NCBI GenBank assembly: GCA_964645125.1
Contig: CAZXZC010000001.1
Span: 1-55,978 of the forward strand
Direction: 5' to 3'
Source of the DNA: an uncultured Candidatus Saccharibacteria bacterium
GTDB lineage: Bacteria; Patescibacteriota; Minisyncoccia; UBA6257; 2-01-FULL-56-20
Length of the DNA: 55,978 bases
Under the pieces are notes generated by a model. It saw nothing but the letters and a program-made list of their open reading frames with translations, did no database searches and had not been told where the DNA came from. The translations under genes were made by a program, and so were the position numbers. Of this stretch, positions 1 through 55,978 are shown piece after piece. Positions within the stretch are counted from its first letter, which is position 1; each line of letters opens with the position of its first letter.

Positions 1-291
1 GGTAGACCAAAAGCTGCGAACAAAATCGATGCCAAGCACTGATGTTGCAAGTAGTGCTAGTAAAAATACACTGAACGCTATCAAGAGGGGTGTTGTTTTG
101 AGTCGAAACTCCTTGTATGAGTACGCCAACACTATCCATACTCCAAAGACTATTTCAACGAGTCCTTGGAAAAAAAGGGTTTTGGAAAATATATAAGGGT
201 AGACTCCGTCGCGTAGGTAAAAAATTGGCGTGAGCGCTACTACCCCAATAATCCCCCATTCCAATATTGATACGAGTGTTTTTTTATTCAT
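1..291 (-). CDS. O-antigen-ligase-like polytopic membrane protein; only the N-terminal 97 codons are present because the gene runs off the window
   Basis: My own minus-strand translation from the ATG at 291-289 gives MNKKTLVSILEWGIIGVVALTPIFYLRDGVYPYIFSKTLFFQGLVEIVFGVWIVLAYSYKEFRLKTTPLLIAFSVFLLALLATSVLGIDFVRSFWST, open to position 1. Its N-terminal layout matches the complete 448-aa ORF at 45818-47164. It is not in the supplied ORF track. Confidence 0.45.
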   Translation of the reverse strand, partial: MNKKTLVSILEWGIIGVVALTPIFYLRDGVYPYIFSKTLFFQGLVEIVFGVWIVLAYSYKEFRLKTTPLLIAFSVFLLALLATSVLGIDFVRSFWST

Positions 292-330
292 TGATACTCA
301 TTATTGTTCCGAAAAATGACCGTAAATACA

Positions 331-360
331 ACAACCCCCGCATTTGCATGCGGGGGTTGT
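331..360 (-). terminator. Hairpin downstream of the surface-protein gene
   Basis: A 13-bp GC-rich stem pairs acaacccccgcat (331-343) with atgcgggggttgt (348-360) around a 4-nt loop. It lies 43 nt past the stop at 403. On the minus strand the following sequence is moderately T-rich (tgtattta). Confidence 0.65.
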
Positions 361-402
361 ATTTCACCAATGTTGTTACATTAGCTATTCCACCTCTGAA
401 GA

Positions 403-3400
403 CTATGAGCCTTGAGCGAATGAAATAGAGTTGATAACAATCGGAAGGCCAACGTTCGGCAAACTAATGTTTGCTGTACCTCCTGAGAGTGCATTGGTAT
501 AGGTAACATCGGTTGCACCGTTAATAGCCAAGTACAAGCTTTGTGATACACCGCTTGTTCCGGTATTGGTTGTGCCACCAGCACCCGACAACGTGTTTGA
601 TCGAATCTTGAATGTCTTCGTTGAACCTGGGTTCAATGGGAAGTTGCTCAAGTTAAAGGTCAAACTTGTCGTGGACGATGCTACAAAGGCGTAGGTTACC
701 TGCTTCTGGTCGTCAAAGATGACTACAGAAGAAGCGTTACCGAAGAATGCACTGCCTGACGGAGCCGTACCATTGATGGTTATGGTTACCGTGTTCAGCA
801 ATACACCCTGACCAGCTGCATCGGAAGCAAAGGTCAAGCTACCAAGATCATCGTTACCTGATTTTGATCGGTTTGATGATGTGCCCAATGGACTTGCAGT
901 TACCGTTACTTTACCACGCAATACAGTTATTGCATTAGCAACTGGCGTAGACAACGAGATTGCAGAAGTCGCATTTGAGGTATAGCCGAATGCTTTTACT
1001 GTTTCGCCAGCAAGTGAATCGTTATCGCTGTCGGTTGACGAGGCGATTTTGAACACGTGGGTGGTGTTATCAGTTGCAGCAGATGAGTCATAGGTTGATA
1101 CATCACCTTTCAATATCACCGTAACTGGAGTGTTTTGAGGTACTCGGAGCGGCGTATTGAAGTTGAAGTGATAGTAGTACCCAGGACCTGGGTTGCTGCT
1201 TGAGGCAGCAGTGCTTGCTGTATCAACAGAGCCCAATGGAGTCGTCAGATCGCTCGCCTTATAAATCTTAAGATTGTTAAAGGCGCCCTTCACTGAAGAT
1301 GTTGCTGCTACCTGTTGGAATACATTCAATTCCGTTATCTTCACATCCTCAACATTTGAGGTTTCAGTGAAGGTAAAGGCGGCCAATGTATTGCCTGTTG
1401 AACCCATGACCAATTGATTGGCTGCAGGGCTTTCGTTTGCAAGCGATACCTGTACCGTTGATTGACCGGCAATCACCACACCCTGGCCAGCAACAGTTGA
1501 AGACAATGAAATTGCATTCAACGAAGTTTGACCTGATGCAGAGATACCGCTGATAGAAGTAAGCACACTTACCGTGCTCGTAGGAGCGGTGCTTAAAATA
1601 TCACCATAGATGTCAACCAGCTTGGTTTGGCCTGCTGGAACATTAAAGCTGTTGCCAGAGAATGAGTAGACGCCGCCGCTTGAGACTGTGTTTTGCATTT
1701 GTCCGAGCTGCACGCCACCCACCATTACTTTCAAGTTCTGTAAGTAGGCAAAGGAGCCAACCGTTACAGTTACCGAAGATACATTTACACCCTCAGCTGA
1801 TGAAGCTGCGAATGAGTAGGAACCGATCTTACGGTTGCTTGAAGATGGGGTAATGTTCTGAGTACCAAGACCACTGCTTTTTGCCACCGTCAATGAGCTG
1901 GAAGCAAGCGACAAGCTCGCGCCAGTCACTGAACCACTTGAGGCAGTCTGTGATGAACTTAGGCCTTGCAAGTTGTTAGTGTTACCGGTCAAACGAGCCA
2001 ATACGGATGAGAAATCAGCTGTTGACTGAATATCACCACGCAATGACAACACGCGTGTGGTGTTAGCCGGCACGATGTAGTTAATTGGCGAGGTGCTGCT
2101 ACCGAAACAGTTTACTGCAGTTGAAGTTGACGCTGAGAAGTTACTGTCAGTACAGGTTACGCTGGTGGTCAATGAGTTGATTGTGGTACCAACTTGGCCG
2201 CCTGCATCGTCAGTGATGTTAAGGTTCTTAACATAGCTGTCGAGAGTTGCGCCAGTTCCACCAGTGAAGTTCAAACCGACACCAAGCCACTTTACCTTTA
2301 CTGGCTCACCCGCGGCGTAAATGTTGAATTTCGCCAAGGTAATACCACTCTGGCCCTTTGCAACATTACCGGTTGGGGTATCAGTTGCTTGAGTCACGGT
2401 GATTGAACCAGTCAAGATGGTAACTTGGGTACCAGTGTTTGATTGAGCTGAGACAGGAACGTTGTAGACAGAGTCTACGGCGTAGATGTCATATGAGTTC
2501 AAGATCTCAAACTGGAAGTTGTAGCTTGGGGAACCTGTGATGTCTGCAAATACCTGCACGTTGTTTGAACCAGTGTTCAAGGTTGCAGGAGCAGCAGACA
2601 AATCAAAGTACGCCGAGCCATCTGGTGACACAGAAGCCAATGGTGAACCGACAGTCGTGCCGTTTACCTTAAGGGTAACGTTGCGAATATCGGCTTTGTT
2701 GGCTGAACCGATCACCTTGAAATTGATACCTTTCAACCACTGCTTACTGTTGGTAGCGGTGATGTTCCAAGCGCCAACTAAGTTACCGGTTGTACCAGCT
2801 GTTACGTTGGTGGTTACCGAGCTAGAAGCCACGGTCAATGAACCAAGTGCTGGGTTGCTTACCGAGGTCACTGTGAAGGTGTTTCCGTTTAATGGGAAAG
2901 TACCTGCTGCAGTTACTGCGGCATTGTTTGCATCAACAGCAGACACGTCTGATGCTGAAGCGAACGCAAAGCCAACAGTGTTACCGGCTGACAAACCGGC
3001 TGATGGATCGATAGCGAGCCAAAGTTTGCGGGTTTGACCAGCAGCGACACTCCATCCCAAATTGCTGAAGACAATCTTACCAGCATTAAGTGATGTGTAC
3101 TGTGCTACTACTTTTCCGTTTTCAACCAAGTACGCGCCCGAGATTGAGCTGTCCGACAATACGCCGGTCTTTGTAAAGGTAAGCGTGTTGACGGTAACGC
3201 CACTGGCTGAGCCAGCAGTCAAGTTGACGGCCAATACTGGGACACGAGAAGCGGCGGCAGACGGACTTGAAATAAGTGAACCTGCTACCGGGTTATCCGA
3301 AGCCAAAGAGATCGAAAGGCCGCTGCCTGGAACTGGAGTGCCAGTGCCGGTGCCAGTACCTGTTCCGGTACCGGTACCAGTGCCTGCCATTGCGTTCAAA

Positions 3401-3795
3401 GCGGCGCGGGACTTAGGACCAACGAAACCTGCCGCAGGTGAGATACCTGCAGATGCCTGCCAAGCTGCTACTGCTGCTTTGGTCAATGAACCGAAATATC
3501 CGGTTGCGGCAACCTTCAAGAAGCCTTTGGAAATCAAGATGTTCTGCAAAGCGGTGACATCTGCGCCACGGCTACCAACGGTGAGGTCGCGGGTAAACGT
3601 GTATGAGCTGCCGCCGGTCATTGCACCACCTGAGGTTCCAAGCTGGCCTTGCAACGTTTGGATTTGAGCCAAAAGCGCGGCAATTTGAGCCTGAAGATCA
3701 GCGGTTGACTGAGCGTGTGCAACTGGCAAGAGTGATGGGGCTACCAATGACACGATGGTCATTGATGAGACCACTACTGAAGCTAGTTTATTCAT
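403..3795 (-). CDS. Secreted giant cell-surface protein with signal peptide, coiled coil, peptidoglycan-binding domain, (GT)8 linker and long S/T/N/G-rich beta-repeat region
   Basis: The 1130-aa ORF begins with a signal peptide (MNKLASVVVSSMTIVSLVAPSLLPVAHAQ) and a heptad-like stretch (DLQAQIAALLAQIQTLQGQL). It then has a PG_binding_1-like segment (GSRGADVTALQNILISKGFLKVAATGYFGSLTKAAVAAWQASAG) and the linker GTGTGTGTGTGTGTGT. About 950 aa of divergent repeats follow, in the style LTVA..s....G..la.ftf.A....V.v..l.v...G. Confidence 0.85.
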   Translation of the reverse strand: MNKLASVVVSSMTIVSLVAPSLLPVAHAQSTADLQAQIAALLAQIQTLQGQLGTSGGAMTGGSSYTFTRDLTVGSRGADVTALQNILISKGFLKVAATGYFGSLTKAAVAAWQASAGISPAAGFVGPKSRAALNAMAGTGTGTGTGTGTGTGTPVPGSGLSISLASDNPVAGSLISSPSAAASRVPVLAVNLTAGSASGVTVNTLTFTKTGVLSDSSISGAYLVENGKVVAQYTSLNAGKIVFSNLGWSVAAGQTRKLWLAIDPSAGLSAGNTVGFAFASASDVSAVDANNAAVTAAGTFPLNGNTFTVTSVSNPALGSLTVASSSVTTNVTAGTTGNLVGAWNITATNSKQWLKGINFKVIGSANKADIRNVTLKVNGTTVGSPLASVSPDGSAYFDLSAAPATLNTGSNNVQVFADITGSPSYNFQFEILNSYDIYAVDSVYNVPVSAQSNTGTQVTILTGSITVTQATDTPTGNVAKGQSGITLAKFNIYAAGEPVKVKWLGVGLNFTGGTGATLDSYVKNLNITDDAGGQVGTTINSLTTSVTCTDSNFSASTSTAVNCFGSSTSPINYIVPANTTRVLSLRGDIQSTADFSSVLARLTGNTNNLQGLSSSQTASSGSVTGASLSLASSSLTVAKSSGLGTQNITPSSSNRKIGSYSFAASSAEGVNVSSVTVTVGSFAYLQNLKVMVGGVQLGQMQNTVSSGGVYSFSGNSFNVPAGQTKLVDIYGDILSTAPTSTVSVLTSISGISASGQTSLNAISLSSTVAGQGVVIAGQSTVQVSLANESPAANQLVMGSTGNTLAAFTFTETSNVEDVKITELNVFQQVAATSSVKGAFNNLKIYKASDLTTPLGSVDTASTAASSSNPGPGYYYHFNFNTPLRVPQNTPVTVILKGDVSTYDSSAATDNTTHVFKIASSTDSDNDSLAGETVKAFGYTSNATSAISLSTPVANAITVLRGKVTVTASPLGTSSNRSKSGNDDLGSLTFASDAAGQGVLLNTVTITINGTAPSGSAFFGNASSVVIFDDQKQVTYAFVASSTTSLTFNLSNFPLNPGSTKTFKIRSNTLSGAGGTTNTGTSGVSQSLYLAINGATDVTYTNALSGGTANISLPNVGLPIVINSISFAQGS

Positions 3796-3924
3796 TTTTT
3801 ATAAATTCGAAACGACAAAATTTTTTACATAAGGATACGACGCAATCACGTCGCACGACCTTGAAAATTCCGCACCCTAACTTGAAAGCCTATTCGACTC
3901 ATGCCGTAGGATGCGAATAACCTA

Positions 3925-3956
3925 ATATAATAAAAACCTCGCAAAGCGCGAGGTTT
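3925..3956 (-). terminator. Rho-independent terminator on the minus strand
   Basis: A 9-bp stem pairs aaacctcgc (3934-3942) with gcgaggttt (3948-3956) around a 5-nt loop. The minus-strand RNA reads aaaccucgcgcuuugcgagguuuuuauuauauu, so the hairpin runs into a U-tract. Confidence 0.7.
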
Positions 3957-3962
3957 CTATTA

Positions 3963-4075
3963 CTTAGGTTATATCAGGGAACTTCCCACTATACTATTAC
4001 AATCCGATTGGATAGAAATACGTGAAGCGTTTTGATGCTTCTGTACCCAACTGAACTTCCCTCATATAACCTAAG
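3963..4075. repeat. 113-nt intergenic element closed by an imperfect 23-bp terminal inverted repeat; candidate structured sRNA or MITE-like relic
   Basis: Positions 3963-3985 pair with 4053-4075 at 21 of 23 positions (12 bp, mismatch, 6 bp, mismatch, 3 bp). Internal hairpins are atcc/ggat (around 4003-4014) and gaagc/gcttc (4024-4041). The element sits between the stop of the 4188 gene and the terminator at 3925-3956. Confidence 0.5.
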
Positions 4076-4187
4076 ATGTTGCTTCCTGCCTCACACACGA
4101 AACAACACGTTCTTAAAAATCTAACCACTATAAAGGATCAACTACTACACTGAAGAAAACGGAGAAATCACTGAAAAGTTACCTATT

Positions 4188-4904
4188 CTATAGTGGCTTC
4201 ATCCGATAGAAGCTGAATGGACCACCTCCCCCAACCCGCTCTACAACCTCCTGGTCGATAAGCTTTTGTAAATCATAGCGAATGGTACGTTCGCTTACAT
4301 CCGGCAAATGCTCCATAAGATCCTTCAAACGGCAATTGCCGAGTTCTGCTATCTTTTCTATGATTGCCGTTTGCCGTTTATCGGCTTCGGGAGTCTGAAT
4401 TTGTTCTTCCTGGGACTCTTGCTGTTGGCTTATAACCTCCTCTTTTTTTTCAATAACCGAAACGACTTCATGCGTTACTACTGATGCTTCTTGCTTATGT
4501 ACCTGCTGCTTTTGCTCTTCAAACAACGAGACCGGAGATGCTATGCCAAAAGAAATGTGCACAGGCTCTTTAGTTTGACGAACGCCTTCGTGTGCATGTG
4601 TTATTTCATGAAGGTCTTTTTGGAGCTTGTCGCACTCCACAAGTAAACTTTGAGCGTTTTCTGGGTGAATAACGGTCGCATCCTTTGCGAGTTCAATAAG
4701 ATATCCAATAAATACTAGCTGTGATGAAGCACGCGCCTGTTCACGACTCGCGAGTGCTTCTAGGTAAATTATGCTGTGTTTTTTGAGGTAATCGGCAAAT
4801 AGGTTGTCCGGCATAACGGCGGCAACCTTTATACAGGCTTGGCAAAACAAGAAGCTTCGGCGCATTGAAGAGGCAAAATTACTACCTGCTACGGCGTTCT
4901 GCAT
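4188..4904 (-). CDS. Winged-helix (DeoR-type HTH) protein with an N-terminal helical domain and an acidic/Q-rich linker
   Basis: The C-terminus reads RQTAIIEKIAELGNCRLKDLMEHLPDVSERTIRYDLQKLIDQEVVERVG, which is DeoR-like HTH. The track ORF extends to 5342, but that upstream part overlaps the membrane ORF 4976-5626 in another frame and does not look protein-like. I therefore start at Met147 (ATG at 4904-4902). Alternative starts are 4865 and 4814. Confidence 0.55.
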   Translation of the reverse strand: MQNAVAGSNFASSMRRSFLFCQACIKVAAVMPDNLFADYLKKHSIIYLEALASREQARASSQLVFIGYLIELAKDATVIHPENAQSLLVECDKLQKDLHEITHAHEGVRQTKEPVHISFGIASPVSLFEEQKQQVHKQEASVVTHEVVSVIEKKEEVISQQQESQEEQIQTPEADKRQTAIIEKIAELGNCRLKDLMEHLPDVSERTIRYDLQKLIDQEVVERVGGGGPFSFYRMKPL

Positions 4905-4975
4905 ATAGAATATATATGCTTTATTATGCCTCAAAATGGGCTGTTTTGTCAATATTTTAGGGTCTTTGCCGATTA

Positions 4976-5626
4976 CTACCCATCCTTCTCTTGATTGGCT
5001 GGCTGAAACCAAGGTTTTTGCACTAGAAACCAGGTGCACGCCACCATACCCCAAAACCCAATGGCGAGCTGCCATTGGGGTTGCAATGGTAACAGTACGA
5101 GTACCTGTAATAGCTGCCAGATCAATCCTCCGGCTACTATTGCTGCTGCTAGGCTCATTGCATGTGAAGCTCCCGAATCCACTGACTCGCTCTCTTGTTG
5201 TAGTACCCAGACAACCGCCATAAACCATACGGCGAGTATAGTTGTTGAGATTGTGTTTAGAGGGTTTAAAAATGGTTGTGGTATTTGTAGCCAGATTGTG
5301 AGGGCGGCACCGCATGCTACGTAGTAGCCAAACTGGAGCCATTCGCCTGTTTTTACTCCGTACTCTTTATGAATCAAAATCGCTAGTGTGGCTATGACTA
5401 CTAGTGCCTTTGTAATTGCGGGAATTGAAATAAATGCCAAGAGTAAAAGCCCCGCCACGGCTGGTATATACGCGCGCAGGGAGGATCGCGGTATCACTAA
5501 ACATACCGCAGCGACCATACTCGCAATAACAGGACTCAGCACAAGAAATGCGCCACAAACAGCCGCTGCCTTAGCGACTAAAAACCAGGGAACCTGCCTT
5601 GCCGTTAATTTTAACTTTATCGCCAT
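4976..5626 (-). CDS. Polytopic membrane protein, function unknown
   Basis: The 216-aa ORF has about six hydrophobic helices and a basic N-terminus ([11 protein letters not shown]) followed by a TM helix. If the ATG at 5626 is used, it overlaps the clpB 3' end by 56 nt. The next in-frame ATG is at 5518, and there is no GTG or TTG between them. Confidence 0.55.
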
Positions 5627-8228
5627 CTTTTACTTCTCCTCGTATTATCTTATCAGCCAATGCATCTAAAATCATCTTTTGCATTAAACGCTTTAACGGA
5701 CGAGCTCCATAGTCAGAATCAAACCCATGCTCTACTAAATACGTGCGAGCAGGAGCATCGAGCAGTAATTGAATGCGTCGATCACCAAGACGGTTCTGAA
5801 TAGTCTTGAGCTGAATATCTACAATGTGCTCTAAATCTCTTTGGGTTAACGGATTAAATACCACGATATCATCAATGCGGTTTAGGAATTCTGGGCGAAA
5901 TTGACCGCGAAGCGCTTCGAGTGTTTTTGCTTTAAATGACTCAAGCTGATTCGCGTCTTGAGAACCTGTTGCGTGAAAACCGAGCTCTGCGGCGGCCTTT
6001 AAGTACTGACTGCCGACATTTGAAGTCATGATGATAATACAGTTTTTGAAATTCACAATCTTGCCCTTACTATCGGTGAGTCGGCCGTTATCGAGCACTT
6101 GTAAGAGTAGGTTGAACACTTCTGGATGTGCTTTTTCTATTTCATCAAACAAGATGAGGCTGTATGGTCGATGACGCACAATTTCGGTAAGCTGACCCCC
6201 TTCTTCGTGTCCCACATATCCTGGGGGCGAACCGACTAAACGGCTGGTGGCATGGCGTTCCATAAACTCCGACATATCAATCCGCACTAGTGCTTTTTCA
6301 TCGTTGAACATAAACTCGGCGAGTGCCTTGGCGAGTTCGGTTTTACCAACGCCGGTTGGCCCTAGGAACATAAAGCTCCCTAATGGCTTGTTTACATCGG
6401 ATAAGCCTGCCCGCGCACGCCGAAGGGCGTACGAGACTGCTGATATTGCTTCTTGCTGACCGATCACACGACTCGCCAAAACTTCTTCTATTTTTTGCAA
6501 TTTTTCGCTTTCGGTTTCCAGCATTCGATGGAGCGGGATACCTGTCCATTGAGCCACAACCGAGGCAACGTCTTCTTTATCTACTGCTTCTTTCAAGAAT
6601 TTTTCAGTTGGCCGTGGGGCTGCTTTTGTTTTTTTGCGCGAAGACGAACCGGTGCCAAAATTTCGTTTTTCAAATAGATCGAAATCTTTTTGGGCTTGTG
6701 GTAACGCACCGTATACAATTTGCGCCACGCGTTCTAAATCTCCTGCTCGCTCAGCAGTTTCTACCTCGCGCTTTAATGTATCGATTTTTTGGCGAAGCTG
6801 GTGCAATGTTTCGAATTTTATTTTCTCAGCGCGCCATTGGGCAGACAAATTCTCGTCTTCTTCTTTTAAATGCGTAACTTGCACTTCTATTTCTTTCAAG
6901 CGACTTGCTGATTTTTCGGGACTTTCCTTTGAAAGTGCTTGGCGTTCAACCTCAAGCTTGGTGATATCGTGGCGAATTCTATCTATTTCTTGTGGCAGGC
7001 TTTCGCTTTCCAAGCGGCGCGCGGCCGCGGCTTCGTCGATGACATCAACCGCCTTGTCTGGTAAAAAGCGGTCGCTAATATAGCGTGCGCTTAAATTGAC
7101 CGCTTCAACAATAGCTTCGTCACTAATGCGCATACCGTGGTGAATTTCGTATTTTTCTTTCAAGCCCCGCAAAATTGCGATGCTGTCTTCAATACTTGGC
7201 TCATCCACCATAATAGGGGCGAATCGGCGCTCAAGTGCTGAGTCTTTTTCTATATAGCGCTGGTACTCACGAATGGTGGTAGCACCAATGGCATGAAGCT
7301 CACCGCGCGCAAGGGCTGGCTTTAATAAATTGGAAGCATCAACAGCTCCTTCGGCAGCGCCTGCGCCAACTATGGTGTGGATTTCATCGATAAACAAAAT
7401 TATTTTGCCGCTAGAATTTTTTACCTCTTTCATAAATGCCTTCAAACGATCTTCAAATTCACCACGAAACTTGGTGCCAGCGATGAGTAAGCCCAGATCG
7501 AGCATTAGCAGTTGCTTATCTTTTAACGGCTCAGGAACGTCGCCAGTGACGATGCGCTGCGCCAACCCCTCGACAATTGCGGTTTTTCCGACACCTGGCT
7601 CACCAATAAGGACCGGATTATTTTTTGTACGACGAGAGAGTACCTGAATTACGCGGCGCAACTCATTGTCACGCCCAATAACCGGATCGAGTTGACCAGC
7701 TTTGGCACGATCGGTCATGTTGATAGAATACTTTTCGAGTATCTGAAATTTGGTTTCTGGTGTTTCGTCGGTAATGCGCACCGTACCACGCAGCTGTACC
7801 AATGTGCGGAAGAGCGCGTCGCGGCGAACGCCAAACTGCTGCAAGAATGTGCCGGCAACAGATGGAATATCCATCATGGCAAGGAGCATGTGTTCGCACG
7901 AAGTGTACTCGTCTTTTTGGGCGGTTGCTACTTTGGTAGCGCCATCAAGCACGCGCATGAGCTCTTGCGATAAATACAGCTGACCAACCGACGACTCGCC
8001 TGTTGCCTGCGGAAGACGATCCAGTTCAGTTTGAATTTGTTGAAACAGACTCTCAAGATTCACCCCTACACGCATAAGCATTGGCTGGACTAACGAATGG
8101 GAGTCTTGCACGAGTGCATACAACAAGTGCAAACTTTGCAACTCGCCATGGTGTTTTACCGCGGCTTGTTCCTGTGCGTTTTGTAGTGCTTCTTGCGCCT
8201 TAATGGTAAACCGGTGGAAATTTGGCAT
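5571..8228 (-). CDS. clpB: ATP-dependent chaperone / disaggregase ClpB
   Basis: The 885-aa protein has a Clp N domain and two AAA+ modules with Walker A motifs GEPGVGKTA and [10 protein letters not shown] long coiled-coil middle domain lies between them, and the sensor segment GARPLKR is present. Confidence 0.97.
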
Positions 8229-8282
8229 TGCTATGTAAGTATTATACGAAACATCGCTGGTTTTTCTTTCATTTTAATAGAA

Positions 8283-8309
8283 TTAGCACTCCAGTCAATA
8301 GAGTGCCAA
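8283..8309. promoter_or_regulatory. CIRCE (HrcA operator) inverted repeat upstream of clpB
   Basis: The site reads TTAGCACTC-cagtcaata-GAGTGCcAA. The consensus is TTAGCACTC-N9-GAGTGCTAA, so 17 of 18 positions match with the exact 9-nt spacer. It lies 55-81 nt upstream of the clpB ATG at 8228. Confidence 0.8.
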
Positions 8310-8364
8310 TTTAGTATTAACGAATTGAAGAACATTTTGTGGCTTTTACTCATAAGTAATAGGC

Positions 8365-8443
8365 CATTGATGGCGCATCCCATAAGAGAGCGCTCAAAGG
8401 CCGCTAGGCCGGTCCTACGCTCTTATGGGATGCGCCATCAATG
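8365..8443. repeat. Long GC-rich hairpin with a 24-bp perfect stem, just downstream of htrA
   Basis: Positions 8365-8388 (cattgatggcgcatcccataagag) pair perfectly with 8420-8443. The 31-nt apical region is itself partly self-complementary (aggccgctaggccggtcct). No U-tract follows on either strand. Confidence 0.6.
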
Positions 8444-8470
8444 AAAAGAAGGAAATCCAAAATCAAAATA

Positions 8471-9727
8471 TCATTTTATATCTGGGCGTTTTTCGAGTGT
8501 TACTTGGGTGGTAAGCTCCGCATCGCCTCTTTTGATAGTGAGGGTTATAACATCCCCTACTCCGTACTGCGATAATACTACTTGCAGTGGATTTGCTTCA
8601 TCGATTCGCTTTCCGTTTACAGCCGTTATGATGTCGCCTGATGCAAGGCCGGCTTTGTCAGCGGGAGAGTTTTTTTCGATTGCCGGTCCATTTTTTGTCC
8701 CCTCGATAAGTGCTCCATACTCAATACTCAACTTTTTATCTTCTGCTATTTGCGGGTCAATCATGCGATACCGAACACCTAAAAATGCTACTTCGATTTT
8801 CCCACTGGCTTTGACTGATGCGATATCTTTTTTTGCTTGATTGATAGCAATCGCAAACCCAACATTCTGCGCATCGGAGGCAACTGCTGTGTTAATGCCA
8901 ATAACTTGTCCCTGCAAGTTCAGCAACGGACCTCCGGAATTGCCGGGGTTTATAGCAGCGTCCGTTTGAATAACGCCACTGATGGTTTCAGTGATATTTT
9001 CACCAGAGGCGGTTACGGTGCGCGCGAGACCAGAAATACTTCCCACCGAAACAGTGTTTCGAAATTCAGCCAGCGCATTGCCAATGGCAATTGCGGTTTG
9101 ACCAAGTTCAAGACCATCAGAATCACCGAGCTCGACCACCGGGAAATTAGTGCCCTCGATTTTTACAACTGCTAAATCTTGCACGGGGTCGCGAGCCAAT
9201 ACCGTTGCGTCGTATTTTTTTCCATCATTCGTAAACACGGCATAGGATGCCTTCGCATCTGACACCACGTGCTTATTAGTAACAATTAATCCATCTGAGG
9301 AAATTAAGAATCCGCTCCCTCCTCCTACTTCTTGGAATTTCGTACCTTTTTGGCATGACGTAAAAAATTGCGCTCCCCCAAAGAATTCTTGAAATTCCGG
9401 CGGCAGATCATTAAATGGATTTACGGGACATTGCGAAATGACGGGTACGTTTTTTGATACGGTAATAGCAACCACAGCTGGCGAGGCTTTTTTCACCGCC
9501 GCAATGACGGCCTTTTCATACTCAACTGCTGGTTTATACACGGGTGCGTTTTCTGGGGATGGAGCTGATACTGTGACAAATCGACGCCCAAGCCAGGTGT
9601 CTCTGAATGCACGCGCAAGTTGACGAGCGCCCAATTCTACTGCGAACGAGATGCCGATAATCAGCAAAATAAGACCTGCTACTTTTGCGATATGAGTCCA
9701 GTATTGTTTGAAAAATACGTGCTTCAT
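8471..9727 (-). CDS. htrA: HtrA/DegP-family serine protease with an N-terminal membrane anchor and a C-terminal PDZ domain
   Basis: The 418-aa protein has the trypsin-like catalytic motifs TNKHVV, DLAVVKI and GNSGGPL. The PDZ-like C-terminus contains GDIITAVNGKRI. Confidence 0.93.
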   Translation of the reverse strand: MKHVFFKQYWTHIAKVAGLILLIIGISFAVELGARQLARAFRDTWLGRRFVTVSAPSPENAPVYKPAVEYEKAVIAAVKKASPAVVAITVSKNVPVISQCPVNPFNDLPPEFQEFFGGAQFFTSCQKGTKFQEVGGGSGFLISSDGLIVTNKHVVSDAKASYAVFTNDGKKYDATVLARDPVQDLAVVKIEGTNFPVVELGDSDGLELGQTAIAIGNALAEFRNTVSVGSISGLARTVTASGENITETISGVIQTDAAINPGNSGGPLLNLQGQVIGINTAVASDAQNVGFAIAINQAKKDIASVKASGKIEVAFLGVRYRMIDPQIAEDKKLSIEYGALIEGTKNGPAIEKNSPADKAGLASGDIITAVNGKRIDEANPLQVVLSQYGVGDVITLTIKRGDAELTTQVTLEKRPDIK

Positions 9728-9766
9728 GGATTTTTATTTTATCATATATACGCTAGGATAATACGT

Positions 9767-10975
9767 ATGAATCGGTTATTTTCTTTCATTTCACGAGAAA
9801 AATCCCGCCAGGCGCGCACCATTACCCTTATCCCCTCAGAAAACTACGCCCCAAAGGCGGTGCGTGAGCTTACCGGCTCAATACTTACGAATAAATACAC
9901 GGAAGGCTACCCGGGTAAACGATACTACCCGGGCGCGGGAATATACGATGAAATAGAGACTCTTGCTAGAGCAACAAGCTTGAAGGCGTTTGGCCTAAAC
10001 CCTGCCGACTGGGCGGTAAATGTACAACCCTATTCCGGCTCCCCCGCTAATTTGGCAGCGCTACTCGCCCTGGCGGGGCCGGGCGGAGTCGTGATGGGGC
10101 TTTCACTCGCCTCGGGCGGGCACTTAACCCATGGACACTCTGTTTCGGCTACGGGGATGTTTTTTAAGAGCGTGGGATACACAGTTGATCCAGCTACAGC
10201 ATTGATCGACTATGAGCGACTTGAGGAGTTGGCACACCATCATTCGCCTACTGTGATTATTTCTGGCACAACTTCTTACCCACGCGCGATTGATTTTGCG
10301 CGCATTGGAGTAATTGCAAAAAAAGTGGGCGCATACCATGTGGCGGATATTTCACATATTGCGGGCTTGGTTGCAACCGGGTTACATTCATCGCCGTTTC
10401 CGCACGCAGACGTAGTTACTTCAACAACGCACAAAATGCTGCGCGGCCCAAGAGGAGCCGTGATATTTTCGCGCGTAGCATTGGCGCCAAAAATAGATAA
10501 GGCGGTGTTTCCGGGCTTGCAGGGCGGACCACATAACAATGTGATCGCGGCCATTGCGCACACCATGCAAAACGCAACGACGGCAAAATTTAAAACGTAT
10601 GCAAAGCAAATACTTCGCAACTCACACGCGCTGGCTGCGGCACTGCAAAAGCATGGCTTTGTACTTACCACCAGTGGCACTGACAATCATTTGATGGTGA
10701 TTGATTTGCAGAACGCGAATATTACTGGCGCGGAGGCAGAGGCGCTTTTGGAAAAAAATAATATTCTGGCCAACCGAAACTCAATCCCCTCCGACACCAA
10801 ACCATTCTCCCCGTCCGGCTTACGCATTGGCACACCGGCAGTCACTGCGCGCGGAATGAAAGAAAAAGAAATGGTGATACTCGCAGGTGCAATTGCAGAT
10901 GTACTTATTTCAAAAAAATCTGCTGCCAAAATTGTTGCTGGTTTATGCAACACCTTTACAGTCCCGAACGATTGA
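9767..10975 (+). CDS. glyA: Serine hydroxymethyltransferase
   Basis: Motifs include LIPSENY, KYTEGYPGKRYY, GGHLTHGH and the PLP-lysine segment TSTTHKMLRGPRG. I moved the start to the ATG at 9767 (MNRLFSF), because the longer track ORF from 9620 overlaps the htrA start region. Confidence 0.95.
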   Translation: MNRLFSFISREKSRQARTITLIPSENYAPKAVRELTGSILTNKYTEGYPGKRYYPGAGIYDEIETLARATSLKAFGLNPADWAVNVQPYSGSPANLAALLALAGPGGVVMGLSLASGGHLTHGHSVSATGMFFKSVGYTVDPATALIDYERLEELAHHHSPTVIISGTTSYPRAIDFARIGVIAKKVGAYHVADISHIAGLVATGLHSSPFPHADVVTSTTHKMLRGPRGAVIFSRVALAPKIDKAVFPGLQGGPHNNVIAAIAHTMQNATTAKFKTYAKQILRNSHALAAALQKHGFVLTTSGTDNHLMVIDLQNANITGAEAEALLEKNNILANRNSIPSDTKPFSPSGLRIGTPAVTARGMKEKEMVILAGAIADVLISKKSAAKIVAGLCNTFTVPND

Positions 10976-11074
10976 CAATTCCCGAATTTTTGATGAATAT
11001 GGGATTTAGTTGTTTGTTTTTGACTTTCAATTTTACTACTTTTGAAAAATACTTGAGGGGAAAGTGAGGAGGAT

Positions 11075-11611
11075 ATGAGGCTGAGTAAATCCTTTGCCGC
11101 GTTTCAACGAGAGAGATCGGAGTATCGAGCTCGATATAGCGAAATCACACAAATCGCTAATCGACTACAAAAACCGATTGTTCCCCCCGGAACCCGTTTT
11201 TTACTTATTGACGACGAACTCTCTGTGGTACAAACACTTGCCACACTTCTTGCCTTTTGGGAAATTTGGCACGAAATACTCATTTTTGAGCCAAGACATC
11301 TTGAGGGGTTGTCTGTGTCTGATTCAATACATGGACTACTCCTTGATCATGACCTGGCTACTAATGGTTTGGAGCAAGCAATTAATGGCTGCTCTGTATA
11401 CCACAAGATTCGATATCATGGCTGGTATGGCCCCGTTGGTTCAACTTCGGTTGGCAAAGCGGGTGCCGATCTCAGCTACCTCGGCACACCAGTACTTCAC
11501 TGTCCGGTAAAACTTGGCCTTTTGGTTCATCCTGATGAATCTCAAAGGGTTGTCTATGTTAAAGATTTTGCTTCATTTGTCCAAAGACTTGCCGGAGGAT
11601 TTTCTGCATGA
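11075..11611 (+). CDS. Hypothetical protein resembling a CheY-like receiver domain
   Basis: The 178-aa ORF is preceded by a strong Shine-Dalgarno (gtgaggaggat then ATG). Receiver-like landmarks are RFLLIDDE, GLLLDHDL, GSTSVG and PVKLG. The functional call is weak. Confidence 0.55.
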   Translation: MRLSKSFAAFQRERSEYRARYSEITQIANRLQKPIVPPGTRFLLIDDELSVVQTLATLLAFWEIWHEILIFEPRHLEGLSVSDSIHGLLLDHDLATNGLEQAINGCSVYHKIRYHGWYGPVGSTSVGKAGADLSYLGTPVLHCPVKLGLLVHPDESQRVVYVKDFASFVQRLAGGFSA

Positions 11612-11725
11612 ATGCCGATATTCAAGAGATATTGTGGACCCACATTGGAAATAACGAGAAATCATTTCCAATGTGGGTTTTTGTCTTTTTTACTCCCACC
11701 CGGTAGGCTTATTTTATATTCCGGC

Positions 11726-12541
11726 ATGCAGATTGATTGTACTGGCATTACCAATAGCATTCTTGATTCCTGCCGGCAGCTGCCGCGCACGGAGCGCTTT
11801 TTAGCGTTTGTGCAAGTGGGTCAGAACAACGCCAGCACCGCGTTTATTGCGCAAAAGGTAAAAACAGCAGAACAGCTGGGTATTGAAAGTCGCGTCTACA
11901 CATTTGATGCGACTATTTCCGAAGCACGGTTACGCACAGAGATTGAGGCTATTGGAGTAAATGCCGAGTGCGGGGGCATCGTTGTGCAGCTGCCACTCCC
12001 CGCTCATATCAATGCGGATGCGATCCTGAATACAATCCCCTCCGCCAAAGATATGGATGTACTCGGAGGGCAGGCGCTTGAGCAATTCCATAATGGCAAA
12101 AGCACCATTCTTCCACCGGCGGTTGCGACTGTTTCTGAAATTCTTTCTTTTTTACACATCGATGTTACTAACAAGATAGTAGCGATTGTAGGACCGGGGC
12201 GACTCGTTGGTGCACCCGTTGCTGCATGGGCACACCAGCAACATGCGCGGGAGATTTTAATACTTGATAAGGGGTTTGATGTCGTGCGATTACGCGAAGC
12301 AGATGTGGTGGTGTGTGGAGCAGGCGCACCGGGGGTTATTACCCCATCCCTACTTAAACCCACCGCAATCGTTATTGATTTTGGGTATGGTAAAACACCA
12401 GAAGGCAGGGCGCGCGGCGATTTTGATACCTCCGCCATTGACCAATTTCCTGATATTGCCTACACCCCCACCCCCAAAGGCACGGGGCCAATTTTAGTAG
12501 CCTGTTTACTGCGTAATTTTGTGCTTTTAAACACGCAGTAG
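11726..12541 (+). CDS. folD: Bifunctional methylenetetrahydrofolate dehydrogenase / methenyl-THF cyclohydrolase
   Basis: Motifs include VQVGQNNASTAFIAQKVKTAEQLGI, GIVVQLPLPAHI, KDMDVLG, VGPGRLVGAPV and TPTPKGTGPI. The start is set at ATG 11726, because the 38 upstream codons of the track ORF are not FolD-like. Confidence 0.9.
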   Translation: MQIDCTGITNSILDSCRQLPRTERFLAFVQVGQNNASTAFIAQKVKTAEQLGIESRVYTFDATISEARLRTEIEAIGVNAECGGIVVQLPLPAHINADAILNTIPSAKDMDVLGGQALEQFHNGKSTILPPAVATVSEILSFLHIDVTNKIVAIVGPGRLVGAPVAAWAHQQHAREILILDKGFDVVRLREADVVVCGAGAPGVITPSLLKPTAIVIDFGYGKTPEGRARGDFDTSAIDQFPDIAYTPTPKGTGPILVACLLRNFVLLNTQ

Positions 12542-12608
12542 CAACTCTTTTTGTTTCGCTTTGCCGCCCCGCGTGAAGCTGCGGTATACTGGTTGGGTAT
12601 TTATTTTT

Positions 12609-14243
12609 ATGGCGTCAAAACTAAAGTATATTTTCGTGGTTGGTGGAGTTATGTCGGGGGTGGGTAAGGGCATCGCGGCAGCATCAATTGCTAAAATAAT
12701 CTCTTCTCGCGGGCTTTCTGTGACTTCTCTTAAAATCGACCCCTATGTAAACGTTGACGCTGGCACTATGAACCCCACCGAACACGGTGAGGTTTTTGTT
12801 TTGGACGATGGCACTGAATGCGACCAGGACATGGGTAATTACGAACGGTTCTTGGGCACACGCTTGAGCGGTGCCAACTATATGACGACCGGCAGTGTGT
12901 ACCTTTCGGTAATTAACCGCGAACGAAATTTGGAGTATGGGGGCAAGTGCGTGGAAGTGGTGCCGCACATTCCATTGGAGGTTATTTCGCGCATCCAAAA
13001 GGCTGCTGAAAAAGAAAAGGCAACGATTGCCATTACCGAAATTGGCGGCACGATTGGTGAGTATCAGAATGTATTGTTTTTGGAGGCGGTGCGTATGCTC
13101 AAGATTAAACAACCACAGGATGTAGCAGTGGTGTTGGTAAGCTACTTGCCGCTGGTGTCACAAGACAACGAACCAAAAACAAAGCCAACACAGTATGCGG
13201 TGCGCACGTTAAACAGCGCAGGCATACAACCAGATATTATTTTAGCGCGAGCGCCGTTTGCGATTGATGCAAAACGAAAAGAAAAGATTGCGTTCAACTG
13301 CAACCTTCACGAAGAAGATATTATCTCTGCTCCAAACGTAGAAAGTATTTATGAGGTGCCGATTAATTTTGAAAAAGATGGCTTTAGTGACAACCTTTTA
13401 AAAAAGCTTCACCTGAAACCACGGGGACATGACATGAACGCCTGGCGGCGCATGGTGGCGGATATGCACAAAGCAACCACGCCTATTCGTATTGGTATTG
13501 TAGGTAAATATTTTGATAGCGGTCAGTTTACGTTGGCCGATTCATACATTTCTGTTATTGAAGCAGTGAAGCATGCCGCCACAGCAGTTGGCGTGAAACC
13601 TATTATTGAATGGATTAATGCCGAGGAGTTTGAAGGTAATCCAACCGCGCTTTCAAAAATTGATTCATATGCAGGTATTGTGGTGCCTGGAGGGTTTGGA
13701 AACCGCGGGGTCGAGGGCAAGATTGCGGCCATTGGCTACTGCCGCAAAAATAAAATTCCATTTTTGGGACTGTGTTACGGCATGCAAATGGCTGTGGTAG
13801 AGTTTGCGCGCAGCGTGTGCAACATGAAAGACGCGCACACCACCGAAGTGAATAAAAAAACAAAACATCCTGTGGTTGATATTATGCCGGAGCAGAAAAA
13901 ATTAATGGAGCAAAAACACTACGGAGGTACGATGCGACTAGGTGCCTACCCTGCCCATTTAGTACCGGGTACGATTGCTCATGCCCTCTATGGCACAAAA
14001 GAAATATCGGAGCGTCATCGACATCGGTTTGAGGTAAATCCTGATTATATTGAGGCGCTTACCAAAGCTGGTTTGGTGTTTTCGGGGAAATCTCCTGATG
14101 GTGTTCTTATGGAAATTACTGAATTGCCTAAATCGGTGCACCCGTTTTTTGTTGCCTCACAATTCCACCCAGAATTGAAGAGTCAACCACTGACCCCACA
14201 CCCATTGTTTATTGGGTTTTTGAAAGCAGTGGCGAAGTCATAA
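12609..14243 (+). CDS. pyrG: CTP synthase
   Basis: The N-terminus reads KYIFVVGGVMSGVGKGIAAASI. The glutamine amidotransferase part has GFGNRGVEGKI, GLCYGMQ and the C-terminal QFHPE. The start is set at ATG 12609, since the track starts at an upstream TTG. Confidence 0.97.
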   Translation: MASKLKYIFVVGGVMSGVGKGIAAASIAKIISSRGLSVTSLKIDPYVNVDAGTMNPTEHGEVFVLDDGTECDQDMGNYERFLGTRLSGANYMTTGSVYLSVINRERNLEYGGKCVEVVPHIPLEVISRIQKAAEKEKATIAITEIGGTIGEYQNVLFLEAVRMLKIKQPQDVAVVLVSYLPLVSQDNEPKTKPTQYAVRTLNSAGIQPDIILARAPFAIDAKRKEKIAFNCNLHEEDIISAPNVESIYEVPINFEKDGFSDNLLKKLHLKPRGHDMNAWRRMVADMHKATTPIRIGIVGKYFDSGQFTLADSYISVIEAVKHAATAVGVKPIIEWINAEEFEGNPTALSKIDSYAGIVVPGGFGNRGVEGKIAAIGYCRKNKIPFLGLCYGMQMAVVEFARSVCNMKDAHTTEVNKKTKHPVVDIMPEQKKLMEQKHYGGTMRLGAYPAHLVPGTIAHALYGTKEISERHRHRFEVNPDYIEALTKAGLVFSGKSPDGVLMEITELPKSVHPFFVASQFHPELKSQPLTPHPLFIGFLKAVAKS

Positions 14244-14294
14244 ATACGCGCATTGGTGGTTTTTTGGTCACAGGTGTTTTAGTATGCAGGTGAT

Positions 14295-15602
14295 ATGGAT
14301 ATCAATGCCATTAAAAAGCGATACATCACTACCGCTCCTTCAACCGTGGGTGTGTATGTGTTTTTTAATAAAAAAACCCCGGTATACATTGGTAAATCAA
14401 TTAACATTAAGGCTCGCCTAAAAAGCCATTTTGAAAATGCCAAGATTGATCCAAAGGAATTCGCAATTTTTGAAAATACCACTCGTATCACTTATATTCC
14501 GACCGAAAACGAGTTTTTATCACTACTACTTGAGGCGTCGCTGATTAAAAAACATCTGCCAAAATATAACGTTATTTGGCGAGATGGAAAAAGCCACCTC
14601 TATATCAAAATAACAACTGGCGAAATGTACCCAAAAATTTCACTGTGTAGAAAAGAAGACGATGGGGCATCAACCTACTTTGGGCCATTTGCGGGAGTGC
14701 GGATTGCCGAAGGCTTGCTGCGCGAGATTCGCTCTGTTGTCCCCTATTGCACGCAAGCGAAACTTGGGCGACCGTGTTTTTATTCCAAAATTGGATTGTG
14801 TAACCCGTGTCCAAGCGCCATTGAGCACAGTTTTGATGCGGCACTTAAAAAAACATTACACCGTCAGTACAGAAAAAATATCAACACTATTATTTCTATA
14901 TTACGGGGTAAAACGATCACAGTGTTGCGTGGACTTGAGGCAGAAATGAAACGGTTTTCCCGCGCCGGGCAATTTGAAGCGGCTTTGGCTGTTCGAAATC
15001 GAATCTTCCATTTTCAAAAACTTATTAGTGAGCGCGTTGGATTTGAGAGTCCCCACTCCATGGGTATGTACCGAGCAGACCCAACCGCGGGTGCGCGATT
15101 ACTCCATTCCTACCTGATCCAGTTTTTCAAAGATTTGCCCACCTTGGAACGAATTGAATGTTTGGATATTTCCAATACTTCACAGCGCGAAATCGTAGGC
15201 GGGCTTGTGGTTGCAACAGACGGTGCACTCGATAAAAGCCAATACCGTAAATTCAAAATTAAAAATAGCCAGGTACAGTCTGATTTTGATGCTATTGAAG
15301 AAGTGCTGCGGCGACGATTTGCGAAAACAGATTGGCCGATTCCACAGTTATTCTTAATTGATGGAGGCGCACCACAGGTGCGGCGCGTATTGGCAGTATG
15401 CGCTGATATGGGAGTTACCACGCCCGTGGTTGGTATTGCCAAAAACCCAGACCGACTCGTCATGGGTATACCGGGCATGCCCACTAAGCGCTTGGAAACA
15501 AACAACCCCGCGTTTAATATTGTGCGGCTTCTGCGTGATGAAGCGCACCGATTCAGCAAGAAGTATCATACAGCACTGCGCACCAGGCATGCAGGCGGAT
15601 AG
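14295..15602 (+). CDS. uvrC: Excinuclease ABC subunit C, short form lacking the C-terminal helix-hairpin-helix region
   Basis: It has a GIY-YIG segment (GVYVFFNKKTPVYIGKSINIKARLKSHF, then YN), a UVR motif (EMKRFSRAGQFEAALAVRNRI) and the UvrC RNase-H-like endonuclease region (IECLDISNTSQ, YRKFKIK, LRDEAHRF). The ORF ends at 435 aa. Confidence 0.85.
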   Translation: MDINAIKKRYITTAPSTVGVYVFFNKKTPVYIGKSINIKARLKSHFENAKIDPKEFAIFENTTRITYIPTENEFLSLLLEASLIKKHLPKYNVIWRDGKSHLYIKITTGEMYPKISLCRKEDDGASTYFGPFAGVRIAEGLLREIRSVVPYCTQAKLGRPCFYSKIGLCNPCPSAIEHSFDAALKKTLHRQYRKNINTIISILRGKTITVLRGLEAEMKRFSRAGQFEAALAVRNRIFHFQKLISERVGFESPHSMGMYRADPTAGARLLHSYLIQFFKDLPTLERIECLDISNTSQREIVGGLVVATDGALDKSQYRKFKIKNSQVQSDFDAIEEVLRRRFAKTDWPIPQLFLIDGGAPQVRRVLAVCADMGVTTPVVGIAKNPDRLVMGIPGMPTKRLETNNPAFNIVRLLRDEAHRFSKKYHTALRTRHAGG

Positions 15603-15603
15603 C

Positions 15604-16380
15604 CTATTTTCTTACACAAATATATTCACCAAACTCTTTGAGGGGCTGGGTGACTCTAAATCCTTGTTTTTCTAGGTGACTAATAAGCTGTTGCTTGTCT
15701 CCATGAGCTCCCATCTCCATGCTAATAGCTCCTATTTTTTTATAGATGTACTCGGGGAGGTTTAAAAATATTTCATACTCGCACCCCTCGCAATCTACTT
15801 TTATAAAATCACAGAACTCGATATTTTTTTCTTTAAAAAATGCTTCGAGTGTTGTCGCCTGCACCGAAAATGAGCCTTGTACAGTCCCGCCATACTTTGG
15901 TGCGTGATCTCTGAATGAAGATATTAGCGCGCTGTCGTAGGTGGTGTACAGCTCAAGACTTCCCTCTTTTGCAGCGACTGCTTTTTGTATTGGGATGATC
16001 TGTTTTTGATATCCGTTAATCGTGCTGTTTGCCTGCAACATCGCTTGGTTTTGAGGAAATGGCTCAAACGCGTATATGGTGGCACTGCTTGCGCCAGCCG
16101 CAAACACCGAAAACGAGCCGATGTGGGCGCCGATATCGATACCAATTTTTGCTTTTTTAATATGTGGCAAGAGACCGTCATGGATGCCGTAGAGATACTG
16201 CTCATTCACCACATACCCGTCAGCACGCTCTGTGCGCCCATCGCGCAGGAGTATGTAGCCCCCTGAGCGTGGCATAAGAACCAGTGGCTGCGGGCGAATA
16301 TTTAACCGGTATAACAAGCAGCTAAACCAGTTTTTGTAGGTTTGTATGTATCGGAAGAGCGTGAAAAATCTTTGCAGCAT
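15604..16380 (-). CDS. FkbM-family SAM-dependent methyltransferase
   Basis: The 258-aa protein has IGIDIGAHIGSFSVFAA, IYAFEP, and DFIKVDCEGCEYEI typical of the FkbM family. Confidence 0.8.
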   Translation of the reverse strand: MLQRFFTLFRYIQTYKNWFSCLLYRLNIRPQPLVLMPRSGGYILLRDGRTERADGYVVNEQYLYGIHDGLLPHIKKAKIGIDIGAHIGSFSVFAAGASSATIYAFEPFPQNQAMLQANSTINGYQKQIIPIQKAVAAKEGSLELYTTYDSALISSFRDHAPKYGGTVQGSFSVQATTLEAFFKEKNIEFCDFIKVDCEGCEYEIFLNLPEYIYKKIGAISMEMGAHGDKQQLISHLEKQGFRVTQPLKEFGEYICVRK

Positions 16381-16446
16381 TGTGTGTGTTTATAGTATCT
16401 ATTGTTCACTATAGCCATTTATTTGTCGAATAAGACACTGGCATTA

Positions 16447-16476
16447 TTGACATTGGTATTTTAATTACTAATAATT
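16447..16476 (+). promoter_or_regulatory. Candidate sigma-70-type promoter with an overlapping near-palindrome that could be the RHH operator
   Basis: TTGACA lies at 16447-16452 and a TAATAA/AATAAT box 16-17 nt downstream. The 16-nt sequence TAATTACTAATAATTA (16463-16478) is 14 of 16 self-complementary. The site is 25-55 nt upstream of the RHH gene ATG at 16502. Confidence 0.4.
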
Positions 16477-16501
16477 AGAATACTACTTTTTATTCACTTC
16501 C

Positions 16502-16714
16502 ATGAGCACACCGAAGTCTTCGTATACTACCGTTTCAATTCCCCTTCCTTTGAACAATAAAATTAAAAAACTTATTAAAAATAGTGGGTTTCGGTCGACG
16601 TCGGCGTTTGTGATATTTGTGCTTCGAGAATTGCTCACCGAACAAGAAGGCGCAGACATCATACTGGGCCATGAGCGCATACGAGAACGATTAAAAACAC
16701 TCGGCTATTTATAA
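16502..16714 (+). CDS. Ribbon-helix-helix (CopG/Arc/MetJ-like) small protein with a C-terminal LKTLGYL tail
   Basis: The 70-aa protein has an RHH-like pattern: beta strand TTVSIPLPL, helix NNKIKKLIKNSGFRS, helix TSAFVIFVLRELL. It ends in ERIRERLKTLGYL. It is the first gene of the plus-strand operon. Confidence 0.6.
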   Translation: MSTPKSSYTTVSIPLPLNNKIKKLIKNSGFRSTSAFVIFVLRELLTEQEGADIILGHERIRERLKTLGYL

Positions 16715-16744
16715 TCAACCTCTTTATTCCTTTTTATTATTTCC

Positions 16745-17017
16745 ATGGAACTTTCAGCGATTCTCGGGTGGACTGCAACAATTTTGTTTACGCTGTGCTA
16801 CATTCCCCAAATACTTAAAACTCATAAAACAAAAACGGTTGAGGGTTTGAGTTTTTTACTTTTGTTTATTTCGTTCGTGGCGAATATCGTAGCGCTTGTG
16901 TATGCCAGCATTATTCACCAAGTGCCGTTGCAGGTGAAGTACAGCTTCGCGCTCTTGTTTCTTAGCGCCACGATTATTTTGTATCTAAAAATTTGGCACA
17001 GGGAACGGAAAAAATAA
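16745..17017 (+). CDS. SemiSWEET / PQ-loop 3-TM transporter
   Basis: The 90-aa protein has three TM helices and the PQ-loop signature LFTLCYIPQILKTHKTKTVEGLS. Its size and layout are typical of bacterial SemiSWEETs. Confidence 0.8.
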   Translation: MELSAILGWTATILFTLCYIPQILKTHKTKTVEGLSFLLLFISFVANIVALVYASIIHQVPLQVKYSFALLFLSATIILYLKIWHRERKK

Positions 17018-17021
17018 TTTT

Positions 17022-18170
17022 ATGAATACACCTCTCGGCAAAACACTTGTTCAACGTGTAGCAACAGCCAAAGAAAAGGCTCGATTACTTCGACTTGCAC
17101 TCCCCTCGCTTGCCATATCAGATGAGCGTGCCACAGAAGTTCGCAACATCGCCCATGGCGTGTATAGCCCGCTAACTGGGTTTTTGGGGAAAAAAGACGT
17201 GGGTTCTGTTCTTCGCCATTGCACACTTACCACCGGTGTGTTTTGGCCCATACCGATAATTCTCGATATTTCAAAAGAGCAGGCTCTGCAATTTAAAAAA
17301 CAGAATGTTCCACGTCTTTTTTTGACCTCATCGACCGGGCGCAAACTCGCACTTTTAGATGTTTCTGAAATATACATGTTCGATAAAAAGGCGTTTTGTA
17401 TGGGCGTGTTTAAAACTACCGACACAAATCATCCGGGCGTAAAAAAAATATTCGCGCGTGGCGAGTATTTGATAGCGGGAGACATTACACTCTTGCAAGA
17501 TACCAAGGGCGAGTTTGCTCGATACAATCTTTCGCCACAGCAGGTGCGTGGTATTTTTGCCAAGCGGCACTGGAAAACCATTGTGGGATTCCATACTCGC
17601 AACGTTCCCCATCGTGGGCACGAGCATGTGCAGCGCGAAGGCCTGAAGCATGCGGATGGAATATTCGTCAATCCGTTGGTAGGGGTAAAAAAGGCGGGCG
17701 ATTTTCGCAACGAGGTAGTTTTGAAAGCATATGAATATCTTGCCCGCTATGTGCTACCGCGCGGAAAATCCTTGTTAGGCATTTTACCCCATAACCCGTA
17801 CTACGCAGGACCACGAGAAGCGCTGTTAACGGCTGTAATTCGCAAAAATTTTGGCTGCACCCATTTTATTATTGGCCGCGATCATACCGGTGTGGGCGAC
17901 TACTATAAACCCCAAGATTATGAACGGATGCTGGCGCGATACCAGGGACAGATGGGTATTACTGTTCTGCATTTTAAAGAAGCGTTATATTGCCGTGGGT
18001 GCGGCGGTATGATGCTCGAGAATCTGTGCGTGCACGATGAACATGAACGTGTTCGCCCAAGCGGCACTAAGGTTCGTGCCGCACTTGTTGCAAAAAAACA
18101 TCCACCGCACGAAATGATGCGGCCTGAAATAGTACAACTCGTGCTTCGACAAAAAACATTATTCGTATGA
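17022..18170 (+). CDS. sat: Sulfate adenylyltransferase (ATP sulfurylase)
   Basis: The 382-aa protein has the signature motifs GFHTRNVPHRGHEH and HFIIGRDHTGVG, plus a PUA-like N-terminal domain. Confidence 0.93.
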   Translation: MNTPLGKTLVQRVATAKEKARLLRLALPSLAISDERATEVRNIAHGVYSPLTGFLGKKDVGSVLRHCTLTTGVFWPIPIILDISKEQALQFKKQNVPRLFLTSSTGRKLALLDVSEIYMFDKKAFCMGVFKTTDTNHPGVKKIFARGEYLIAGDITLLQDTKGEFARYNLSPQQVRGIFAKRHWKTIVGFHTRNVPHRGHEHVQREGLKHADGIFVNPLVGVKKAGDFRNEVVLKAYEYLARYVLPRGKSLLGILPHNPYYAGPREALLTAVIRKNFGCTHFIIGRDHTGVGDYYKPQDYERMLARYQGQMGITVLHFKEALYCRGCGGMMLENLCVHDEHERVRPSGTKVRAALVAKKHPPHEMMRPEIVQLVLRQKTLFV

Positions 18171-19579
18171 ACAAAAAAACTCCCTCGCTTAAGAAAAAAG
18201 TCTTTGTGCTTGGTATCGACGGGCTCGTGCCCAGACTTGTGTTTGATCAGTATCGCGCGCACCTTCCGACCTTTAGTCGTTTAATGAAAGAAGGTGCGTA
18301 TGCGCGACTGCAGTCGACCGTTCCGCCGTCTTCTATTGTTGCGTGGACTTCAATTGCCTCTGGCAAAGACCCCGCCCAAACCGGCATTCATAGCTATACC
18401 AACCCACCACATAAATCTCGCGGCACTCGACTCACTACTTCGCAGGATGTCAGAGTTCCTTTGTTGTGGGACATTTTAACCACGCATCACAAAAAATCTA
18501 TCGCATTAAATATCCCCCTTACCTATCCGGTGCGTCCCATCAATGGATTCATGGTTAGTGACTTTTTAACTCCTTCTTTTGATACTCACAGTGTATATCC
18601 CCTTTCGTATAAAAAGAAGATCACACAGCTTCTCAAGGGTAAAGAGTACATGTTTGATGTGGCGGGGTTTACGGGATACAAAAAAATGGATTTGCAGGCG
18701 ATTGTCGATAAAACATACGAGATGACCGATATGCACTTTACGGTTGCCAATGATTTATTTCGTACCGCTGATTGGGATTTGTTTTTTATGGTTGCCATTG
18801 GCAGCGATCGTCTGCACCACATGTTCTGGCGCCATATTGACCCAGCCCACTCTCAATTCGTAAAAAATTCAAAGTATAAAAATGTGGTATTGGATTTTTA
18901 TACATATCTCGACGCAAAACTTGCGAGCTTTTTAAAGGTTCTTGATACAAACCCCCATGCAACAGTGCTTATTGTTTCTGATCATGGCATGGATAAAATG
19001 GAGCAGCGCTTTAACTTGAATGACTGGCTTATAAAAAAGGGTCACCTGACACTTACGGCAGAAGCGAAGTTACTTACGACCGCAGGCCCCAAAAGACTCG
19101 AGTATGGCCCAATGATCGACTGGAAAAAAACTGTTGCCGTCGCCAGCGGTGGATACCAAGGTCGCATTTACCTACTTGAGAAAAACAAAGAAAAACGAGC
19201 GAAGCTAAAGCGTTCAATTATGCAGCAGCTTGCTAAAATACCCGGCGCACGTGGTGAGCAACTAGAAAACCATGTGTTTGATACTGCGACACTCTACGCT
19301 CGGGTGGATAGTGCCGCACCGGACATTATTGTCTACTTCGATAATCTGCGCTATGGGGTAAATAACGATGTTGGCAATGTGGGCTTATACTCCACGGCAA
19401 CTACGGTGGGCGTTGATGACGCAGGACACGCCCCGTTAGGAAGTATTATTATTCGATCTTCCGACCTTCTCCAAACAGGAGACTTAGGCACTCTTGATAT
19501 ACTCCAGGTTGCACCAACTATCCTGAAGGCCTTGGATTTGCCGGAATACAAAAAACTGCGTGGCGCCCCCCTTCTCTAA
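18167..19579 (+). CDS. Alkaline-phosphatase-superfamily protein (type I phosphodiesterase / nucleotide pyrophosphatase family)
   Basis: The 470-aa protein has VFVLGIDGLVP, STVPPSSIVAWTSIASG (putative nucleophile region) and VSDHGM. Its start overlaps the sat stop by 4 nt. Confidence 0.75.
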   Translation: MNKKTPSLKKKVFVLGIDGLVPRLVFDQYRAHLPTFSRLMKEGAYARLQSTVPPSSIVAWTSIASGKDPAQTGIHSYTNPPHKSRGTRLTTSQDVRVPLLWDILTTHHKKSIALNIPLTYPVRPINGFMVSDFLTPSFDTHSVYPLSYKKKITQLLKGKEYMFDVAGFTGYKKMDLQAIVDKTYEMTDMHFTVANDLFRTADWDLFFMVAIGSDRLHHMFWRHIDPAHSQFVKNSKYKNVVLDFYTYLDAKLASFLKVLDTNPHATVLIVSDHGMDKMEQRFNLNDWLIKKGHLTLTAEAKLLTTAGPKRLEYGPMIDWKKTVAVASGGYQGRIYLLEKNKEKRAKLKRSIMQQLAKIPGARGEQLENHVFDTATLYARVDSAAPDIIVYFDNLRYGVNNDVGNVGLYSTATTVGVDDAGHAPLGSIIIRSSDLLQTGDLGTLDILQVAPTILKALDLPEYKKLRGAPLL

Positions 19580-19597
19580 ACATTTATTTTTATCTTC

Positions 19598-20665
19598 ATG
19601 AAACATCCTCACAAAAAACTCGCGACCCATATTTTGTGCACTATCGGCCCCACATCCGAATCAAAGACTGTTATTTCTGGACTCGTAAAAGCGGGCGTGC
19701 AGGGGCTGCGCATTAATTTAAGTCATACTCCACCCGAAAAGGCCCTTGCCATTGCACGCACCATTCGCAGTGTTTCAAAAACTGTTCCACTTATTATTGA
19801 TACTCAAGGAAAAGAAACACGCGTTGGTTCACTTGCTGGATCAATTACCATTTCAACAGGAGATACGCTTACTATTACACACTCTCATACTCACCCACTT
19901 CCCGCGCTTCATATTAGTCGATCCGATGTGTTTGACGTGGTGCGTCGAGGTGATCGATTCTCTCTGGATGATAACGCTCTTGAGTTTAAAATTATGAATA
20001 TTGATCGTGAGCATTCTCACCTTACTGTCGTTGCGGTAAAGGGCGGTGTGGTTGCAGCACCAAAAAACATAAAGTTTAAAAAGCCGTTTGAACCAAAATA
20101 TCCGCTCACTGACCGTGATCTTGAGACAATCAAGCTCCTTGCCCCCCTGGGCATTACCGAAGTTTCGCTTTCCTATGTGACCGATGCTGCCGATATTAAG
20201 CACTTGCGGGCGATGGTGTCGAAGAACATTCAGATTTCATCGAAGATTGAAAAAATGGCTGCCATTACCAACTTAGATGAAATTATTCAAGGCAGCGATA
20301 GAGTATTTATTGACCGTAACGATTTAGGTACAGAAATTGGGTATGAAAAAATACCACTCGTGCAAAAATTTATTACTGCCCGTTGCATTGCCGCTGAGAA
20401 GCCAGTGTTTGTGGCAACTCATCTACTAGAGAACATGATTACCAAAGACAAGCCGACCCGCGGTGAGGTAAACGATATTATCAATTTAGTACTTGATGGG
20501 GTACATGGCCTTATTCTTTCTTCTGAAACAGCTGTTGGGAAAGATCCGGTACGAATTGTAAAAACATTACAAACCTTGATCGCGCAAGCAGAATTTATTC
20601 TTCATAAAACCAAAGGTGCGGTGGCAGACACTTTGGCGCGACTCGATACGCTTCACTATCTCTAA
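19598..20665 (+). CDS. pyk: Pyruvate kinase with A and B domains only; the C-terminal domain is absent
   Basis: The 355-aa protein keeps the PK catalytic motifs: ILCTIGP, RINLSH, IIDTQGKETR, SSKIEKMAAITNLDEII, FIDRNDLGTEI, ATHLLENM and PTRGEVNDIINLVLDGVHGLILSSETAVGKDP. It ends about 110-120 aa short of typical PKs. Confidence 0.85.
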   Translation: MKHPHKKLATHILCTIGPTSESKTVISGLVKAGVQGLRINLSHTPPEKALAIARTIRSVSKTVPLIIDTQGKETRVGSLAGSITISTGDTLTITHSHTHPLPALHISRSDVFDVVRRGDRFSLDDNALEFKIMNIDREHSHLTVVAVKGGVVAAPKNIKFKKPFEPKYPLTDRDLETIKLLAPLGITEVSLSYVTDAADIKHLRAMVSKNIQISSKIEKMAAITNLDEIIQGSDRVFIDRNDLGTEIGYEKIPLVQKFITARCIAAEKPVFVATHLLENMITKDKPTRGEVNDIINLVLDGVHGLILSSETAVGKDPVRIVKTLQTLIAQAEFILHKTKGAVADTLARLDTLHYL

Positions 20666-20677
20666 CCTCTTGCACCC

Positions 20678-21208
20678 ATGAAAACACAGGCCGCCTGCAC
20701 CGTTTGGTTTACTGGCTTATCTGGTTCGGGTAAAACCACGCTGGCTCGGCGTTTGAAACGCGCGTTGTCACGCCGAGGACACACTGCAGTCATTTTAGAT
20801 GGTGATGAGATTCGTAAAACCATTTCAAAAGATTTGGGTTTTTCAAAAAAGGATATTGCAGAAAATCATCGGCGCATTTTGGAGCTATGCAAAAAACATG
20901 CCCAGGCTGGCACCATTGTTATTGTGGCAACTATATCCCCTCACCGAGCAGTTCGGGCGCGTGCGCGCGCACAACTACCGCGGTTTGTAGAAGTATATTG
21001 CAACGCATCCCTTGATACGGTTCGGGCGCGCGACGTGAAGGGTCATTATAAAAATGTTGCATCGGGCGCACTGCGACAGTTTATTGGAGTGCATACCCCG
21101 TACGAAGCCCCCAAAGATCCCGAACTTACTCTGGCCACCCACGCAGAACCCCCCACCGTATCACTGAAAAAAATATTAGGATTTCTGGAAACTTGCGACT
21201 ATATTTAA
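20678..21208 (+). CDS. cysC: Adenylylsulfate (APS) kinase
   Basis: The 176-aa protein has the P-loop VWFTGLSGSGKTTLA, followed by ILDGDEIR and the LGFSKKD segment. Confidence 0.93.
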   Translation: MKTQAACTVWFTGLSGSGKTTLARRLKRALSRRGHTAVILDGDEIRKTISKDLGFSKKDIAENHRRILELCKKHAQAGTIVIVATISPHRAVRARARAQLPRFVEVYCNASLDTVRARDVKGHYKNVASGALRQFIGVHTPYEAPKDPELTLATHAEPPTVSLKKILGFLETCDYI

Positions 21209-21229
21209 TGGGTAGAATTTTTTTCTTGT

Positions 21230-22285
21230 ATGGCAACCATATATCTCCTCACAAACTCTCCAGACCAGCTCCAGGGTGCTTTTTTTAAGAGTACTGATGT
21301 TTCCACCGGCGGAAGATCAAATGTGGTGTTTTGGAATGAATTTAATGAGGCACTGCGTCAGAGCGGACACGCACTTGCAACCCATGATCAGTGGTCAAAA
21401 GAAATTGCTAATCCCGACGATATTTTAATCGTCGTTAACCATCCCGGAGAAACACTTTTATGGAAATTGTACTACCTATTTAAACACTTCAAGAGTCGCG
21501 GCGGCTTCATTCTTGATCGCCAGCGGTTTTTGAACACAAACTATCGTTTTTTTCAGAAGCGAATTTTGCTCCAAGCAGAGCCACCGATGGTGATGCCATA
21601 TGTATATCGCAATCTGTCATCTTTAGATGCCCAACGCGTTTACACAAAGATACTGTTAGTGTGCAAGGGGTTTGGTGCTCAGTATGGATACTTCAATAAC
21701 TTCTCTGATATTGGTAAAGATATTACGAGTAGGTATTTTAATAATCAAACACGTAAATTTCTTACGCTTATTAATGCAAACGTCACTCCTCATTCATTTA
21801 TCAATGAGTTTTACGGTGAACGCCTGAAGGCAATACGCTATTTTAGTACTGTGCCTGGCTTTGATCTCTATGGGTACAAGTGGGATGGTTTTATCAGACA
21901 TCCACTCTATATTCACTACGGCTCATATGTCAAAAAAACGTGGCGGGGCACAACGCCCGATAAAATAAAAACACTGAGTGAGTATACTTTTTGTTTATGT
22001 TATGAAAATTGTGCCTACCCCGGATATTTCAGTGAAAAGATATTCGATTGTTTGGCGGCTGGGTGCATCCCTGTATATTTGGGAGCGCCCGATATTACTG
22101 ATGTAGTACCTGCCTCATGTTTTATTGATTTTAGAAATTTTCCGGATTACCCATCGCTCCACCGACATCTTTCATCTTTGTCGGAACATGACATTAGTCG
22201 CTATCGCGCCGCTATTGCTGCATTTTTGCACAGCCGGAGCGGAAGTGCTCACATGCACGATTTTGTACAAAAACTTATTGCCTGA
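21230..22285 (+). CDS. GT10-like glycosyltransferase (alpha-1,3/4-fucosyltransferase family)
   Basis: The C-terminal region EYTFCLCYENCAYPGYFSEKIFDCLAAGCIPVYLGAPDI..FIDFRNF matches the GT10 motif (F.L.FENS...GYVTEK..DA...G.VPVY.G). Confidence 0.7.
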   Translation: MATIYLLTNSPDQLQGAFFKSTDVSTGGRSNVVFWNEFNEALRQSGHALATHDQWSKEIANPDDILIVVNHPGETLLWKLYYLFKHFKSRGGFILDRQRFLNTNYRFFQKRILLQAEPPMVMPYVYRNLSSLDAQRVYTKILLVCKGFGAQYGYFNNFSDIGKDITSRYFNNQTRKFLTLINANVTPHSFINEFYGERLKAIRYFSTVPGFDLYGYKWDGFIRHPLYIHYGSYVKKTWRGTTPDKIKTLSEYTFCLCYENCAYPGYFSEKIFDCLAAGCIPVYLGAPDITDVVPASCFIDFRNFPDYPSLHRHLSSLSEHDISRYRAAIAAFLHSRSGSAHMHDFVQKLIA

Positions 22286-22362
22286 TAACTACCCCTTGGT
22301 TTTGCAAACCGTCTTCTTTGTTTTTTTCTCAAAACGCTCTATACTGGTTCGGTACTTATTCT

Positions 22363-22980
22363 ATGGCGAAACACTATCCCTCCAGAGCCAAATTAAGTGA
22401 TGATGAGCTCGCACAAACGGCGGCGCTGTTGAAACGCGTCACCCCGATCCCCTACATGGAAAACAAAGTATTTAAGGCGTTTTGGGAGGGACGTTTAATG
22501 CCCATGATGACTCTGGAGTTTTTTATTTTTCAAGAAAATCCATTTACCTCTTCCAAAAAAACATTGCCTCCTATTCTTCTTTCATACCGCACCGATGAGT
22601 ACTACGATGCCTGGCATGTGCCTGGGGGGTATTTGGGAGCAAAAGAAAGTATTGCCGAAGGTGCCCAGCGCATCTTGCAGCGTGAGCTCGGGACTACTCC
22701 AAAAATGATGCAGCCGCTTTTTATGTTGAACCGCCCGCACGGAAGCCGAGAGCACCATGTGTCTGCGTTTATCGGCGTGACCCTAGCAAAAAACCCATCA
22801 ATTAAAAAGGGGTCGTTGGAGTACTTTAGTTTGTCACGACTTCCAAAGAATCTTATTCCCTACTACTACGAAGTTATTCCTTTATTGCGCAAAACATACG
22901 CATTTTCTCGAAGTTTACCGCCACGCACACGCGCATCATTTTTTAATATATTGAAGTTTTGCGAAATTTCAGGAACCTAG
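22363..22980 (+). CDS. Nudix-fold-like protein with a degenerate Nudix box
   Basis: The segment WHVPGGYLGAKESIAEGAQRILQRELG approximates the Nudix box GX5EX7REUXEEXGU only imperfectly. It is a distant paralog of 26171-26773. The start is set at ATG 22363, since the track starts at an upstream TTG. Confidence 0.5.
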   Translation: MAKHYPSRAKLSDDELAQTAALLKRVTPIPYMENKVFKAFWEGRLMPMMTLEFFIFQENPFTSSKKTLPPILLSYRTDEYYDAWHVPGGYLGAKESIAEGAQRILQRELGTTPKMMQPLFMLNRPHGSREHHVSAFIGVTLAKNPSIKKGSLEYFSLSRLPKNLIPYYYEVIPLLRKTYAFSRSLPPRTRASFFNILKFCEISGT

Positions 22981-22988
22981 CACCGCAC

Positions 22989-24098
22989 TTACGAAAGGAC
23001 GGCTTTTAATGAATCAACAACGTACACCTGCTCTTCTGGCGCAATATCTTCAAATAGCGGGAGAGAAAATATGGAATCTGCTACCGCCTGCGCTCTTGGA
23101 CATGGGTCGCGCGGCAACTCCTTTGAGTAGAATGGCTGGTTGAAAACAAGCACCGGGTAATGAATTGCCGTATCTATACCCTTTTCTTTTAATGCTTGCA
23201 TAATAACTTCTCTTGATTTTGCCTCACTACGCACCGGATATAAGTGATACACATTTGTTGCGTTCGGGTTGCACCACACAGGGGTTATTGCAATTCCGGC
23301 TTTTTGCAAAAGCTGATCATAGCCCGCGCCAGCATGCCGTCTCTTTTGTGTTGCCTTAGCCAGACCTGGCAATTTTAATGACAATACAATTGCTTGAATC
23401 GGATCAAGGCGCATGTTGTACCCAAGGTGCGTATGGTTGTTTTTTGATGTCTGACCAAGATTGCGAAGTATTTGAACCTGCTGGGCCATCGCTTCATTTG
23501 AAGTCGTAATAGCACCGGCATCTCCGAATGCTCCTAGGTTTTTGGTGGGATAAAAACTCCACGCGGCGATATCGCCCCATGAACCCACTTTTTTAGTATT
23601 CCATGTTGCCCCGTGAGCCTGAGCGCAATCCTCGATAACAAATAACTTGTGTGCGGCGGCAATATTCATAATTGATTCCATGTCTGATGCTTGACCATAT
23701 AAATGCACCGGCAAAATCGCACGAGTTTTTGGAGTAATCAGTTCTTCGATTTTTGCTACATCTATGAGCAGGGTCTTTGGGTCAATATCAACAAACCGCG
23801 GCACGGCTCCTGCGCGCAGTATCGCTGTTACAGTTGCGTTGTACGCATTGCCCTGTGTTATCACTTCATCACCTTCTTTAATGTCACATGCTTTTAAGGC
23901 AAGGTAGAGCGCGTCAGCGCCATTTGAAACTCCAATAGCATGTTGTGTGCCGACGTACTGTGCCCACGCTTTTTCAAACTGAGTGAGTTCATCGGTGAGT
24001 ATAAAATTCGCTTTATTTAAAAATACCTCGAGGTTTTTTAAAAATTCTTCTTTTATGTTTTGCGTTGGACCAGCAAGGTCTAGAAATTTTACTTTCAT
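22989..24098 (-). CDS. DegT/DnrJ/EryC1/StrS-family PLP-dependent sugar aminotransferase
   Basis: The 369-aa protein has the family's typical layout: GVSNGADALYLAL, VIEDCAQAHGA, and SFYPTKNLGAFGDAGAI containing the PLP lysine. Confidence 0.92.
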   Translation of the reverse strand: MKVKFLDLAGPTQNIKEEFLKNLEVFLNKANFILTDELTQFEKAWAQYVGTQHAIGVSNGADALYLALKACDIKEGDEVITQGNAYNATVTAILRAGAVPRFVDIDPKTLLIDVAKIEELITPKTRAILPVHLYGQASDMESIMNIAAAHKLFVIEDCAQAHGATWNTKKVGSWGDIAAWSFYPTKNLGAFGDAGAITTSNEAMAQQVQILRNLGQTSKNNHTHLGYNMRLDPIQAIVLSLKLPGLAKATQKRRHAGAGYDQLLQKAGIAITPVWCNPNATNVYHLYPVRSEAKSREVIMQALKEKGIDTAIHYPVLVFNQPFYSKELPRDPCPRAQAVADSIFSLPLFEDIAPEEQVYVVDSLKAVLS

Positions 24099-24811
24099 CG
24101 TTTTAAGAGTGTGCGCTCATCTTCAATTCCCAATACTGTTTTCATTTTTGTGATATCAAGCGACGTATCTGTTGGTACCCACTCTGGCTTTGGTATGACC
24201 TGTATATCAGCACGACTGCGCCGAGCATAGGCTTCAAGCGTAGTTCGCGGCCCGCCAATATTCATGATACCCGTTGCAGTTGAACGAGCAGCCGCGAGTA
24301 CTAAGGGCGCCATTTCATCAACATATAACTTCGAGTTCCACTGCCCCTCATACACTTTTTCCCATGGGAATGGTACGGGGCCAAAACTTAACCGTAGTAT
24401 GAGCGAATCAACAAGAAGCGCAACTGCAGCCTCGCCGCCCAACTTTGACCACGCAAACTTATAGGGCGCGCATATAGGATCGGTTTCAGCATGAGGACCT
24501 GCCCCAACGTACAAATAATCGGTTGAGGTGTAGACGAGTCGTTTGTTATATTTGTGCGCAGCCAAGGCGAGATTAGCAGTTCCAATAATATTCACCGTCA
24601 ATCCCAGCTCCGGACTTTTTTCATGTTCTGGCGGCTTGGTTGCTGCGGCAAGATGTAAAATGATATCAGGGTTGTATTTTTCTATTACCGCATTCACAGA
24701 AACGCTATTGGTAATATCAAGCTCTGCGTGGGGTGGCGCAATAAGCTGGCTATCGAGCTTTTGTATTTCTGTTCCTAACAGCCCTGACCCGCCCGTAAGG
24801 AGTATTTTCAT
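24095..24811 (-). CDS. RmlD-like sugar-nucleotide reductase (short SDR)
   Basis: The 238-aa protein has MKILLTGGSGLLG, HLAA, and STDYLY followed by YKFAWSK (YxxxK). It overlaps the downstream aminotransferase by 4 nt. Confidence 0.75.
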   Translation of the reverse strand: MKILLTGGSGLLGTEIQKLDSQLIAPPHAELDITNSVSVNAVIEKYNPDIILHLAAATKPPEHEKSPELGLTVNIIGTANLALAAHKYNKRLVYTSTDYLYVGAGPHAETDPICAPYKFAWSKLGGEAAVALLVDSLILRLSFGPVPFPWEKVYEGQWNSKLYVDEMAPLVLAAARSTATGIMNIGGPRTTLEAYARRSRADIQVIPKPEWVPTDTSLDITKMKTVLGIEDERTLLKR

Positions 24812-24819
24812 GCTCTTTA

Positions 24820-26016
24820 TTATTCAATAATCCTTGGCATTGGGACATGAGTAATCCATTTGCCACCTGCTTTTCGATACCAGCCCTGATACTCATCGAT
24901 TTCTTTGGAGTGATTCCACGCGTTAAGGAACACGTAGTCAATGAGTTTTGATGGGTCGGTTTTGCCCGCCTCAAACACATCTTGCGAAACAACCGGGATG
25001 TGTACCCCAGGGTAGTACTTCCCCTGTTTCACCGGGGTGTTGTCGGTTACGAATGAGATGAGCTCGGGGCCAATGCCACAATAGTTATAAATAGTGGTTG
25101 CTTTTGAGGTTGCGCCAAAGGCAGCAACTTGTTTTCCCTCTTTCTTTAGGGAATTCAGAATATCCAAAAGCATTGTTTTTGATTTCACAACATTTACTTT
25201 TAATAATTCCAGCTTTCCTGGAAGATCTTGCTCTTTGGTGAGCCACTCTGCTACCGCCGGGCGCACGGGGTGCGTGTCTTTATGCCCTACATACATGCGA
25301 AGCTCACCGCCGTGTACTTCGATGTGCTCACAATCAAACACATGAAATCCATGGGGTTCCAACATTTTATTTATAAATGAAATGGTGAAATACCATACAT
25401 GCTCATCGTATATTTGGTCATACGAAGTTTTCTCTACGATGTCCATGAAGTAGGGATCCTCGAACACAAATACTCCGTCTTTTCCGATTAAACGAGTGAT
25501 GCATTCGATATATTTTTCAAACTGCTCAATGTGACATGAAACGTTTGCGCCAAACACCAAAGAAACCTTGCCTTTGGCTAAAATTTCGTCCACTACTTCA
25601 TGGCTTACAAATTTTGATATGACCTCATGGCCGCGTGACCGTGAGACTTCGGCTACATTTGTGGATGGTTCTACCCCCACTGCTTGCACTCCTAACTGCC
25701 TCCATGCCTCAAGCATGATGCCATCATTGGAACCGATTTCCACCACCAATCCTTTGCCGGCATATGGCAACAATTTTTCTGCAGTTTCATGAAAATGCCG
25801 CTGCATACCTTTTGATGTTGAGGAAAAAAACGCGTAGTGATCATGAAACATTTTTTCGGCTGGCACAGTATTCACCAACCCAATAGCATGGGTATGCGGA
25901 TCGTAGCCGAGCACCATATGAAAGAAAAATTCATTATTGAACTCTTCGGGGGTAAGAAAGCCATTAGCAATGGGCATCTTACCAAAATCAATAACCGGTT
26001 CAAGCTTTATTTCCAT
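24820..26016 (-). CDS. NDP-hexose C-methyltransferase-type class I SAM methyltransferase
   Basis: It has FGKMPIANGFL, YAFFSSTS and VVEIGSNDG, plus the C-terminal C-methyltransferase domain (AFGATSKATT..). The N-terminal Cys zinc-ribbon seen in many relatives is absent. The start is set at ATG 26016, while the track uses TTG 26052. Confidence 0.8.
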   Translation of the reverse strand: MEIKLEPVIDFGKMPIANGFLTPEEFNNEFFFHMVLGYDPHTHAIGLVNTVPAEKMFHDHYAFFSSTSKGMQRHFHETAEKLLPYAGKGLVVEIGSNDGIMLEAWRQLGVQAVGVEPSTNVAEVSRSRGHEVISKFVSHEVVDEILAKGKVSLVFGANVSCHIEQFEKYIECITRLIGKDGVFVFEDPYFMDIVEKTSYDQIYDEHVWYFTISFINKMLEPHGFHVFDCEHIEVHGGELRMYVGHKDTHPVRPAVAEWLTKEQDLPGKLELLKVNVVKSKTMLLDILNSLKKEGKQVAAFGATSKATTIYNYCGIGPELISFVTDNTPVKQGKYYPGVHIPVVSQDVFEAGKTDPSKLIDYVFLNAWNHSKEIDEYQGWYRKAGGKWITHVPMPRIIE

Positions 26017-26170
26017 GCTTACCACTGTACCACCGGCACCTTCTAATTTCAAACAAATGAATGCACCATCTTAAATAGAAATATTGACAAAAGTTATAAA
26101 TATAATATAGCATTGTTCCAGTTTGATTATTTACAAGGTATCGAACATTTTTGCAAAAGGAGACTATGGT

Positions 26171-26773
26171 ATGAATGATGCTCTGTTAAAAATATTGAAG
26201 GAAACTCCACTTGAGGAGCTTGGGCCGGTATTTGAAATCCTGGCCCGGCGAGTATACAACCACCGGAAACAGAATAACGGCTATGTGCCTTTGTCCATTT
26301 TCCCGTTTTGCGTGGGGCTTGGCGGGGTTTATCCCTGCGTGGAGATTGTTGTAATTGATTCGGAAAATGGATTGCCAATGGTCAAAAAACGGAATTCCAA
26401 GTCGGAGCATGGTTATCAAAATGAGTTTCAAGTACCTGGGGTTACGGCTCGGATCACTGATGGTCCAATCGACGTTTTAAATCGAGCCTTCAGAGAGCTT
26501 TTTGGCCTGGACTTACAATTCGATTATTCCGATTTTCCCAACCTTGAGATGGTCGGGATCGAAATCCATGATGAACCATACCGGCGTGCCACCTGCTGGA
26601 CACTGGTATACAAGTACTTTCTTCCGTCAGGATTGCGTAAGGTTTTAGTTGGGGAATGGAAATATGTTCATCCTCCGTATGACGACCCTGAGGTTGTCGA
26701 TCACCATCGTGCAACATTGTCATGGGCGTGCACACCAAAAGATGGACGACCGTTTTTTGTTGCATTGAGGTGA
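26171..26773 (+). CDS. Nudix-fold-like protein with a degenerate box; paralog of 22363-22980
   Basis: The 200-aa protein is preceded by a strong SD (aaaggagactatggt then ATG). The segment FQVPGVTARITDGPIDVLNRAFRELFG parallels WHVPGG...RILQRELG of the paralog. Confidence 0.45.
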   Translation: MNDALLKILKETPLEELGPVFEILARRVYNHRKQNNGYVPLSIFPFCVGLGGVYPCVEIVVIDSENGLPMVKKRNSKSEHGYQNEFQVPGVTARITDGPIDVLNRAFRELFGLDLQFDYSDFPNLEMVGIEIHDEPYRRATCWTLVYKYFLPSGLRKVLVGEWKYVHPPYDDPEVVDHHRATLSWACTPKDGRPFFVALR

Positions 26774-26788
26774 TTTCGAAAATATTAC

Positions 26789-26828
26789 GGGGAGTGAGTT
26801 GATTGACTCACTCCCCTTTTGCTTTTTT
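26789..26828 (+). terminator. Rho-independent terminator
   Basis: An 11-bp stem pairs ggggagtgagt (26789-26799) with actcactcccc (26806-26816). It is followed by ttttgctttttt. Confidence 0.85.
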
Positions 26829-26855
26829 GAAGCATACCAAAGTCACTGGTCTGTT

Positions 26856-26890
26856 CAAACAAAAAGAGCCGAGGACGAATCCTCGGCTCT
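26856..26890 (-). terminator. Rho-independent terminator for the HD-domain gene
   Basis: An 11-bp stem pairs agagccgagga (26865-26875) with tcctcggctct (26880-26890) around the loop cgaa. The minus strand continues with uuuuuguuug. It lies 36 nt past the stop at 26926. Confidence 0.75.
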
Positions 26891-26925
26891 GAAATTTTTT
26901 ACTGTGACATTTAGTTGGCAATAAG

Positions 26926-27624
26926 CTAAATGCTCGGATACGGAACCAGGCCGATTTGTTCACGTTGAAAGCGGATTGTATCGATGACAAGCCGCAGATG
27001 CGCGGCCATAGGCAATCCGATTTCTCTGGCTTTTGGTAAAACCAATCGGTATGGACCCTGCTCTTGCACCCATTGATTGGCGCAGTAGTTCACGTCAAAG
27101 AGGACGCTCCCTGGGTTTGCGTAGGTTGCGGTTGGATTTTTTTCAAAATATACCGGATCCAGCACTGGCAAATGCGACTGATAACTGGCTGATCGCGCAA
27201 AGAGCGTGGCCATAAGATTTGCCAGCTTGTCTCCATCCTGCAAAGCCGTTTTGACGATATCATCGCCCTCCCTGTTGGGGGTGCGGTGGTTGACCACGGC
27301 CAAAATCACTCTTTCTTTTTGATGGGCAGAAAAATCGGTGCCCATTTCTAACCAATCCATCACCAACTGCTTGGGAACGATGGTCGCCCATGCAAGACTT
27401 GCAGCCCCTGCATTGGTGATAACATGATCGGCGCTGTGACAAAAACCAGCGGCACCAGCCAGCAGTGCAGTTTCCGGATCGGGAGCAACGATATGTGCAT
27501 AGGTTGCCACGCACAAATCGTGATCGAATCCGTGTCCTTTATCGAGCACGCCCGTTTGTCGGTGTGCGCTTTTAACCAGCTTGGCAAGTTTTGGGAGTAT
27601 TTCCCACACTTTCTTTCCTTTCAT
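26926..27624 (-). CDS. HD-superfamily-like protein (putative metal-dependent phosphohydrolase)
   Basis: The 232-aa protein is preceded by a strong SD (ggcggaggcttttt then ATG). HD-like landmarks are KGHGFDHDLCVATYA, FCHSADH and LQDGDKLANL. The family call is tentative. Confidence 0.45.
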   Translation of the reverse strand: MKGKKVWEILPKLAKLVKSAHRQTGVLDKGHGFDHDLCVATYAHIVAPDPETALLAGAAGFCHSADHVITNAGAASLAWATIVPKQLVMDWLEMGTDFSAHQKERVILAVVNHRTPNREGDDIVKTALQDGDKLANLMATLFARSASYQSHLPVLDPVYFEKNPTATYANPGSVLFDVNYCANQWVQEQGPYRLVLPKAREIGLPMAAHLRLVIDTIRFQREQIGLVPYPSI

Positions 27625-27661
27625 AAAAAGCCTCCGCCTTTCTTGTAAAAGATCTTGAGTT

Positions 27662-27687
27662 AAAAAGCCAAAACTGGATTGTTTTGG
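27662..27687 (-). terminator. Weak hairpin terminator downstream of the SDR gene
   Basis: A 7-bp stem pairs ccaaaac (27668-27674) with gttttgg (27681-27687). The minus strand continues cuuuuua. It lies about 50 nt past the stop at 27738. Confidence 0.4.
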
Positions 27688-27737
27688 TTGTCCGATTATC
27701 TATTATAAAATCTGTTTTGTCAATATTCTCTCTACTC

Positions 27738-28679
27738 TTAGCTCTCGTAAGTACTAGGAAGACGCTCAATGGTTGCTTTGATGCTTTCGCGAAGATTGCC
27801 AGTTGGCGCATACCCCAAAGCTTTTAATTTTGCGTCACTGACCTCATATGAAAGTTGATTCATAATTGCCGAATCTACATATTGAATGTTCAGATTTGGA
27901 ATGAGCTCTTTTATGGTAGTCACAATATCTTCAACGGTCGCGTTTATTGTAACAACATTATATATTTCGCCAGAAAATAAATCCTTTTCGATAATAAGAT
28001 TTATTGCCTGTATGCAATCTTCCAAAGCTAAATACGGACGTTTTTGCTGCCACGCTGTTTTCCAAACCGTTATGGGAAGACCAAGCACCGCCTGCCAGGT
28101 AAACTTATTAACTGCGGTATGAAATCGCATTCCTATAGAGGGTCCGAAAATTGTTCCGAACCGGCAGATGGTGGCGCGCAAGCCCTGGGATGCTAATTTT
28201 TTTATATACTGTTCCGCCTCCATTTTTGATTTTGCATATGGGCTTTGACCTTCTATTTCTGTACTTGTTTCGTCCACTGTTGCTTCTTTTGTGGTGTACA
28301 AACTGGTCGTGGAAGGGAAAAACAAGGGGACTTGCGCTGCGGCACAGGCGTCAGCAAGACGTTTAGTGCCTTCAAGGTTTACCGCAAATGTTTCTTCGGG
28401 ATTGTCTTTAGATGAGGGGGCATCGGTGATTGCCGCAAAATGAATTACCGCATCTACTGCCTGCAGATATTTGGCAAAATCAGCGGTGCGGATGTCGTCT
28501 TCATAAAATTTGTACTGTATTGATTTGGGAAGCCCAAAGAGCGAGGCGTATCGCTGCGTCGAGAGGTTGTCGATGATGATAATCTTCCCCACTACCGGAG
28601 AACACGAACGAATAAACTGTGAGCCAATATGGCCCAAGGCTCCTGTTACCAGAATTGTTTTTTTATTTGATTGGTTCAT
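27738..28679 (-). CDS. NAD-dependent sugar-nucleotide epimerase/dehydratase (extended SDR)
   Basis: The 313-aa protein has ILVTGALGHIGSQFI, a catalytic YAKSK (YxxxK) and FPSTTSLY. Confidence 0.85.
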   Translation of the reverse strand: MNQSNKKTILVTGALGHIGSQFIRSCSPVVGKIIIIDNLSTQRYASLFGLPKSIQYKFYEDDIRTADFAKYLQAVDAVIHFAAITDAPSSKDNPEETFAVNLEGTKRLADACAAAQVPLFFPSTTSLYTTKEATVDETSTEIEGQSPYAKSKMEAEQYIKKLASQGLRATICRFGTIFGPSIGMRFHTAVNKFTWQAVLGLPITVWKTAWQQKRPYLALEDCIQAINLIIEKDLFSGEIYNVVTINATVEDIVTTIKELIPNLNIQYVDSAIMNQLSYEVSDAKLKALGYAPTGNLRESIKATIERLPSTYES

Positions 28680-29098
28680 GAGAGTTGTGTTTTGCGAGTA
28701 GTTTCCATGAATTGTTTATATGATCGAATGTAGTCATTTTCATCAAACCGATGGCTAGCCGCAACCAAAATGACACAGTCCTTCGAAAATGAACTCATGG
28801 TGTGCCACAGGTTTGTTCCGAGTATTACCCCTACGCTTGGGTTATCGAGTTTTACGGTTTGCTTTTTGCTACCGTCATTCATATGCAATTTGAAAGAGCC
28901 GTTCAAACAAAATATGGCTTGTTTGTTTTTTTTGTGCGCGTGCTCCCCTCGTTTTATCGCTCCATTTTTTATGATAAAAAACCGTTTAATGGGGAATGGA
29001 ATATGATCGAGAGCTTCGCCCACAAATAGGTCGCCGCGACGCGTGTCTTGATGGGCACTTAAATTCACAATTCCGGAATTTTTTACTTTAATTTTCAT
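28676..29098 (-). CDS. FdtA/WxcM-like cupin (NDP-4-keto-6-deoxyhexose 3,4-ketoisomerase family)
   Basis: The motif IKRGEHAHKKNKQAIFCLNGSFKL..LWH is typical of FdtA-type isomerases. The start is set at ATG 29098 (MKIKVKN), since the track start at 29143 would overlap the upstream gene by 41 nt. Confidence 0.72.
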   Translation of the reverse strand: MKIKVKNSGIVNLSAHQDTRRGDLFVGEALDHIPFPIKRFFIIKNGAIKRGEHAHKKNKQAIFCLNGSFKLHMNDGSKKQTVKLDNPSVGVILGTNLWHTMSSFSKDCVILVAASHRFDENDYIRSYKQFMETTRKTQLS

Positions 29099-29102
29099 GG
29101 TC

Positions 29103-29549
29103 TTATGAAGCATTCCAGTCAAATCCAATTTCTGGTGCGTCAAACGGAATAGTACGGATGGTTATGTTGTTTGGATTATAGGCCTCTGAGGCGTGGTAGA
29201 TAATACCCATTGGCGCATCCCCTACCGGGGTGTAGCCGTGGGCAACTTCGCCAGGTATAGCAATCACCATCATGGTATCTTGCCCTGTATAGATAACGTC
29301 TGTTTGTCCTTTAGTGGGCGAACCTTCACGCATGTCATGGAGCACGACTTTCGCGTTTCCCTTTATGACACACCAGACTTCCCAGTAATCGTGGATATGA
29401 AACCCCTTTATTACGCCCGGTTTCGTTTCGGAGTAGCTTGTTTGCAACACCTCATGAAACGTTTCCTCGCCGGATTTTACGAGTTCGGCAAAAAACCCAC
29501 GATCATCAGCATGCACATCGACTTTTTTTATCACAACATCCTTAATCAT
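29103..29549 (-). CDS. RmlC-like cupin (NDP-4-keto-6-deoxyhexose 3,5-epimerase family)
   Basis: The 148-aa protein reads DDRGFFAEL..QTSYSETKPGVIKGFHIH..W..VIKGNAKVVLHDMREGSPTKG, matching the RmlC pattern D.RG.F.E..Q.N.S.S..GV.RGLH.Q. Confidence 0.72.
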   Translation of the reverse strand: MIKDVVIKKVDVHADDRGFFAELVKSGEETFHEVLQTSYSETKPGVIKGFHIHDYWEVWCVIKGNAKVVLHDMREGSPTKGQTDVIYTGQDTMMVIAIPGEVAHGYTPVGDAPMGIIYHASEAYNPNNITIRTIPFDAPEIGFDWNAS

Positions 29550-29565
29550 GGTGCCAGAGGAAAGA

Positions 29566-30177
29566 CTACGCTTTTTTACACTCTACATAGAGCATCATAT
29601 CCCGATCTCCTTGCCATCGCTCGCGACGCACTTGCACATCGGTAAAGCCCAAGTGTTTCAGCATCGCCCTGATCTTGCCTTCAGTGTAACAATTTTTATG
29701 ATACTGTCCTTCGCCATGCTGACTGCCGAAAATCATTGCGGCCAGATACCCCCAGCGATTGTCGCGGGCATAGGTGTATGTGCCAAACCAGTGAGTTTGG
29801 CGTATTGCTTCTTCATCGGTGCGATAAAAATCCTTCCAATCATCTTTCGCCTTGAGCCAATCTTTTACCGTTTCCTCAAAATCTGGAGTGGCAAATCGAA
29901 ACACCCCGCCCGACTTTAGCACGCGAGTCACTTCTTTAAAAAACTTTGGCTCCTCAACAAATGAAAGATGTTCGACAAGTGCATCGGTTCGCACTTCATC
30001 TACCTCGCCATCTTTATAGGGAAGATTAAAAATATCGTAGTTGTAGACTTTCAGATCTGCGGGGAAATTATGGTGGGGGTAGCGCTGGCGCAATTGCTCA
30101 GCACTGTCCATATCGATGTTAATATAGCCATCTAAAGGCCGTCCTCCACAACCAACATTTAGCTTAATTTCGTTCAT
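29566..30177 (-). CDS. Class I SAM-dependent methyltransferase
   Basis: The 203-aa protein has LNVGCGGRPLDGYINID and LKSGGVFRFATPD (Methyltransf_11/23-like). Confidence 0.8.
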   Translation of the reverse strand: MNEIKLNVGCGGRPLDGYINIDMDSAEQLRQRYPHHNFPADLKVYNYDIFNLPYKDGEVDEVRTDALVEHLSFVEEPKFFKEVTRVLKSGGVFRFATPDFEETVKDWLKAKDDWKDFYRTDEEAIRQTHWFGTYTYARDNRWGYLAAMIFGSQHGEGQYHKNCYTEGKIRAMLKHLGFTDVQVRRERWQGDRDMMLYVECKKA

Positions 30178-30318
30178 GGGTTTGTAATTTTTGGGCTCTT
30201 TGTATATTTATACTACCCTTATTTGATAAAAATAGTCCAGACATTTGACTTATTTTGTTTTTTATCGTGAATCAAATAATAGGCCTCCTGGTGGGCCGTT
30301 CACTTTTATCATCGAAGC

Positions 30319-31305
30319 ATGATAGGATTAGCATTACCAATGACAAATCAAGAGATTCGGCAACACATAGGCACTCTTATTGCTCATCGCCCGACGCACC
30401 CAACCGGCTTTTGGAAAGAAAGCCTTGACTCATTTGATTACGTGCTCTCGCTTCCACCCGATGAGTTCGCTCGTACCCTACGGGTTCACACTCACTACCT
30501 CGATGGAGATTCACATATCGATTATTTGTTTCGGCTGCAGTATGAGAACTATACGCTTAACTACGAAACGCTTATTCAAGAGGTGCCGCAGCGCTACCAT
30601 CTGTCAGCTCCAGACATTTGTAAAGAGCCGGGGTATACGGTACGGGGCGCACGGGTAAGTAAGGCGACTATGCGGTTTCAGCACGTGGTGAACGCGTTTT
30701 ATACCGCGGGCGTCTTTAACCATCTCCCCGCCCGCCCTACCGTGCTTGATATTGGGGGAGGATATGGCAGTTTAATTTATTTTCTTTCAACGCTTATTGG
30801 TCGTGGGCGGTATGTCATTGTTGATGTGCCAGAGGTTTTGTATTTCTCGGCAATATATTTACAGACTGCGTACCCAAACTGGAGGCTTTATATCTACGAA
30901 CCACACACTCCTATCCCCGATGATTGCGACTTGGTGCTCTGGCCTGATTACGCACTCGATACACTACACTTGGGCACTATTGATTTGGCAACGAATGTTG
31001 CGTGTTTTCAAGAAATGAATGAGGCGCAGGTTATTTCGTATTTAGATTTTTTGAAACGCAATAACACGCAACTCCTCTACTCTTCAAACCAAGACTGTCA
31101 ACCGTTTAATACCGCGGGCCACAACGTAACAAATTTGCTGAAAAAATATTTTTCTTTAGAGGAAATTTTTTATCACACAAGGACGAATGTTTCAGCGCAC
31201 AAACTTATGGACCTTTCGCTTCGTAAGATTTTCAATCGACTTCAACTTATTGGCACCTTTTCCAAAGACAGCAACCACGAATACCTTTGCAGGCCGCTGC
31301 CATAG
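30319..31305 (+). CDS. SAM-dependent methyltransferase, putative sugar O-methyltransferase type
   Basis: The 328-aa protein has a glycine-rich SAM motif (VLDIGGGYGSLIYFL) followed by IVDVPE and CFQEMN. The functional subtype is inferred from context. Confidence 0.6.
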   Translation: MIGLALPMTNQEIRQHIGTLIAHRPTHPTGFWKESLDSFDYVLSLPPDEFARTLRVHTHYLDGDSHIDYLFRLQYENYTLNYETLIQEVPQRYHLSAPDICKEPGYTVRGARVSKATMRFQHVVNAFYTAGVFNHLPARPTVLDIGGGYGSLIYFLSTLIGRGRYVIVDVPEVLYFSAIYLQTAYPNWRLYIYEPHTPIPDDCDLVLWPDYALDTLHLGTIDLATNVACFQEMNEAQVISYLDFLKRNNTQLLYSSNQDCQPFNTAGHNVTNLLKKYFSLEEIFYHTRTNVSAHKLMDLSLRKIFNRLQLIGTFSKDSNHEYLCRPLP

Positions 31306-31313
31306 CTATTCCC

Positions 31314-32198
31314 CTAGTAATTCCGGTGCGTTAGAAACCGAAATACCACTACTGCATTCCACCAGCAGAGTTTTAACTTTTGTGTCAACGAAAGCTGCTT
31401 CTGTTTGAATATAAAACCGGTGTTCCAAAATTGAGTGCGAATAAGCGCGAGTCTGTAGTATATGGCAGCAATAATTCGAGAAATGGTAAGTGGATCATGC
31501 TCCTTTGATTCTGCGCCTGGGAGCGTGCCTTTAAAAAATAAAATTTCATTCACGAATAAAAATGTACCGTGGGCAAGTCCTCTAAATGAAAAGTTAATAT
31601 CTCCATCTGGTAAATCGCTGTACACATCATTTGCTATTGCTGATCGCCTCCAAAGCCCATGTATCGTCATGGCCTTTCCTAACCCCCATGGCATCAAGGT
31701 GAATTGTTTGAGACGCTCGTATAATCCTTTTTCAGTTACTACAAATCCCTTAGTATCCATTTTTAAGACTCGCTCCCCTTTCTCGTTTACATGCACATAA
31801 TCAGCCATCACCATGGCAGCGTGTGGATCTTTTGTAATCCGCGCCATACATTTTTCAATATATGTGGGGTCTAAATAATCGTCGTAGGATACCCACATAA
31901 AATATTCGCCGTGCGCAGCGTGTAGCGCGTATGTGTAATTTGGGCACGCTCCGATATTTGGGTTATGGCGAATATACCGCACCCGAGAGTCTTTTTTTGC
32001 ATACTCTTCACACACCTGTTGCGTTGCGTCGGTTGAAGGGTTGTCCGAAATAATAAGCTCGATGTTTGTATATGTTTGTGCAAGCGCTGATTCAATGGCT
32101 TTTTGTACATACGGAATACCGTTGTAGACTGGCAAACCGATAGTTACCAATGGTGTTTTAGAATTCATATGAGTATTGGTATCAAAACTATAGACCAT
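31314..32198 (-). CDS. Family 2 glycosyltransferase
   Basis: The segment VTIGLPVYNGIPYVQKAIESALAQTYTNIELIISDNPSTDAT and a later DDY motif are canonical GT2 features. Confidence 0.9.
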   Translation of the reverse strand: MVYSFDTNTHMNSKTPLVTIGLPVYNGIPYVQKAIESALAQTYTNIELIISDNPSTDATQQVCEEYAKKDSRVRYIRHNPNIGACPNYTYALHAAHGEYFMWVSYDDYLDPTYIEKCMARITKDPHAAMVMADYVHVNEKGERVLKMDTKGFVVTEKGLYERLKQFTLMPWGLGKAMTIHGLWRRSAIANDVYSDLPDGDINFSFRGLAHGTFLFVNEILFFKGTLPGAESKEHDPLTISRIIAAIYYRLALIRTQFWNTGFIFKQKQLSLTQKLKLCWWNAVVVFRFLTHRNY

Positions 32199-32227
32199 TT
32201 TGAGGGTATTGAAAACGATTTACCGCA

Positions 32228-32905
32228 TTAATCCCTCAACACCCAAGCCCCTCCTTCTTGATCACGACGATCGAAGTAGCTGAGCAACTCTTTGTATGAG
32301 ATGTGTAATCCCATAGTCTCATAGCGTTTTATTTTGGCAAGTTCAATACTCAAATGATCAATTCTTTTTGCCCGTGGGTCACTCTCTGAGTGAATCACTG
32401 ACGTAACCCATGATGGAGCTGGTGCAGGCATGCTATACACCTGTATTGATGCCTGCGCCTTCACGCACGCACTCACTACTGAAATAACTGTCCTCACCTG
32501 ATGGAGTGGCGGGGCGACTATCCCGATATCTTTCCAGCCTTTTTCTGCTGCATATGCAATGCATCCTCGCGCTTCGGCATCGGTTGAAGGGGGCAAATCA
32601 GCGGCAAGCGGAAAAACGTAAATGGCATCAGCAGCAACACCATGCTCTATGAGTCTTTTTTTCACTGATTCATACCCGGGGACGGTAAACTCTCTTGTGT
32701 GCGCTCCTACGTATCCTGATATAGCGATCGAGCCCGCAGCGCCAAGCTTCCATGCTTCAGCTGCTGTTTCTATAGATGCGGCTTCGTTTTCTCCGGTTTC
32801 AGTAACCAGACATATCGCGTCAAGCCCATGTGGTGGTCGCACGTCGCACAATATTCTTGTTGTTACCTTAAAAAGATCCTCTTCCGCGTGAGACATTTTT
32901 GTCAT
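32228..32905 (-). CDS. YdcF/ElyC/SanA (DUF218)-like protein
   Basis: The segments DAICLVTETGENEA..A..W.LGAAGSIAISGY......T.PGYESVKKRLIEHGVAADAIYVFP...PPSTDAEA resemble the DUF218 core. The start is set at ATG 32905, because the longer track ORF overlaps the sulfatase-like gene. Confidence 0.5.
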   Translation of the reverse strand: MTKMSHAEEDLFKVTTRILCDVRPPHGLDAICLVTETGENEAASIETAAEAWKLGAAGSIAISGYVGAHTREFTVPGYESVKKRLIEHGVAADAIYVFPLAADLPPSTDAEARGCIAYAAEKGWKDIGIVAPPLHQVRTVISVVSACVKAQASIQVYSMPAPAPSWVTSVIHSESDPRAKRIDHLSIELAKIKRYETMGLHISYKELLSYFDRRDQEGGAWVLRD

Positions 32906-32921
32906 AGTGGTATGGTAGTTG

Positions 32922-34295
32922 TTATTTTTTGATAGCCATCTCGGTGGGTCCACAGATGCGAGTATACGGCTCAAGCATTGTTTCTAATTTCTTTGCTATC
33001 TCTGGTTCTTTAGCATAGAGATTATTTTCACAGAGTACATCATCTAATACGCATAGCGTTGTAGCGTCAATCATTTTCACCATTCGATATCCTCCATATA
33101 CAAGACTTGCGCCCAAAAATGTTTGGTTCGATAGATCTGCTTCTGAATCAGGCACCTGCCCGATTATTGCTCGTTCTGTTGCATCAAATATATTACCCCC
33201 CTTAAACACTGTTGGCTTGGTAATACCGGCGAGTTCGAGTACGGTTGGTGCAACATCAATAAGACTTACTGGTCTTTCGATGCGTGCTTGTGGTATGTGT
33301 GCTGGCGCATGGAATAGTAATGGGACATGTTGATTTACATAGTACAGCGTATCACGATGGCCAACGCCTCCGTGATCAAAAAACTCCTCTCCGTGGTCAG
33401 AAAAAATAACCACGATACTTTCATCATTTATAATGCCCTTTTTGGTGAGTGTGGCATAGAGTCTTTCTATATTTTTATCTGTGTAGCGTAATGATGCATC
33501 GTAAATTTCTCGATACAATGATTTGATCATCTTTAAGAGTGGTGACGTTAATCCACCTGCCAGCATTGGAGCTATGTCGCATAACCAATACTTACACTTT
33601 TGCACGAGCGTCCCTGTTTTGCGCCAGAAGAGCCCGTAGGGAGCGTGAGTGTCCATGAAGTGGACCCACAAAAATAATGGCTGCTCGGTCTGGCCTGGCA
33701 CTCTTTTCTCCACTTCTTCATTTATTTCTTCGGCAATTAAAAATGCAGGGCGAAATCGAAATATATCGACTATAATTTTACGGATCGTGAAGATGGTTTT
33801 TTCTACTATACGGAACAAAAAGGCAACAAGCGGTACCTTGCTCCGCAAAGACCGATTTATTGAGCCTATCGTTTTTAATACCTTCGATTGCCATGTATCG
33901 CCTCGTATGCCCTTCATAATTCCGCCTGTTTTGAACGGACTGAGGTATGCATACGTGTCCCACCCCCTGTCATATCCAAAATATGAGGACATGTACCCGG
34001 CCGAATGAACCCCTATTGTCATATATCCAGCATCGTGCAAAACCTCACTTATCATAACTCGGGGACGATCGATATATGCAAACCCCCCATAATCAAATGG
34101 GTGGGTTGAGGTAAGTGTTCCTACAAAGGAGTGCGGAGAACCAGGCCCCGTAGAAAACGCTCGCAAAAAAACCGCGCTTTTCAATGCAATCGCGTCAAGG
34201 AACGGGGTGTAGCTCGGCTTGTAACCACCGTATCCCATTCGATCCCCTCGCCCTGCATCAAAACTTATAAAAATGATGTTTGGCTTTTTTTTCAT
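32922..34295 (-). CDS. Sulfatase-family (alkaline-phosphatase superfamily) hydrolase/transferase without an evident C/S-x-P-x-R formylglycine motif
   Basis: The 457-aa protein has PNIIFISFDAGRGDR (metal-binding Asp), WVHFMDTHAPY, FSDHGEEFFDHG and SLIDVAPTVLELAGI. The position of the expected CxPxR reads GPGSPHSFVGTLTS. Confidence 0.8.
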   Translation of the reverse strand: MKKKPNIIFISFDAGRGDRMGYGGYKPSYTPFLDAIALKSAVFLRAFSTGPGSPHSFVGTLTSTHPFDYGGFAYIDRPRVMISEVLHDAGYMTIGVHSAGYMSSYFGYDRGWDTYAYLSPFKTGGIMKGIRGDTWQSKVLKTIGSINRSLRSKVPLVAFLFRIVEKTIFTIRKIIVDIFRFRPAFLIAEEINEEVEKRVPGQTEQPLFLWVHFMDTHAPYGLFWRKTGTLVQKCKYWLCDIAPMLAGGLTSPLLKMIKSLYREIYDASLRYTDKNIERLYATLTKKGIINDESIVVIFSDHGEEFFDHGGVGHRDTLYYVNQHVPLLFHAPAHIPQARIERPVSLIDVAPTVLELAGITKPTVFKGGNIFDATERAIIGQVPDSEADLSNQTFLGASLVYGGYRMVKMIDATTLCVLDDVLCENNLYAKEPEIAKKLETMLEPYTRICGPTEMAIKK

Positions 34296-34343
34296 TGTAC
34301 ATAATGCATCGCGACCGCGGTCGTTTCCGCATAAACCACAACT

Positions 34344-34556
34344 CTACATATATCCCAATGCCTTCAGTTGTTCCATAACCTTCTTTTTTTCTTCTTCGGT
34401 TGCTGAATCCTGCTTCGTATCGGCTTTTTTTAAAGCACTCTTCTTTTTATTCTCTTCTTTTTGCGATGACCCACCGCCTTTTCCTGTGCTCTTTTTGTTT
34501 CCTGAAAACCAATTTTTCATATACCTTATGCTATCAGGCATCTTACGACGAGGCAA
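34344..34556 (-). CDS. Small lysine-rich, probably disordered protein ending in an LKALGYM tail
   Basis: The 70-aa ORF could be 58 aa if it starts at the internal MKNWF. It is low-complexity and K/E/S/G-rich, and it ends EEEKKKVMEQLKALGYM. That tail parallels the RHH protein tail ERIRERLKTLGYL. The ORF fills the gap between the GT2 and sulfatase-like genes on the same strand. Confidence 0.5.
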   Translation of the reverse strand: MPRRKMPDSIRYMKNWFSGNKKSTGKGGGSSQKEENKKKSALKKADTKQDSATEEEKKKVMEQLKALGYM

Positions 34557-34589
34557 TAAGACGTTGCCGGTCTTTACCCCAACTCTTCC

Positions 34590-35438
34590 CTAGCGCGCCT
34601 GCTGGCTGGTTTTGGCCGTAAACAGCTTTTTTTTCAATATCGAGAACATGTCGTAGGTTTTTTTTCGAATCCATGCGGGGAAATATGTATAGATGAGATA
34701 GCCATATGCATAGATCAGGCCTTTCAAGTATCCAGGGTATTGTCTTTTGTAGCTATTTACAATACGAACTGCACAGCGAGCATTACTACGCTGGTTATTG
34801 AATGATGCACTCCCTGCATGGAGCCGGTATCCGGTAAAATACTGCGGGAAGTTATAGAATTTCCCTTGAGTGCCTAATCGTAGCCAGTACTCCCAATCAG
34901 CAAAATTCGCGAGTGTTTCATCGTAGAGCTGCGCATCTTTTCCTGTGTGGCGTCGAAACAGTGATGTGGAATTAACAATGGGGTTTGCAAACAGTGCAAT
35001 TTGATGAATCTGCTCATCTGACTCTGCTTTTAGGGCGCGAGACAATTCTTTATTGTCTTTATTTACCATCACAATTCCCCCTCCACAGGCAATGTAATCT
35101 GGGTGAGTATCTAAAAAATGTACCTGTTTTTTTAGTTTGTCTGGGTCAAGCCAATAGTCATCGTCGTCCAAAATAGCAATGTATTCGCCGCGAGCCCGCG
35201 AAAGACCGAAATTTGAGATTGCAGCGATTGAGGGAAGGTGCGGAGAGTAATGATATGCGATTCGCTGATCTTGTGCTTGGTATTTTTTCCCCACCTCAGC
35301 AGTGCCGTCAGATGATCCGTTGTCGGCAATGATTATTTCCCACTCTTGGAAACTTTGCTTTTGCACACTCTCTATTGCTTGGGGTAAAAAATGGGCCCTG
35401 TTCCATGTGGTTATGAGTACTGTTACGCGAGGATTCAT
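34590..35438 (-). CDS. Family 2 glycosyltransferase
   Basis: It has VTVLITTWNRAHFLPQAIESVQKQSFQEWEIIIADNGSSDGT and ILDDDDYW. Confidence 0.9.
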   Translation of the reverse strand: MNPRVTVLITTWNRAHFLPQAIESVQKQSFQEWEIIIADNGSSDGTAEVGKKYQAQDQRIAYHYSPHLPSIAAISNFGLSRARGEYIAILDDDDYWLDPDKLKKQVHFLDTHPDYIACGGGIVMVNKDNKELSRALKAESDEQIHQIALFANPIVNSTSLFRRHTGKDAQLYDETLANFADWEYWLRLGTQGKFYNFPQYFTGYRLHAGSASFNNQRSNARCAVRIVNSYKRQYPGYLKGLIYAYGYLIYTYFPAWIRKKTYDMFSILKKKLFTAKTSQQAR

Positions 35439-35533
35439 GTGCTCAGGATATCAAATAGCTCGCCCCAAAACAATGTAATTCTCTTGATTTTTGTTTATTT
35501 TTTATATAATCTTTACTTATATTAGTCAATAAT

Positions 35534-36865
35534 ATGAACGTTCGCTTACGTGCTCGAGCACTCACAGTATTTATTGGTGATATTGCTATATTCTATGCTA
35601 GTTTATTTGTTGCGCTTTTAATACGCGTGGAGCCAACCCTCTCTACTTCCTTGATAGCATTGCACCTCACCCCTTTTACTCTTATTTTGTTTTTTTGGGT
35701 TCTTATTTTTTACATTTCCGGACTCTATGATGTTCCTCGCATGCGCAATGGCACCGATTTCTTCTCCACCCTTTTCATATCGATTCTAGTAAATGTGTTT
35801 ATTGCGATTGGCTTTTTTTATACGTTCCCGGTTTTTGGTATTGCCCCCAAAACTACATTACTCTTTTTTGTAGTAACTTTTTTTATTTTTGAGGTATTGT
35901 GGCGGCGAGGTTTCAATCGATATATCGCAACACAAAAGGATAAGCTTGGCGTATTACTTCTTGGCAATACCACAACCAGCACTGAAATTCTTCGGCTTAT
36001 AAACTCTCATCCGCATCTTGGGTATGTTTCCGTTGGTCACTTTCCCCATGCTATATCTAGCGAACAACTCCGCGCCTTTTTACAAAACACTGATGGCTTG
36101 GTAGTTACACTCTCTGAAACATTTTCTCACGATAAGACAATTACCTCCATACTCGCCGATGCGGTTGTTTCAGGAATTGAAGTTCATAGCGAAATTCTTT
36201 TTTATGAGGAGTTGGTGCGACAAGTGCCTTTGGCAAATGTGACGCCATCGTGGTTTTTTGATACTCAATTTAGCAAACAGACGTTGTATGATCAGTTTAA
36301 ACGAACCTTTGAGTTGATTGGGGCCGTCCTTCTGCAGATCATCCTCCTCCCCCTTGAACTATGCATTGCGCTTCTTATACGTATTACCTCGCGAGGACCT
36401 GTGTTCTACCGCCAAGCACGGGTTGGTAAACATGGGAATGTATTTCAGATTTATAAATTTCGCAGCATGCGCGTGGACGCAGAAGCCGCGGGGGCACAGT
36501 GGTCGGGTGGAGCCAACGATCCTCGTGTTACGCTTTTTGGGAAATTTTTACGCCACAGTCATCTTGATGAGCTCCCGCAACTTCTGAATATCATTCGCGG
36601 TGAAGTTTCGTTTGTTGGGCCACGCCCAGAGCGCCCAGAAATTATTGCGAAACTTACTCCCGAAATCCCTTTCTACCATATGCGCCATATGGTTACTCCT
36701 GGTATCACCGGGTGGGCTCAAATTAATTTTAAAAAAGACCAGACAATTGACGATGTGAAGCGAAAACTTGAGTACGATTTTTATTACATTAAGCACCGAT
36801 CATTTCTTTTTGATATTGCTATTATCGTGCGAACTGTTAAGTCACTTTTTATCAATCACACATAG
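35534..36865 (+). CDS. Polyprenyl-phosphate glycosyl-1-phosphate transferase (WbaP/bacterial sugar transferase family), the initiating enzyme
   Basis: The 443-aa protein has N-terminal TM helices and a C-terminal catalytic domain with GPVFYRQARVGKHGNVFQIYKFRSM, DELPQLLNIIRGEVSFVGPRPERPE and PGITGWAQI. Confidence 0.92.
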   Translation: MNVRLRARALTVFIGDIAIFYASLFVALLIRVEPTLSTSLIALHLTPFTLILFFWVLIFYISGLYDVPRMRNGTDFFSTLFISILVNVFIAIGFFYTFPVFGIAPKTTLLFFVVTFFIFEVLWRRGFNRYIATQKDKLGVLLLGNTTTSTEILRLINSHPHLGYVSVGHFPHAISSEQLRAFLQNTDGLVVTLSETFSHDKTITSILADAVVSGIEVHSEILFYEELVRQVPLANVTPSWFFDTQFSKQTLYDQFKRTFELIGAVLLQIILLPLELCIALLIRITSRGPVFYRQARVGKHGNVFQIYKFRSMRVDAEAAGAQWSGGANDPRVTLFGKFLRHSHLDELPQLLNIIRGEVSFVGPRPERPEIIAKLTPEIPFYHMRHMVTPGITGWAQINFKKDQTIDDVKRKLEYDFYYIKHRSFLFDIAIIVRTVKSLFINHT

Positions 36866-36867
36866 GC

Positions 36868-38334
36868 ATGTTACGGAAATTATTTACATTTCTCTTTCGC
36901 AACACTTCAACCCGCCAAACAATCGCGAAAAATACCTTTTGGGGATTCGTGGGTCAAATTGGTGGTCGATTATTGCGGTCTGTATTAATTATTTATGGCG
37001 CACGAGTGTTGGGCGCACAGCAGTGGGGAGCGTTTTCATATGCGATTACCCTCATTGCGTTTTTGACTATCTTTGTGGATATTGGCATCAATACCATACT
37101 CACAAAAGAAACAGCGCGTAACAAAGTTACTACTCGTGATTTTCAATCTCTTCTTTCTACGTTGTTTCTTATGAAGCTCTTTCTTTTGGGGATTGGGGTG
37201 TTTTTTGTTCTTTCTGTCGCTCCACACATATCAAAAATTACTGAGGCAAATGCACTGTTCCCACTCTTTGCCCTTATTCTTATTTTTGACACCTTGCGTG
37301 AATTTGGGTTTTCTCTGATGCGCGCACGGGAAATTCGTGAAGTTGAAGCAGGGCTCTTTATGCTTACCAATTTAGCAGTAGTTGTGTTTGGATTTTTATT
37401 CCTTTTTATAAAACCAACTGTTTTGTTTTTTACATACGGCTATGTCATAGGTACGGCAATTGGGTGTCTTGCGACCGCAATTGCGATGCGTCGTGAGCTT
37501 GGATACTTATTTTCTTTTTTTAAGTTTTCGCAAATATACCCAATACTTTCGGCGGCGTGGCCATTTGCCGCGTCTAGCGTTCTGGGGATCTTTATGTTAA
37601 ACGCCGATATTCTTATTTTGGGTTGGTTTCGCAATGCCACGGAAGTTGGGTACTACTCGGCGGGTAATAGAATTGTGCAGTTATTCTATCTTCTCCCTAG
37701 TATCTTGACGGTGAGCGCACTGCCCGCATTGGCTCGGTTTGCGGTTTCTGATACTAAAAAAATGCGCATCCTTTTAGAACAGATTTTATCATTCCTTTTT
37801 TTAATAGCTATCCCCCTTGGAATTGGTGGGGCACTTCTTGGAAAAGAAATAATAGTGCTGATTTTTGGAACAGAATATGCACCAGCCTCCCTATCATTTC
37901 GTGTTTTAATGCTTACCTTAATTATTGATTTTTGCGCCCTGACTCTTTCTAATGCGATATTTTCCTTTGACCAACAACAAAAACTTATTATCAATACTGC
38001 CCTTGGAGCATCGATTAATGTGCTTGGTGATATTATTCTGATACCTCGTTTTGGGATGAATGGGTCCGCCTTTGCTACGCTTGCCGCACAATTGGTTAGT
38101 ATGACTTACTTATGGCATGCAACCTACCGATTGCTCCCCTTTTCGATTCTCCCTAAATTACGAGGCGTTCTGATTGCCACGGTCGGCATGGCACTTCTTG
38201 TTTTGTTGCTACAAATACTTCATGCATCTGTGGTGATCTCCATTATTGCTGGAGGTGCTTGCTATCTCCTGCTTTTGTACGTACAGAAAGATGCTACTCT
38301 CAAAGAAATTAAACATATCTTTTATCGCGCATAA
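36868..38334 (+). CDS. wzx: Wzx-type polysaccharide flippase (MOP superfamily)
   Basis: The 488-aa protein has about 12-14 TM helices. The N-terminus (NTFWGFVGQIGGRLLRSVLIIYGARVLG) is typical of the polysaccharide biosynthesis protein family. Confidence 0.85.
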   Translation: MLRKLFTFLFRNTSTRQTIAKNTFWGFVGQIGGRLLRSVLIIYGARVLGAQQWGAFSYAITLIAFLTIFVDIGINTILTKETARNKVTTRDFQSLLSTLFLMKLFLLGIGVFFVLSVAPHISKITEANALFPLFALILIFDTLREFGFSLMRAREIREVEAGLFMLTNLAVVVFGFLFLFIKPTVLFFTYGYVIGTAIGCLATAIAMRRELGYLFSFFKFSQIYPILSAAWPFAASSVLGIFMLNADILILGWFRNATEVGYYSAGNRIVQLFYLLPSILTVSALPALARFAVSDTKKMRILLEQILSFLFLIAIPLGIGGALLGKEIIVLIFGTEYAPASLSFRVLMLTLIIDFCALTLSNAIFSFDQQQKLIINTALGASINVLGDIILIPRFGMNGSAFATLAAQLVSMTYLWHATYRLLPFSILPKLRGVLIATVGMALLVLLLQILHASVVISIIAGGACYLLLLYVQKDATLKEIKHIFYRA

Positions 38335-38370
38335 CGTGGGCTCCATGCTCTTTCTATTACAAAAAAAGAA

Positions 38371-39366
38371 TTACTGAGCTACTCCTAATCGAGTAGCACG
38401 AACATAGTAGTATACTCTGCGCAACACACCCTTCAGTATCCTTCCAGGAATTACTAATATGAACAGTAGCAGTAGTCCTTTTAATATTCTTTCCAGGCTC
38501 TTTTGCGGTTTCCACTGCTGCATATGATTATACGCGTCTTGAGTGCGGCCATTCAGTAGATATGCGAATAGTAATTTCTTCTTGGCGCGCGCAATAATTG
38601 CTTCGATATTATATTTTTCTTTTTCTTCTGTGGTCATGTGTTGGGCGTACCGTTCAATTACTTGTAATCCGACTTCTTTCATTTTCGGTTGATTTGATAG
38701 TCCTTGGATATTTCCCTCTTTTCGCATCCGCAATAATGCGAGGGTTTTTGGTAAAAATTCAATACGTAATCCTGCCCTGGCAATACGCAACCAAAACTCA
38801 TAATCTTCAGCGTATTGACGCATTACCTCATCAAAGTATCCTAGTGTTTCAAATACTTCTTTTTTTATAAGAACAGTGACGGGGGCGATAAACGACCCTT
38901 CGAGTAGTCGAGCAAATACCTCTTCTCCTGAATAATAGGTGTACCTCATTTTCATTTTTTGCTCAGGTTGGCCATCCCAAAAATGGTACAGATCACAATA
39001 ACAAAGCGCGCAGCTCGGGTGATGCTGCATATAGACAACTTGTTCTTTTATTTTTTCAGGAAGAAATATATCGTCGGCATCCAATAATGCAATATATTCC
39101 CCCTTTGCTGCACGTATTCCTGTGTTGCGGGCGCCTGATAATCCTTTATTTCCTTGCACAATATAGTGAACCTTTGGGTTCTTTCTATATGGGGCAATAA
39201 TTGATTCGGTATCGTCAGTGGACCCATCGTTTACGACAATAATTTCTATATTTTGATATGTCTGCGTCAGAGCAGAATCTATCGCCTGCGCAAGATACAC
39301 AGCACTGTTATACGTTGGAATAATAATAGAAACGAGCGGGTTTTTATTTTCAGGTAACCTCATCAT
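38371..39366 (-). CDS. Family 2 glycosyltransferase
   Basis: It has VSIIIPTYNSAVYLAQAIDSALTQTYQNIEIIVVNDGSTDDT and LLDADDIF. Confidence 0.9.
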   Translation of the reverse strand: MMRLPENKNPLVSIIIPTYNSAVYLAQAIDSALTQTYQNIEIIVVNDGSTDDTESIIAPYRKNPKVHYIVQGNKGLSGARNTGIRAAKGEYIALLDADDIFLPEKIKEQVVYMQHHPSCALCYCDLYHFWDGQPEQKMKMRYTYYSGEEVFARLLEGSFIAPVTVLIKKEVFETLGYFDEVMRQYAEDYEFWLRIARAGLRIEFLPKTLALLRMRKEGNIQGLSNQPKMKEVGLQVIERYAQHMTTEEKEKYNIEAIIARAKKKLLFAYLLNGRTQDAYNHMQQWKPQKSLERILKGLLLLFILVIPGRILKGVLRRVYYYVRATRLGVAQ

Positions 39367-39400
39367 AATACTTCTACGATATTCCCTTTTTTAAAAAGTA

Positions 39401-40303
39401 TCAATTTTTTTCCATAATGATCCACCCATTTGGCACAAGGCTGTGCGGCAAATCAAAACCAATCCACGCACGCGGCGCAATTATTATCGGCTTCTTGTTT
39501 TGATTGAGCCATCCACCCCACCATGAAAAGGTGCTATTGGCTATAATCATATGCTTACATAATGCCATTAAATGAAGATGGAATGCATTCTTTGGCCCTG
39601 CTGTACGCTGATCAAGAATGGTTACTGGTGCGTTTATATGGATATTTTTTTTACACCACTCACTATCGTCGGAAAAAATAAAAAAGTGAGGGTCTTTTAC
39701 TTGTTCCTGTATATATTTCGTTGCTTTCTCGTAGTATGCGAGATTGGTGTCCCCCACTATTTTTTTCATTTTTTCTGTTGCAACATAATCGCCTCGACGA
39801 ATATGAACACCTACTGCGTTCGCTCGCATTATTTCTTCTTGCACCCGCTGAGCTTCACCAACAATCGGGTCACGAAATTGCAATTGTTTTCGTAGCTCAT
39901 CTGTTGAATCACGAAAATACCATTCGTGTTGCCACCTCCCCCATAGTGTCGTATTTGCCGGAGACTGTACTATACGTTCATCAAATATTTTTTCATTTTT
40001 TTCTATAACTAACTTCGTACTACCAACCATACCTTGAATTGCCGCACACGCAATATCAATACCGAGCCACACTCCTGGTATCGGATAGTGTTTCGATATT
40101 TTTGAAAATACTGTTGTTTTGTATTCTGCAGTAAATACATCGAGATCGAATGTCCTGTATGTAAATTGGCGCCTTGGAAATGTATCGTTCAAAAATGTAG
40201 TATCGAGCATGAGCTCGGTATTATTTTTTCTCGCTAAATGAAATCCAAGCGCGTACTGGAATAGTTGGTTCCCCAATCCTCCTCTTAAAAATACTTTTAT
40301 CAT
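39401..40303 (-). CDS. GT11 alpha-1,2-fucosyltransferase
   Basis: The N-terminus MIKVFLRGGLGNQLFQYALGFHLA, then HIRRGDY, and the C-terminal NSTFSWWGGWL are the GT11 signature motifs. The start is set at ATG 40303, forming an ATGA overlap with the stop of the GT9 gene. Confidence 0.85.
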   Translation of the reverse strand: MIKVFLRGGLGNQLFQYALGFHLARKNNTELMLDTTFLNDTFPRRQFTYRTFDLDVFTAEYKTTVFSKISKHYPIPGVWLGIDIACAAIQGMVGSTKLVIEKNEKIFDERIVQSPANTTLWGRWQHEWYFRDSTDELRKQLQFRDPIVGEAQRVQEEIMRANAVGVHIRRGDYVATEKMKKIVGDTNLAYYEKATKYIQEQVKDPHFFIFSDDSEWCKKNIHINAPVTILDQRTAGPKNAFHLHLMALCKHMIIANSTFSWWGGWLNQNKKPIIIAPRAWIGFDLPHSLVPNGWIIMEKN

Positions 40304-41577
40304 TGTGCTGTTGGTGTGTGTGTTGTATTGCAGGGTTCGGGTGGTATGCAAAAAGTATAGGTTCTTGCTGGTACTTTAATCTGTTCAAACAATTCTTTTG
40401 CCTTTTCTATTACCGCACTCTCAGAAACGCAATCGATGCATGGTGATGAAACATTCTTTTGTATCGCCTCTATACCGCATCGCCAATTATCCAAATAACA
40501 TGGCGTTTTTTGGTATACCCATTGCTGTAATACCACATCGCCATGCCCGCAAAACATTCCGAATTGCCCTCCCCCAACAATACAGATCGCTGGCGTTTCC
40601 GTGGCAATTGCAATGTGTGAGGTGCCAGTGTCATTTGTTACTACCATGGAGGCATTCCTGATTACTTCCACTAATTCTGACATGGAAGTTTTTCCGGCGT
40701 ACGATACCGCAGTACCCCCAATGTGTTGTTTGAGAATGCTTGCCAAACCCTCTTCGGCTCGAGAACCGACAAGAACGACATCGTATCCCATAGCTACACA
40801 AAGCCTCCCGACCGCGCTAAACCTTTTTAATGGCCACCTCTTGTACCCAACACTTGCCCCAGGGTTTATAACTACATATTTATTTGTGGGAAATTTTACA
40901 TGACTTGTGGCGGCTTTTTTTATATCCGGGGTATATTCGGGCATCACCCGCCCAACACTTTCTTCAAATATTTTTTTGTAATGATACAGGCAGTGTGGCA
41001 ACTCACTCTTTTTTTTATACGCTTCTATATTTTTATCTATAGCGGATATGAGTTTGTCGTATTTGGGAAGTATATGACGATCGATAAAGGCAATATTTCT
41101 TTTTTGCTGACCGTTAAATGGGGTAACCCGTTCGAACTCCATTCCCTCGTATCCAACCGTCCGGGCAGCACCAGAGGTTATGGTGATCATTTTTCCAACA
41201 ATCTCACTGGCGGTAAAATCATTGTTAATAAACATTTCATATCCAGCCTTTCGAATGGCGTATACTACCGAGGCACTATACAGCGGGTTTTTGAGAAATT
41301 TTTTATACTCAATCTGAATAACGTCATCAACCCACTCATTTGCTTTTATGATATCCGCTAATTGAATTTCTTTTTTTATAAAAACTGTTATTTTTTTTGT
41401 TGGATACACACCTCGATATTGTTTTAACACTCCAAACCACAACACCACATCGCCAATTGCTTCTAAATTCAAAACCGCAATTCCTTCTTTTTTTTGTGCG
41501 CCCGGAATACACCAAGCCAACATTCTCATCCAGCCATACAGCATTTTTGTTTTCCAAAGATACTTCAGGTAGTTCAT
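40300..41577 (-). CDS. GT9-family glycosyltransferase (heptosyltransferase-like)
   Basis: The segments VVINPGASVGYKRWPLKRFSAVGRL....GYDVVLVGSRAE......AGKTSMSELVEVIRNASMVVTNDTGTSHIAIATETPAICIVGG match the GT9 C-terminal domain pattern. Confidence 0.8.
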   Translation of the reverse strand: MNYLKYLWKTKMLYGWMRMLAWCIPGAQKKEGIAVLNLEAIGDVVLWFGVLKQYRGVYPTKKITVFIKKEIQLADIIKANEWVDDVIQIEYKKFLKNPLYSASVVYAIRKAGYEMFINNDFTASEIVGKMITITSGAARTVGYEGMEFERVTPFNGQQKRNIAFIDRHILPKYDKLISAIDKNIEAYKKKSELPHCLYHYKKIFEESVGRVMPEYTPDIKKAATSHVKFPTNKYVVINPGASVGYKRWPLKRFSAVGRLCVAMGYDVVLVGSRAEEGLASILKQHIGGTAVSYAGKTSMSELVEVIRNASMVVTNDTGTSHIAIATETPAICIVGGGQFGMFCGHGDVVLQQWVYQKTPCYLDNWRCGIEAIQKNVSSPCIDCVSESAVIEKAKELFEQIKVPARTYTFCIPPEPCNTTHTPTAQ

Positions 41578-42545
41578 TGGCGTGTTTTTTTTAACAACTG
41601 ATCTTTTTGTATCGCTGTTGTGCCCCCAATCCCCACAACAACACCAGCCGCACTATTTGCAATCATTGCAGCCGTTTGCAGATCTGATCCCGCAGCAAGC
41701 GCCAGTGCCACAACGGCTACAACCGTATCTCCTGCCCCCGTGACATCAAAAACACTTGAGGCGTTCGTTGGAATATGGGTCAAGGAGCCAGTATCTTTTC
41801 TTACAATGGTCATTCCTTTGTTTGATCGCTTTAATACCACAGAACTTCTAAATCTCGCGGAAAGTTCCCGAGCGGCTTTTTCGGCATAGGAGTCATCTTC
41901 AACCCCATATCCAGTCAATTCAAAGGCTTCTTTTTGATTTGGAAACACCGCATATACATCTTTAAATAATTTCGCATTTTTTGGTTTAAAATCAGCCAAT
42001 ATTTTTTTGTTGAAGATTTTTTTTATTTCTTTCATCACGCGCTCGCTTATCATTCCTTTTGCATAATCAGAAATGACAACAACATCGGCGTCTTTGTGCT
42101 TTTGTATCTGCTCCACTATCTTTTCTCTGTATGGAGACAGCACCTCGTGTGTATGCTCCGTATCTATGCGCGCAATCTGTTGCTGGCCAACTACAATTCT
42201 TGTTTTTGTAGTTGTTGGTCTACTGGTATCGCATACCAGCTCATGCATGACGCCAATCTTATCACATAAATTTTTTATTATATCTCCCTCCGGATCGTGT
42301 CCAACTATACCGCACAAAACTGCTACACCTCCTAATGAGGCGATATTTGAAGCAACATTCGCGGCACCCCCCAATATATCACGATTGTTTTGTTTTTTTA
42401 TTACTGGAATCGGTGCTTCCGGGGATATTCGATCTGAGGTGCCAAGCAGATATCGATCAAGCATCACATCTCCTATTATCAAAATTTTTCTTCCCTGAAA
42501 GCCCTTTATAATTTCTGCAAAATTTTTCTTCCTTGACGTGGTCAT
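41574..42545 (-). CDS. hldA: D-glycero-beta-D-manno-heptose-7-phosphate kinase (RfaE domain I / HldA type, PfkB family); no adenylyltransferase domain
   Basis: The 323-aa protein has ILIIGDVMLDRYLLGTSDRISPEAPIPV and DVTGAGDTVVA. It ends after the kinase domain. Confidence 0.85.
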   Translation of the reverse strand: MTTSRKKNFAEIIKGFQGRKILIIGDVMLDRYLLGTSDRISPEAPIPVIKKQNNRDILGGAANVASNIASLGGVAVLCGIVGHDPEGDIIKNLCDKIGVMHELVCDTSRPTTTKTRIVVGQQQIARIDTEHTHEVLSPYREKIVEQIQKHKDADVVVISDYAKGMISERVMKEIKKIFNKKILADFKPKNAKLFKDVYAVFPNQKEAFELTGYGVEDDSYAEKAARELSARFRSSVVLKRSNKGMTIVRKDTGSLTHIPTNASSVFDVTGAGDTVVAVVALALAAGSDLQTAAMIANSAAGVVVGIGGTTAIQKDQLLKKTRQ

Positions 42546-42572
42546 ATACGCTCGTTCAATATTTGTTTTTTA

Positions 42573-43133
42573 TTATTTTTCATCAATATATTCACACCAC
42601 GCATGATATATTATTTCGTGAACTTCTTGAATTCGTGCGGTTTCAATGCTCGGCACAGCAATACATACGTCTATATTGTTTTTTTCTTCCATTCCTTTTT
42701 TGCCGGTTAATAAAATCGTTTTCATTTTATTTTTTTTTGCACTCGCAAGTGCGGCTCGTATATTAGGGGACGATCCGCTTGTTGAGATCGCCACCACCAC
42801 ATCATCAAACTTCCCCAAGCCTTCGAGCTGCCGCGCGAATATCTGCTCAAAACCATAGTCATTGCCAATGGCGGTAAGCGCTGAAGTATCCGTCGTTAAT
42901 GCTATAGCGGCAAGCGGTTTTCGTTCAATGCGATATCGTCCAGTCAGCTCTGCGGAAAAATGCTGAGCGTCGGCTGCGGAGCCACCATTTCCACACACAA
43001 ATACGGTTTTGCCACCTTCAACCGCTGCTCGAATAAGGTCAGCAGCCTTCTGGATGGGCTCTGCGAGCGTTTCGCTTGCTTGAATAGCAACTTGTATATG
43101 GCGCGCAAATGCTTCGCGGATACTACCTTGCAT
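42573..43133 (-). CDS. gmhA: Phosphoheptose isomerase (SIS domain)
   Basis: The 186-aa protein has VFVCGNGGSAADAQHFSAELTGRY and ISTSGSSPN. Confidence 0.92.
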   Translation of the reverse strand: MQGSIREAFARHIQVAIQASETLAEPIQKAADLIRAAVEGGKTVFVCGNGGSAADAQHFSAELTGRYRIERKPLAAIALTTDTSALTAIGNDYGFEQIFARQLEGLGKFDDVVVAISTSGSSPNIRAALASAKKNKMKTILLTGKKGMEEKNNIDVCIAVPSIETARIQEVHEIIYHAWCEYIDEK

Positions 43134-43182
43134 GGCGTCATTGTATCCTTTTTTAGTGGTATTTCAAAGCGTCCCGCTCCTT

Positions 43183-44136
43183 CTACGAGCGTTTTGCGGT
43201 GGTTGTTTTTATATACCACTCTATCGTGTTTTTTAATCCTGTTTGAAAATCAGTTTTTGCTATAAACCCAAACTCTTGCCGTGCGCGGGTAATATCGAGC
43301 ATTCTACGGGGCTGTCCATCTGGCTTTGTAGTATCCCATACAACCTCTCCTTCATACCCTACTAATTGTTTTATTACTCCCACTAATTCTTTTATAGAAA
43401 TTTCAGAGCCTGAGCCGATGTTTACGGGTTCTGCTTTATCATATTGTATCGCGGCAGCCACAATTGCCTCGGCTGCATCTTCGACATATAAAAACTCACG
43501 CGTGGCACTACCAGTCCCCCATACCTCTACTTTTGTTTTTCCTGTTTGCTTTGCTTCAAATACTTTCTTAATCAGTGCTGGGATAACATGTGAACTTTCC
43601 GGGTTAAAGTTATCGCCTGGTCCGTATAAATTTACTGGTAAAAGATAAATCGCATTAAATCCGTATTGCTGTCGGTATGATTGCGCCTGTACGAGCATCA
43701 TTTTTTTGGCTAACCCATAGGGAGCATTTGTTTCTTCAGGGTATCCATTCCAGATATCATCTTCCCTGAATGGGACGGGGGCAAATTTGGGATAGGCGCA
43801 AATAGTTCCAATCGCCACGAATTTTTGTACATTTGCTTGGCGGGCAGCCTCTATGAGTTGCGCTCCCATAATCAGATTGTCGTAAAACAACTCTCCTGGG
43901 TGCTCGCGATTAAAACCAATACCACCAACCTTCGCGGCCAAGTGAATAACAATATCCTGATTTTTCACTGCGCTTTGACAATTTTCCCATATACGCAAAT
44001 CGCATTCGGCGGCACGTGGAACATATATATTTTCCTTTGTTGCCCCACTTTCTAAAAGCTTTTTTATTATCTGAGTACCCAAAAATCCATTGCCTCCCGT
44101 TACTACTATTTTTTTACTCCGTATATCTATCTGCAT
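43183..44136 (-). CDS. fcl: GDP-L-fucose synthase
   Basis: The 317-aa protein has [18 protein letters not shown] and [23 protein letters not shown]. Confidence 0.92.
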
Positions 44137-44152
44137 CGATAATTGCGCGCGC

Positions 44153-45175
44153 TTATGGAATGTTTATTTTTTGCGCATCACCGTGCAATCCATGCTGTTC
44201 AAGATCGTGCTTTACCATTCGTGAAACCAACCCATCAAGCATAACTTTTGGCTCCCATCCAAGTACGCGCTTTGCCTTTGAGGCGTCGGCAATAAGGTCC
44301 TCTACTTCTGATGGCCGGAAATAGCGTGGGTCAATTTCTACATACTCTTCCCACTTTGAAATACCAATCACCCCAAATGCCTTTTGTAAAAAATCTCGTA
44401 TCGAGTGGGTTTGGCCGGTACCTATTACAAAATCTTGCGGGACATCTTGTTGCAACATTCGCCACATCGCCTCGACATATTCGGGCGCATATCCCCAATC
44501 GCGGCGAGCATCAAGATTTCCTAAGTATAATTTTTTTTCTTTTCCCGCGAGTATTCTTGCAATTCCCTTGGTAATTTTGCGGGTTACAAAGGTTTCTCCT
44601 CGACGCTCTGATTCATGGTTAAAAAGAATTCCATTTACCGCAAACAGCCCGTATGCTTCGCGATAATTTTGAGTAACATAATAGGAAAATACCTTTGCAA
44701 CTCCATACGGACTTCGGGGGTGAAATACTGTTTGTTCATTTTGCGGTGGCGGTGTTGCCCCAAACATTTCAGAGCTTGATGCTTGATAAAATTTAACGTT
44801 TTTTCCAGTATCTTTTTGATAGTCTTTTATTGCTTCTAAAATTCTCAGTGTCCCTAAGCCAGTAATTTCTGCCGTGTACTCTGGTATATCGAAACTTACT
44901 CGTACATGAGACTGTGCACCAAGATTATAAATTTCGTCTGGATGAATTTTATAAAGTAATTTTCGAAATGTGTTGCCATCTGCTAAATCACCAAAATGCA
45001 AAACCAATCTTTGGTTTTGTTCGTGTGGATCTTGATACAGATGATCGATGCGAGTTGTATTGAGTGTTGAGGCACGGCGAATAACCCCGTGAACTTCGTA
45101 CCCCTTCGAAAGTAGGAGTTCGGCCAAATAAGAGCCATCTTGACCGGTTATGCCAGTTATAAGGGCTTTTTTCAT
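44153..45175 (-). CDS. gmd: GDP-mannose 4,6-dehydratase
   Basis: The 340-aa protein has [33 protein letters not shown] and [15 protein letters not shown]. Confidence 0.96.
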
Positions 45176-45191
45176 TTCTGTATCTTATACC

Positions 45192-45812
45192 CTACTGTGT
45201 ACCACCTGTCTTGAGTTGTTGCAATAGGGCTGCAGTACGAGTATCTGCTGGCCATTTCTGCACTATTTTTTCTCCTATTTCTATGGCCTTGTCTTTCTGG
45301 CCCTGGGCACGATAAATACCAAACAACCCATACAGGCTCTGTGGTCTGCCTGGACCTAGCTTTTCGCTTAACTCAAAATAGCGCTGTGCTTGTTCAAGAT
45401 ATTCTTTTTTCCCCGTTTGGTCATACGCGGTCGTATGAATGAGCCCGAGCACATATGCGTCTTGCAGAAAGCTCATCCCCTTCTCCCTTTCGATGATCGG
45501 ATCAAAGTAGCTTCTCAAGAACGAGATAACTTCTTTTGTTACTTCAGCCTGCTTCCCGTTTGTTTGCACTAAACTCAATACGACGCTTGCAGTGTTTCGC
45601 ACTACCTCCTCTTGTCCAATCGGAGAGGCTGCATCAAGCGCGGGAATTAGCTTGTTTTCAAATTCTGCTAGCGATTTTGCATCTCTTACAGAGCGCAGTG
45701 CTTCTATAAAAGCAATAGATTTGTTATACGGAAGATACGAGCCCCAATATATTCCAACAGCAATCAAGCACGCGGATCCGATGGCAATAATCTTTTTAAC
45801 TTCGGTGTTCAT
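45192..45812 (-). CDS. Membrane-anchored hypothetical protein with a TPR-like C-terminus
   Basis: The 206-aa protein has an N-terminal TM helix (IIAIGSACLIAVGIYWG) and a C-terminal TPR-like helix pair (AQRYFELSEKL..YGLFGIYRAQGQKDKAIEIGEKIV). Confidence 0.5.
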   Translation of the reverse strand: MNTEVKKIIAIGSACLIAVGIYWGSYLPYNKSIAFIEALRSVRDAKSLAEFENKLIPALDAASPIGQEEVVRNTASVVLSLVQTNGKQAEVTKEVISFLRSYFDPIIEREKGMSFLQDAYVLGLIHTTAYDQTGKKEYLEQAQRYFELSEKLGPGRPQSLYGLFGIYRAQGQKDKAIEIGEKIVQKWPADTRTAALLQQLKTGGTQ

Positions 45813-45817
45813 AGTGG

Positions 45818-47164
45818 TTATTGGTTTGATTTTACGCGATGCACGACCATTGTTGTTTTTGAATAGAATAATACTAATCCTGAAACCATTATGAGATTGA
45901 TATATATTGGCAACACGTCAAATAGCGCAAGCGCTTGTACAAAATAGGCACTCATTAACCCAAGCAGCAGCGGTTGAGCCACGTGATGCTGCTTCATATT
46001 TCTTATAACTGACCACGCAAGTGTACCCAAAAACCCAAGATACGAAAGCGTGCCAATAATTCCTGTTGTTGAGAGATAATCGAGTAGTATATTGTGCGCG
46101 CGATCAAACCAGGTTTCGGTAGTTTGATTGGGGTTAAAGTGCCGAGGATCAAAGTGTTTATCAAATGCCGCACTAAAGTTTTCTGGTCCCCAACCAAAAA
46201 ATGGATACTCTTTAAACCCTGCCCATGCCGAACCCCAAGTCCATATGCGAGTCTGGAGACTATCTGCTCCAATATTGATATCGAGTAATCGAGCCCCTGG
46301 TATTTTTTTGTCAGCAATAGTGCCACGGATACTATATAACCCTCCATATATAAGAATGCACGCTCCAAGAAATCCAAGCAGAGGGAGTCGTGCTTTTTTT
46401 ATTTTCAATGCTGCGAATAAACCACCTACTGCTACCCCCGCAATCAGACCTACAAACGCACCTTTTGTTTGCGAAAGGATAAAGAAGAGAAAAAAGAATG
46501 CGATAAGTGTTCCATACGCAATTTTTGTCCAAATATTTTTTGCTTCCCCTAATAACCACCCAGCATATGCCATCACAAACATAAGGTAGGGTGCAACATA
46601 CGCGGGGTTGCCCAGCGATCCCTGAAATCGATTCCCGGGACCAAACAATTCCTTTATAAGATTGAATTTGTCAGCACCATATGGCCCAATAAACCCAGGT
46701 TGTCCAGCTGCAGCAAGTACCCCGTAAAGTATCATTCCTACCCCTGCTGCGAGTGATACCCACAATGCCATACGCCACTTTTCTAGGGTGTCGAATAAAA
46801 GTGCCGCCAAGAAAAACCAGGCGTAGTAATGAACCATCTGAAATGCGCCTTCGCCACGTTCGAAGTTTGACCAAATTGCCCCGTGTGGATTATCGGCAAG
46901 TATCGCAGCCAGACAAAACGCAGCAACAAACAGAGACAGGCCTAGAAATACTGGGTGTCGCTTTATTGCATCAAAGCGCTTTTTGAACTCCCCGGCTGGT
47001 GCTTCAAACCCCCACCACAACACAGTTGCGATACCAGCTAAACCTACACAGGTTCGAAAAAAGTAATATTTACCTCCAATAAACGGGAAAAATGTGCCGG
47101 TTGCCACAATAAGTACACTTAAAAGCGCGCCATACAAGCAATACTGGGCAATAGTTTTAAACAT
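45818..47164 (-). CDS. O-antigen ligase / Wzy-like polytopic membrane protein
   Basis: The 448-aa protein has about 10-12 TM helices. Its Wzy_C-like core (ILSQTKGAFVGLIAGVAV) is followed by an extracytoplasmic loop containing WGSAW..FKEYPFFGWGPENF. Confidence 0.8.
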   Translation of the reverse strand: MFKTIAQYCLYGALLSVLIVATGTFFPFIGGKYYFFRTCVGLAGIATVLWWGFEAPAGEFKKRFDAIKRHPVFLGLSLFVAAFCLAAILADNPHGAIWSNFERGEGAFQMVHYYAWFFLAALLFDTLEKWRMALWVSLAAGVGMILYGVLAAAGQPGFIGPYGADKFNLIKELFGPGNRFQGSLGNPAYVAPYLMFVMAYAGWLLGEAKNIWTKIAYGTLIAFFFLFFILSQTKGAFVGLIAGVAVGGLFAALKIKKARLPLLGFLGACILIYGGLYSIRGTIADKKIPGARLLDINIGADSLQTRIWTWGSAWAGFKEYPFFGWGPENFSAAFDKHFDPRHFNPNQTTETWFDRAHNILLDYLSTTGIIGTLSYLGFLGTLAWSVIRNMKQHHVAQPLLLGLMSAYFVQALALFDVLPIYINLIMVSGLVLFYSKTTMVVHRVKSNQ

Positions 47165-47183
47165 TGATTAATTTTAGTTTTGA

Positions 47184-48710
47184 TTATCGAGCGTATTCAA
47201 CGGCTCGAAGCTCGCGAATAACATTTACCTTTATCTCGCCTGGGTATTTTAATTCGGATTGGATGCGATTGGCAATCTCCCGAGCCATTTCAAGTGCCCG
47301 GAAATCATCTATTTTCTCAGGTACTACAAACACTCGAAGCTCGCGCCCAGCCGATATGGCGTAGGCTTGGCGCACTCCGTTAAAGTCACCCGCGATTCGT
47401 TCAAGATCGGCGAGTCGCTTGATGTAATTTTCAACCGTCCCGCGCCGTGCGCCAGGCCTACCAGCAGATAAAATATCTGCCGCAGTTACAATGTATGATT
47501 CGGGCGAAGCATATGGGTAGTCATCGTGGTGCGACTGCATAGCCCAAATAATCTCTTCTTCAACGCCATATTTTTTTAATAATTTTCGACCCAAATCAAC
47601 GTGCGTACCCTCTACTTCATGATCGATGGCCTTGCCAATATCGTGTAAAAGCGCTCCTTTTTTCGCTACATACACATTCAAGCCTAGCTCTGCGGCGATC
47701 ATACCAGCCACATGCGCCATTTCTATGGAATGAGTAAGTACGTTTTGGCCAAAACTGGTGCGGAAATGGAGGCGACCAAGTAACTGTACAAGCTCTTTTG
47801 GCAAGTCAAACACTCCTACTTCCGTCGCCGCTGCTTCACCGATACTCATCATGCGATTGGCCAACTCTACCCGCGCCTCTTCTACTTTTTCTTCAATGCG
47901 CGCTGGTTGAATACGGCCGTCTTTTATCAGTTTTTCCAGAGCGGCATAGGCAATTTCACGACGAGCAGGATCGAATGAGGAAATCATAATACTATCGGGT
48001 GTTTCGTCTATAATGAGCTCTACTCCCGTTGCTCGTTCAATTGCTTTAATGTTACGACCCTCGCGACCAATAATTTTGCCTTTTAAGTCCTCATCTTTTA
48101 AAGGAAAAAACGAGGTGGTGGTGTCTGCCACATGTGTACGTGCATAGCGTTGTAAAGCGGTGGTGATAATCTCGCTCGCCTTTTTTTCTATTTCTTCTTT
48201 TCGTTCCTTAAATAATTTTTGGAGCGTGAGGCTTAAATCTTCTTGATGAAATTGTCGTGTTTGCTTCAACAGCTCCTCTTTTGCTTGGGTAGTGGTGAGG
48301 CCCGCGATTTTTTCTAGTTGTTCGCGATGTTCATGTTCCCTGGCTTGTAGCATCTGTTCGTGCTCTGCCATTTTTTTACTGGCATGTTCCAGTGCTCGCT
48401 CCTTTTCTTCTAGAGCTATAATTTTTTTATCGAGTACGAGCGCGCTGGCGGCAACAGCTTCTTGTGCTTGCGCGAGCTGAGTCTGTGTTTTTTCTACCGC
48501 GCGGCGTGCGTCTTCACCGATCTGACGCGCCGCGTATTGTGCTTCTTTTTCTATGTGGCGGGCTGTCTCGTGAGCTGTATCGATTATTTTTTTTGCCTCT
48601 TGTTCGCTGCGGCCTGCTCCAATACGCGCGATATAACTGCGAATCCAAAACCCTACCCCCGCTGATACAAAAACACCGACCAAAAACCATGCCGTGATGG
48701 GAAGTTGCAT
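47184..48710 (-). CDS. rny: Ribonuclease Y
   Basis: The 508-aa protein has an N-terminal TM helix and a coiled coil. It also has a KH domain (GKIIGREGRNIKAIE) and an HD domain (HSIEMAH..LHDIGKA). Confidence 0.96.
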   Translation of the reverse strand: MQLPITAWFLVGVFVSAGVGFWIRSYIARIGAGRSEQEAKKIIDTAHETARHIEKEAQYAARQIGEDARRAVEKTQTQLAQAQEAVAASALVLDKKIIALEEKERALEHASKKMAEHEQMLQAREHEHREQLEKIAGLTTTQAKEELLKQTRQFHQEDLSLTLQKLFKERKEEIEKKASEIITTALQRYARTHVADTTTSFFPLKDEDLKGKIIGREGRNIKAIERATGVELIIDETPDSIMISSFDPARREIAYAALEKLIKDGRIQPARIEEKVEEARVELANRMMSIGEAAATEVGVFDLPKELVQLLGRLHFRTSFGQNVLTHSIEMAHVAGMIAAELGLNVYVAKKGALLHDIGKAIDHEVEGTHVDLGRKLLKKYGVEEEIIWAMQSHHDDYPYASPESYIVTAADILSAGRPGARRGTVENYIKRLADLERIAGDFNGVRQAYAISAGRELRVFVVPEKIDDFRALEMAREIANRIQSELKYPGEIKVNVIRELRAVEYAR

Positions 48711-48798
48711 AGGAATAGATTGATGAGATGTGATTTCATACCCTTGTACTTCAAGTGTAGCGGACTCTGCACAAAATACCTACTTATCACGCAATGGG

Positions 48799-48804
48799 TA
48801 TAAT
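48799..48804 (+). promoter_or_regulatory. TATAAT -10 box only 8 nt upstream of the gpmI ATG (leaderless-type spacing)
   Basis: The sequence reads gggTATAATacttatatATG. There is no Shine-Dalgarno between the box and the start codon at 48813. Confidence 0.45.
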
Positions 48805-48812
48805 ACTTATAT

Positions 48813-50342
48813 ATGCGACGAACTGTTCTATTGGTGGTGCTTGATGGATTTGGACTTGGCCCCCAAGACCATTCAAATCCAGTGTGGGCAGCACAACCAA
48901 AAACTCTTTTGGGCCTGATGCGCGACTACCCCACCACCAGCCTGCAAGCTTCTGGCATTGAAGTGGGGTTGCCGTGGGGCGAGATAGGAAACAGTGAGGT
49001 TGGGCATTTAACTCTTGGGGCAGGCAGGGTGATGTACCAACACTTTCCACGCATCACCATGAGCATTCACGATGGGTCATTTTTTAAAAATGAAGCGCTC
49101 ATGAACGCACTAGCTCATGCCAAAACACAGAATCGCCCTATTCATTTTGTAGGGCTCTTAACTGACGTACCAGTACACGCTCATATTGAGCATCTGCAGG
49201 CGCTGATGAAGGCAGCAACTGATGCGGGCGTACCTTTTTGGCTCCATTTATTCACTGATGGGAAAGATAGCGTGCCGCACAGCATTACCAAGCTGCTTGC
49301 GCGAATTCCCCAAGAACGAATCGCCAGTATCAGCGGCAGATACTACGGCATGGATCGCACTGACAACTGGGACTTAACAAAACAGGCACGAGCAGCAATG
49401 ACGGGCGAGGTTGCCGTCTCTACTAGCTCAGTCGCTACTGTTATCGAGGCGCATCTAAACGGCACTCAATCCGAAGAATTTTTACCGCCGGTTCGACTTG
49501 CGCAAGACGGTGCAATCACCAATGGAGACAGCGTGTTTTTCTTTAATTTTCGGGAGGATTCGATGCGTCAAATTGGAGAAAGCTTTTTACTCCCTGGCTT
49601 TTCGCAGTTCCCCACAACACCTCTGACTGATTCATTTTTTGCAACAATGACGCGCTATAAAGCAGAGTTTGTGTGTCCTGTTGCCTTTGATACACAGGTT
49701 GTTACCCACCCCTTGGCTGAAGTTTTGGCAAGCGCAGGCAAAACACAGCTGCGCATTAGCGAATCATACAAGTACGCGCATATCACCTATTTTTTCAATG
49801 CGCTCACCGAAAAACCATATGCAAATGAGTATCGAGTACTTATCCCCTCGCTTCAGGTGACCAATATGGCAGAGCATCCGGAGTTGCGCGCCCGCGAAAT
49901 TGGGGATCGAGTCTTGCAGGCTCTGGCTGAGCAGTCATTTGACTTCGTGCTTGTGAACTTCCCGAATGGCGACATGATTGGGCACACTGGCAATTACGAT
50001 GCATGCGTAAAAGCAGTTCAGGTACTCGACGAACAGTTGGCGCGAATCATGGAGACGGTCGGCGGTAACGGCGCGATTGTGTGCATTACCGGCGATCACG
50101 GCAATGTAGAGCGAGTGTTTAACCCGGTAACTGGCAGGCCTGACACCGGACACGATCCCAATCCTGTGCCCTTTATTCTTATTGCCCCCGAACTCAAAGG
50201 GCATCGATTTTTGGTTTCAGAAAATCTACAGAACGACACTGGTGGCACCTTGGCCGATGTGGCCCCTACTCTTCTTGATGTAATGCAAATTCCAAAGCCC
50301 CCCGAAATGACAGGGATGAGCTTGTTGAAGTCGCTCATTTAA
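48813..50342 (+). CDS. gpmI: 2,3-bisphosphoglycerate-independent phosphoglycerate mutase
   Basis: The 509-aa protein has LVVLDGFGLG, GNSEVGHLTLGAGR, NFPNGDMIGHTG and TGDHGN. Confidence 0.96.
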   Translation: MRRTVLLVVLDGFGLGPQDHSNPVWAAQPKTLLGLMRDYPTTSLQASGIEVGLPWGEIGNSEVGHLTLGAGRVMYQHFPRITMSIHDGSFFKNEALMNALAHAKTQNRPIHFVGLLTDVPVHAHIEHLQALMKAATDAGVPFWLHLFTDGKDSVPHSITKLLARIPQERIASISGRYYGMDRTDNWDLTKQARAAMTGEVAVSTSSVATVIEAHLNGTQSEEFLPPVRLAQDGAITNGDSVFFFNFREDSMRQIGESFLLPGFSQFPTTPLTDSFFATMTRYKAEFVCPVAFDTQVVTHPLAEVLASAGKTQLRISESYKYAHITYFFNALTEKPYANEYRVLIPSLQVTNMAEHPELRAREIGDRVLQALAEQSFDFVLVNFPNGDMIGHTGNYDACVKAVQVLDEQLARIMETVGGNGAIVCITGDHGNVERVFNPVTGRPDTGHDPNPVPFILIAPELKGHRFLVSENLQNDTGGTLADVAPTLLDVMQIPKPPEMTGMSLLKSLI

Positions 50343-50355
50343 TGAAGTTTATTTT

Positions 50356-50481
50356 TGACTAACTCCGATACCTTTCGAAAACAGCTTCATTTTTTCTGCA
50401 GAAAAAATGAGCTTCTCCCTCATAAAAATTTCTGCTGAAATTTTTACTCCGGCATGTTCCGAAAAATATCGGAGTTAGTCA
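50356..50481. repeat. 126-nt nested-palindrome element: a 15-bp perfect closing inverted repeat plus two internal hairpins
   Basis: tgactaactccgata (50356-50370) pairs perfectly with tatcggagttagtca (50467-50481). Hairpin 1 spans 50383-50413, with about 13 bp and one bulge centred on ctgcag. Hairpin 2 spans 50424-50445 (aaaaatttc / gaaattttt, 9 bp). Confidence 0.55.
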
Positions 50482-50526
50482 CGGCATATAGCGGATTATA
50501 TGTAGCTTCCCTTTTTCTGTTTTTTA

Positions 50527-50535
50527 TGGTATAAA
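50527..50535 (+). promoter_or_regulatory. Extended -10 box (TGgTATAAA) 8 nt upstream of the ATG at 50544
   Basis: The sequence ttttTATGGTATAAaggttctatATG shares the 13-nt string TTTTATGGTATAA with the tRNA-Leu promoter at about 52980. Confidence 0.45.
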
Positions 50536-50543
50536 GGTTCTAT

Positions 50544-50894
50544 ATGCATGCGATCGGTAAGATCATCATTATGTGGGCAGCGAATGTCCTGGCTCTTTTG
50601 ATTGCTACGTATTACATTCCTGGTTTTCATGTGCGGTTTACCCCCGAGGATTTGCTGGTGGTCGCAGCAATATTAACGCTTTTGGGCTTAACCATTCGGC
50701 CGCTTCTGACGCTGTTGTTTGGTCCGGTTATTATATTGACTTTGGGGCTGGGCTTGATTATCGTAAACGCTATTGTGTTAAAGGTTTTGGATGTGTTGTC
50801 GCCAGCAGTTACTATTACGGGCATTATGCCGTTGGTGTATAGCGCTATTCTTATTGGAGTTATTAACTTTTTATTCCACGCCACCGAGCGATAA
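50544..50894 (+). CDS. Phage-holin-family-4 (DUF360)-type small membrane protein
   Basis: The 116-aa protein has four TM segments. The pattern WAANVLALLIATYYIPGFHV...RPLLTLLFGPVIILTLGLGLIIVNAIVL is typical of this family. Confidence 0.7.
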   Translation: MHAIGKIIIMWAANVLALLIATYYIPGFHVRFTPEDLLVVAAILTLLGLTIRPLLTLLFGPVIILTLGLGLIIVNAIVLKVLDVLSPAVTITGIMPLVYSAILIGVINFLFHATER

Positions 50895-50906
50895 TATTTT
50901 TCTTTT

Positions 50907-51122
50907 ATGACACTCTCTCTTATTCAAATTGTTTTGGCAGTGCTGATTGTGGCATGCATTTTGCTCCAAGAGCGTTCTTCGGGTGTCTCGAGTTTTTTGG
51001 CAGGAGGTTTTGATGGCGGTGGATACCAGACTCGTCGCGGCATGGAGCGTGTTGTGTTTTATGGAACCATTGCGTTGGTGGCTGCATTTGTGCTGTTGGC
51101 ATTGTGGCAAGTGCTTCGGTAA
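50907..51122 (+). CDS. secG: Preprotein translocase subunit SecG
   Basis: The 71-aa protein has two TM helices separated by a G-rich loop (ILLQERSSGVSSFLAGGFDGGG). Confidence 0.8.
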   Translation: MTLSLIQIVLAVLIVACILLQERSSGVSSFLAGGFDGGGYQTRRGMERVVFYGTIALVAAFVLLALWQVLR

Positions 51123-51241
51123 AGACCGGAATTAAGAAGTGGGAATAAAGAATTAAGGTTTTATACAGAATGCACCTTTGTATTACCCATAATTCATACT
51201 TCTTTATTCATTATTCTTGTCTTTAGGATATACTTATCTTC

Positions 51242-52879
51242 ATGGGATTACTAAGTCGCGTATTTGCATCGTTTACCGCCGGCGAGCGCCGAGTGTTTTG
51301 GGTTGCGGTAGCACTTCTTGCACTGTCGATGTGTGTTGCTGTTTTTTCAATCGCATTCTGGCGCAGTGGCACACCTACATTTGGTGGGCAAACATTGGTA
51401 GAAGGCGCCGTAGGACAACCAAAAGATCCCAACCCCGTGCTTGCGGCCACAGACGTAGATCGCACTCTGGTGCGACTCGTGTTTAGTAGTCTTTCTGATG
51501 TCGCCAGTAAGATTGAAGAAAAACAGGCAAGCAACGCGACGGTCTGGCGCATTCGACTCAAAGAAGCTGTATTGTGGCATGACGGAAAACGCCTCACGAG
51601 TGATGACGTAATTTTTACCATCGCGCGTATTCAAGAAGAAGACAGTAAATCCCCCTTGGCTCCTGTATGGCGCGGCGTGAAGGTGGCTCGGGTTAGTGAG
51701 CTCGAGCTGGAAGTAACGCTTCCCTCCTCTTATGTATTTTTCCCCGCAGCGTTTTCTCAATTGTTTATTGCTCCAAAGCATATTTACGCAGATGTTCCAA
51801 CAGCGAACTGGCACTTGAGTACATACCACTTACAGCCGGTGGGGAGTGGCATGTACGAATTTGCATCATACGATCGACTGGCAAGTGGATTTATTAGCAC
51901 TTACCGATTGAAAAGTTCTGCGCGGTACTTCGGTGAACATCCTGCAATCACCACACTCTCTTTTTCCTTCTACCCCAATGCCACGGAATTGTACCGCGCG
52001 TATGATGCTGGTGTGGTTGATGCATTTGGCGCACCAGACACTCATTTTGATGCAGTGGTGAAGCGACCCTACACTGCTTACTCATTTAACCTCCCTACTT
52101 CGTACGCGCTCTTTTTTAACCAGAGTAAGGCGCGAGCGCTTTCTGATGTCCGGGTTCGACAGGCAATGAATCTTGCGCTTAATCGCACACAAATGGTCAG
52201 CCATGCACTCGGTGGTCATGGGCAGGTCAGTGTGTTCCCTGCTATTGATGGCCTTGCCCCCGCAACAGCGTCCACTGCACCTGAAGAGGCAGCGACAATG
52301 CTTGATGCGGCTGGATACAAACTCAATGCCTCCGGAACTCGAGCGCACACCGATAAAACAGGTACAGCAACACTCGCATTCACGCTCACCACTCCTCAGA
52401 TCGATTTTTTACAAGATGCAGCGCACGATGTTGCAGCTGATTTGGCTCGCATTGGAATTCACATTACTGTTGTGCCGGCATCAGTTGCCGATATTGCAGC
52501 TTCGGCTCTCAAAAACCGCGACTACGAAATCCTTCTCTTTGGCACTACCCTTTCACCAACTCAAGACTTGTTTGCCTTTTGGCACTCATCTGCACGATTT
52601 GCACCGGGCCTGAATATTGCCGTGTACAACAACAAGCAGCTCGATACTTTGCTTGAGGTGATCAGACGTACGAGTGACCCCGCACAACGCATTGAGCAGT
52701 TTAATGCAATCCGCACACTCCTTCTTCGCGAACTCCCTGCTACCTATTTATTCTCCCCTACGTATAATTATGTTACCGCCACCACTGTTTCGGGGGTTGA
52801 GGCGGGTACTCTCACCGATCCATCGCAGCATTTTGCGGGTATTGCCAAGTGGAGCGTGAAGGGGGTGTTGGGAATATAA
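51242..52879 (+). CDS. ABC transporter substrate-binding protein, family 5 (peptide/nickel type), membrane-anchored
   Basis: The 545-aa protein has an N-terminal TM anchor. SBP_bac_5-like segments include VLWHDGKRLTSDDVIFTIARI, and LFFNQSK followed by VRQAMNLALNR. Confidence 0.85.
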   Translation: MGLLSRVFASFTAGERRVFWVAVALLALSMCVAVFSIAFWRSGTPTFGGQTLVEGAVGQPKDPNPVLAATDVDRTLVRLVFSSLSDVASKIEEKQASNATVWRIRLKEAVLWHDGKRLTSDDVIFTIARIQEEDSKSPLAPVWRGVKVARVSELELEVTLPSSYVFFPAAFSQLFIAPKHIYADVPTANWHLSTYHLQPVGSGMYEFASYDRLASGFISTYRLKSSARYFGEHPAITTLSFSFYPNATELYRAYDAGVVDAFGAPDTHFDAVVKRPYTAYSFNLPTSYALFFNQSKARALSDVRVRQAMNLALNRTQMVSHALGGHGQVSVFPAIDGLAPATASTAPEEAATMLDAAGYKLNASGTRAHTDKTGTATLAFTLTTPQIDFLQDAAHDVAADLARIGIHITVVPASVADIAASALKNRDYEILLFGTTLSPTQDLFAFWHSSARFAPGLNIAVYNNKQLDTLLEVIRRTSDPAQRIEQFNAIRTLLLRELPATYLFSPTYNYVTATTVSGVEAGTLTDPSQHFAGIAKWSVKGVLGI

Positions 52880-52964
52880 AATATAAATAGACACTAGGGT
52901 TTAGCCGTCCGCCTCCGCCAGGCACGCAGATGGCGGAGCCAATAGGGCAAGGTATTTCCGGGTT

Positions 52965-52992
52965 TTGTTTTTCTAGGGTTTTATGGTATAAT
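52965..52992 (+). promoter_or_regulatory. Candidate promoter for tRNA-Leu with an extended -10
   Basis: TTGttt lies at 52965-52970 and TGgTATAAT at 52984-52992, about 55 nt upstream of the tRNA 5' end. Confidence 0.5.
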
Positions 52993-53047
52993 AATCTTTC
53001 GGACTTTTTTTCATAAGCACCGAAGGTGGCAACGCTCTTACCTATAT

Positions 53048-53129
53048 GGGCAGGTGGTGAAATTGGCAGACACGTACGATTCAGGTTCGTATGCCGCAAG
53101 GCTTGAGGGTTCAAGTCCCTCCCTGCCCA
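53048..53129 (+). tRNA. tRNA-Leu (anticodon CAG), class II with a long variable arm; CCA is not encoded
   Basis: I folded it by hand. The acceptor stem pairs gggcagg with cctgccc and the D stem pairs gtg with cac. The anticodon stem pairs tacga with tcgta around the loop ttCAGgt. The variable arm pairs gcc with ggc (loop gcaa) and the T arm reads gaggg-ttcaagt-ccctc. The discriminator is A and the following bases are caa. Confidence 0.93.
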
Positions 53130-53222
53130 CAAAGTACCAAAGGGTTTTACTCCTTTTGAATACTCGTGCACGCGCTTCGCGCGCGAGCATTGTCGAATTA
53201 TTTATTCACATTTTTATTTTTT

Positions 53223-55361
53223 ATGGATAGTACACAGAATCGTGGTTTTGGAAGTAGCGCGAATAATTCCGCCCCCAACCCACAAGGAAAACCGTTTCGA
53301 CGGTTTGCACGCCCTGCGCGCGATACTCGCTTTTCACCGTCTCGCCGTACCGCACCGGGGCAGTCAGGAAGTTCATACCCTGCTCGCCCACAAGGAGGTG
53401 GGCAGTCGTATGGACGCAATCGTTTTTCGGGTGGCACCCACTCGTCTTCAGGTCATACCCCCCAACCATACCGGTCAGATGCTGGCAGGTCTGGTGGTGG
53501 AAATTCTCATACTCCTCGTGGCGGTGGGTTCTCTCATTTCTCACACGGAGGTGGTAGTAGTCGCCATGGTGGTGGCGGACGCGGGCGTCGCCCTAGCGCT
53601 CCAGGAAGTGCGCCGACTCCCCTAAAAGCAGCGCCGGGAGTTGCGAAGGTGGTAAAGCGTCGCCCTGACAGCGAAAAACTAGTAGAAAGCGGTAACCCAG
53701 AGGCGTTGCGATACGCAGCCCTTGGCGGTTTAGAAGAAGTGGGGCGCAACATGATGTTTTTCGAATATAAAGATGAAATCGTCATTATTGATGCGGGCTT
53801 AGGTTTTGGTGATGAAGAAACGCCAGGCGTGGACTTTATCATTCCCAACGTTGAGTACTTACAGGCACGCAAAGAAAATATTCGCGGCATGGTGATGACG
53901 CACGGCCATTTGGATCATATTGGCGCACTGCCTTTCATTATTGAAAAGTTAGGAAACCCAATAATCTACACTACCTCACTGACCAAGGCGCTTATCGAGA
54001 AACGCCATGAAGAGTTCCCGAATTTGCCGAAGCTTAAGTTTGGCCTTATCAAAAACCGCGATGTGGTGCGCATGGGTCAGTACTTTGAGGCAGAGTTTTT
54101 TGGTGTGGCGCACAACATTCCCGACACCACTGGTATCTGTTTGAAAACCCCGGTGGGTAATATGGTGCACTTTGCCGATTTCAAAATTGACTATGATGCC
54201 GACGGTACGCCTCATGGCTTGGAAGAATATGCGGCCATTGGGGCCAAAGGTATTCATACACTGATGCTTGATAGCACTGCGTCTGTGAAACCAGGACGCT
54301 CAATGTCCGAAAAGGTTGTTGAAAAGAATTTAGAAGAACTGTTCAAAAAGGCGCCAGGCCGCGTAATCATGGTTACGTTTTCTTCAACTATTAGCCGCAT
54401 TGCCGAGGCCATCAAAATTGCGGAGCGGTTAGGCCGTCGTGTGTTTTTGAATGGCTACTCAATGAAGCAAAACATGCTCATTGCTCAAAATCTCGGCATT
54501 ATCAAACCGGCCCAGGGAACACTCCTGCCTATTGAAGAACTACCTAAATATCACGATGATAAAATCCTCGTGATCACCACGGGCGGCCAAGGAGAGCCGA
54601 ATGCGGGAGTGGCAAAGATGGTCAACGGCGAACACAAGCAGGTCGCTATTAAAGAAGGAGACACATTTGTGTTTTCGGCTTCGGTGATCCCGGGTAACGA
54701 ACGCGACTTGCAGGTACTACAAGATAACCTCTGTCGCCAAGGAGCCATTGTTATCAAGTCCAGCATGATGGACATCCACTCCAGCGGGCATGCGCCAGCC
54801 GATGACTTGCGAATGGTAATGGAGTTGATGAAGCCCAAATTCTTCCTCCCCTGCCATGGTTACTACTTTATGCGCGCGGCCAACCGTGAACTTGCTAAAG
54901 AAGCAGGTATTCCAAAAGAAAATACTCTTTTATCGGATAACGGATTGATTGTAGAAATGACACCCAACACAGCTCGGCTTACCAAAGAAATGATCCCTTC
55001 AAGCTTCATGATGGTGGACGGGCTTGGCGTGGGAGACGTAGAAGAGGTGGTGTTGCGCGACCGTAAGAGCTTGGCCGAAGAAGGCATGCTTATTGCCATT
55101 GCCACAATCTCTCGCCGTGATGGGCAGATACTGAAAAACCCAGATATTATTTCACGTGGATTTATTCACTTAAAAAATAACCAGGAGTTTGTAGAGGAGA
55201 TGCGCGAGAAAACAAAGTTTATCTTAACCAAAATTACTCAGTCAGGTACCCAACCAGACCCAGAGTATGTAAAAACGATGTTACGCGAACAGCTGGCTAA
55301 CTACATTCTCACCAAAACCCAACGCCGCCCAATGATCATTCCGGTGATTATTGAAATCTAA
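53223..55361 (+). CDS. rnj: Ribonuclease J with a roughly 160-aa R/G/S-rich N-terminal extension
   Basis: The metallo-beta-lactamase / beta-CASP core has LGGLEEVGRNMM, THGHLDHIGA and SGHA. The start is set at ATG 53223, since the track uses GTG 53166, which lies only 37 nt downstream of the tRNA 3' end. Confidence 0.95.
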   Translation: MDSTQNRGFGSSANNSAPNPQGKPFRRFARPARDTRFSPSRRTAPGQSGSSYPARPQGGGQSYGRNRFSGGTHSSSGHTPQPYRSDAGRSGGGNSHTPRGGGFSHFSHGGGSSRHGGGGRGRRPSAPGSAPTPLKAAPGVAKVVKRRPDSEKLVESGNPEALRYAALGGLEEVGRNMMFFEYKDEIVIIDAGLGFGDEETPGVDFIIPNVEYLQARKENIRGMVMTHGHLDHIGALPFIIEKLGNPIIYTTSLTKALIEKRHEEFPNLPKLKFGLIKNRDVVRMGQYFEAEFFGVAHNIPDTTGICLKTPVGNMVHFADFKIDYDADGTPHGLEEYAAIGAKGIHTLMLDSTASVKPGRSMSEKVVEKNLEELFKKAPGRVIMVTFSSTISRIAEAIKIAERLGRRVFLNGYSMKQNMLIAQNLGIIKPAQGTLLPIEELPKYHDDKILVITTGGQGEPNAGVAKMVNGEHKQVAIKEGDTFVFSASVIPGNERDLQVLQDNLCRQGAIVIKSSMMDIHSSGHAPADDLRMVMELMKPKFFLPCHGYYFMRAANRELAKEAGIPKENTLLSDNGLIVEMTPNTARLTKEMIPSSFMMVDGLGVGDVEEVVLRDRKSLAEEGMLIAIATISRRDGQILKNPDIISRGFIHLKNNQEFVEEMREKTKFILTKITQSGTQPDPEYVKTMLREQLANYILTKTQRRPMIIPVIIEI

Positions 55362-55403
55362 TCTAGTAAATAGGTTTTAGCCAAAAGCCAATAGTGAGTA
55401 CAT

Positions 55404-55450
55404 AAAACCCCAGCCTTAATAATAAGGCTGGGGTTTTAGATTCTTTTTAT
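55404..55450 (+). terminator. Rho-independent terminator after rnj
   Basis: A 15-bp stem pairs aaaaccccagcctta (55404-55418) with taaggctggggtttt (55423-55437) around the loop ataa. It is followed by agattcttttt. Confidence 0.85.
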
Positions 55451-55476
55451 GCCTGTGGCAGTATGATCTTTTTGTC

Positions 55477-55830
55477 ATGCTTACTTCATATAAAGATCTT
55501 GTGGTTTGGCAGAAGAGTATCGATTTGGTTGTTGAAGTTTATACTCTTACTCGCCAGCTTCCAAAAAGTGAATTGTACGGAATAGTAAGTCAGATGCGGC
55601 GAGCTGCCATTTCTATGCCATCTAATATTGCCGAAGGGTATTCTCGCAAGCATAAACAAGAGTATGCTCAGTTTATTCGTATTGCCCTTGCTTCAGCTGC
55701 TGAACTTGAAACACAAATTATCATTTGTAAGCGGCTTGGCTATATGAATAACAATTTTCTACCATTGGATGATTTGCTTACCCAAACAATGAAAATGCTG
55801 CGTGCGCTAAACAAGGCTTTAAAAACGTAA
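55477..55830 (+). CDS. Four-helix-bundle protein (23S rRNA intervening-sequence protein family)
   Basis: The 117-aa protein reads YKDLVVWQKSIDLVVEVY.LT..LPK.E.YGIVSQMRRAAISMPSNIAEGYSR....EY.QFI.IALASAAELETQ, which is canonical for the family. Confidence 0.9.
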   Translation: MLTSYKDLVVWQKSIDLVVEVYTLTRQLPKSELYGIVSQMRRAAISMPSNIAEGYSRKHKQEYAQFIRIALASAAELETQIIICKRLGYMNNNFLPLDDLLTQTMKMLRALNKALKT

Positions 55831-55896
55831 TTTTTTATAGTATTCTGTTTTCATATTATTCCTATTGGCTATTGGCCATACCCTCTACCCTTTCTT

Positions 55897-55978
55897 ATGT
55901 CTTTGCCCCGTTTAGTTTCAGGCATTCAACCATCGGGACGCCTCCATATCGGCAACTATCTTGGCGTTTTGAAAAATC
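55897..55978 (+). CDS. trpS: Tryptophan--tRNA ligase, N-terminal 27 codons (runs off the window)
   Basis: My own translation from ATG 55897 gives MSLPRLVSGIQPSGRLHIGNYLGVLKN. The segment SGIQPSG.LH(I/L)GNY is the class I HIGH region typical of TrpRS. Confidence 0.75.
   Translation, partial: MSLPRLVSGIQPSGRLHIGNYLGVLKN

What the first reader, a model, noticed from the sequence alone, without database searches (positions are those of the whole stretch)
15604..47164. A 31-kb Wzx / ligase-type glycan island combining fucose, heptose, a methylated amino-deoxysugar and sulfate activation
About 33 consecutive genes from 15604 to 47164 relate to glycan assembly. They include a WbaP-type initiating transferase, a Wzx flippase, an O-antigen-ligase/Wzy-like protein and three GT2, one GT9, one GT10 and one GT11. 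Also present are gmd/fcl, gmhA plus a heptose kinase, and an aminotransferase with isomerase, epimerase, reductase and C-methyltransferase. Three further methyltransferases (FkbM, class I and O-MT-like), a sulfatase-like enzyme and a complete PAPS-forming module add to this. Together they predict a heavily decorated surface glycan that is methylated, aminated, fucosylated and possibly sulfated. This is striking in what appears to be a reduced-genome bacterium. No nucleotidyltransferases (ManC/RmlA type) are in the window, so precursor activation must be encoded elsewhere or obtained from a host.
Basis: partly seen in the sequence, partly recalled or inferred. Interest (0 to 1): 0.7.

Follow-up and report, generated by a model that had tools for sequence, protein, structure and literature searches.

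The report
Glycan island with four-enzyme sulfate-activation cassette
This is a real 31-kb surface-sugar biosynthesis island, probably from a tiny-genome (Patescibacteria) bacterium, and its sulfate-activating genes sit in a widely conserved but undescribed cassette with two extra enzymes (a nucleotide-pyrophosphatase-like protein and a truncated pyruvate kinase) that probably help drive the costly synthesis of the sulfate donor PAPS.

Summary

Corrections:
- The "sulfatase" has the sulfatase fold but lacks the formylglycine motif.
- No canonical sulfotransferase is in the window, so sulfation of the glycan is inferred, not shown.
- ADP-heptose genes are incomplete, and no sugar nucleotidyltransferase is present.

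The interesting part is the operon PQ-loop, sat, NPP-like alkaline-phosphatase-family protein (AP), C-domain-less pyruvate kinase (PK), cysC, GT10, NUDIX (16745-22980).
- sat-AP-PK(-cysC) recurs in other Patescibacteria, and AP-PK-sat-cysC in DPANN archaea.
- sat-AP-cysC recurs in Armatimonadota, Chloroflexota, Acidobacteriota, Asgard archaea and Bathyarchaeia.
- sat or cysC lies within 3 kb of AP in 27 of 80 species-representative loci.
- Fusions occur in nearly every combination: AP+PK+sat, sat+AP, cysC+AP, PK+cysC, PK+sat, AP+PK.

Best reading: a PEP-driven PAPS generator. AP would remove PPi and PK would recycle ADP, as in the four-enzyme in-vitro PAPS recipes. The enzyme roles are inferred. 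I found no description of this cassette in the literature I searched.

The parts
15604..16380 (-). FkbM-family methyltransferase; left edge of the glycan locus, abutting uvrC (14295-15602).
   Evidence: Pfam PF05050, 64 bits.
16745..17017 (+). 90-aa PQ-loop / SemiSWEET-like membrane protein. It is the first gene of the sulfate operon and a candidate transporter; the substrate is unknown and sulfate is only a guess.
   Evidence: Pfam PF04193, 56 bits. There is a 4-nt gap to sat. Homologs sit before sat in L002 (72% identity) and L089 (67%), and one lies beside an AP module in a Woesearchaeota locus, L014.
17022..18170 (+). sat, sulfate adenylyltransferase (ATP sulfurylase, PUA_2 plus catalytic domain).
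   Evidence: PF01747 251 bits and PF14306 152 bits. NF003166 425 bits (cutoff 387) and TIGR00339 332 bits (cutoff 323).
18167..19579 (+). AP: a cytoplasmic NPP-like alkaline-phosphatase-superfamily enzyme of 470 aa. Proposed role: remove the PPi made by sat. Its start overlaps the sat stop by 4 nt.
   Evidence: PF01663, 115 bits. The bimetal site is complete: D18, S/T56, D214, H218, D272, H273 and H421 are invariant, and there is no signal peptide. The AlphaFold model has pLDDT 95 and its best folds are NPP/ENPP/PhnA, with TM-score (normalised to the target) 0.65-0.68 and 11-15% identity. It is linked or fused to sat, cysC and PK.
19598..20665 (+). Short pyruvate kinase of 355 aa: A barrel plus B cap, no C-terminal regulatory domain. 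Proposed role: PEP-dependent recycling of ADP to ATP for the cassette.
   Evidence: PF00224, 219 bits. TIGR01064 scores 257 bits, below the 306 cutoff. It aligns to residues 3-340 of G. stearothermophilus PK 2e28; RxNxSH, K-I-E, D of 'RNDLG' and T of 'ATH' are kept, but the motifs read DRNDLG and ATHLLENM instead of ARGDLG and ATQMLDSM. Fusions exist with AP, sat and cysC.
20678..21208 (+). cysC, adenylyl-sulfate (APS) kinase.
   Evidence: PF01583, 169 bits. TIGR00455 179 bits (cutoff 139).
21230..22285 (+). GT10-type (alpha-1,3/4) fucosyltransferase-like glycosyltransferase, in the same operon as the sulfate cassette.
   Evidence: PF00852, 51 bits. It aligns to H. pylori FucT 2nzw/5zoi, including the E-K nucleotide-sugar motif. 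Homologs lie next to the cassette in L088 and L089.
22318..22980 (+). NUDIX hydrolase, last gene of the operon. Substrate unknown; candidates are a GDP-sugar or an adenine nucleotide by-product.
   Evidence: PF00293, 30 bits. NUDIX genes also flank the cassette in L002 and L088.
22989..26052 (-). DegT-type sugar aminotransferase (22989-24098), truncated RmlD-like reductase (24095-24811) and NDP-hexose C-methyltransferase (24820-26052).
   Evidence: PF01041 367 bits; PF04321 93 bits; PF08484, PF13489 and PF08421.
26123..27624 (.). 216-aa ORF with no family (26123-26773, +) and an HD-like phosphohydrolase homolog (26926-27624, -).
   Evidence: No Pfam or NCBIfam hit. 26926-27624 is 32-36% identical to Pfam-HD proteins of L002, L088 and L089.
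27738..30177 (-). SDR epimerase/reductase, FdtA-type 3,4-ketoisomerase, RmlC-like cupin epimerase and class I methyltransferase. The block is collinear with L089.
   Evidence: PF01370, PF05523, PF00908 and PF08241. Identity to L089 is 67%, 54%, 75% and 74% respectively.
30319..32198 (.). NanM-type sugar O-methyltransferase (30319-31305, +) and GT2 (31314-32198, -).
   Evidence: TIGR04371 85 bits (cutoff 44). PF00535 105 bits.
32228..32974 (-). Weakly DUF218-like protein of unknown role.
   Evidence: PF02698, E = 0.003, below cutoff.
32922..34295 (-). Sulfatase-fold protein without the formylglycine motif (Ser53 in S-P-H-S-F), with no signal peptide by inspection. It is a partner of the sulfate cassette in related genomes. 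It is a candidate for the missing sulfuryl-transfer or editing step; this is a hypothesis.
   Evidence: PF00884, 118 bits. The model has pLDDT 90 and its best folds are S1 carbohydrate sulfatases, TM 0.6-0.68. It lies divergently adjacent to PQ-sat-AP-PK in L002, L088 and L089.
34590..39366 (.). Assembly core: GT2 (34590-35438, -), WbaP-like polyprenyl-phosphate sugar-phosphate transferase (35534-36865, +), Wzx flippase (36868-38334, +) and GT2 (38371-39366, -).
   Evidence: PF00535, PF02397 (215 bits), PF01943 (104 bits) and PF00535 (145 bits).
39401..42545 (-). GT11 (alpha-1,2-fucosyltransferase family), GT9 (heptosyltransferase family) and a heptose-7-phosphate kinase-like PfkB protein.
   Evidence: PF01531 118 bits, PF01075 90 bits, PF00294 131 bits. 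TIGR02198 317 bits (cutoff 345).
42573..45175 (-). GmhA-like sedoheptulose-7-P isomerase, Fcl-like GDP-fucose synthase and Gmd (GDP-mannose 4,6-dehydratase).
   Evidence: NF010546 223 bits (cutoff 276); NF047922 303 bits (cutoff 500); TIGR01472 518 bits (cutoff 415).
45192..47164 (-). Protein with a hydrophobic N-terminal stretch and weak TPR hits (45192-45812), and a Wzy_C-domain protein (45818-47164) that could be a polymerase, a ligase or an O-oligosaccharyltransferase. This is the right edge of the locus, abutting rny (47184-48710).
   Evidence: Weak TPR hits. PF04932, 63 bits.

Best explanation
The region is a Wzx/Wzy_C-dependent surface-glycan biosynthesis locus of a probable Patescibacteria (CPR) bacterium.

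Sugar supply:
- Gmd and Fcl would supply GDP-fucose for the GT10 and GT11 transferases.
- GmhA, the heptose kinase and GT9 form a partial heptose branch.
- A set of enzymes would make a C-methylated 3-amino-6-deoxyhexose: FdtA, DegT, the C-methyltransferase, RmlC-like, RmlD-like and the SDR. It plausibly starts from the Gmd product, because no other 4,6-dehydratase is present.
- Three further methyltransferases decorate the product.

Sulfate operon: embedded in the locus is a seven-gene operon, PQ-loop, sat, AP, PK, cysC, GT10, NUDIX. Its core is a four-enzyme sulfate-activation cassette:
- sat makes APS and PPi in a very unfavourable equilibrium.
- The NPP-like AP enzyme removes PPi (inferred).
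- cysC phosphorylates APS to PAPS, giving ADP.
- The C-domain-less pyruvate kinase uses PEP to turn ADP back into ATP (inferred).
- The net reaction is ATP + PEP + sulfate -> PAPS + pyruvate + 2 Pi.

PAPS (or APS) would then sulfate the fucosylated glycan. The enzyme for this is not identified. The formylglycine-less sulfatase-fold protein is the only candidate that is conserved alongside the cassette in related genomes.

What is shown and what is inferred:
- Shown: the gene families, the operon structure, and the conservation and fusions of the cassette.
- Inferred: the catalytic roles of AP and PK, the sulfation of the glycan, and the identity of the amino sugar.
For: Families:
- Intergenic gaps in the operon run from -4 to 32 nt.

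Conservation of the cassette:
- Patescibacteria L002 has the sulfatase-like gene next to PQ, sat, AP, PK and cysC.
- Liptonbacteria L088 and L089 have the sulfatase-like gene next to (PQ), sat, AP and PK, with GT10 nearby.
- L089 is collinear with 12 window genes at 36-75% identity.
- DPANN loci L003 and L011 have AP, PK, sat, cysC.
- sat-AP-cysC stands alone among housekeeping genes in Acidobacteriota and Chloroflexota, and also occurs in Armatimonadota.
- sat or cysC lies within 3 kb of AP in 27 of 80 species-representative loci, and in 17 of 42 with full flanks. By my estimate, a single-copy gene should fall that close to a random gene in well under 1% of cases.

Fusions:
- P0231 is AP+PK+sat; P0230 and P0069 are AP+PK; P0250 is sat+AP.
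- P0256, L064 (the cultured Desulfotomaculum copahuensis) and L083 are AP+cysC.
- P0147 is PK+cysC and P0195 is PK+sat.

Role of AP, by elimination:
- Asgard loci have sat, DHH, AP, cysC. DHH is the family of the characterised non-canonical PAP phosphatase (PMC10322725).
- L089 carries an Inositol_P (CysQ-type) gene.
- L056 carries a Sulfotransfer_3 gene between sat and cysC.
- AP is also fused to another PPi-releasing enzyme, NTP_transferase (P0232).
- AP has the fold and full metal site of nucleotide pyrophosphatases.

Precedent for the roles:
- In-vitro PAPS synthesis needs pyrophosphatase, and uses PK/PEP to relieve ADP inhibition of APS kinase (PMC9885120; PMC10322725).
- The catalytic Lys, Glu, Asp and Thr of PK, and its B domain, are retained.
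Against: - No enzyme activity has been tested.
- NPP-type enzymes usually cleave nucleotide diesters or anhydrides, and PPi hydrolysis by this clade is unproven. AP could equally hydrolyse PAP, APS or PAPS.
- L088 and L089 lack cysC within 10 kb, so PK cannot there be explained by ADP from APS kinase unless cysC lies elsewhere in the genome.
- Short PKs also occur in glycan clusters without sat (L085, L086).
- Their PEP-site motifs differ from canonical PKs (DRxDL, T[NH]LLE), so the substrate may differ.
- AP is also fused to a GT2 and to a methyltransferase, which the PPi idea does not explain.
- No sulfotransferase is in the window, so the fate of the PAPS is unknown.
- The taxonomic assignment rests on island genes only.
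Confidence: 0.55

Rival explanations
1. The AP (NPP-like) protein is a non-canonical PAP (3'-phosphoadenosine-5'-phosphate) phosphatase that detoxifies the by-product of sulfotransfer. It would be a functional analogue of CysQ, not a pyrophosphatase.
For: - There is a precedent: a phosphoesterase gene next to ATPS and APSK turned out to be a new PAP phosphatase (PMC10322725).
- AP is fused to APS kinase in P0256, L064 and L083.
- AP has a phosphoryl-transfer active site.
Against: - Asgard loci carry a DHH-family gene, the family of that PAP phosphatase, between sat and AP.
- L089 carries a CysQ-type Inositol_P gene.
- The DPANN variant modules carry a PHP gene next to AP.
- AP is fused to sat and to NTP_transferase, which make PPi rather than PAP.
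- L088 and L089 have sat-AP-PK without cysC, so there is no obvious source of PAP.
- The closest folds are diesterases and pyrophosphatases, not monoesterases.
Confidence: 0.2
2. One of the two alkaline-phosphatase-superfamily proteins is itself the missing sulfotransferase: the NPP-like AP, or more likely the formylglycine-less sulfatase-fold protein. It would move the sulfuryl group from APS or PAPS to the glycan through a covalent sulfo-Ser/Thr intermediate.
For: - No canonical sulfotransferase is found in the window, nor is one listed in the 20-kb islands of L002, L088 and L089.
- The sulfatase-fold protein is divergently adjacent to the cassette in all three loci.
- It has a carbohydrate-sulfatase fold with Ser at the nucleophile position.
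- It has no signal peptide by inspection of the N-terminus, so it would be cytoplasmic, where a hydrolytic sulfatase makes little sense.
- L088 and L089 lack cysC, which hints at APS as the donor.
Against: - To my knowledge no AP-superfamily sulfotransferase is known.
- Cys/Ser-to-Ser sulfatase variants are normally inactive.
- Other AP-containing loci do carry canonical sulfotransferases: L004 and L056. L085, a short-PK locus without AP, carries one too.
- The sulfotransferase may simply be encoded elsewhere in the genome.
Confidence: 0.12
3. The linkage is incidental to the glycan. sat and cysC serve sulfur assimilation or general PAPS supply, the PK is the cell's ordinary glycolytic pyruvate kinase, and AP is a general phosphatase. 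They merely sit inside a glycan locus.
For: - In several phyla sat-AP-cysC sits among housekeeping genes, not glycan genes.
- Papers on CPR and DPANN treat sat as a sulfur-cycle marker.
- The PK retains its catalytic residues.
Against: - Repeated gene fusions among all four proteins and AP-PK adjacency in seven loci (L002, L003, L005, L011, L088, L089) plus the window argue for one functional unit.
- The window operon continues directly into GT10 (21-nt gap).
- No PAPS/APS reductase or sulfite reductase is in the window.
- CPR relatives keep the cassette inside syntenic glycan islands.
Confidence: 0.08
4. The activated sulfate ends up in something other than an O-sulfated glycan. Examples are a sulfonated sugar such as sulfoquinovose, a sulfolipid, or a sulfated small molecule.
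For: - The SDR at 27738-28679 has a partial C-terminal match of 69 bits to UDP-sulfoquinovose synthase.
- The consumer of the PAPS is unidentified.
Against: - The match covers only the C-terminal third, far below the 575-bit cutoff, and the best full-length hits are ordinary NDP-sugar epimerases and dehydratases.
- Sulfoquinovose synthesis needs sulfite, and no PAPS/APS reductase is present.
- The operon links the cassette to a GT10 glycosyltransferase.
Confidence: 0.05

Closest known systems
Wzx/Wzy-dependent O-antigen, capsule or S-layer-glycan gene clusters (for example enterobacterial O-antigen loci, and the Fuc3NAc S-layer glycan locus of Aneurinibacillus thermoaerophilus with FdtA/FdtB)
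   Same: - An initiating polyprenyl-phosphate sugar-phosphate transferase, a Wzx flippase and a Wzy_C protein.
- Several glycosyltransferases.
- Nucleotide-sugar modification genes clustered together (Gmd/Fcl, FdtA, DegT).
- Mildly lower GC3 in part of the locus.
   Different: - No chain-length regulator (Wzz) and no nucleotidyltransferase in the locus.
- The probable host is a Patescibacteria bacterium, where the acceptor of the glycan (lipid, protein or wall) is unknown.
- It carries a sulfate-activation operon and four methyltransferases.
Dedicated PAPS supply for sulfated glycoconjugates: rhizobial NodPQ with NodH; mycobacterial CysDNC with Stf0; Sam35 (PAPS synthase) with Sam10 (fucose 2-O-sulfotransferase) in saccharomicin biosynthesis (PMC13291958)
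   Same: A second, pathway-dedicated copy of the sulfate-activating enzymes is encoded inside a glycoconjugate biosynthesis cluster. In saccharomicin the target is a fucose residue.
   Different: - Those systems contain a recognisable PAPS-dependent sulfotransferase, and none was found here.
- They have no AP-family or PK-like partner.
- NodPQ and CysDN use the GTPase-coupled CysD/CysN sulfurylase rather than sat.
The ATPS-APSK-DHH PAP-phosphatase locus of Methanothermococcus thermolithotrophicus (PMC10322725)
   Same: - sat-type ATP sulfurylase and APS kinase are clustered with a non-canonical accessory phosphoesterase.
- The paper shows that PPi removal limits the rate and that PAP must be removed.
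   Different: - The accessory enzyme there is DHH family and acts on PAP.
- Here it is NPP-like, and in Asgard loci it co-occurs with a DHH gene.
- That pathway is assimilatory, whereas this one sits in a glycan locus and adds a pyruvate kinase.
In-vitro four-enzyme PAPS generation: ATP sulfurylase, APS kinase, inorganic pyrophosphatase and pyruvate kinase/PEP (PMC9885120; assay in PMC10322725)
   Same: The same four catalytic functions are proposed: two synthetic steps, PPi removal, and PEP-driven recycling of ADP that relieves ADP inhibition of APS kinase.
   Different: - That is a laboratory recipe with unrelated commercial enzymes (family I PPase, full-length PK).
- Here the functions would be encoded in one operon or even one polypeptide.
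- The PPase role would be taken by an NPP-like protein. This is a working-like analogy, not homology.
Nucleotide pyrophosphatase/phosphodiesterases (Xanthomonas NPP, ENPP1/3) and phosphonoacetate hydrolase PhnA
   Same: The AP-superfamily fold, a Thr/Ser nucleophile and six metal ligands, all conserved.
   Different: - Only 11-15% identity.
- About 80-90 extra residues.
- Cytoplasmic rather than secreted.
- A genomic association with sat and cysC that is not known for NPPs.
S1 formylglycine-dependent carbohydrate sulfatases
   Same: The overall fold (TM 0.6-0.68) and the metal-binding Asp and His residues.
   Different: - No C/S-x-P-x-R maturation motif (it reads S-P-H-S-F).
- No signal peptide by inspection.
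- Encoded beside sulfate-activating genes rather than glycan-degrading genes.
Helicobacter pylori Lewis-antigen fucosyltransferases (GT10 FutA/B, GT11 FutC)
   Same: A GT10 plus GT11 pair together with gmd and fcl, predicting alpha-1,3/4- and alpha-1,2-fucosylated epitopes.
   Different: - Only the C-terminal nucleotide-sugar domain of the GT10 is recognisably similar (51 bits).
- There are no heptad repeats.
- Acceptor specificity is unknown.

Membership tests
Wzx/Wzy-dependent glycan assembly locus | Initiating polyprenyl-phosphate sugar-phosphate transferase | tested here: met
   35534-36865, PF02397 Bac_transf, 215 bits.
Wzx/Wzy-dependent glycan assembly locus | Wzx-type flippase (Polysacc_synt / MOP superfamily) | tested here: met
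   36868-38334, PF01943 104 bits and PF13440 79 bits.
Wzx/Wzy-dependent glycan assembly locus | Wzy polymerase or ligase (Wzy_C domain) | tested here: met
   45818-47164, PF04932, 63 bits. Polymerase, ligase and O-oligosaccharyltransferase cannot be told apart by sequence.
Wzx/Wzy-dependent glycan assembly locus | Chain-length regulator (Wzz) | tested here: not met
   No PF02706 hit in any window ORF. This feature is optional for the family.
PAPS synthesis (sat + cysC) | ATP sulfurylase above the curated cutoff | tested here: met
   NF003166 425 bits (cutoff 387); TIGR00339 332 bits (cutoff 323).
PAPS synthesis (sat + cysC) | APS kinase above the curated cutoff | tested here: met
   TIGR00455 179 bits (cutoff 139).
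Glycan sulfation system | PAPS-dependent sulfotransferase (Sulfotransfer_1-5, Stf0, NodH type) | tested here: not met
   No Pfam sulfotransferase hit in 48 ORFs, even at E <= 1 for the ORFs with no assigned family. phmmer with sulfotransferases from L004 and L085 against all six-frame ORFs gave nothing better than E = 0.25.
Pyruvate kinase | PK barrel (A + B domains) with catalytic Arg/Asn/Ser, Lys, Glu, Asp and Thr | tested here: met
   PF00224, 219 bits. The alignment to 2e28 shows RINLSH, KIE, the D of DRNDLG and the T of ATH.
Pyruvate kinase | C-terminal alpha/beta (PK_C) domain and the equivalog score | tested here: not met
   No PF02887. The protein is 355 aa, against about 475 aa for canonical PKs. 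TIGR01064 scores 257 bits, below the 306 cutoff. The subfamily motifs DRxDL and T[NH]LLE differ from ARGDLG and TQMLES.
Pyruvate kinase | ADP + PEP -> ATP + pyruvate activity | not testable with these tools
   Needs an enzyme assay.
Nucleotide pyrophosphatase/phosphodiesterase (NPP, PF01663) | AP-superfamily fold with Thr/Ser nucleophile and two-metal site | tested here: met
   PF01663, 115 bits. Foldseek to NPPs gives E = 1e-18. D18, S/T56, D214, H218, D272, H273 and H421 are conserved in 24 of 24 sequences.
Nucleotide pyrophosphatase/phosphodiesterase (NPP, PF01663) | Hydrolysis of nucleotide pyrophosphate or phosphodiester bonds (or PPi) | not testable with these tools
   The closest solved relatives share only 11-15% identity.
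Formylglycine (S1) sulfatase | Sulfatase fold | tested here: met
   PF00884, 118 bits. Foldseek to S1 sulfatases gives TM 0.6-0.68.
Formylglycine (S1) sulfatase | C/S-x-P-x-R formylglycine maturation motif | tested here: not met
   The motif is S53-P-H-S-F. Pro+2 and Arg+4 are absent in the window protein and in the consensus of its closest homologs.
GT10 fucosyltransferase | GT10 C-terminal GDP-fucose-binding domain | tested here: met
   PF00852, 51 bits (cutoff 24). It aligns to 2nzw/5zoi residues 211-300.
GT11 fucosyltransferase | Full-length GT11 domain | tested here: met
   PF01531, 118 bits, covering 277 of 298 profile positions.
GDP-L-fucose pathway | Gmd and Fcl, plus a supply of GDP-mannose (ManC) | tested here: inconclusive
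   Gmd scores 518 bits (cutoff 415). Fcl is the best hit but scores 303 bits, below the 500 cutoff. No ManC or NTP_transferase is in the window.
ADP-heptose pathway | GmhA, HldA/HldE kinase, GmhB phosphatase and HldC adenylyltransferase | tested here: not met
   GmhA-like scores 223 bits (cutoff 276) and the kinase-like protein 317 bits (cutoff 345). There is no GmhB or CTP_transf_like gene in the window, and tblastn with the L002 HldC-like protein finds nothing. The relatives L002 and L089 do carry CTP_transf_like.

The most novel reading that the evidence does not exclude
Bacteria and archaea widely use a sulfate-activation machine with more than the two textbook enzymes. An NPP-like alkaline-phosphatase-family enzyme is an integral third component of sat/cysC; the family counts 6,301 clusters (at 50% identity) with E <= 1e-30. 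A truncated pyruvate kinase is a fourth component in CPR and DPANN.

In CPR bacteria that lack any classical sulfotransferase (and, in some loci, an adjacent cysC), the formylglycine-less sulfatase-fold protein next to the cassette would be a new kind of glycan sulfotransferase. It would work through a covalent sulfo-serine intermediate, possibly directly from APS.
Probability: 0.12. Interest if true: 0.9.

Novelty: new variant of a known kind. Interest (0 to 1): 0.62.

Why it matters
- **Textbook pathway.** Sulfate activation is taught as a two-enzyme pathway pulled by a housekeeping pyrophosphatase. A dedicated, often fused, NPP-like partner found across many phyla, plus a PEP-driven ATP-recycling partner in ultra-small cells, would show how cells with very tight energy budgets afford PAPS.
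- **Practical use.** It could also supply natural single-operon or single-polypeptide PAPS generators for enzymatic sulfation.
- **Metagenome annotation.** sat and 'atsA' genes in CPR and DPANN metagenomes are currently read as sulfur-cycling markers (PMC12153355, PMC8091004). They would be reinterpreted as parts of a surface-glycan sulfation system. That bears on how these probably host-attached (episymbiotic) organisms present themselves to hosts, with fucosylated, methylated and perhaps sulfated epitopes.
- **Open question.** The missing sulfotransferase becomes a concrete, testable problem with a named candidate.
- **Tractable entry point.** A cultured organism, Desulfotomaculum copahuensis, carries an AP-APS-kinase fusion.

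Tried and rejected
- **Naming the source organism.** Exact-sequence look-ups of 10 window proteins returned no names. The contig is a 55,978-bp NCBI record and also appears in Logan run SRR8797213. Taxonomy therefore rests on best hits of island proteins.
- **Finding a hidden sulfotransferase.** Pfam at E <= 1 on the ORFs with no assigned family, phmmer with two sulfotransferases from related loci against all six-frame ORFs, and a regex for the PAPS-binding (5'-phosphosulfate-binding) loop motif all gave nothing.
- **AP-PK fusion in P0035/P0037.** These 812-820-aa proteins turned out to be AP fused to an unknown domain homologous to the 357-aa ORF of L004, not to PK. True AP+PK fusions are P0069, P0230 and P0231.
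- **Identifying the DPANN partner proteins.** Pfam and PDB sequence searches of the L004 357-aa and 185-aa proteins found nothing. My impression of NTase-like and HIT-like motifs is unverified.
- **UDP-sulfoquinovose synthase reading of the SDR at 27738-28679.** Rejected. Only a partial 69-bit C-terminal match, and the protein has STTSLY rather than the dehydratase motif (and the sequence).
- **A true 4,6-dehydratase other than Gmd.** None found. This led to the inference that the amino-sugar branch may start from the Gmd product.
- **Mobile-element or tRNA borders.** There is only one tRNA-Leu, at 53048, outside the locus.
- **Literature.** Searches for COG3379, for Patescibacteria with sat and sulfotransferase, and for DPANN with sat and cysC found no description of the cassette.
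- **Upstream gene of the PK-cysC fusion (L087, 557 aa).** No family found.

Full report

Yes. Between 15604 and 47164 there are 33 non-overlapping ORFs.
- The assembly core is a WbaP-like Bac_transf protein (35534-36865, 215 bits), a Wzx flippase (36868-38334, 104 bits) and a Wzy_C protein (45818-47164, 63 bits).
- There are three GT2, one GT9, one GT10 and one GT11. The GT10 scores 51 bits, and its C-terminal domain aligns to H. pylori FucT 2nzw/5zoi. The GT11 scores 118 bits over almost the whole profile.
- Gmd passes its equivalog cutoff (518 against 415 bits). Fcl, GmhA and the heptose-7-phosphate kinase are best hits just below their cutoffs.
- The amino-deoxysugar set comprises DegT, FdtA, RmlC-like, RmlD-like, an SDR and an NDP-hexose C-methyltransferase.
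- Three further methyltransferases are present: FkbM, class I and NanM-type sugar O-MT. The NanM-type scores 85 bits against a cutoff of 44.
- sat and cysC both exceed NCBIfam cutoffs.

The flanks are housekeeping genes. On the left are ClpB, HtrA, SHMT, FolD, CTP synthase and UvrC. On the right are RNase Y, iPGM, a substrate-binding protein and RNase J.

**2. Corrections to the interpretation**

The heptose branch also lacks GmhB and HldC: tblastn with the HldC-like gene of a relative finds nothing.
- The 'sulfatase-like enzyme' (32922-34295) has the S1 sulfatase fold. Its model has pLDDT 90, and Foldseek gives TM 0.6-0.68 to carbohydrate sulfatases. The formylglycine position, however, is Ser53 within S-P-H-S-F. 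The Pro and Arg of the C/S-x-P-x-R maturation motif are missing in the window protein and in the consensus of its closest homologs. It has no signal peptide by inspection. It is not a canonical sulfatase.
- No sulfotransferase exists anywhere in the window. A sulfated glycan is therefore an inference from the presence of PAPS synthesis inside the locus.
- Only the right half (34.6-47.2 kb: WbaP to Wzy_C) is compositionally distinct, with GC3 0.378 against 0.454 +/- 0.032 in the flanks. The left half, at 0.444, is not. No tRNA or Rfam element marks the borders.
- The organism could not be named. The best hits of three island proteins are Patescibacteria, Liptonbacteria and Parcubacteria MAGs.

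**3.

sat and cysC are not adjacent. They belong to a tightly packed seven-gene operon with gaps of -4 to 32 nt:
- PQ-loop protein (16745-17017)
- sat (17022-18170)
- a 470-aa PF01663 alkaline-phosphatase-superfamily protein, here called AP (18167-19579)
- a 355-aa pyruvate kinase lacking the C-terminal domain, here called PK (19598-20665)
- cysC (20678-21208)
- GT10 (21230-22285)
- NUDIX (22318-22980)

AP is cytoplasmic by inspection. It has an invariant NPP-type two-metal site with a Thr/Ser nucleophile and models at pLDDT 95. Its nearest folds are nucleotide pyrophosphatase/phosphodiesterases and PhnA, at only 11-15% identity.

PK keeps the A barrel and B cap and the catalytic Arg/Asn/Ser, Lys, Glu, Asp and Thr. 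It belongs to a subfamily with altered PEP-site motifs ([IV]DR[GNYF]DL and A[TS][NH]LLE instead of VARGDLG and ATQMLES), and it falls below the PK equivalog cutoff.

**4. The cassette is conserved and repeatedly fused**

Conservation in CPR and DPANN:
- A Patescibacteria MAG (L002) has the sulfatase-like gene next to PQ-loop, sat, AP, PK and cysC, inside a syntenic glycan island.
- A Liptonbacteria MAG (L088) and a Logan contig (L089) have the sulfatase-like gene next to (PQ-loop), sat, AP and PK, with GT10 nearby. No cysC lies within 10 kb of either.
- L089 is collinear with twelve window genes at 36-75% identity.
- DPANN archaea (Diapherotrites L003, Iainarchaeum L011) have AP, PK, sat, cysC next to glycan genes.

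Conservation in other phyla:
- A scan of one genome per GTDB species found at least 556 AP relatives.
- In the 80 best loci, sat or cysC lies within 3 kb of AP in 27 cases, and in 17 of the 42 loci with full flanks. The usual order is sat-AP-cysC.
- This order occurs in Armatimonadota, Chloroflexota, Acidobacteriota, Asgard archaea and Bathyarchaeia. AP adjacent to or fused with cysC, without sat, occurs in Omnitrophota, Nitrosopumilaceae and the cultured Desulfotomaculum copahuensis.
- In Acidobacteriota and Chloroflexota the trio sits among housekeeping genes, so AP belongs to sulfate activation itself and not to a particular glycan.

Size of the family and fusions:
- An exhaustive HMM search gives 6,301 clusters (at 50% identity) with E <= 1e-30.
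- P0231 is AP+PK+sat in one 1,151-aa protein.
- P0230 and P0069 are AP+PK.
- P0250 is sat+AP.
- P0256, L064 and L083 are cysC+AP.
- P0147 is PK+cysC.
- P0195 is PK+sat.
- Every pair except sat+cysC was found fused here, so the four proteins form one functional unit.

**5. How it most likely works**

The ATP sulfurylase equilibrium is very unfavourable. It is pulled by PPi hydrolysis and APS phosphorylation, and APS kinase is inhibited by ADP. Laboratory PAPS synthesis therefore adds pyrophosphatase and pyruvate kinase/PEP (PMC9885120; PMC10322725). The cassette offers the same four functions.

For AP, the alternative roles are taken by other genes in related loci:
- Asgard loci read sat, DHH, AP, cysC. 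DHH is the family of the characterised non-canonical PAP phosphatase.
- L089 has a CysQ-type gene.
- An Anaerolineaceae locus has a Sulfotransfer_3 gene between sat and cysC.
- AP is also fused to another PPi-releasing enzyme, NTP_transferase.

I therefore favour AP as the PPi-removing partner, and PK as the PEP-driven ADP-to-ATP recycler. The net reaction would be ATP + PEP + sulfate -> PAPS + pyruvate + 2 Pi.

These roles are inferred, and several points count against them:
- L088 and L089 lack an adjacent cysC.
- Short PKs also occur in glycan clusters without sat.
- The PK motifs differ from canonical ones.
- AP is also fused to a GT2 and to a methyltransferase.

**6. The rest of the pathway (inference from family knowledge)**

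- Gmd and Fcl give GDP-fucose for GT10 and GT11.
- No second 4,6-dehydratase exists. The SDR at 27738-28679 has STTSLY rather than the dehydratase motif. The FdtA/DegT/C-methyltransferase/RmlC-like/RmlD-like branch may therefore start from the Gmd product, giving a C-methylated 3-amino-3,6-dideoxyhexose.
- The Wzy_C protein could be a polymerase, a ligase or a protein O-oligosaccharyltransferase.
- The consumer of PAPS is unknown. The formylglycine-less sulfatase-fold protein is the only candidate that lies divergently adjacent to the cassette in all three CPR relatives.

**7. Novelty and verdict**

The island itself is a new member of a familiar kind of locus. The sat-AP-PK-cysC cassette, and the broader sat-AP-cysC trio, appear undescribed in the literature I could search. 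Papers on CPR and DPANN mention sat and 'atsA' only as sulfur-cycle markers.

I rate it a new variant of a known kind, with interest 0.62:
- The finding as written is mostly correct annotation.
- It contains a well-supported, testable lead about how sulfate activation is organised across many phyla.
- It also raises a concrete open question: where is the sulfotransferase?

Noticed in passing
L004:10001-14950; also L006, L008-L010, L012, L014, L016-L019 (Woesearchaeota and other DPANN loci): A second conserved AP module lacks sat, cysC and PK. It consists of AP (often fused to an unknown domain of about 350 aa), a paralog of that domain (357 aa), a 185-aa protein and a PHP-family phosphoesterase. 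The two unknown proteins match nothing in Pfam or the PDB. By eye they show a 'GKSDIDIIVYG' and an 'HFHVKLFP' motif (NTase-like and HIT-like?), which is unverified. This could be an alternative nucleotide or sulfate activation route.
   Followed up: partly
L064:10001-12334 (Desulfotomaculum copahuensis LMa1, NZ_LYVF01000166.1); L083:5260-7200 (Nitrosopumilaceae MAG): Single polypeptides fuse the NPP-like AP domain to APS kinase (777 aa and 646 aa). The first is in a cultured bacterium, which makes the AP function experimentally accessible.
   Followed up: partly
L085:8001-9026 and L086:8001-8966: Short, C-domain-less PK homologs also sit in polysaccharide clusters with no sat or cysC within 8 kb. 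One is next to Wzz with a weak Sulfotransfer_1 gene nearby. The other is in a marine Tara cluster with DegT, CTP_transf_3 and NTP_transferase. The short-PK subfamily may therefore serve glycan biosynthesis more generally.
   Followed up: partly
window 29103-29549 (and its homolog L089:3600-4049): This 148-aa RmlC-like cupin matches both PF00908 (dTDP_sugar_isom, 71 bits) and PF14667 (Polysacc_synt_C, 51 bits) over the same residues. A soluble cupin cannot be a membrane domain, so the PF14667 hit looks like a profile artefact.
   Followed up: no
window 14295-15602: UvrC is only 435 aa. GIY-YIG, UVR and the RNase H-like endonuclease domain are present, but no C-terminal helix-hairpin-helix region was reported. 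It ends 1 nt before the first gene of the island.
   Followed up: no
window 403-3795: A 1,130-aa protein whose only recognisable part is an N-terminal peptidoglycan-binding domain (residues 76-133). It is possibly a large surface or wall-associated protein.
   Followed up: no
window 53048-53130 and 55477-55830: tRNA-Leu(CAG) lies just upstream of an RNase J gene that has a long N-terminal extension (731 aa, GTG start). A 23S rRNA intervening-sequence protein gene lies at the contig end.
   Followed up: no
window 26123-26773 and 22318-22980; 26926-27624: The island carries a NUDIX hydrolase, a 216-aa ORF with no assigned family, and an HD-like phosphohydrolase. NUDIX and HD genes recur in the syntenic islands of L002, L088 and L089 (L088 has two HD and three NUDIX genes). 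They may handle nucleotide by-products such as PAP, AMP or GDP-sugars.
   Followed up: partly
window 27738-28679: The C-terminal third of this SDR gives a 69-bit partial match to UDP-sulfoquinovose synthase (cutoff 575). This is probably generic SDR similarity, but it is notable in a locus that activates sulfate.
   Followed up: partly
window 9620-10975, 28676-29143, 32228-32974, 39401-40351: The mechanical TTG starts make these ORFs overlap their neighbours by 40-110 nt. The Pfam matches begin 17-52 residues in, so the true starts are probably downstream.
   Followed up: no

Follow-up and report, generated by a model that had tools for sequence, protein, structure and literature searches.

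In bacteria the genes for sulfate uptake and activation are controlled by CysB, Cbl and CymR, regulators that have LysR and Rrf2 folds with effector-binding domains. Our reading of the literature found no archaeal or Patescibacteria (CPR) counterpart of these three proteins, nor a description of any dedicated sulfate-activation regulator in archaea or Patescibacteria. Among RHH proteins, NikR and MetJ regulate a metabolic or uptake pathway, NikR with a C-terminal nickel-binding domain and MetJ with S-adenosylmethionine bound on the RHH body. Mnt, Arc, CopG and omega are small RHH repressors, which as dimers of dimers bind short repeats, tandem or inverted.

The protein described here shares features with each of these groups. 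Its gene heads a set of sulfate-activation genes, it is a small RHH protein facing short repeats in its own promoter, and unlike Mnt, Arc, CopG and omega, which are phage or plasmid regulators, it belongs to a chromosomal family tied to one metabolic pathway. Its C-terminal tail recurs on enzymes of that pathway. We lean towards the view that it is an autoregulated repressor of the sulfate-activation (PAPS-synthesis) genes and that the tail is a docking peptide common to the pathway.

A candidate RHH regulator family beside sulfate-activation genes

The features discussed are collected in Table 1; the window is the whole stretch of 55,978 nucleotides that was analysed. The 70-aa product of the regulator gene ends in ERIRERLKTLGYL, followed directly by the stop codon. 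Searches of Pfam and NCBIfam gave no match for the protein itself, and we assign it to the RHH proteins on profile matches at the level of its family together with the helix pattern of an AF2 model. Specifically, the family profile found the RHH domain of NikR as its best match among solved structures (E=1.3e-3), RHH_1 weakly matched 40 of the 91 family members (best E=7.8e-6), and the top Foldseek matches, FitA and omega, were weak (E above 1). The AF2 monomer has pLDDT values of 92-95 over residues 11-40, an extended N-terminus, helices at residues 15-24 and 33-48 and, beyond a linker of low confidence (51-55), a tail helix spanning 57-67; that no strand was called is to be expected, since the ribbon takes shape only on dimerisation. 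This model is consistent with the RHH architecture of an N-terminal beta-strand and two helices within about 45 residues, and the protein contains no ligand-binding domain, nor room for one.

Table 1 Positions of the features discussed, with the evidence for each
Feature	Position	Strand	Evidence or remark
-35-like hexamer TTGACA of the operon promoter	16447..16452	+	Promoter scan
Putative operator, TAATTA-CTAA-TAATTA	16462..16477	no strand	Motif search and comparison of related loci
-10-like hexamer AATAAT	16470..16475	+	Promoter scan
RHH-tail regulator gene, 70 aa	16502..16714	+	ORF, homologues, profile matches and AF2 model
Parts of the RHH-tail regulator: RHH core, about residues 8-48; variable linker, 49-57; tail helix and cap, 58-70			
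Codons for the C-terminal tail ERIRERLKTLGYL	16673..16711	+	Conserved in the family; same motif ends pathway proteins
PQ-loop membrane protein, 90 aa, second gene of the operon	16745..17017	+	Pfam PQ-loop, E=4e-15
ATP sulfurylase, Sat type (PUA_2 and ATP-sulfurylase domains)	17022..18170	+	Pfam, E=8.7e-75
PF01663 AlkP-superfamily enzyme (nucleotide pyrophosphatase/phosphodiesterase-like), without tail	18167..19579	+	Pfam, E=5.6e-33
Pyruvate-kinase barrel-only protein, with tail-like end ...RLDTLHYL	19598..20665	+	Pfam PK, E=1.2e-64
APS kinase, end ...FLETCDYI	20678..21208	+	Pfam, E=7.1e-50
Sulfatase-like PF00884 gene, following the microprotein gene directly	32922..34295	-	Pfam Sulfatase, E=5.7e-34
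Small basic tail-only protein, end ...EEEKKKVMEQLKALGYM	34344..34556	-	ORF; start codon uncertain

The RHH-tail family is large and previously undescribed, and it spans heat-loving archaea to ultra-small bacteria. At least 690 representative clusters match its profile, and neither the family nor the motif turned up in our searches of the literature.

An earlier sequence-only reading had placed the RHH gene at the head of a sulfate-activation operon, and the family-level evidence and the gene content both bear this out. The operon comprises eight tightly packed genes (RHH, PQ-loop, Sat, PF01663, PK, APS kinase, GT10 and NUDIX). Its PQ-loop protein is possibly a transporter subunit; a homologue from the same BLAST cluster (c119) precedes the RHH gene in locus L044, 14 bp downstream of a predicted operator, and in L077 the RHH gene and a Pfam PQ-loop gene are about 5.4 kb apart. 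Proteins in which PK is fused to PF01663 also exist, for example P0076, whose C-terminus reads LEKLKEIGYV.

The same neighbourhood was recovered when related loci were searched with a 15-sequence alignment as the query. The RHH-tail gene adjoins an ATP sulfurylase gene (Sat or CysDN) in 69 genomes of Thermoproteota and Patescibacteria, in which APS kinase and the PF01663 enzyme are usually present too. In about 50 Thermoproteota loci it is followed immediately by Sat, sometimes by a DHH gene, and then by PF01663, with APS kinase and TauE alongside, and in the Patescibacteria loci it adjoins CysD-CysN. The PF01663 gene is a conserved member of the cluster in 44 loci, and a tail-bearing relative of the window enzyme folds like ENPP/NPP enzymes. 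Some RHH-tail loci are without APS kinase and AlkP-type genes. The tightest neighbour is ATP sulfurylase, found within 4 kb of the RHH gene in 37 of 39 well-flanked loci, ahead of AlkP-type genes (33 of 39).

A predicted operator within the promoter

A promoter scan found the promoter-like site TTGACA-17-AATAAT at 16447-16475, matching at 11 of 12 positions, and TTGACA or TTGACT stands at the equivalent position upstream of the RHH homologues in L001, L003, L007 and L012. Inside this site, overlapping the spacer and the -10 hexamer, lies TAATTACTAATAATTA, which has no other match in the window even when 1 mismatch is allowed. It had been read as a 14-of-16 palindrome and a plausible operator; its conservation in front of pathway genes agrees with the latter, and the element is more accurately a pair of TAATTA hexamers, each self-complementary and set 10 bp apart.

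In 988 kb of related loci the exact pattern TAATTA-N4-TAATTA occurs at 70 sites, against 0.36 expected, and each of them lies in front of an RHH-tail, APS kinase, TauE, CysD or Sat gene, at a distance of 0-85 bp. It stands upstream of the RHH-tail gene in 55 of the 78 loci sampled, some loci carrying two hexamers and others three to four phased 10 bp apart. The pattern also follows the type of beta-strand that the regulator carries, since it was found upstream of 44 of 74 YTTVSIP-type genes and of only 0/33 and 1/40 genes of other strand types. In the tail-seeded metagenome sample the exact operator was rare (9 of 80 loci), so other RHH-tail subfamilies (such as the VTIKIP type and type B) must recognise other sites.

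By this comparison of loci, the promoter repeat is shown to be a putative operator conserved in two domains of life, whose presence tracks the YTTVSIP-type beta-strand. The RHH-superfamily trait of repeated short sites in the protein's own promoter is thus seen here, on comparative evidence rather than from a binding assay. With the hexamers one helical turn apart and overlapping the -10 box, a bound protein would block RNA polymerase, and judged solely from the position of the operator the product is most likely a repressor. The candidate regulon comprises the RHH operon, Sat, CysD, APS kinase and TauE. That Thermoproteota and ultra-small bacteria have the regulator-operator pair in common points to exchange of the whole cassette across domains.

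The C-terminal tail on the regulator and on sulfation-pathway proteins

The sequence-only reading had described the tail as detached from AlkP enzymes, a view that does not survive comparison of the family. Rather, the tail is integral to the RHH proteins, present in 224 of 227 members in the sampled loci and in 118 of the 150 best family representatives, with the consensus [IV]KERL[KR]xLGY[LIMF]. Residues L64, L67, G68 and Y69 are invariant among the homologues, after a variable linker, and an acidic stretch precedes the tail helix and the invariant Tyr. In the sampled loci the tail also ends 27 of 28 proteins of the CysD and PAPS-reductase family, 8 of 65 PF01663 enzymes, 3 of 18 sulfatase-like proteins and 2 of 62 APS kinases, and none of the Sat, CysN, DHH and TauE proteins. 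A strict form of the pattern terminates about 6 of 14259 spurious ORFs in these loci (4e-4) versus 105 of 1169 called genes, which places two tails among the roughly 55 genes of the window far above chance. The tail observation is real, and a chance origin is excluded.

Since a tandem-tail profile search gave only proteins of 70 aa or fewer, and was therefore biased as a census, it was replaced by a scan of metagenomes with a back-translated DNA pattern, with no selection by protein family. This returned 120 tail ORFs, about 85 of them RHH proteins. The rest of the assignable ORFs encoded PF01663, sulfatase-like, PAPS-reductase/CysD, APS kinase or sulfotransferase proteins, which left about a dozen tail-only microproteins or truncated fragments. 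No unrelated protein family appeared among the 120, and the pattern had no match in viral contigs. The tail is therefore shown to be confined to RHH regulators and sulfation-pathway proteins.

Fusions of the tail to sulfatase and phosphodiesterase proteins, which the sequence-only reading had suggested, were indeed seen: PF01663 proteins of about 550 aa end ...IRERLxALGYL(E/G/D), and PF00884 proteins elsewhere end ...IKERLRKLGYI. A special association with AlkP enzymes holds only in part, as the motif is equally the C-terminus of CysD/PAPS-reductase proteins. The CysD-type ending of ATP sulfurylase subunits with the PAPS_reduct fold, ...ER.GR..DK....M..L[KR].LGY[MF], is matched by the RHH tail, whose last 12 residues match the CysD ends in L001, L005-L007 and L201. 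Because CysD and PAPS-reductase proteins, APS kinase and a sulfotransferase carry the tail too, the association is with sulfate activation and sulfation overall, not with AlkP enzymes specifically.

The second tail of the window, EQLKALGYM and then the stop, ends a small basic protein (70 aa from a TTG start, fewer from internal ATGs), and here the earlier observation stands. Both small genes had been placed directly upstream of an AlkP enzyme; this is true of the basic microprotein, which precedes the sulfatase-like gene in the window and again in the Patescibacteria locus L077, and not of the RHH gene, after which the PQ-loop and ATP sulfurylase genes intervene. Pfam and NCBIfam gave no usable match for the small protein, and its exact product was absent from the public gene-call collection. 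Related tail-only microproteins are P0318, which likewise precedes a PF00884 gene, and the products of L012 9761-9976 and L003 9714-9878. The sulfatase-like protein itself, as we read its sequence, is without the C/S-x-P-x-R formylglycine motif.

Such arrangements would be expected if the tail docked onto AlkP-superfamily enzymes (PF01663/PF00884), a neighbouring small protein supplying it in trans to a tail-less enzyme. The tail is fused to some of these enzymes and separately encoded beside others; the RHH-tail gene lies directly before PF01663 in L012 and L077; tail-bearing PAPS-reductase proteins precede the sulfatase-like gene in L088, L095 and L118; and an AlkP-type gene is close by in most well-flanked loci. 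Moreover, the C-terminal extension of P0107, a tail-bearing PF01663 protein, is confidently predicted by AlphaFold (pLDDT 84-90), with its most conserved residues, LGYLG, at only about 65. We nevertheless hold this explanation to be unlikely, as 6 of the 39 well-flanked loci have no AlkP-type gene nearby and CysD carries the tail far more regularly than AlkP enzymes do.

No solved structure with a free tail was found. Weak matches to UBA domains, at their first helix and LGF loop, and to APS kinase, at its last helix, show the motif to be a Gly-capped amphipathic helix. As a helix-capping pattern it is generic, being seen also within UBA and PG-binding domains and in the final helix of APS kinase, and the tail could be a plain structural or oligomerisation element; the tail-like last helix of the window APS kinase (LETCDYI) is native to its family, solved APS kinases ending similarly. 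If the tail were only a self-association helix, comparable with the tetramerisation helix of Mnt, it would join two RHH dimers for cooperative binding and on the enzymes merely promote homo-oligomers, with no cross-talk between regulator and enzyme. The two half-sites, or three to four in phase, suit a dimer of dimers, the AF2 model gives the tail as an amphipathic helix of 11 residues after a flexible linker, two or more tail-bearing proteins are encoded in most clusters, and tandem duplications of RHH plus tail occur naturally. We give this explanation a low probability, since neither an invariant L-x-x-L-G-Y over six unrelated enzyme folds nor confinement to one pathway among the 120 sampled ORFs would be expected of a generic oligomerisation helix, and the tail-only microproteins have nothing to oligomerise.

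The invariant Tyr might alternatively be a covalent acceptor, sulfated by a PAPS-dependent enzyme or adenylylated by ATP sulfurylase, in which case the tail-bearing regulators and microproteins would report or carry activated sulfate and the RHH repressor would read the APS/PAPS pool directly through the modification of its own tail. The residue is invariant, adjoins the free C-terminus and comes after a run of acidic residues, only proteins that produce or use APS/PAPS carry the motif, and a 35-aa tail-only peptide is encoded before an operon of GT2, sulfotransferase and radical-SAM/SPASM genes. Known tyrosine-sulfation sites, however, favour acidic neighbours, whereas the tail Tyr has a Gly before it and a hydrophobic residue after it, and most clusters lack a recognisable sulfotransferase. 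We judge such modification very unlikely.

Less probable still is a membrane-targeting helix that would place the enzymes and the regulator near the sulfate importer and lipid-linked glycan acceptors. MinD and FtsA carry a C-terminal amphipathic helix on a flexible linker, as the tail proteins do, and a membrane transporter gene (PQ-loop, TauE or Na/H-exchanger type) often follows the RHH gene. Against this, anionic membranes would repel the strongly acidic segment ahead of the helix, which is itself short and Gly-capped, and the transporter families vary between loci, many of which have none.

Several known short motifs were also compared with the tail and rejected. In the case of the HbYX proteasome-docking motif, one or two residues often follow GY[LIF] (LGYLE, LGYLG), and the tail occurs in Patescibacteria, which are not known to have proteasomes. 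The PIP-box (Q-x-x-[LIM]-x-x-[FY]-[FYLW]) and the beta-clamp motif QL[SD]LF differ in hydrophobic spacing, and the tail has no conserved Gln. As for targeting to encapsulins or microcompartments, no shell genes were found, and a transcription factor would be implausible cargo.

A candidate docking peptide and its closest relatives

In the reading that we favour, that of an autoregulated repressor with a pathway-wide docking tail, RHH dimers would insert their YTTVSIP beta-ribbons into both TAATTA hexamers of the operator. As the protein has no ligand-binding domain, the signal probably enters through the C-terminal tail, which as a flexible linker and an amphipathic, Gly-capped helix ending in Tyr and a hydrophobic residue may act as a short docking peptide, much as RHH antitoxins use their C-terminal tails. 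A single binding site would then be shared, or competed for, by the regulator, the enzymes and the microproteins, and this shared site would couple the state of the pathway to transcription. The confidently predicted extension of P0107 and the position of tail-only microprotein genes before a sulfatase-like gene and before a GT2-sulfotransferase operon speak for this reading; the lower confidence of LGYLG and the generic nature of the helix cap speak against it. Candidate receptors are APS kinase, an AlkP-type enzyme or ATP sulfurylase. As Sat and CysDN do not share a fold, a common receptor is not obvious in either of them, and APS kinase and AlkP-type genes are, as noted above, missing from some loci.

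Whatever the role of the tail, the analysis offers a candidate regulator family with an operator sequence and a predicted regulon, for whose testing a protein of 70 residues and a DNA site of 16 bp suffice. A single short C-terminal peptide is common to the regulator, several microproteins and at least five enzyme families of the sulfation pathway, which is unusual in prokaryotes; should it prove to be a docking code, it would reveal the physical organisation of PAPS synthesis and use and their feedback on transcription. The analysis also flags, as core parts of microbial sulfation, the barrel-only pyruvate kinase, the sulfatase-like proteins of Thr type and the PF01663 enzyme, which is uncharacterised.

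Among known systems, the RHH antitoxins (FitA, ParD, CcdA and RelB) have the same layout of N-terminal RHH domain, disordered linker and short C-terminal helix, which in their case binds the partner and here would presumably do so. They too are encoded by the first gene of an operon with repeats in its own promoter, and FitA is a weak top structural match; the tail sequence, unlike anything known for antitoxins, is common to enzymes. A type II toxin-antitoxin module was rejected, with no toxin gene adjacent and PQ-loop and Sat (window) or Sat, TauE and CysD (related loci) downstream. Mnt carries a C-terminal oligomerisation helix, and omega is a weak structural match; compared with the Mnt-type helix, the tail has only about 11 helical residues and a conserved Gly-Tyr cap.

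For CysD, the small subunit of the GTP-coupled ATP sulfurylase (PDB 1ZUN), the likeness lies in the tail itself. The CysD encoded beside RHH-tail genes ends ...ERGGRAQDKEKEYVMQQLRALGYM, which aligns with the end of P. syringae CysD, ...SMEEKKRQGYF (the C-terminus of 1ZUN chain A), although in CysD this end is a direct extension of the catalytic domain. Finally, clamp-binding and PIP-box motifs, encapsulin cargo-loading peptides and the SSB tail are likewise short C-terminal peptides on flexible linkers that mark related proteins. The tail differs in sequence from all of them, and here a transcription factor bears the same peptide as the enzymes.

The RHH-tail family

The window's ribbon-helix-helix (RHH) protein, which ends in an LGY-type tail, matched nothing in Pfam or NCBIfam. 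When 1.84 billion representative proteins were searched with a profile, 690 clusters scored at E up to 1e-3. Of the top 150, 118 had the ending L-x-x-[LIVMC]-x-[YF]-[ILVMF], with no more than two residues behind it; the others were mostly truncated or minor variants. The family consensus reads ...YTTVSIP..L..KI...I..TGF.SVS..V.FVLRE, then a variable, often acidic linker, then IKERLK.LGYL. In six close homologues Y8-P14, L64, L67, G68 and Y69 are invariant, with a varying linker between them.

Among solved structures the best match for the family profile was the RHH domain of NikR (E=1.3e-3); 40 of 91 members gave weak Pfam RHH_1 hits. In the AF2 model of the protein, helices at residues 15-24 and 33-48 lie in a confident core of pLDDT 92-95; a linker of low confidence (51-55) leads to a further helix at the C-terminus (57-67). 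Its structural matches were weak, with FitA and omega, both RHH proteins, at the top. In public annotations these proteins go only by 'CopG family' or 'Arc/MetJ-type' regulator. Since 224 of the 227 RHH members in all fetched loci carry the tail, it is a defining feature of the family and not a piece that came off an enzyme, which contradicts the 'detached' tail of the sequence-only reading.

Thermoproteota clusters usually hold two RHH-tail paralogues (most archaeal loci, for example L011, 9760-9972 and 9983-10228). Type A has about 80 aa and the YTTVSIP strand; type B has about 70 aa, with ...ISKELYEKAKKY... and MSKEDEEKVKERLRALGYI. A VTIKIP-type subfamily is common in clusters with CysDN, the second ATP sulfurylase type besides Sat.

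The sulfate-activation operon and its operator

The earlier claim that the RHH gene heads a sulfate-activation operon is borne out by the row behind it, which includes Sat, the alkaline-phosphatase-superfamily (AlkP-type) enzyme PF01663 and APS kinase. The eight genes from RHH-tail to NUDIX are closely packed in one strand direction amid genes of glycan biosynthesis. Since Patescibacteria and DPANN archaea supply the nearest homologues of its proteins, the window is most likely a Patescibacteria contig.

Features of the window discussed in the text
Feature	Coordinates	Strand	Remarks
Promoter-like TTGACA-17-AATAAT	16447-16475		upstream of RHH-tail gene; 11/12 positions match in promoter scan
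16-mer TAATTACTAATAATTA	16462-16477		spans promoter spacer and -10 hexamer
RHH-tail gene	16502-16714	+	70 aa; ends ERIRERLKTLGYL, then stop; first gene of row
PQ-loop membrane protein	16745-17017		
ATP sulfurylase, Sat type	17022-18170		
PF01663 AlkP-superfamily enzyme	18167-19579		4-bp overlap with Sat
Pyruvate kinase (PK), barrel only	19598-20665		
APS kinase	20678-21208		
GT10-like glycosyltransferase	21230-22285		
NUDIX protein	22318-22980		
Three glycan-cluster proteins	26123-26773, 26926-27624, 30319-31305		216-328 aa; no Pfam match
PF00884 sulfatase-like gene	32922-34295		directly downstream of second tailed ORF
Second tailed ORF	34344-34556	-	lysine-rich, apparently disordered; ends EEEKKKVMEQLKALGYM

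A scan of species-representative genomes gave 69 loci, five from Patescibacteria, Saccharibacteria or Liptonbacteria and the others from Thermoproteota (Desulfurococcales, Acidilobales, Pyrodictiaceae, Thermofilaceae) and one Bathyarchaeota. When neighbours were clustered and annotated with Pfam, the recurrent order was RHH-tail, Sat, sometimes a DHH phosphoesterase, then PF01663, accompanied by APS kinase, often a TauE/SafE permease and frequently a second RHH-tail paralogue. CysD-CysN takes the place of Sat in Patescibacteria and many metagenome contigs, and the RHH-tail gene is still adjacent. Thirty-nine loci extend for at least 4 kb in both directions; 37 of them have ATP sulfurylase within 4 kb, 33 an AlkP-type gene and 26 APS kinase. 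The neighbourhood is conserved in two domains of life.

The 16-mer palindrome had been proposed as a plausible RHH operator, and the wider comparison bears it out as a conserved operator. Exact TAATTA-N4-TAATTA occurs in 55 of the 78 loci scanned, archaeal and bacterial. Their 988 kb hold 70 sites, where local-composition shuffles lead one to expect 0.36 (maximum 2), and nearly all of these sites are 0-85 bp upstream of a gene for RHH-tail, APS kinase, TauE, CysD or Sat. Five Patescibacteria loci have a -35-like hexamer (TTGACA; TTGACT in L003) followed by the operator upstream of the RHH gene, and the flanking sequence differs between them. The operator accompanies type A and not type B: it precedes 44 of 74 YTTVSIP-type genes, 0 of 33 VTIKIP-type, 1 of 40 type-B and 4 of 86 other genes. 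It tracks the type of the DNA-reading beta-strand, as expected if the RHH ribbon recognises it directly.

The TAATTA hexamers are each self-complementary, and this suits one RHH dimer per hexamer and two dimers on one DNA face. Some TauE promoters have three or four hexamers in a phase of exactly 10 bp (L060 228-263, L062 5677-5712, L064 8736-8771), which implies that transporter promoters bind more than two dimers. In the window, overlap with the -10 hexamer argues for repression through promoter occlusion. The RHH-tail protein is very probably an autoregulated repressor of the sulfate-activation cluster, acting through TAATTA-N4-TAATTA.

Several neighbours deserve mention. The window PK, which is without a C-terminal regulatory domain and has a tail-like end (RLDTLHYL), adjoins the PF01663 enzyme, and PK and PF01663 are fused in the single protein P0076 and perhaps in P0042 and P0044 (812-820 aa). 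Adjacency and fusions suggest a conserved functional pair, possibly for ATP regeneration and product removal in PAPS synthesis. A single-repeat PQ-loop protein (~90 aa) is encoded beside the RHH-tail gene both in the window and in L044, where its gene has an operator 14 bp upstream, and ~5.4 kb from the RHH-tail gene in L077; this protein may contribute to a small transporter of sulfate or sulfated sugars. Because the window genes scanned with Pfam (part of the total) include no recognisable sulfotransferase, the PAPS user may be one of the three Pfam-less glycan-cluster proteins or an AlkP-type enzyme.

Proteins that carry the tail

The sequence-only reading had described such tails as enzyme fusions, and these exist: in distant PF01663 homologues, about 550 aa long, the C-terminus is an acidic stretch plus IRERLxALGYL(E/G/D), and a PK-PF01663 fusion ends in LEKLKEIGYV. 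CysD encoded beside RHH-tail genes ends in ...ERGGRAQDKEKEYVMQQLRALGYM, which aligns with the C-terminus of P. syringae CysD (PDB 1ZUN). In a family-unbiased census, metagenome contigs were scanned for DNA encoding [IV][KR][ED][KR]L[KR]xLGY[LIVMF] and a stop. The 120 ORFs comprised about 85 RHH proteins, 12 PF01663, six PF00884 sulfatase-like proteins, four PAPS_reduct proteins (about 215 aa), one APS kinase, one sulfotransferase and, for the remainder, microproteins or truncated fragments; none belonged to an unrelated family.

Over all loci the tail occurs in 27 of 28 CysD and PAPS_reduct proteins, 8 of 65 PF01663, 3 of 18 sulfatase-like proteins and 2 of 62 APS kinases, and in none of the Sat (66), CysN (13), DHH (31) or TauE (31) proteins. 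With a rate of ~4e-4 at ORF ends by chance, a chance origin is excluded. The proposed tie to AlkP-type genes therefore holds as far as the fusions go, and fails as a particular association: the tail marks the sulfation pathway.

Tails also stand alone. The small basic protein noted earlier upstream of the sulfatase-like gene is absent from the public gene-call collection and so appears unannotated there. Its layout recurs in L077, where the microprotein gene is divergent from an RHH-tail/PF01663 operon and directly upstream of a PF00884 gene; with the basic tail-only proteins of L012/L077 (P0318, 47 aa, ...DKVMEQLRALGYL) and L003, the window product belongs to a real microprotein family. A separate family of 34-35 aa, M..KPSGN.ELT.E.K..IKERLRRLGYL (L074 5925-6032, L075, L076, L172), overlaps the start of an operon of GT2, sulfotransferase, radical-SAM/SPASM and methyltransferase genes, a layout resembling a modified-peptide gene cluster; the contig also holds ribonucleotide reductase and many small ORFs.

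The 'sulfatases' that bear a tail or follow a tail microprotein (the window gene; L128, L132) lack the C/S-x-P-x-R formylglycine motif and apparently have Thr at the nucleophile position (T-P-P-S-H in L132). They probably act as transferases or as phosphodiesterase-like enzymes and not as genuine sulfatases. In a Bathyarchaeota genome one ORF joins APS kinase to a type-B RHH-tail protein (L031 6342-7112), and in L151 (2184-2903) the native APS kinase end (...LELLNYI) is followed by a linker and a canonical tail. L201, from Thermodesulfobacteriota (8001-17665), has a tailed PF01663 gene at the edge of an exopolysaccharide cluster, beside an operon of sulfate ABC transporter, tail-less PF01663, tailed CysD and CysN; the link between PF01663 and ATP sulfurylase thus reaches beyond archaea and Patescibacteria.

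What the tail may do

Physically, the tail forms a short, amphipathic helix capped by Gly, after which come an aromatic and then a hydrophobic residue. Less likely readings make it a membrane-targeting helix or a purely self-associating, Mnt-like one, or make its Tyr a site of covalent modification. No solved structure carries a free tail. The same pattern makes up helix 1 and the LGF loop in UBA domains and, in APS kinases, the last helix (7yq0 terminates in ...VLKKLMELGY and one further residue; 5cb6 has ...KLVDLKYI two residues from its end), so the window APS kinase end, FLETCDYI, is native to its family. In the AF2 model of P0107, a tailed PF01663 protein whose body resembles ENPP/NPP nucleotide pyrophosphatases, the C-terminal extension (521-550) has pLDDT 84-90, with about 65 for the last seven residues, compatible with packing in cis.

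The reading we prefer to these three, at about an even chance, is a docking peptide common to the regulator, to enzymes of the pathway and to the microproteins; repressor activity would then depend on partner binding or on competition for docking. Its closest parallel is with RHH antitoxins, which use their C-terminal tails to bind what the downstream gene encodes. Candidate receptors are the AlkP-type enzyme, as first suggested, APS kinase and ATP sulfurylase; none is found in every locus, and Sat and CysDN have unrelated folds.

We found no description of the family, operator or tail in the literature. What is new is the link of RHH-tail proteins to sulfate activation, a regulator-operator pair conserved across two domains of life, and one C-terminal peptide common to a transcription factor and enzymes of the pathway under its control. 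RHH autoregulators as a kind are already known.

Follow-up and report, generated by a model that had tools for sequence, protein, structure and literature searches.

The window, by which we mean the whole 55,978-nt stretch of DNA analyzed here, carries on its forward strand a compact group of genes that an earlier note, made from the sequence alone, had read as a self-contained PAPS-producing operon. We confirmed the families of its five members, and their open reading frames lie at the coordinates given before: a 90-amino-acid PQ-loop (SemiSWEET-like) membrane protein with three transmembrane segments (16745–17017; PF04193, 55.7 bits); the 382-amino-acid ATP sulfurylase, Sat (17022–18170); a 470-amino-acid enzyme of the AlkP superfamily (18167–19579; PF01663, 115 bits); a short pyruvate kinase (PK) of 355 amino acids (19598–20665); and the 176-amino-acid APS kinase, CysC (20678–21208). 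As described, the genes are tightly packed, at −4 to +21 nt (successive spacings +4, −4, +18, +12, and +21 nt). The last of these values separates cysC from a gene on the same strand for a 351-amino-acid GT10-like glycosyltransferase with a fucosyltransferase-type C-terminal domain (21230–22285; PF00852, 51.4 bits). A forward-strand gene for a Nudix hydrolase-like protein (22318–22980; PF00293, 29.9 bits, with a Nudix box) ends the same-strand run, and the DegT gene that comes next is convergent.

While the five-gene core stands, the limits of the operon had to be redrawn. A forward-strand open reading frame at 16502–16714 encodes a small RHH-like protein of 70 amino acids. It is preceded by the best σ70-like promoter match within 16200–23200 (TTGACA-17-AATAAT, 11/12; 16447–16475, forward strand). 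This is a match to the consensus only, and the count of promoter-like sites across the region is not above shuffle expectation. Because of the position of this site, and because homologues of the RHH-like protein are encoded immediately before the AlkP module in 33 of the 85 related loci described below, the operon most likely starts at the RHH-like gene, earlier than the PQ-loop gene. At the other end, the unit most likely extends past cysC through the GT10-like and Nudix genes, to position 22980.

Both sulfate-activating enzymes score above curated cut-offs. The predicted product of 17022–18170 reaches 424.8 bits against NF003166 (cut-off 387), 331.9 against TIGR00339 (cut-off 322.95), and 251 against PF01747; it has PUA_2 and ATP-sulfurylase domains, contains the motifs HTRNVPHRGH and GRDHTGVG, and is classed by these features as an ATP sulfurylase of the homo-oligomeric type. 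The product of 20678–21208, with 179.1 bits against TIGR00455 (cut-off 138.7), 169 bits against PF01583, and the P-loop GLSGSGKTT, is likewise predicted to be an APS kinase. Bifunctional NCBIfam models gave partial matches to individual sulfate-activation genes of the window. On the strength of family membership above curated thresholds, Sat would produce APS and PPi, and CysC would produce PAPS and ADP.

The protein encoded at 19598–20665 matches the pyruvate kinase barrel PF00224 at 218.9 bits and scores 257.5 against TIGR01064, below the cut-off of 306.4; the Pfam scan gave no match to the PK_C domain (PF02887). Aligned to 2E28, it spans residues 3–340 of 587 and then stops, and all of the catalytic motifs are kept (R-x-N-x-S-H, D-T-x-G-x-E-x-R, K-I-E, D-L-G, T-x-x-L-E-x-M, and S-x-E-T-A). 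Its closest homologues are all 331–360 amino acids long. Judged from its sequence, the protein should best be classed as a PK-like short form, in which the A/B barrel is present, whereas the allosteric, tetramer-forming C domain is not.

Between Sat and PK lies the AlkP-superfamily enzyme. An alignment of its homologues revealed invariant residues at D18, D214, H218, D272, H273, and H421, with serine or threonine at position 56. Its AF2 model (pLDDT 96.4) is closest in fold to ENPP1, Xac NPP, ENPP6, and PhnA (TM 0.5–0.67, Foldseek probability 1.0), and the matches include ENPPs bound to AMP, pApG, and Ap4A; a sequence search of the PDB returned no close relative. The modeled core fold and metal ligands identify it as a divergent, NPP-like bimetal enzyme with a Ser/Thr nucleophile. 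These are the features that it has in common with ENPP1/3, Xanthomonas NPP, and PhnA (PF01663), but identity is 10–15% with only short segments aligning, and the protein of the window is cytoplasmic, has no signal peptide, and resides in another genomic context. Furthermore, the nucleophile motif of NPP and PhnA is T-F/N-P-N, while here the nucleophile is followed by PP[ST][ST]IxAW. Our literature searches found no publication on this AlkP clade.

Using the AlkP protein, we retrieved 85 non-redundant loci, from CPR, DPANN, Asgard, Armatimonadota, Planctomycetota, and other phyla, and took 2.5 kb as the neighborhood. CysC was found within that distance in 25 loci, Sat in 19, and both in 17, while 34 had none of Sat, CysC, PK, or NT356 nearby. 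The genes come in the order RHH-PQ-Sat-AlkP-PK-CysC in Patescibacteria (L001), AlkP-PK-Sat-CysC in two loci of Diapherotrites (Iainarchaeum; L002 and L019), RHH-Sat-AlkP-PK in Liptonbacteria (L094), and Sat-AlkP-CysC in loci assigned to Armatimonadota, Anaerolineae, and the Asgard Frey- and Jordarchaeia. Four natural fusions were also found: AlkP~PK (P0069), PK~CysC (P0141), PK~Sat (P0189), and AlkP~CysC (L072). Since this set of genes appears together repeatedly across unrelated phyla, the cluster is not a product of chance. The earlier note had named lack of conservation in relatives as an outcome that would speak against it; instead, the order recurs, and the view of these genes as a dedicated, conserved PAPS-making unit within a glycan island is borne out. 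The element common to all related loci is the AlkP core, and it is AlkP rather than PK that widely accompanies sulfate activation. Both the truncated PK and the AlkP-fold enzyme belong to the sulfate-activation pathway, as they recur beside, or fused to, sulfate-activating enzymes in many distant microbes.

No more than 5 of the 85 loci have PK; they belong to CPR and Diapherotrites-type archaea, and PK comes directly after AlkP each time. The same position is taken by all of its closest relatives whose contigs were inspected (the window, L001, L002, L009, L019, and L094). PK is a lineage-restricted accessory whose tie is to AlkP and not to CysC. Its place in the pathway is supported, at the level of sequence, by the AlkP~PK, PK~CysC, and PK~Sat fusions, together with the intact catalytic site and the lost allosteric domain. 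The proposal that PK regenerates ATP from the ADP released by CysC therefore holds as regards pathway membership, but such recycling is only one possibility: no CysC lies within 10 kb of Sat-AlkP-PK in the Liptonbacteria locus, and in L009 AlkP-PK stands by itself; CysC therefore cannot be the sole source of ADP for PK.

One might still see here an ordinary glycolytic PK and an unrelated AlkP phosphatase that happen to share a compact CPR operon, or genes of assimilatory sulfate reduction. CPR genomes are indeed compact and mix functions, iPGM is encoded on the window's contig, and more distant short PKs were found in polysaccharide clusters that lack both Sat and CysC. Such a loose arrangement would, however, have to account for a combination that recurs in varied gene orders in archaea and bacteria alike, for closest PK relatives that are all short and follow AlkP directly wherever their contigs were inspected, and for a window with glycan genes all round and, as had been observed before, no cysH, cysI, or cysJ. 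We consider this explanation very improbable, as it is largely refuted by the four kinds of fusion that join the components.

The remaining small proteins of the unit are more difficult to place. The RHH-like protein has no match in Pfam or NCBIfam, and hhalign against CopG gave a probability of 1.8%; a profile search of the PDB gave the RHH domain of NikR as the best coherent match, which is weak (E about 0.4). A pattern of one β-strand and two helices is nevertheless visible in alignment A5, and the protein is probably, to judge by its sequence, the first gene product of the module and its regulator or adaptor. It ends in RERLKTLGYL, and 37 of its 42 homologues end in GY[LIVM]. This C-terminal RLxxLGYL tail is common to the RHH-like proteins, PK (RLDTLHYL in the window), some CysC proteins, the sulfatase-like proteins, and AlkP paralogues. 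It was counted in 37/42 RHH-like proteins and 5/7 PKs versus 2/861 background genes, and never in the core AlkP. The tail on neighboring proteins is a new feature, although many APS kinases may natively carry a similar C-terminal pattern. As for the PQ-loop protein, its MtN3_slv score of 23.7 bits is exactly at the threshold, its score of 40.5 against NCBIfam SemiSWEET_2 is below the curated cut-off of 80, and homologues occur within the module in L001, L018, L023, and L028. The original SemiSWEET label was over-specific, and the protein is better described as a member of the PQ-loop family.

The unit is surrounded by a 30-kb glycan island encoding DegT, FdtA, C-methyltransferase, GT2, GT9, GT10, and GT11 enzymes, together with a Wzx flippase, Wzy, a priming transferase, and GDP-fucose genes. 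GT10 is also found in the Liptonbacteria island (L094), and NUDIX genes turn up again in the syntenic CPR islands, L001 and L094. Our Pfam scan covered about 55 ORFs of the window (every one of at least 100 amino acids that does not lie inside a longer called ORF) and, in agreement with the claim that no sulfotransferase is recognizable, gave no match to Sulfotransfer_1/2/3/4 or Stf0 at E ≤ 0.01. Three unassigned ORFs (26123–26773, 26926–27624, and 30319–31305) had no match to sulfotransferase families even at E ≤ 1, and a 243-amino-acid protein of L004, used as positive control, scored above threshold (34.9 and 27 bits). PAPS reductase, IMPase/CysQ-type, DHH/DHHA1, and PHP bisphosphate nucleotidase proteins were likewise absent among the window ORFs scanned. 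On the reverse strand, 32922–34295 encodes the island's second AlkP-superfamily member, a cytoplasmic sulfatase-fold protein (PF00884, 118 bits) with STGPGSPHSF where true sulfatases carry C/S-x-P-x-R, and 20 homologues have serine or threonine, and no arginine, at the aligned positions. The protein thus lacks the motif that sulfatases convert to formylglycine. Its homologues are recurrent neighbors of the module; in L001 and L094, the homologue lies next to the operon and is transcribed divergently from it.

Could the AlkP-fold enzyme, or this sulfatase-fold neighbor without formylglycine, be the missing sulfotransferase? Sulfate from PAPS or APS would be passed to the Ser/Thr nucleophile and then to a glycan hydroxyl, and Sat, CysC, PK, and PAP phosphatases would be recruited through fusions and C-terminal tails into a sulfation metabolon, which would fit the presence of the RLxxLGYL tail on the neighbors and its absence from the core AlkP. 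The only constant partner is AlkP, which is tied more closely to CysC than to Sat, and hence to the PAPS-forming step: CysC is near AlkP in 25 of the 85 loci, seven loci have CysC but no Sat-type gene within 2.5 kb, and there is the AlkP~CysC fusion besides. Several AlkP paralogues can share one glycan locus. Paralogues of the AlkP or sulfatase fold number two or three per locus, as is usual for tailoring transferases, and this pattern resembles that of a transferase family more than that of a housekeeping hydrolase. The role of removing PAP is, moreover, already taken by PHP and DHH genes that co-occur with AlkP. On the other hand, the active site is of the classical bimetal NPP/AP type tuned for phosphoryl transfer, such sites are weaker at sulfuryl transfer by many orders of magnitude, and we know of no PAPS-dependent sulfotransferase of the AlkP fold. 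No canonical sulfotransferase was found in the 56-kb window or in most Sat-AlkP-CysC loci, but the latter search (two-seed jackhmmer and spot Pfam checks) had limited sensitivity for divergent sulfotransferases, and the window is 56 kb of a genome. A canonical Sulfotransfer_1/3 gene does adjoin the AlkP module in three related DPANN loci (L004, L005, and L025), and one lies near the PK~Sat fusion on an Omnitrophica contig (L091). A novel sulfuryl-transfer enzyme, as once suggested for this operon, is thus possible without being required, and we consider it unlikely that the AlkP fold provides it.

A second alternative is that AlkP recycles the spent nucleotide, either as a PAP 3′-phosphatase analogous to CysQ or as a mutase that converts PAP to ADP for PK. 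NPP-family and PhnA-type enzymes have nucleotides as substrates, and nucleotide-bound ENPPs are among the fold matches; the JGI family label is "predicted AlkP superfamily phosphohydrolase/phosphomutase"; and the adjacency and fusion of AlkP and PK fit an ADP-producing step. PAP is also an inhibitor of sulfotransferases (PMC9885120). PAP phosphatases are found in three unrelated folds (CysQ/IMPase, NrnA/DHH, and PHP), and two of these occur inside related modules: PHP proteins in L004 and L017, the latter fused to a bona fide APS kinase, and, in the Asgard-assigned loci, a DHH-family protein (L060). The best match of the PHP proteins is the 3′,5′-nucleoside bisphosphate phosphatase model NF041577 (165 bits, full length, below the equivalog cut-off). 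By-product removal is thus commonly encoded with the cassette, and although the window itself has none of the three types, AlkP elsewhere co-occurs with PHP and DHH enzymes rather than replacing them. This redundancy argues against the simple CysQ-like role that the earlier note had proposed. We estimate the conversion of PAP to ADP to be thermodynamically uphill and, to our knowledge, it is without precedent. A role as PAP phosphatase is unlikely for AlkP, and we regard nucleotide recycling of either kind as distinctly improbable.

Our favored guess for AlkP, with the sulfotransferase as its rival, is the handling of PPi or adenine nucleotides. As the constant partner of the pathway, it would most likely carry out a phosphoryl-transfer step on a by-product, the weakest step of our proposal: either hydrolysis of PPi, or use of PPi to phosphorylate AMP, giving ADP that PK would then turn into ATP. 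The adjacent or fused PK would take its ADP from this step. A pure PPi role does not predict the tighter link to CysC than to Sat, we know of no NPP-type enzyme that is a dedicated PPi hydrolase, and most cells come with a housekeeping pyrophosphatase of their own. The fusions and intact active site suggest that the truncated PK, with PEP, would keep ATP high and ADP low beside ATP-consuming, product-inhibited enzymes. The RHH-like protein would likely act as regulator or adaptor, and the RLxxLGYL tails would dock on one shared protein, probably the core AlkP, which has no such tail itself.

The energetic rationale of the earlier note is matched by a laboratory PAPS synthesis with four enzymes, ATP sulfurylase, APS kinase, inorganic pyrophosphatase, and PK/PEP, which follows the same logic and shares three enzyme types with the operon (PMC9885120). 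There, PK/PEP clears the ADP that traps APS kinase in a dead-end E-ADP-APS complex, and a phosphoanhydride hydrolase clears the PPi that strongly inhibits Sat (PMC9885120). The set in the window differs in being natural and operon-encoded, in having as fourth enzyme an NPP-like AlkP-fold protein, a putative pyrophosphatase, and in the link of PK to AlkP. Sulfate-activation enzymes are also physically coupled in bi- and multifunctional PAPS synthases (animal PAPSS; bacterial Sat-CysC and CysN-CysC), and fusions of APS kinase, Sat, and pyrophosphatase exist in heterokonts. AlkP~PK, PK~CysC, PK~Sat, and AlkP~CysC are not described there, and our literature searches found no report of these couplings.

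The original interpretation is thus supported in part: the conserved PAPS unit in a glycan island remains, and several of the roles assigned to its genes have changed. Taken as a whole, with the steps proposed for each gene, the best explanation, in which we place about even confidence, is a dedicated, horizontally widespread sulfate-activation cassette. The sulfotransferase itself would probably be encoded elsewhere in the genome, or be one of the AlkP-fold proteins. Given the canonical sulfotransferases that adjoin related modules, the cassette would supply PAPS (or APS) for the decoration of a cell-surface glycan, and not for the synthesis of cysteine.

The earlier note had described a PAPS operon at 16745-21208, and we found all of its listed ORFs at their coordinates on the forward strand, tightly packed, with +4, -4, +18, +12, and +21 nt between successive ORFs. 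The first encodes a 3-TM PQ-loop protein (16745-17017, +; PF04193, 55.7 bits), which had been labeled SemiSWEET, a more specific name than its score warrants (40.5 against the cut-off of 80 of the NCBIfam SemiSWEET model). It is followed by a bona fide ATP sulfurylase (Sat; 17022-18170, +; NF003166, 424.8 vs. a cut-off of 387), an AlkP-superfamily "Phosphodiest" protein that has no NCBIfam name (AlkP; 18167-19579, +; PF01663, 115 bits), a pyruvate kinase barrel without the PK_C domain (PK; 19598-20665, +; PF00224, 218.9 bits), and a bona fide APS kinase (CysC; 20678-21208, +; TIGR00455, 179 vs. a cut-off of 138.7). The identities of Sat and CysC are established by curated family membership. 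A GT10-like glycosyltransferase gene and then a Nudix gene lie 3' of CysC on the same (+) strand. Thirty nt upstream of the PQ-loop gene is a 70-aa ribbon-helix-helix-like (RHH-like) ORF (16502-16714, +), on whose 5' side lies the region's best sigma-70-like match (16447-16475; 11/12); we take this ORF to be the true first gene of the operon.

A single large surface-glycan island spans about 15.6 to 47 kb of the window. Its products include methyltransferases (FkbM and a C-methyltransferase), a DegT aminotransferase, an RmlD-like reductase, an FdtA-like isomerase, and epimerases; glycosyltransferases of the GT2 (three), GT9, and GT11 families besides the GT10-like enzyme; a Wzx-type flippase, a Wzy_C protein, and a priming sugar transferase; and a GDP-mannose dehydratase with an epimerase/reductase, along with SIS and PfkB genes. 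Comparative genomics establishes this glycan context. The islands of the window and of two related CPR loci, L001 and L094, have in common sulfatase-fold proteins without the formylglycine residue, Nudix, HD, C-methyltransferase, FkbM, and DegT genes, while GT10 is common to the window and L094. The Nudix-like and HD-like genes (window 22318-22980, 26123-26773, and 26926-27624), which recur in all three syntenic islands, may have nucleotide or nucleotide-sugar by-products as their substrates. As the earlier note had stated, assimilatory reduction genes and a sulfate permease are absent from the window, which encodes no PAPS/APS reductase, sulfite reductase, or CysQ-type enzyme. A plain assimilatory function was rejected, given the absence of reduction genes together with the glycan-gene surroundings. 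Two genes unrelated to the finding lie toward the far end of the window: a 4-TMS holin-like gene (50544-50894; PF04020) and a gene of the 23S rRNA intervening-sequence protein family (55477-55830; PF05635, 128 bits).

The absence of a recognizable sulfotransferase was borne out, in that profile scans of about 55 window ORFs (every ORF of at least 100 aa that does not lie inside a longer called one) gave no match to any sulfotransferase family. Nor was a hidden sulfotransferase found in the window by Pfam searches at relaxed E-values, by BLASTP, or by jackhmmer seeded with two bona fide sulfotransferases from neighboring genes of related loci. The ORF at 30319-31305 has a SAM-methyltransferase-like VLDIGGGYG motif, that at 26123-26773 appears Nudix-like, and that at 26926-27624 is HD-like by way of its L001 and L094 homologues. 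Related loci do contain such enzymes. A 243-aa protein that scores above threshold for Sulfotransfer_3/1 is encoded in L004, L005, and L025, beside modules in which AlkP is fused to a 356-aa nucleotidyltransferase-like protein (NT356), and L091 encodes a 297-aa Sulfotransfer_1/3 protein two genes upstream of a PK~Sat fusion. These neighbors indicate that sulfation is the purpose of the pathway, and that canonical enzymes serve it in at least some cases. The sulfotransferase of the window organism may be encoded beyond the 56 kb of the window, or may be non-canonical. Haloferax Agl7 (HVO_2046), without which, as published work confirms, DolP-hexose is not sulfated, was considered as a precedent for a non-canonical glycan-sulfation enzyme and then set aside.

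A search with the AlkP protein placed its family mostly in CPR bacteria and DPANN archaea, and a pattern scan of species-representative genomes gave 291 relatives, from which 80 loci were retrieved. The six-frame ORFs of all loci were labeled with phmmer and jackhmmer, using seeds from the window and from neighboring genes. Since the sulfatase-fold jackhmmer profile merged with the AlkP family on iteration, its labels were dropped in favor of those from phmmer. Neighbors were then counted in 85 non-redundant loci, at no more than 2.5 kb from the best-scoring ("core") AlkP gene. An RHH-like gene was present at 33 of the 85 loci, CysC at 25 (one fused), NT356 at 24 (six fused), Sat at 19, both Sat and CysC at 17, a HIT-like gene at 16, a PHP phosphoesterase at eight, a short PK at five, a PQ-loop gene at four, and a DHH gene at three.

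Conservation of the module, which the earlier note had proposed to survey across CPR genomes, was established by comparative genomics across CPR, DPANN, Asgard-assigned, Armatimonadota, and Planctomycetota loci. The order is RHH-PQ-Sat-AlkP-PK-CysC in a Patescibacteria genome (L001), RHH-Sat-AlkP-PK in Ca. Liptonbacteria (L094), AlkP-PK-Sat-CysC in Diapherotrites and Iainarchaeum genomes (L002, L019), RHH-Sat-DHH-AlkP-CysC in loci assigned to Frey-/Jordarchaeia (L051, L055, L060), RHH-AlkP-NT356-NT356-HIT-PHP in Woese-/Nanoarchaeota-type loci, Sat-AlkP-CysC in Armatimonadota, and DUF362/Fer4-AlkP-CysC in Planctomycetota. In every Armatimonadota case a mannitol-1-phosphate-5-dehydrogenase-like gene comes next (L054 13728-14951, L069 12416-13669, L077 5368-6777), a hint that the product there is a polyol or sugar bearing sulfate. 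At the three Planctomycetota loci (L073 165-5680, L076 8776-13638, L082 605-4144), a protein with DUF362 and 4Fe-4S ferredoxin domains precedes AlkP-CysC, and no Sat-type gene is found near the pair; the next gene downstream in L073 and L076 is a convergent ORF of ~374 aa (in L076, an Aminotran_5 protein), followed in L073 by an AIR-synthase-family (SelD/ThiL-like) gene. Core AlkPs linked to Sat or CysC are scattered over both major branches of a neighbor-joining tree, so that the association is either old or repeatedly selected. The locus belongs to a variant of the PAPS pathway that is widespread and had not been described before; the constant extra part of this variant is an uncharacterized NPP-like enzyme, and the truncated PK is a CPR/DPANN-specific add-on. 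The earlier observation is confirmed and extended, and its interpretation is supported in part.

PAPS synthesis is textbook chemistry, and the weak points of the pathway are usually thought to be dealt with by unlinked housekeeping enzymes. These weak points are the inhibition of Sat by PPi, the ADP/APS dead-end complex of APS kinase, and the inhibition of sulfotransferases by PAP (PMC9885120). The window PK aligns to residues 3-340 of the 587-residue Geobacillus PK (2E28), ending before the allosteric C domain, and keeps all catalytic and cation-binding motifs (RxNxSH, DTxGxExR, KIE, DLG, ATxxLExM, PTRxE, and SxETA); its closest relatives (at least 45% identity) are all 331-360 aa long. On every contig inspected (window, L001, L002, L009, L019, L094) PK lies directly 3' of AlkP, and in L094 and L009 it does so without a nearby CysC, so that PK is coupled more tightly to AlkP than to CysC. 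The proposal that PK regenerates ATP is a well-supported inference. More distant PKs without the C domain (L092 6988-8013, L093 7001-7966; 321-341 aa, no C-terminal tail of the kind described below) sit in other polysaccharide clusters that lack Sat and CysC, in L093 next to a CTP_transf_3~aminotransferase fusion; short PKs are perhaps a broader glycan-cluster theme, and these loci suggest a wider role in glycan biosynthesis.

Comparative genomics also established a series of fusions: AlkP~PK (P0069, 789 aa), PK~APS kinase (P0141, 522 aa), PK~Sat (P0189, whose gene is the second one downstream of a canonical sulfotransferase gene, after a methyltransferase gene), and AlkP~CysC (L072). In view of such Rosetta-stone fusions, PK and AlkP are very unlikely to be passengers. 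A further natural fusion (L017 14155-15564) joins a PHP-family protein, best matched by 3',5'-nucleoside bisphosphate phosphatase, to a bona fide APS kinase, and would unite the making of PAPS with the removal of PAP on a single chain. The earlier note had suggested PAP removal, a CysQ-like role, as one possibility for AlkP; this is disfavored, since AlkP occurs together with PHP- and DHH-type enzymes.

Across 42 AlkP homologues, D18, D214, H218, D272, H273, and H421 are invariant, and position 56, in a PP[ST][ST] motif, is S or T; together these residues make up a full bimetal site of the AP/NPP type, with Ser/Thr as the nucleophile. AlphaFold models AlkP with very high confidence (pLDDT 96.4), with ENPP1/3, Xanthomonas NPP, ENPP6, and phosphonoacetate hydrolase as best structural neighbors (TM 0.5-0.67), at 10-15% identity and with sequence profiles matching short segments only. 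The family extends through CPR, DPANN, Asgard-assigned archaea, Armatimonadota, Planctomycetota, cyanobacteria, and others, and we found no publication on it in the literature searched; searches on Sat/CysC with an alkaline-phosphatase-family gene, on DPANN PAPS pathways, on COG3379, and on an AP-superfamily sulfotransferase likewise returned nothing relevant. AlkP might handle PPi or nucleotide by-products. Removal of PPi fits the known sensitivity of Sat to PPi and the laboratory recipe for PAPS synthesis (PMC9885120), the frequent fusion of AlkP to nucleotidyltransferase-like NT356, and the chemistry expected of the site, but fits less well with the tighter link of AlkP to CysC and with several paralogues per glycan locus. 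Speculatively, a phosphoryl-transfer variant could convert PPi and AMP to ADP and so feed PK, which would account for the invariant AlkP-PK pairing. Were AlkP itself the sulfotransferase, this would explain why no such enzyme is recognized in the window, why AlkP is linked to CysC, why it has paralogues, and why it behaves like a hub, although we know of no chemical precedent for sulfuryl transfer by an AlkP-type active site.

The NT356 partner did not clarify the role of AlkP. In Woese-, Nano-, and Pacearchaeota-type loci (L004 8001-12950; L011, L013, L014, L016-L018, L020, L023-L025, L029, L030, and others), two paralogous copies of this conserved family, which has a GxSDIDxxxxG motif, follow the core AlkP or are fused to it. 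NT356 has no sequence match in Pfam, NCBIfam, or PDB, and the only match to its confident AF2 model (pLDDT 91) is an OB-fold in the C-terminal part. A CxxC/HxHxK HIT-like protein and then a PHP phosphoesterase lie 3' of the NT356 copies, completing a five-gene module that is probably also tied to PAPS or PAP.

Several kinds of protein in these loci end in a common tail, RL[RK]xLGY[LIV](D/E), a motif established by comparative genomics. It is found, as [ED]xx[VI][KR]xRL[RK]xLGY[LIV], on 37 of 42 RHH-like small proteins, by a looser pattern on five of seven short PKs (RLDTLHYL in the window, 20642-20665), on several module-linked CysC proteins, two of them with clearly appended extensions, and on four or five of 21 sulfatase-fold neighbors. 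Twelve AlkP-labeled ORFs at ten distinct loci also have it: 11 divergent second-copy paralogues and the L072 AlkP~CysC fusion, where it is on the CysC end. It was never seen on core AlkP, Sat, NT356, HIT, or ST proteins, or on stand-alone PHP proteins, for which the sole tail-like end (GFI) is on the CysC half of the L017 fusion; the background is two of 861 unlabeled neighboring genes. The tail could be a peptide by which these proteins dock onto one shared partner, for which the core AlkP is the simplest candidate. Some of the CysC signal may be intrinsic to APS kinases. The window also encodes a second AlkP-superfamily protein (32922-34295, -; PF00884) that has lost the C/S-x-P-x-R formylglycine motif. 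Soluble PF00884 "sulfatases" of this kind recur beside the module at about 20 loci (e.g., L001 4713-6080, L094 6845-8239), and in them Ser/Thr replaces the formylglycine Cys/Ser, while the Arg of C-x-P-x-R is missing; some have an LGYL tail or their own RHH gene (L041, L043).

A far-reaching and rather unlikely possibility is that the tail-less NPP-like AlkP represents a new broad enzyme family and the catalytic hub of a sulfation metabolon, acting as an AP-fold PAPS/APS-dependent sulfotransferase or an energy-conserving PPi:AMP phosphotransferase, and recruiting Sat/CysC-side enzymes, PK, sulfatase-fold proteins without formylglycine, and the small RHH regulator via the RLxxLGYL docking peptide. 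The common tail is a directly testable handle on complex formation. Three unannotated families (the AlkP clade, NT356, and the RHH-like protein) gain a concrete functional context, and extra enzymes, among them a whole uncharacterized AlkP-fold family, are built into the PAPS pathway of many uncultivated lineages. If AlkP clears by-products or conserves energy, biocatalysis would have in it a model from nature for regenerating PAPS efficiently. A sulfotransferase role would instead make AlkP the first of a new class of enzymes and would account for surface-glycan sulfation in many archaea and CPR bacteria.
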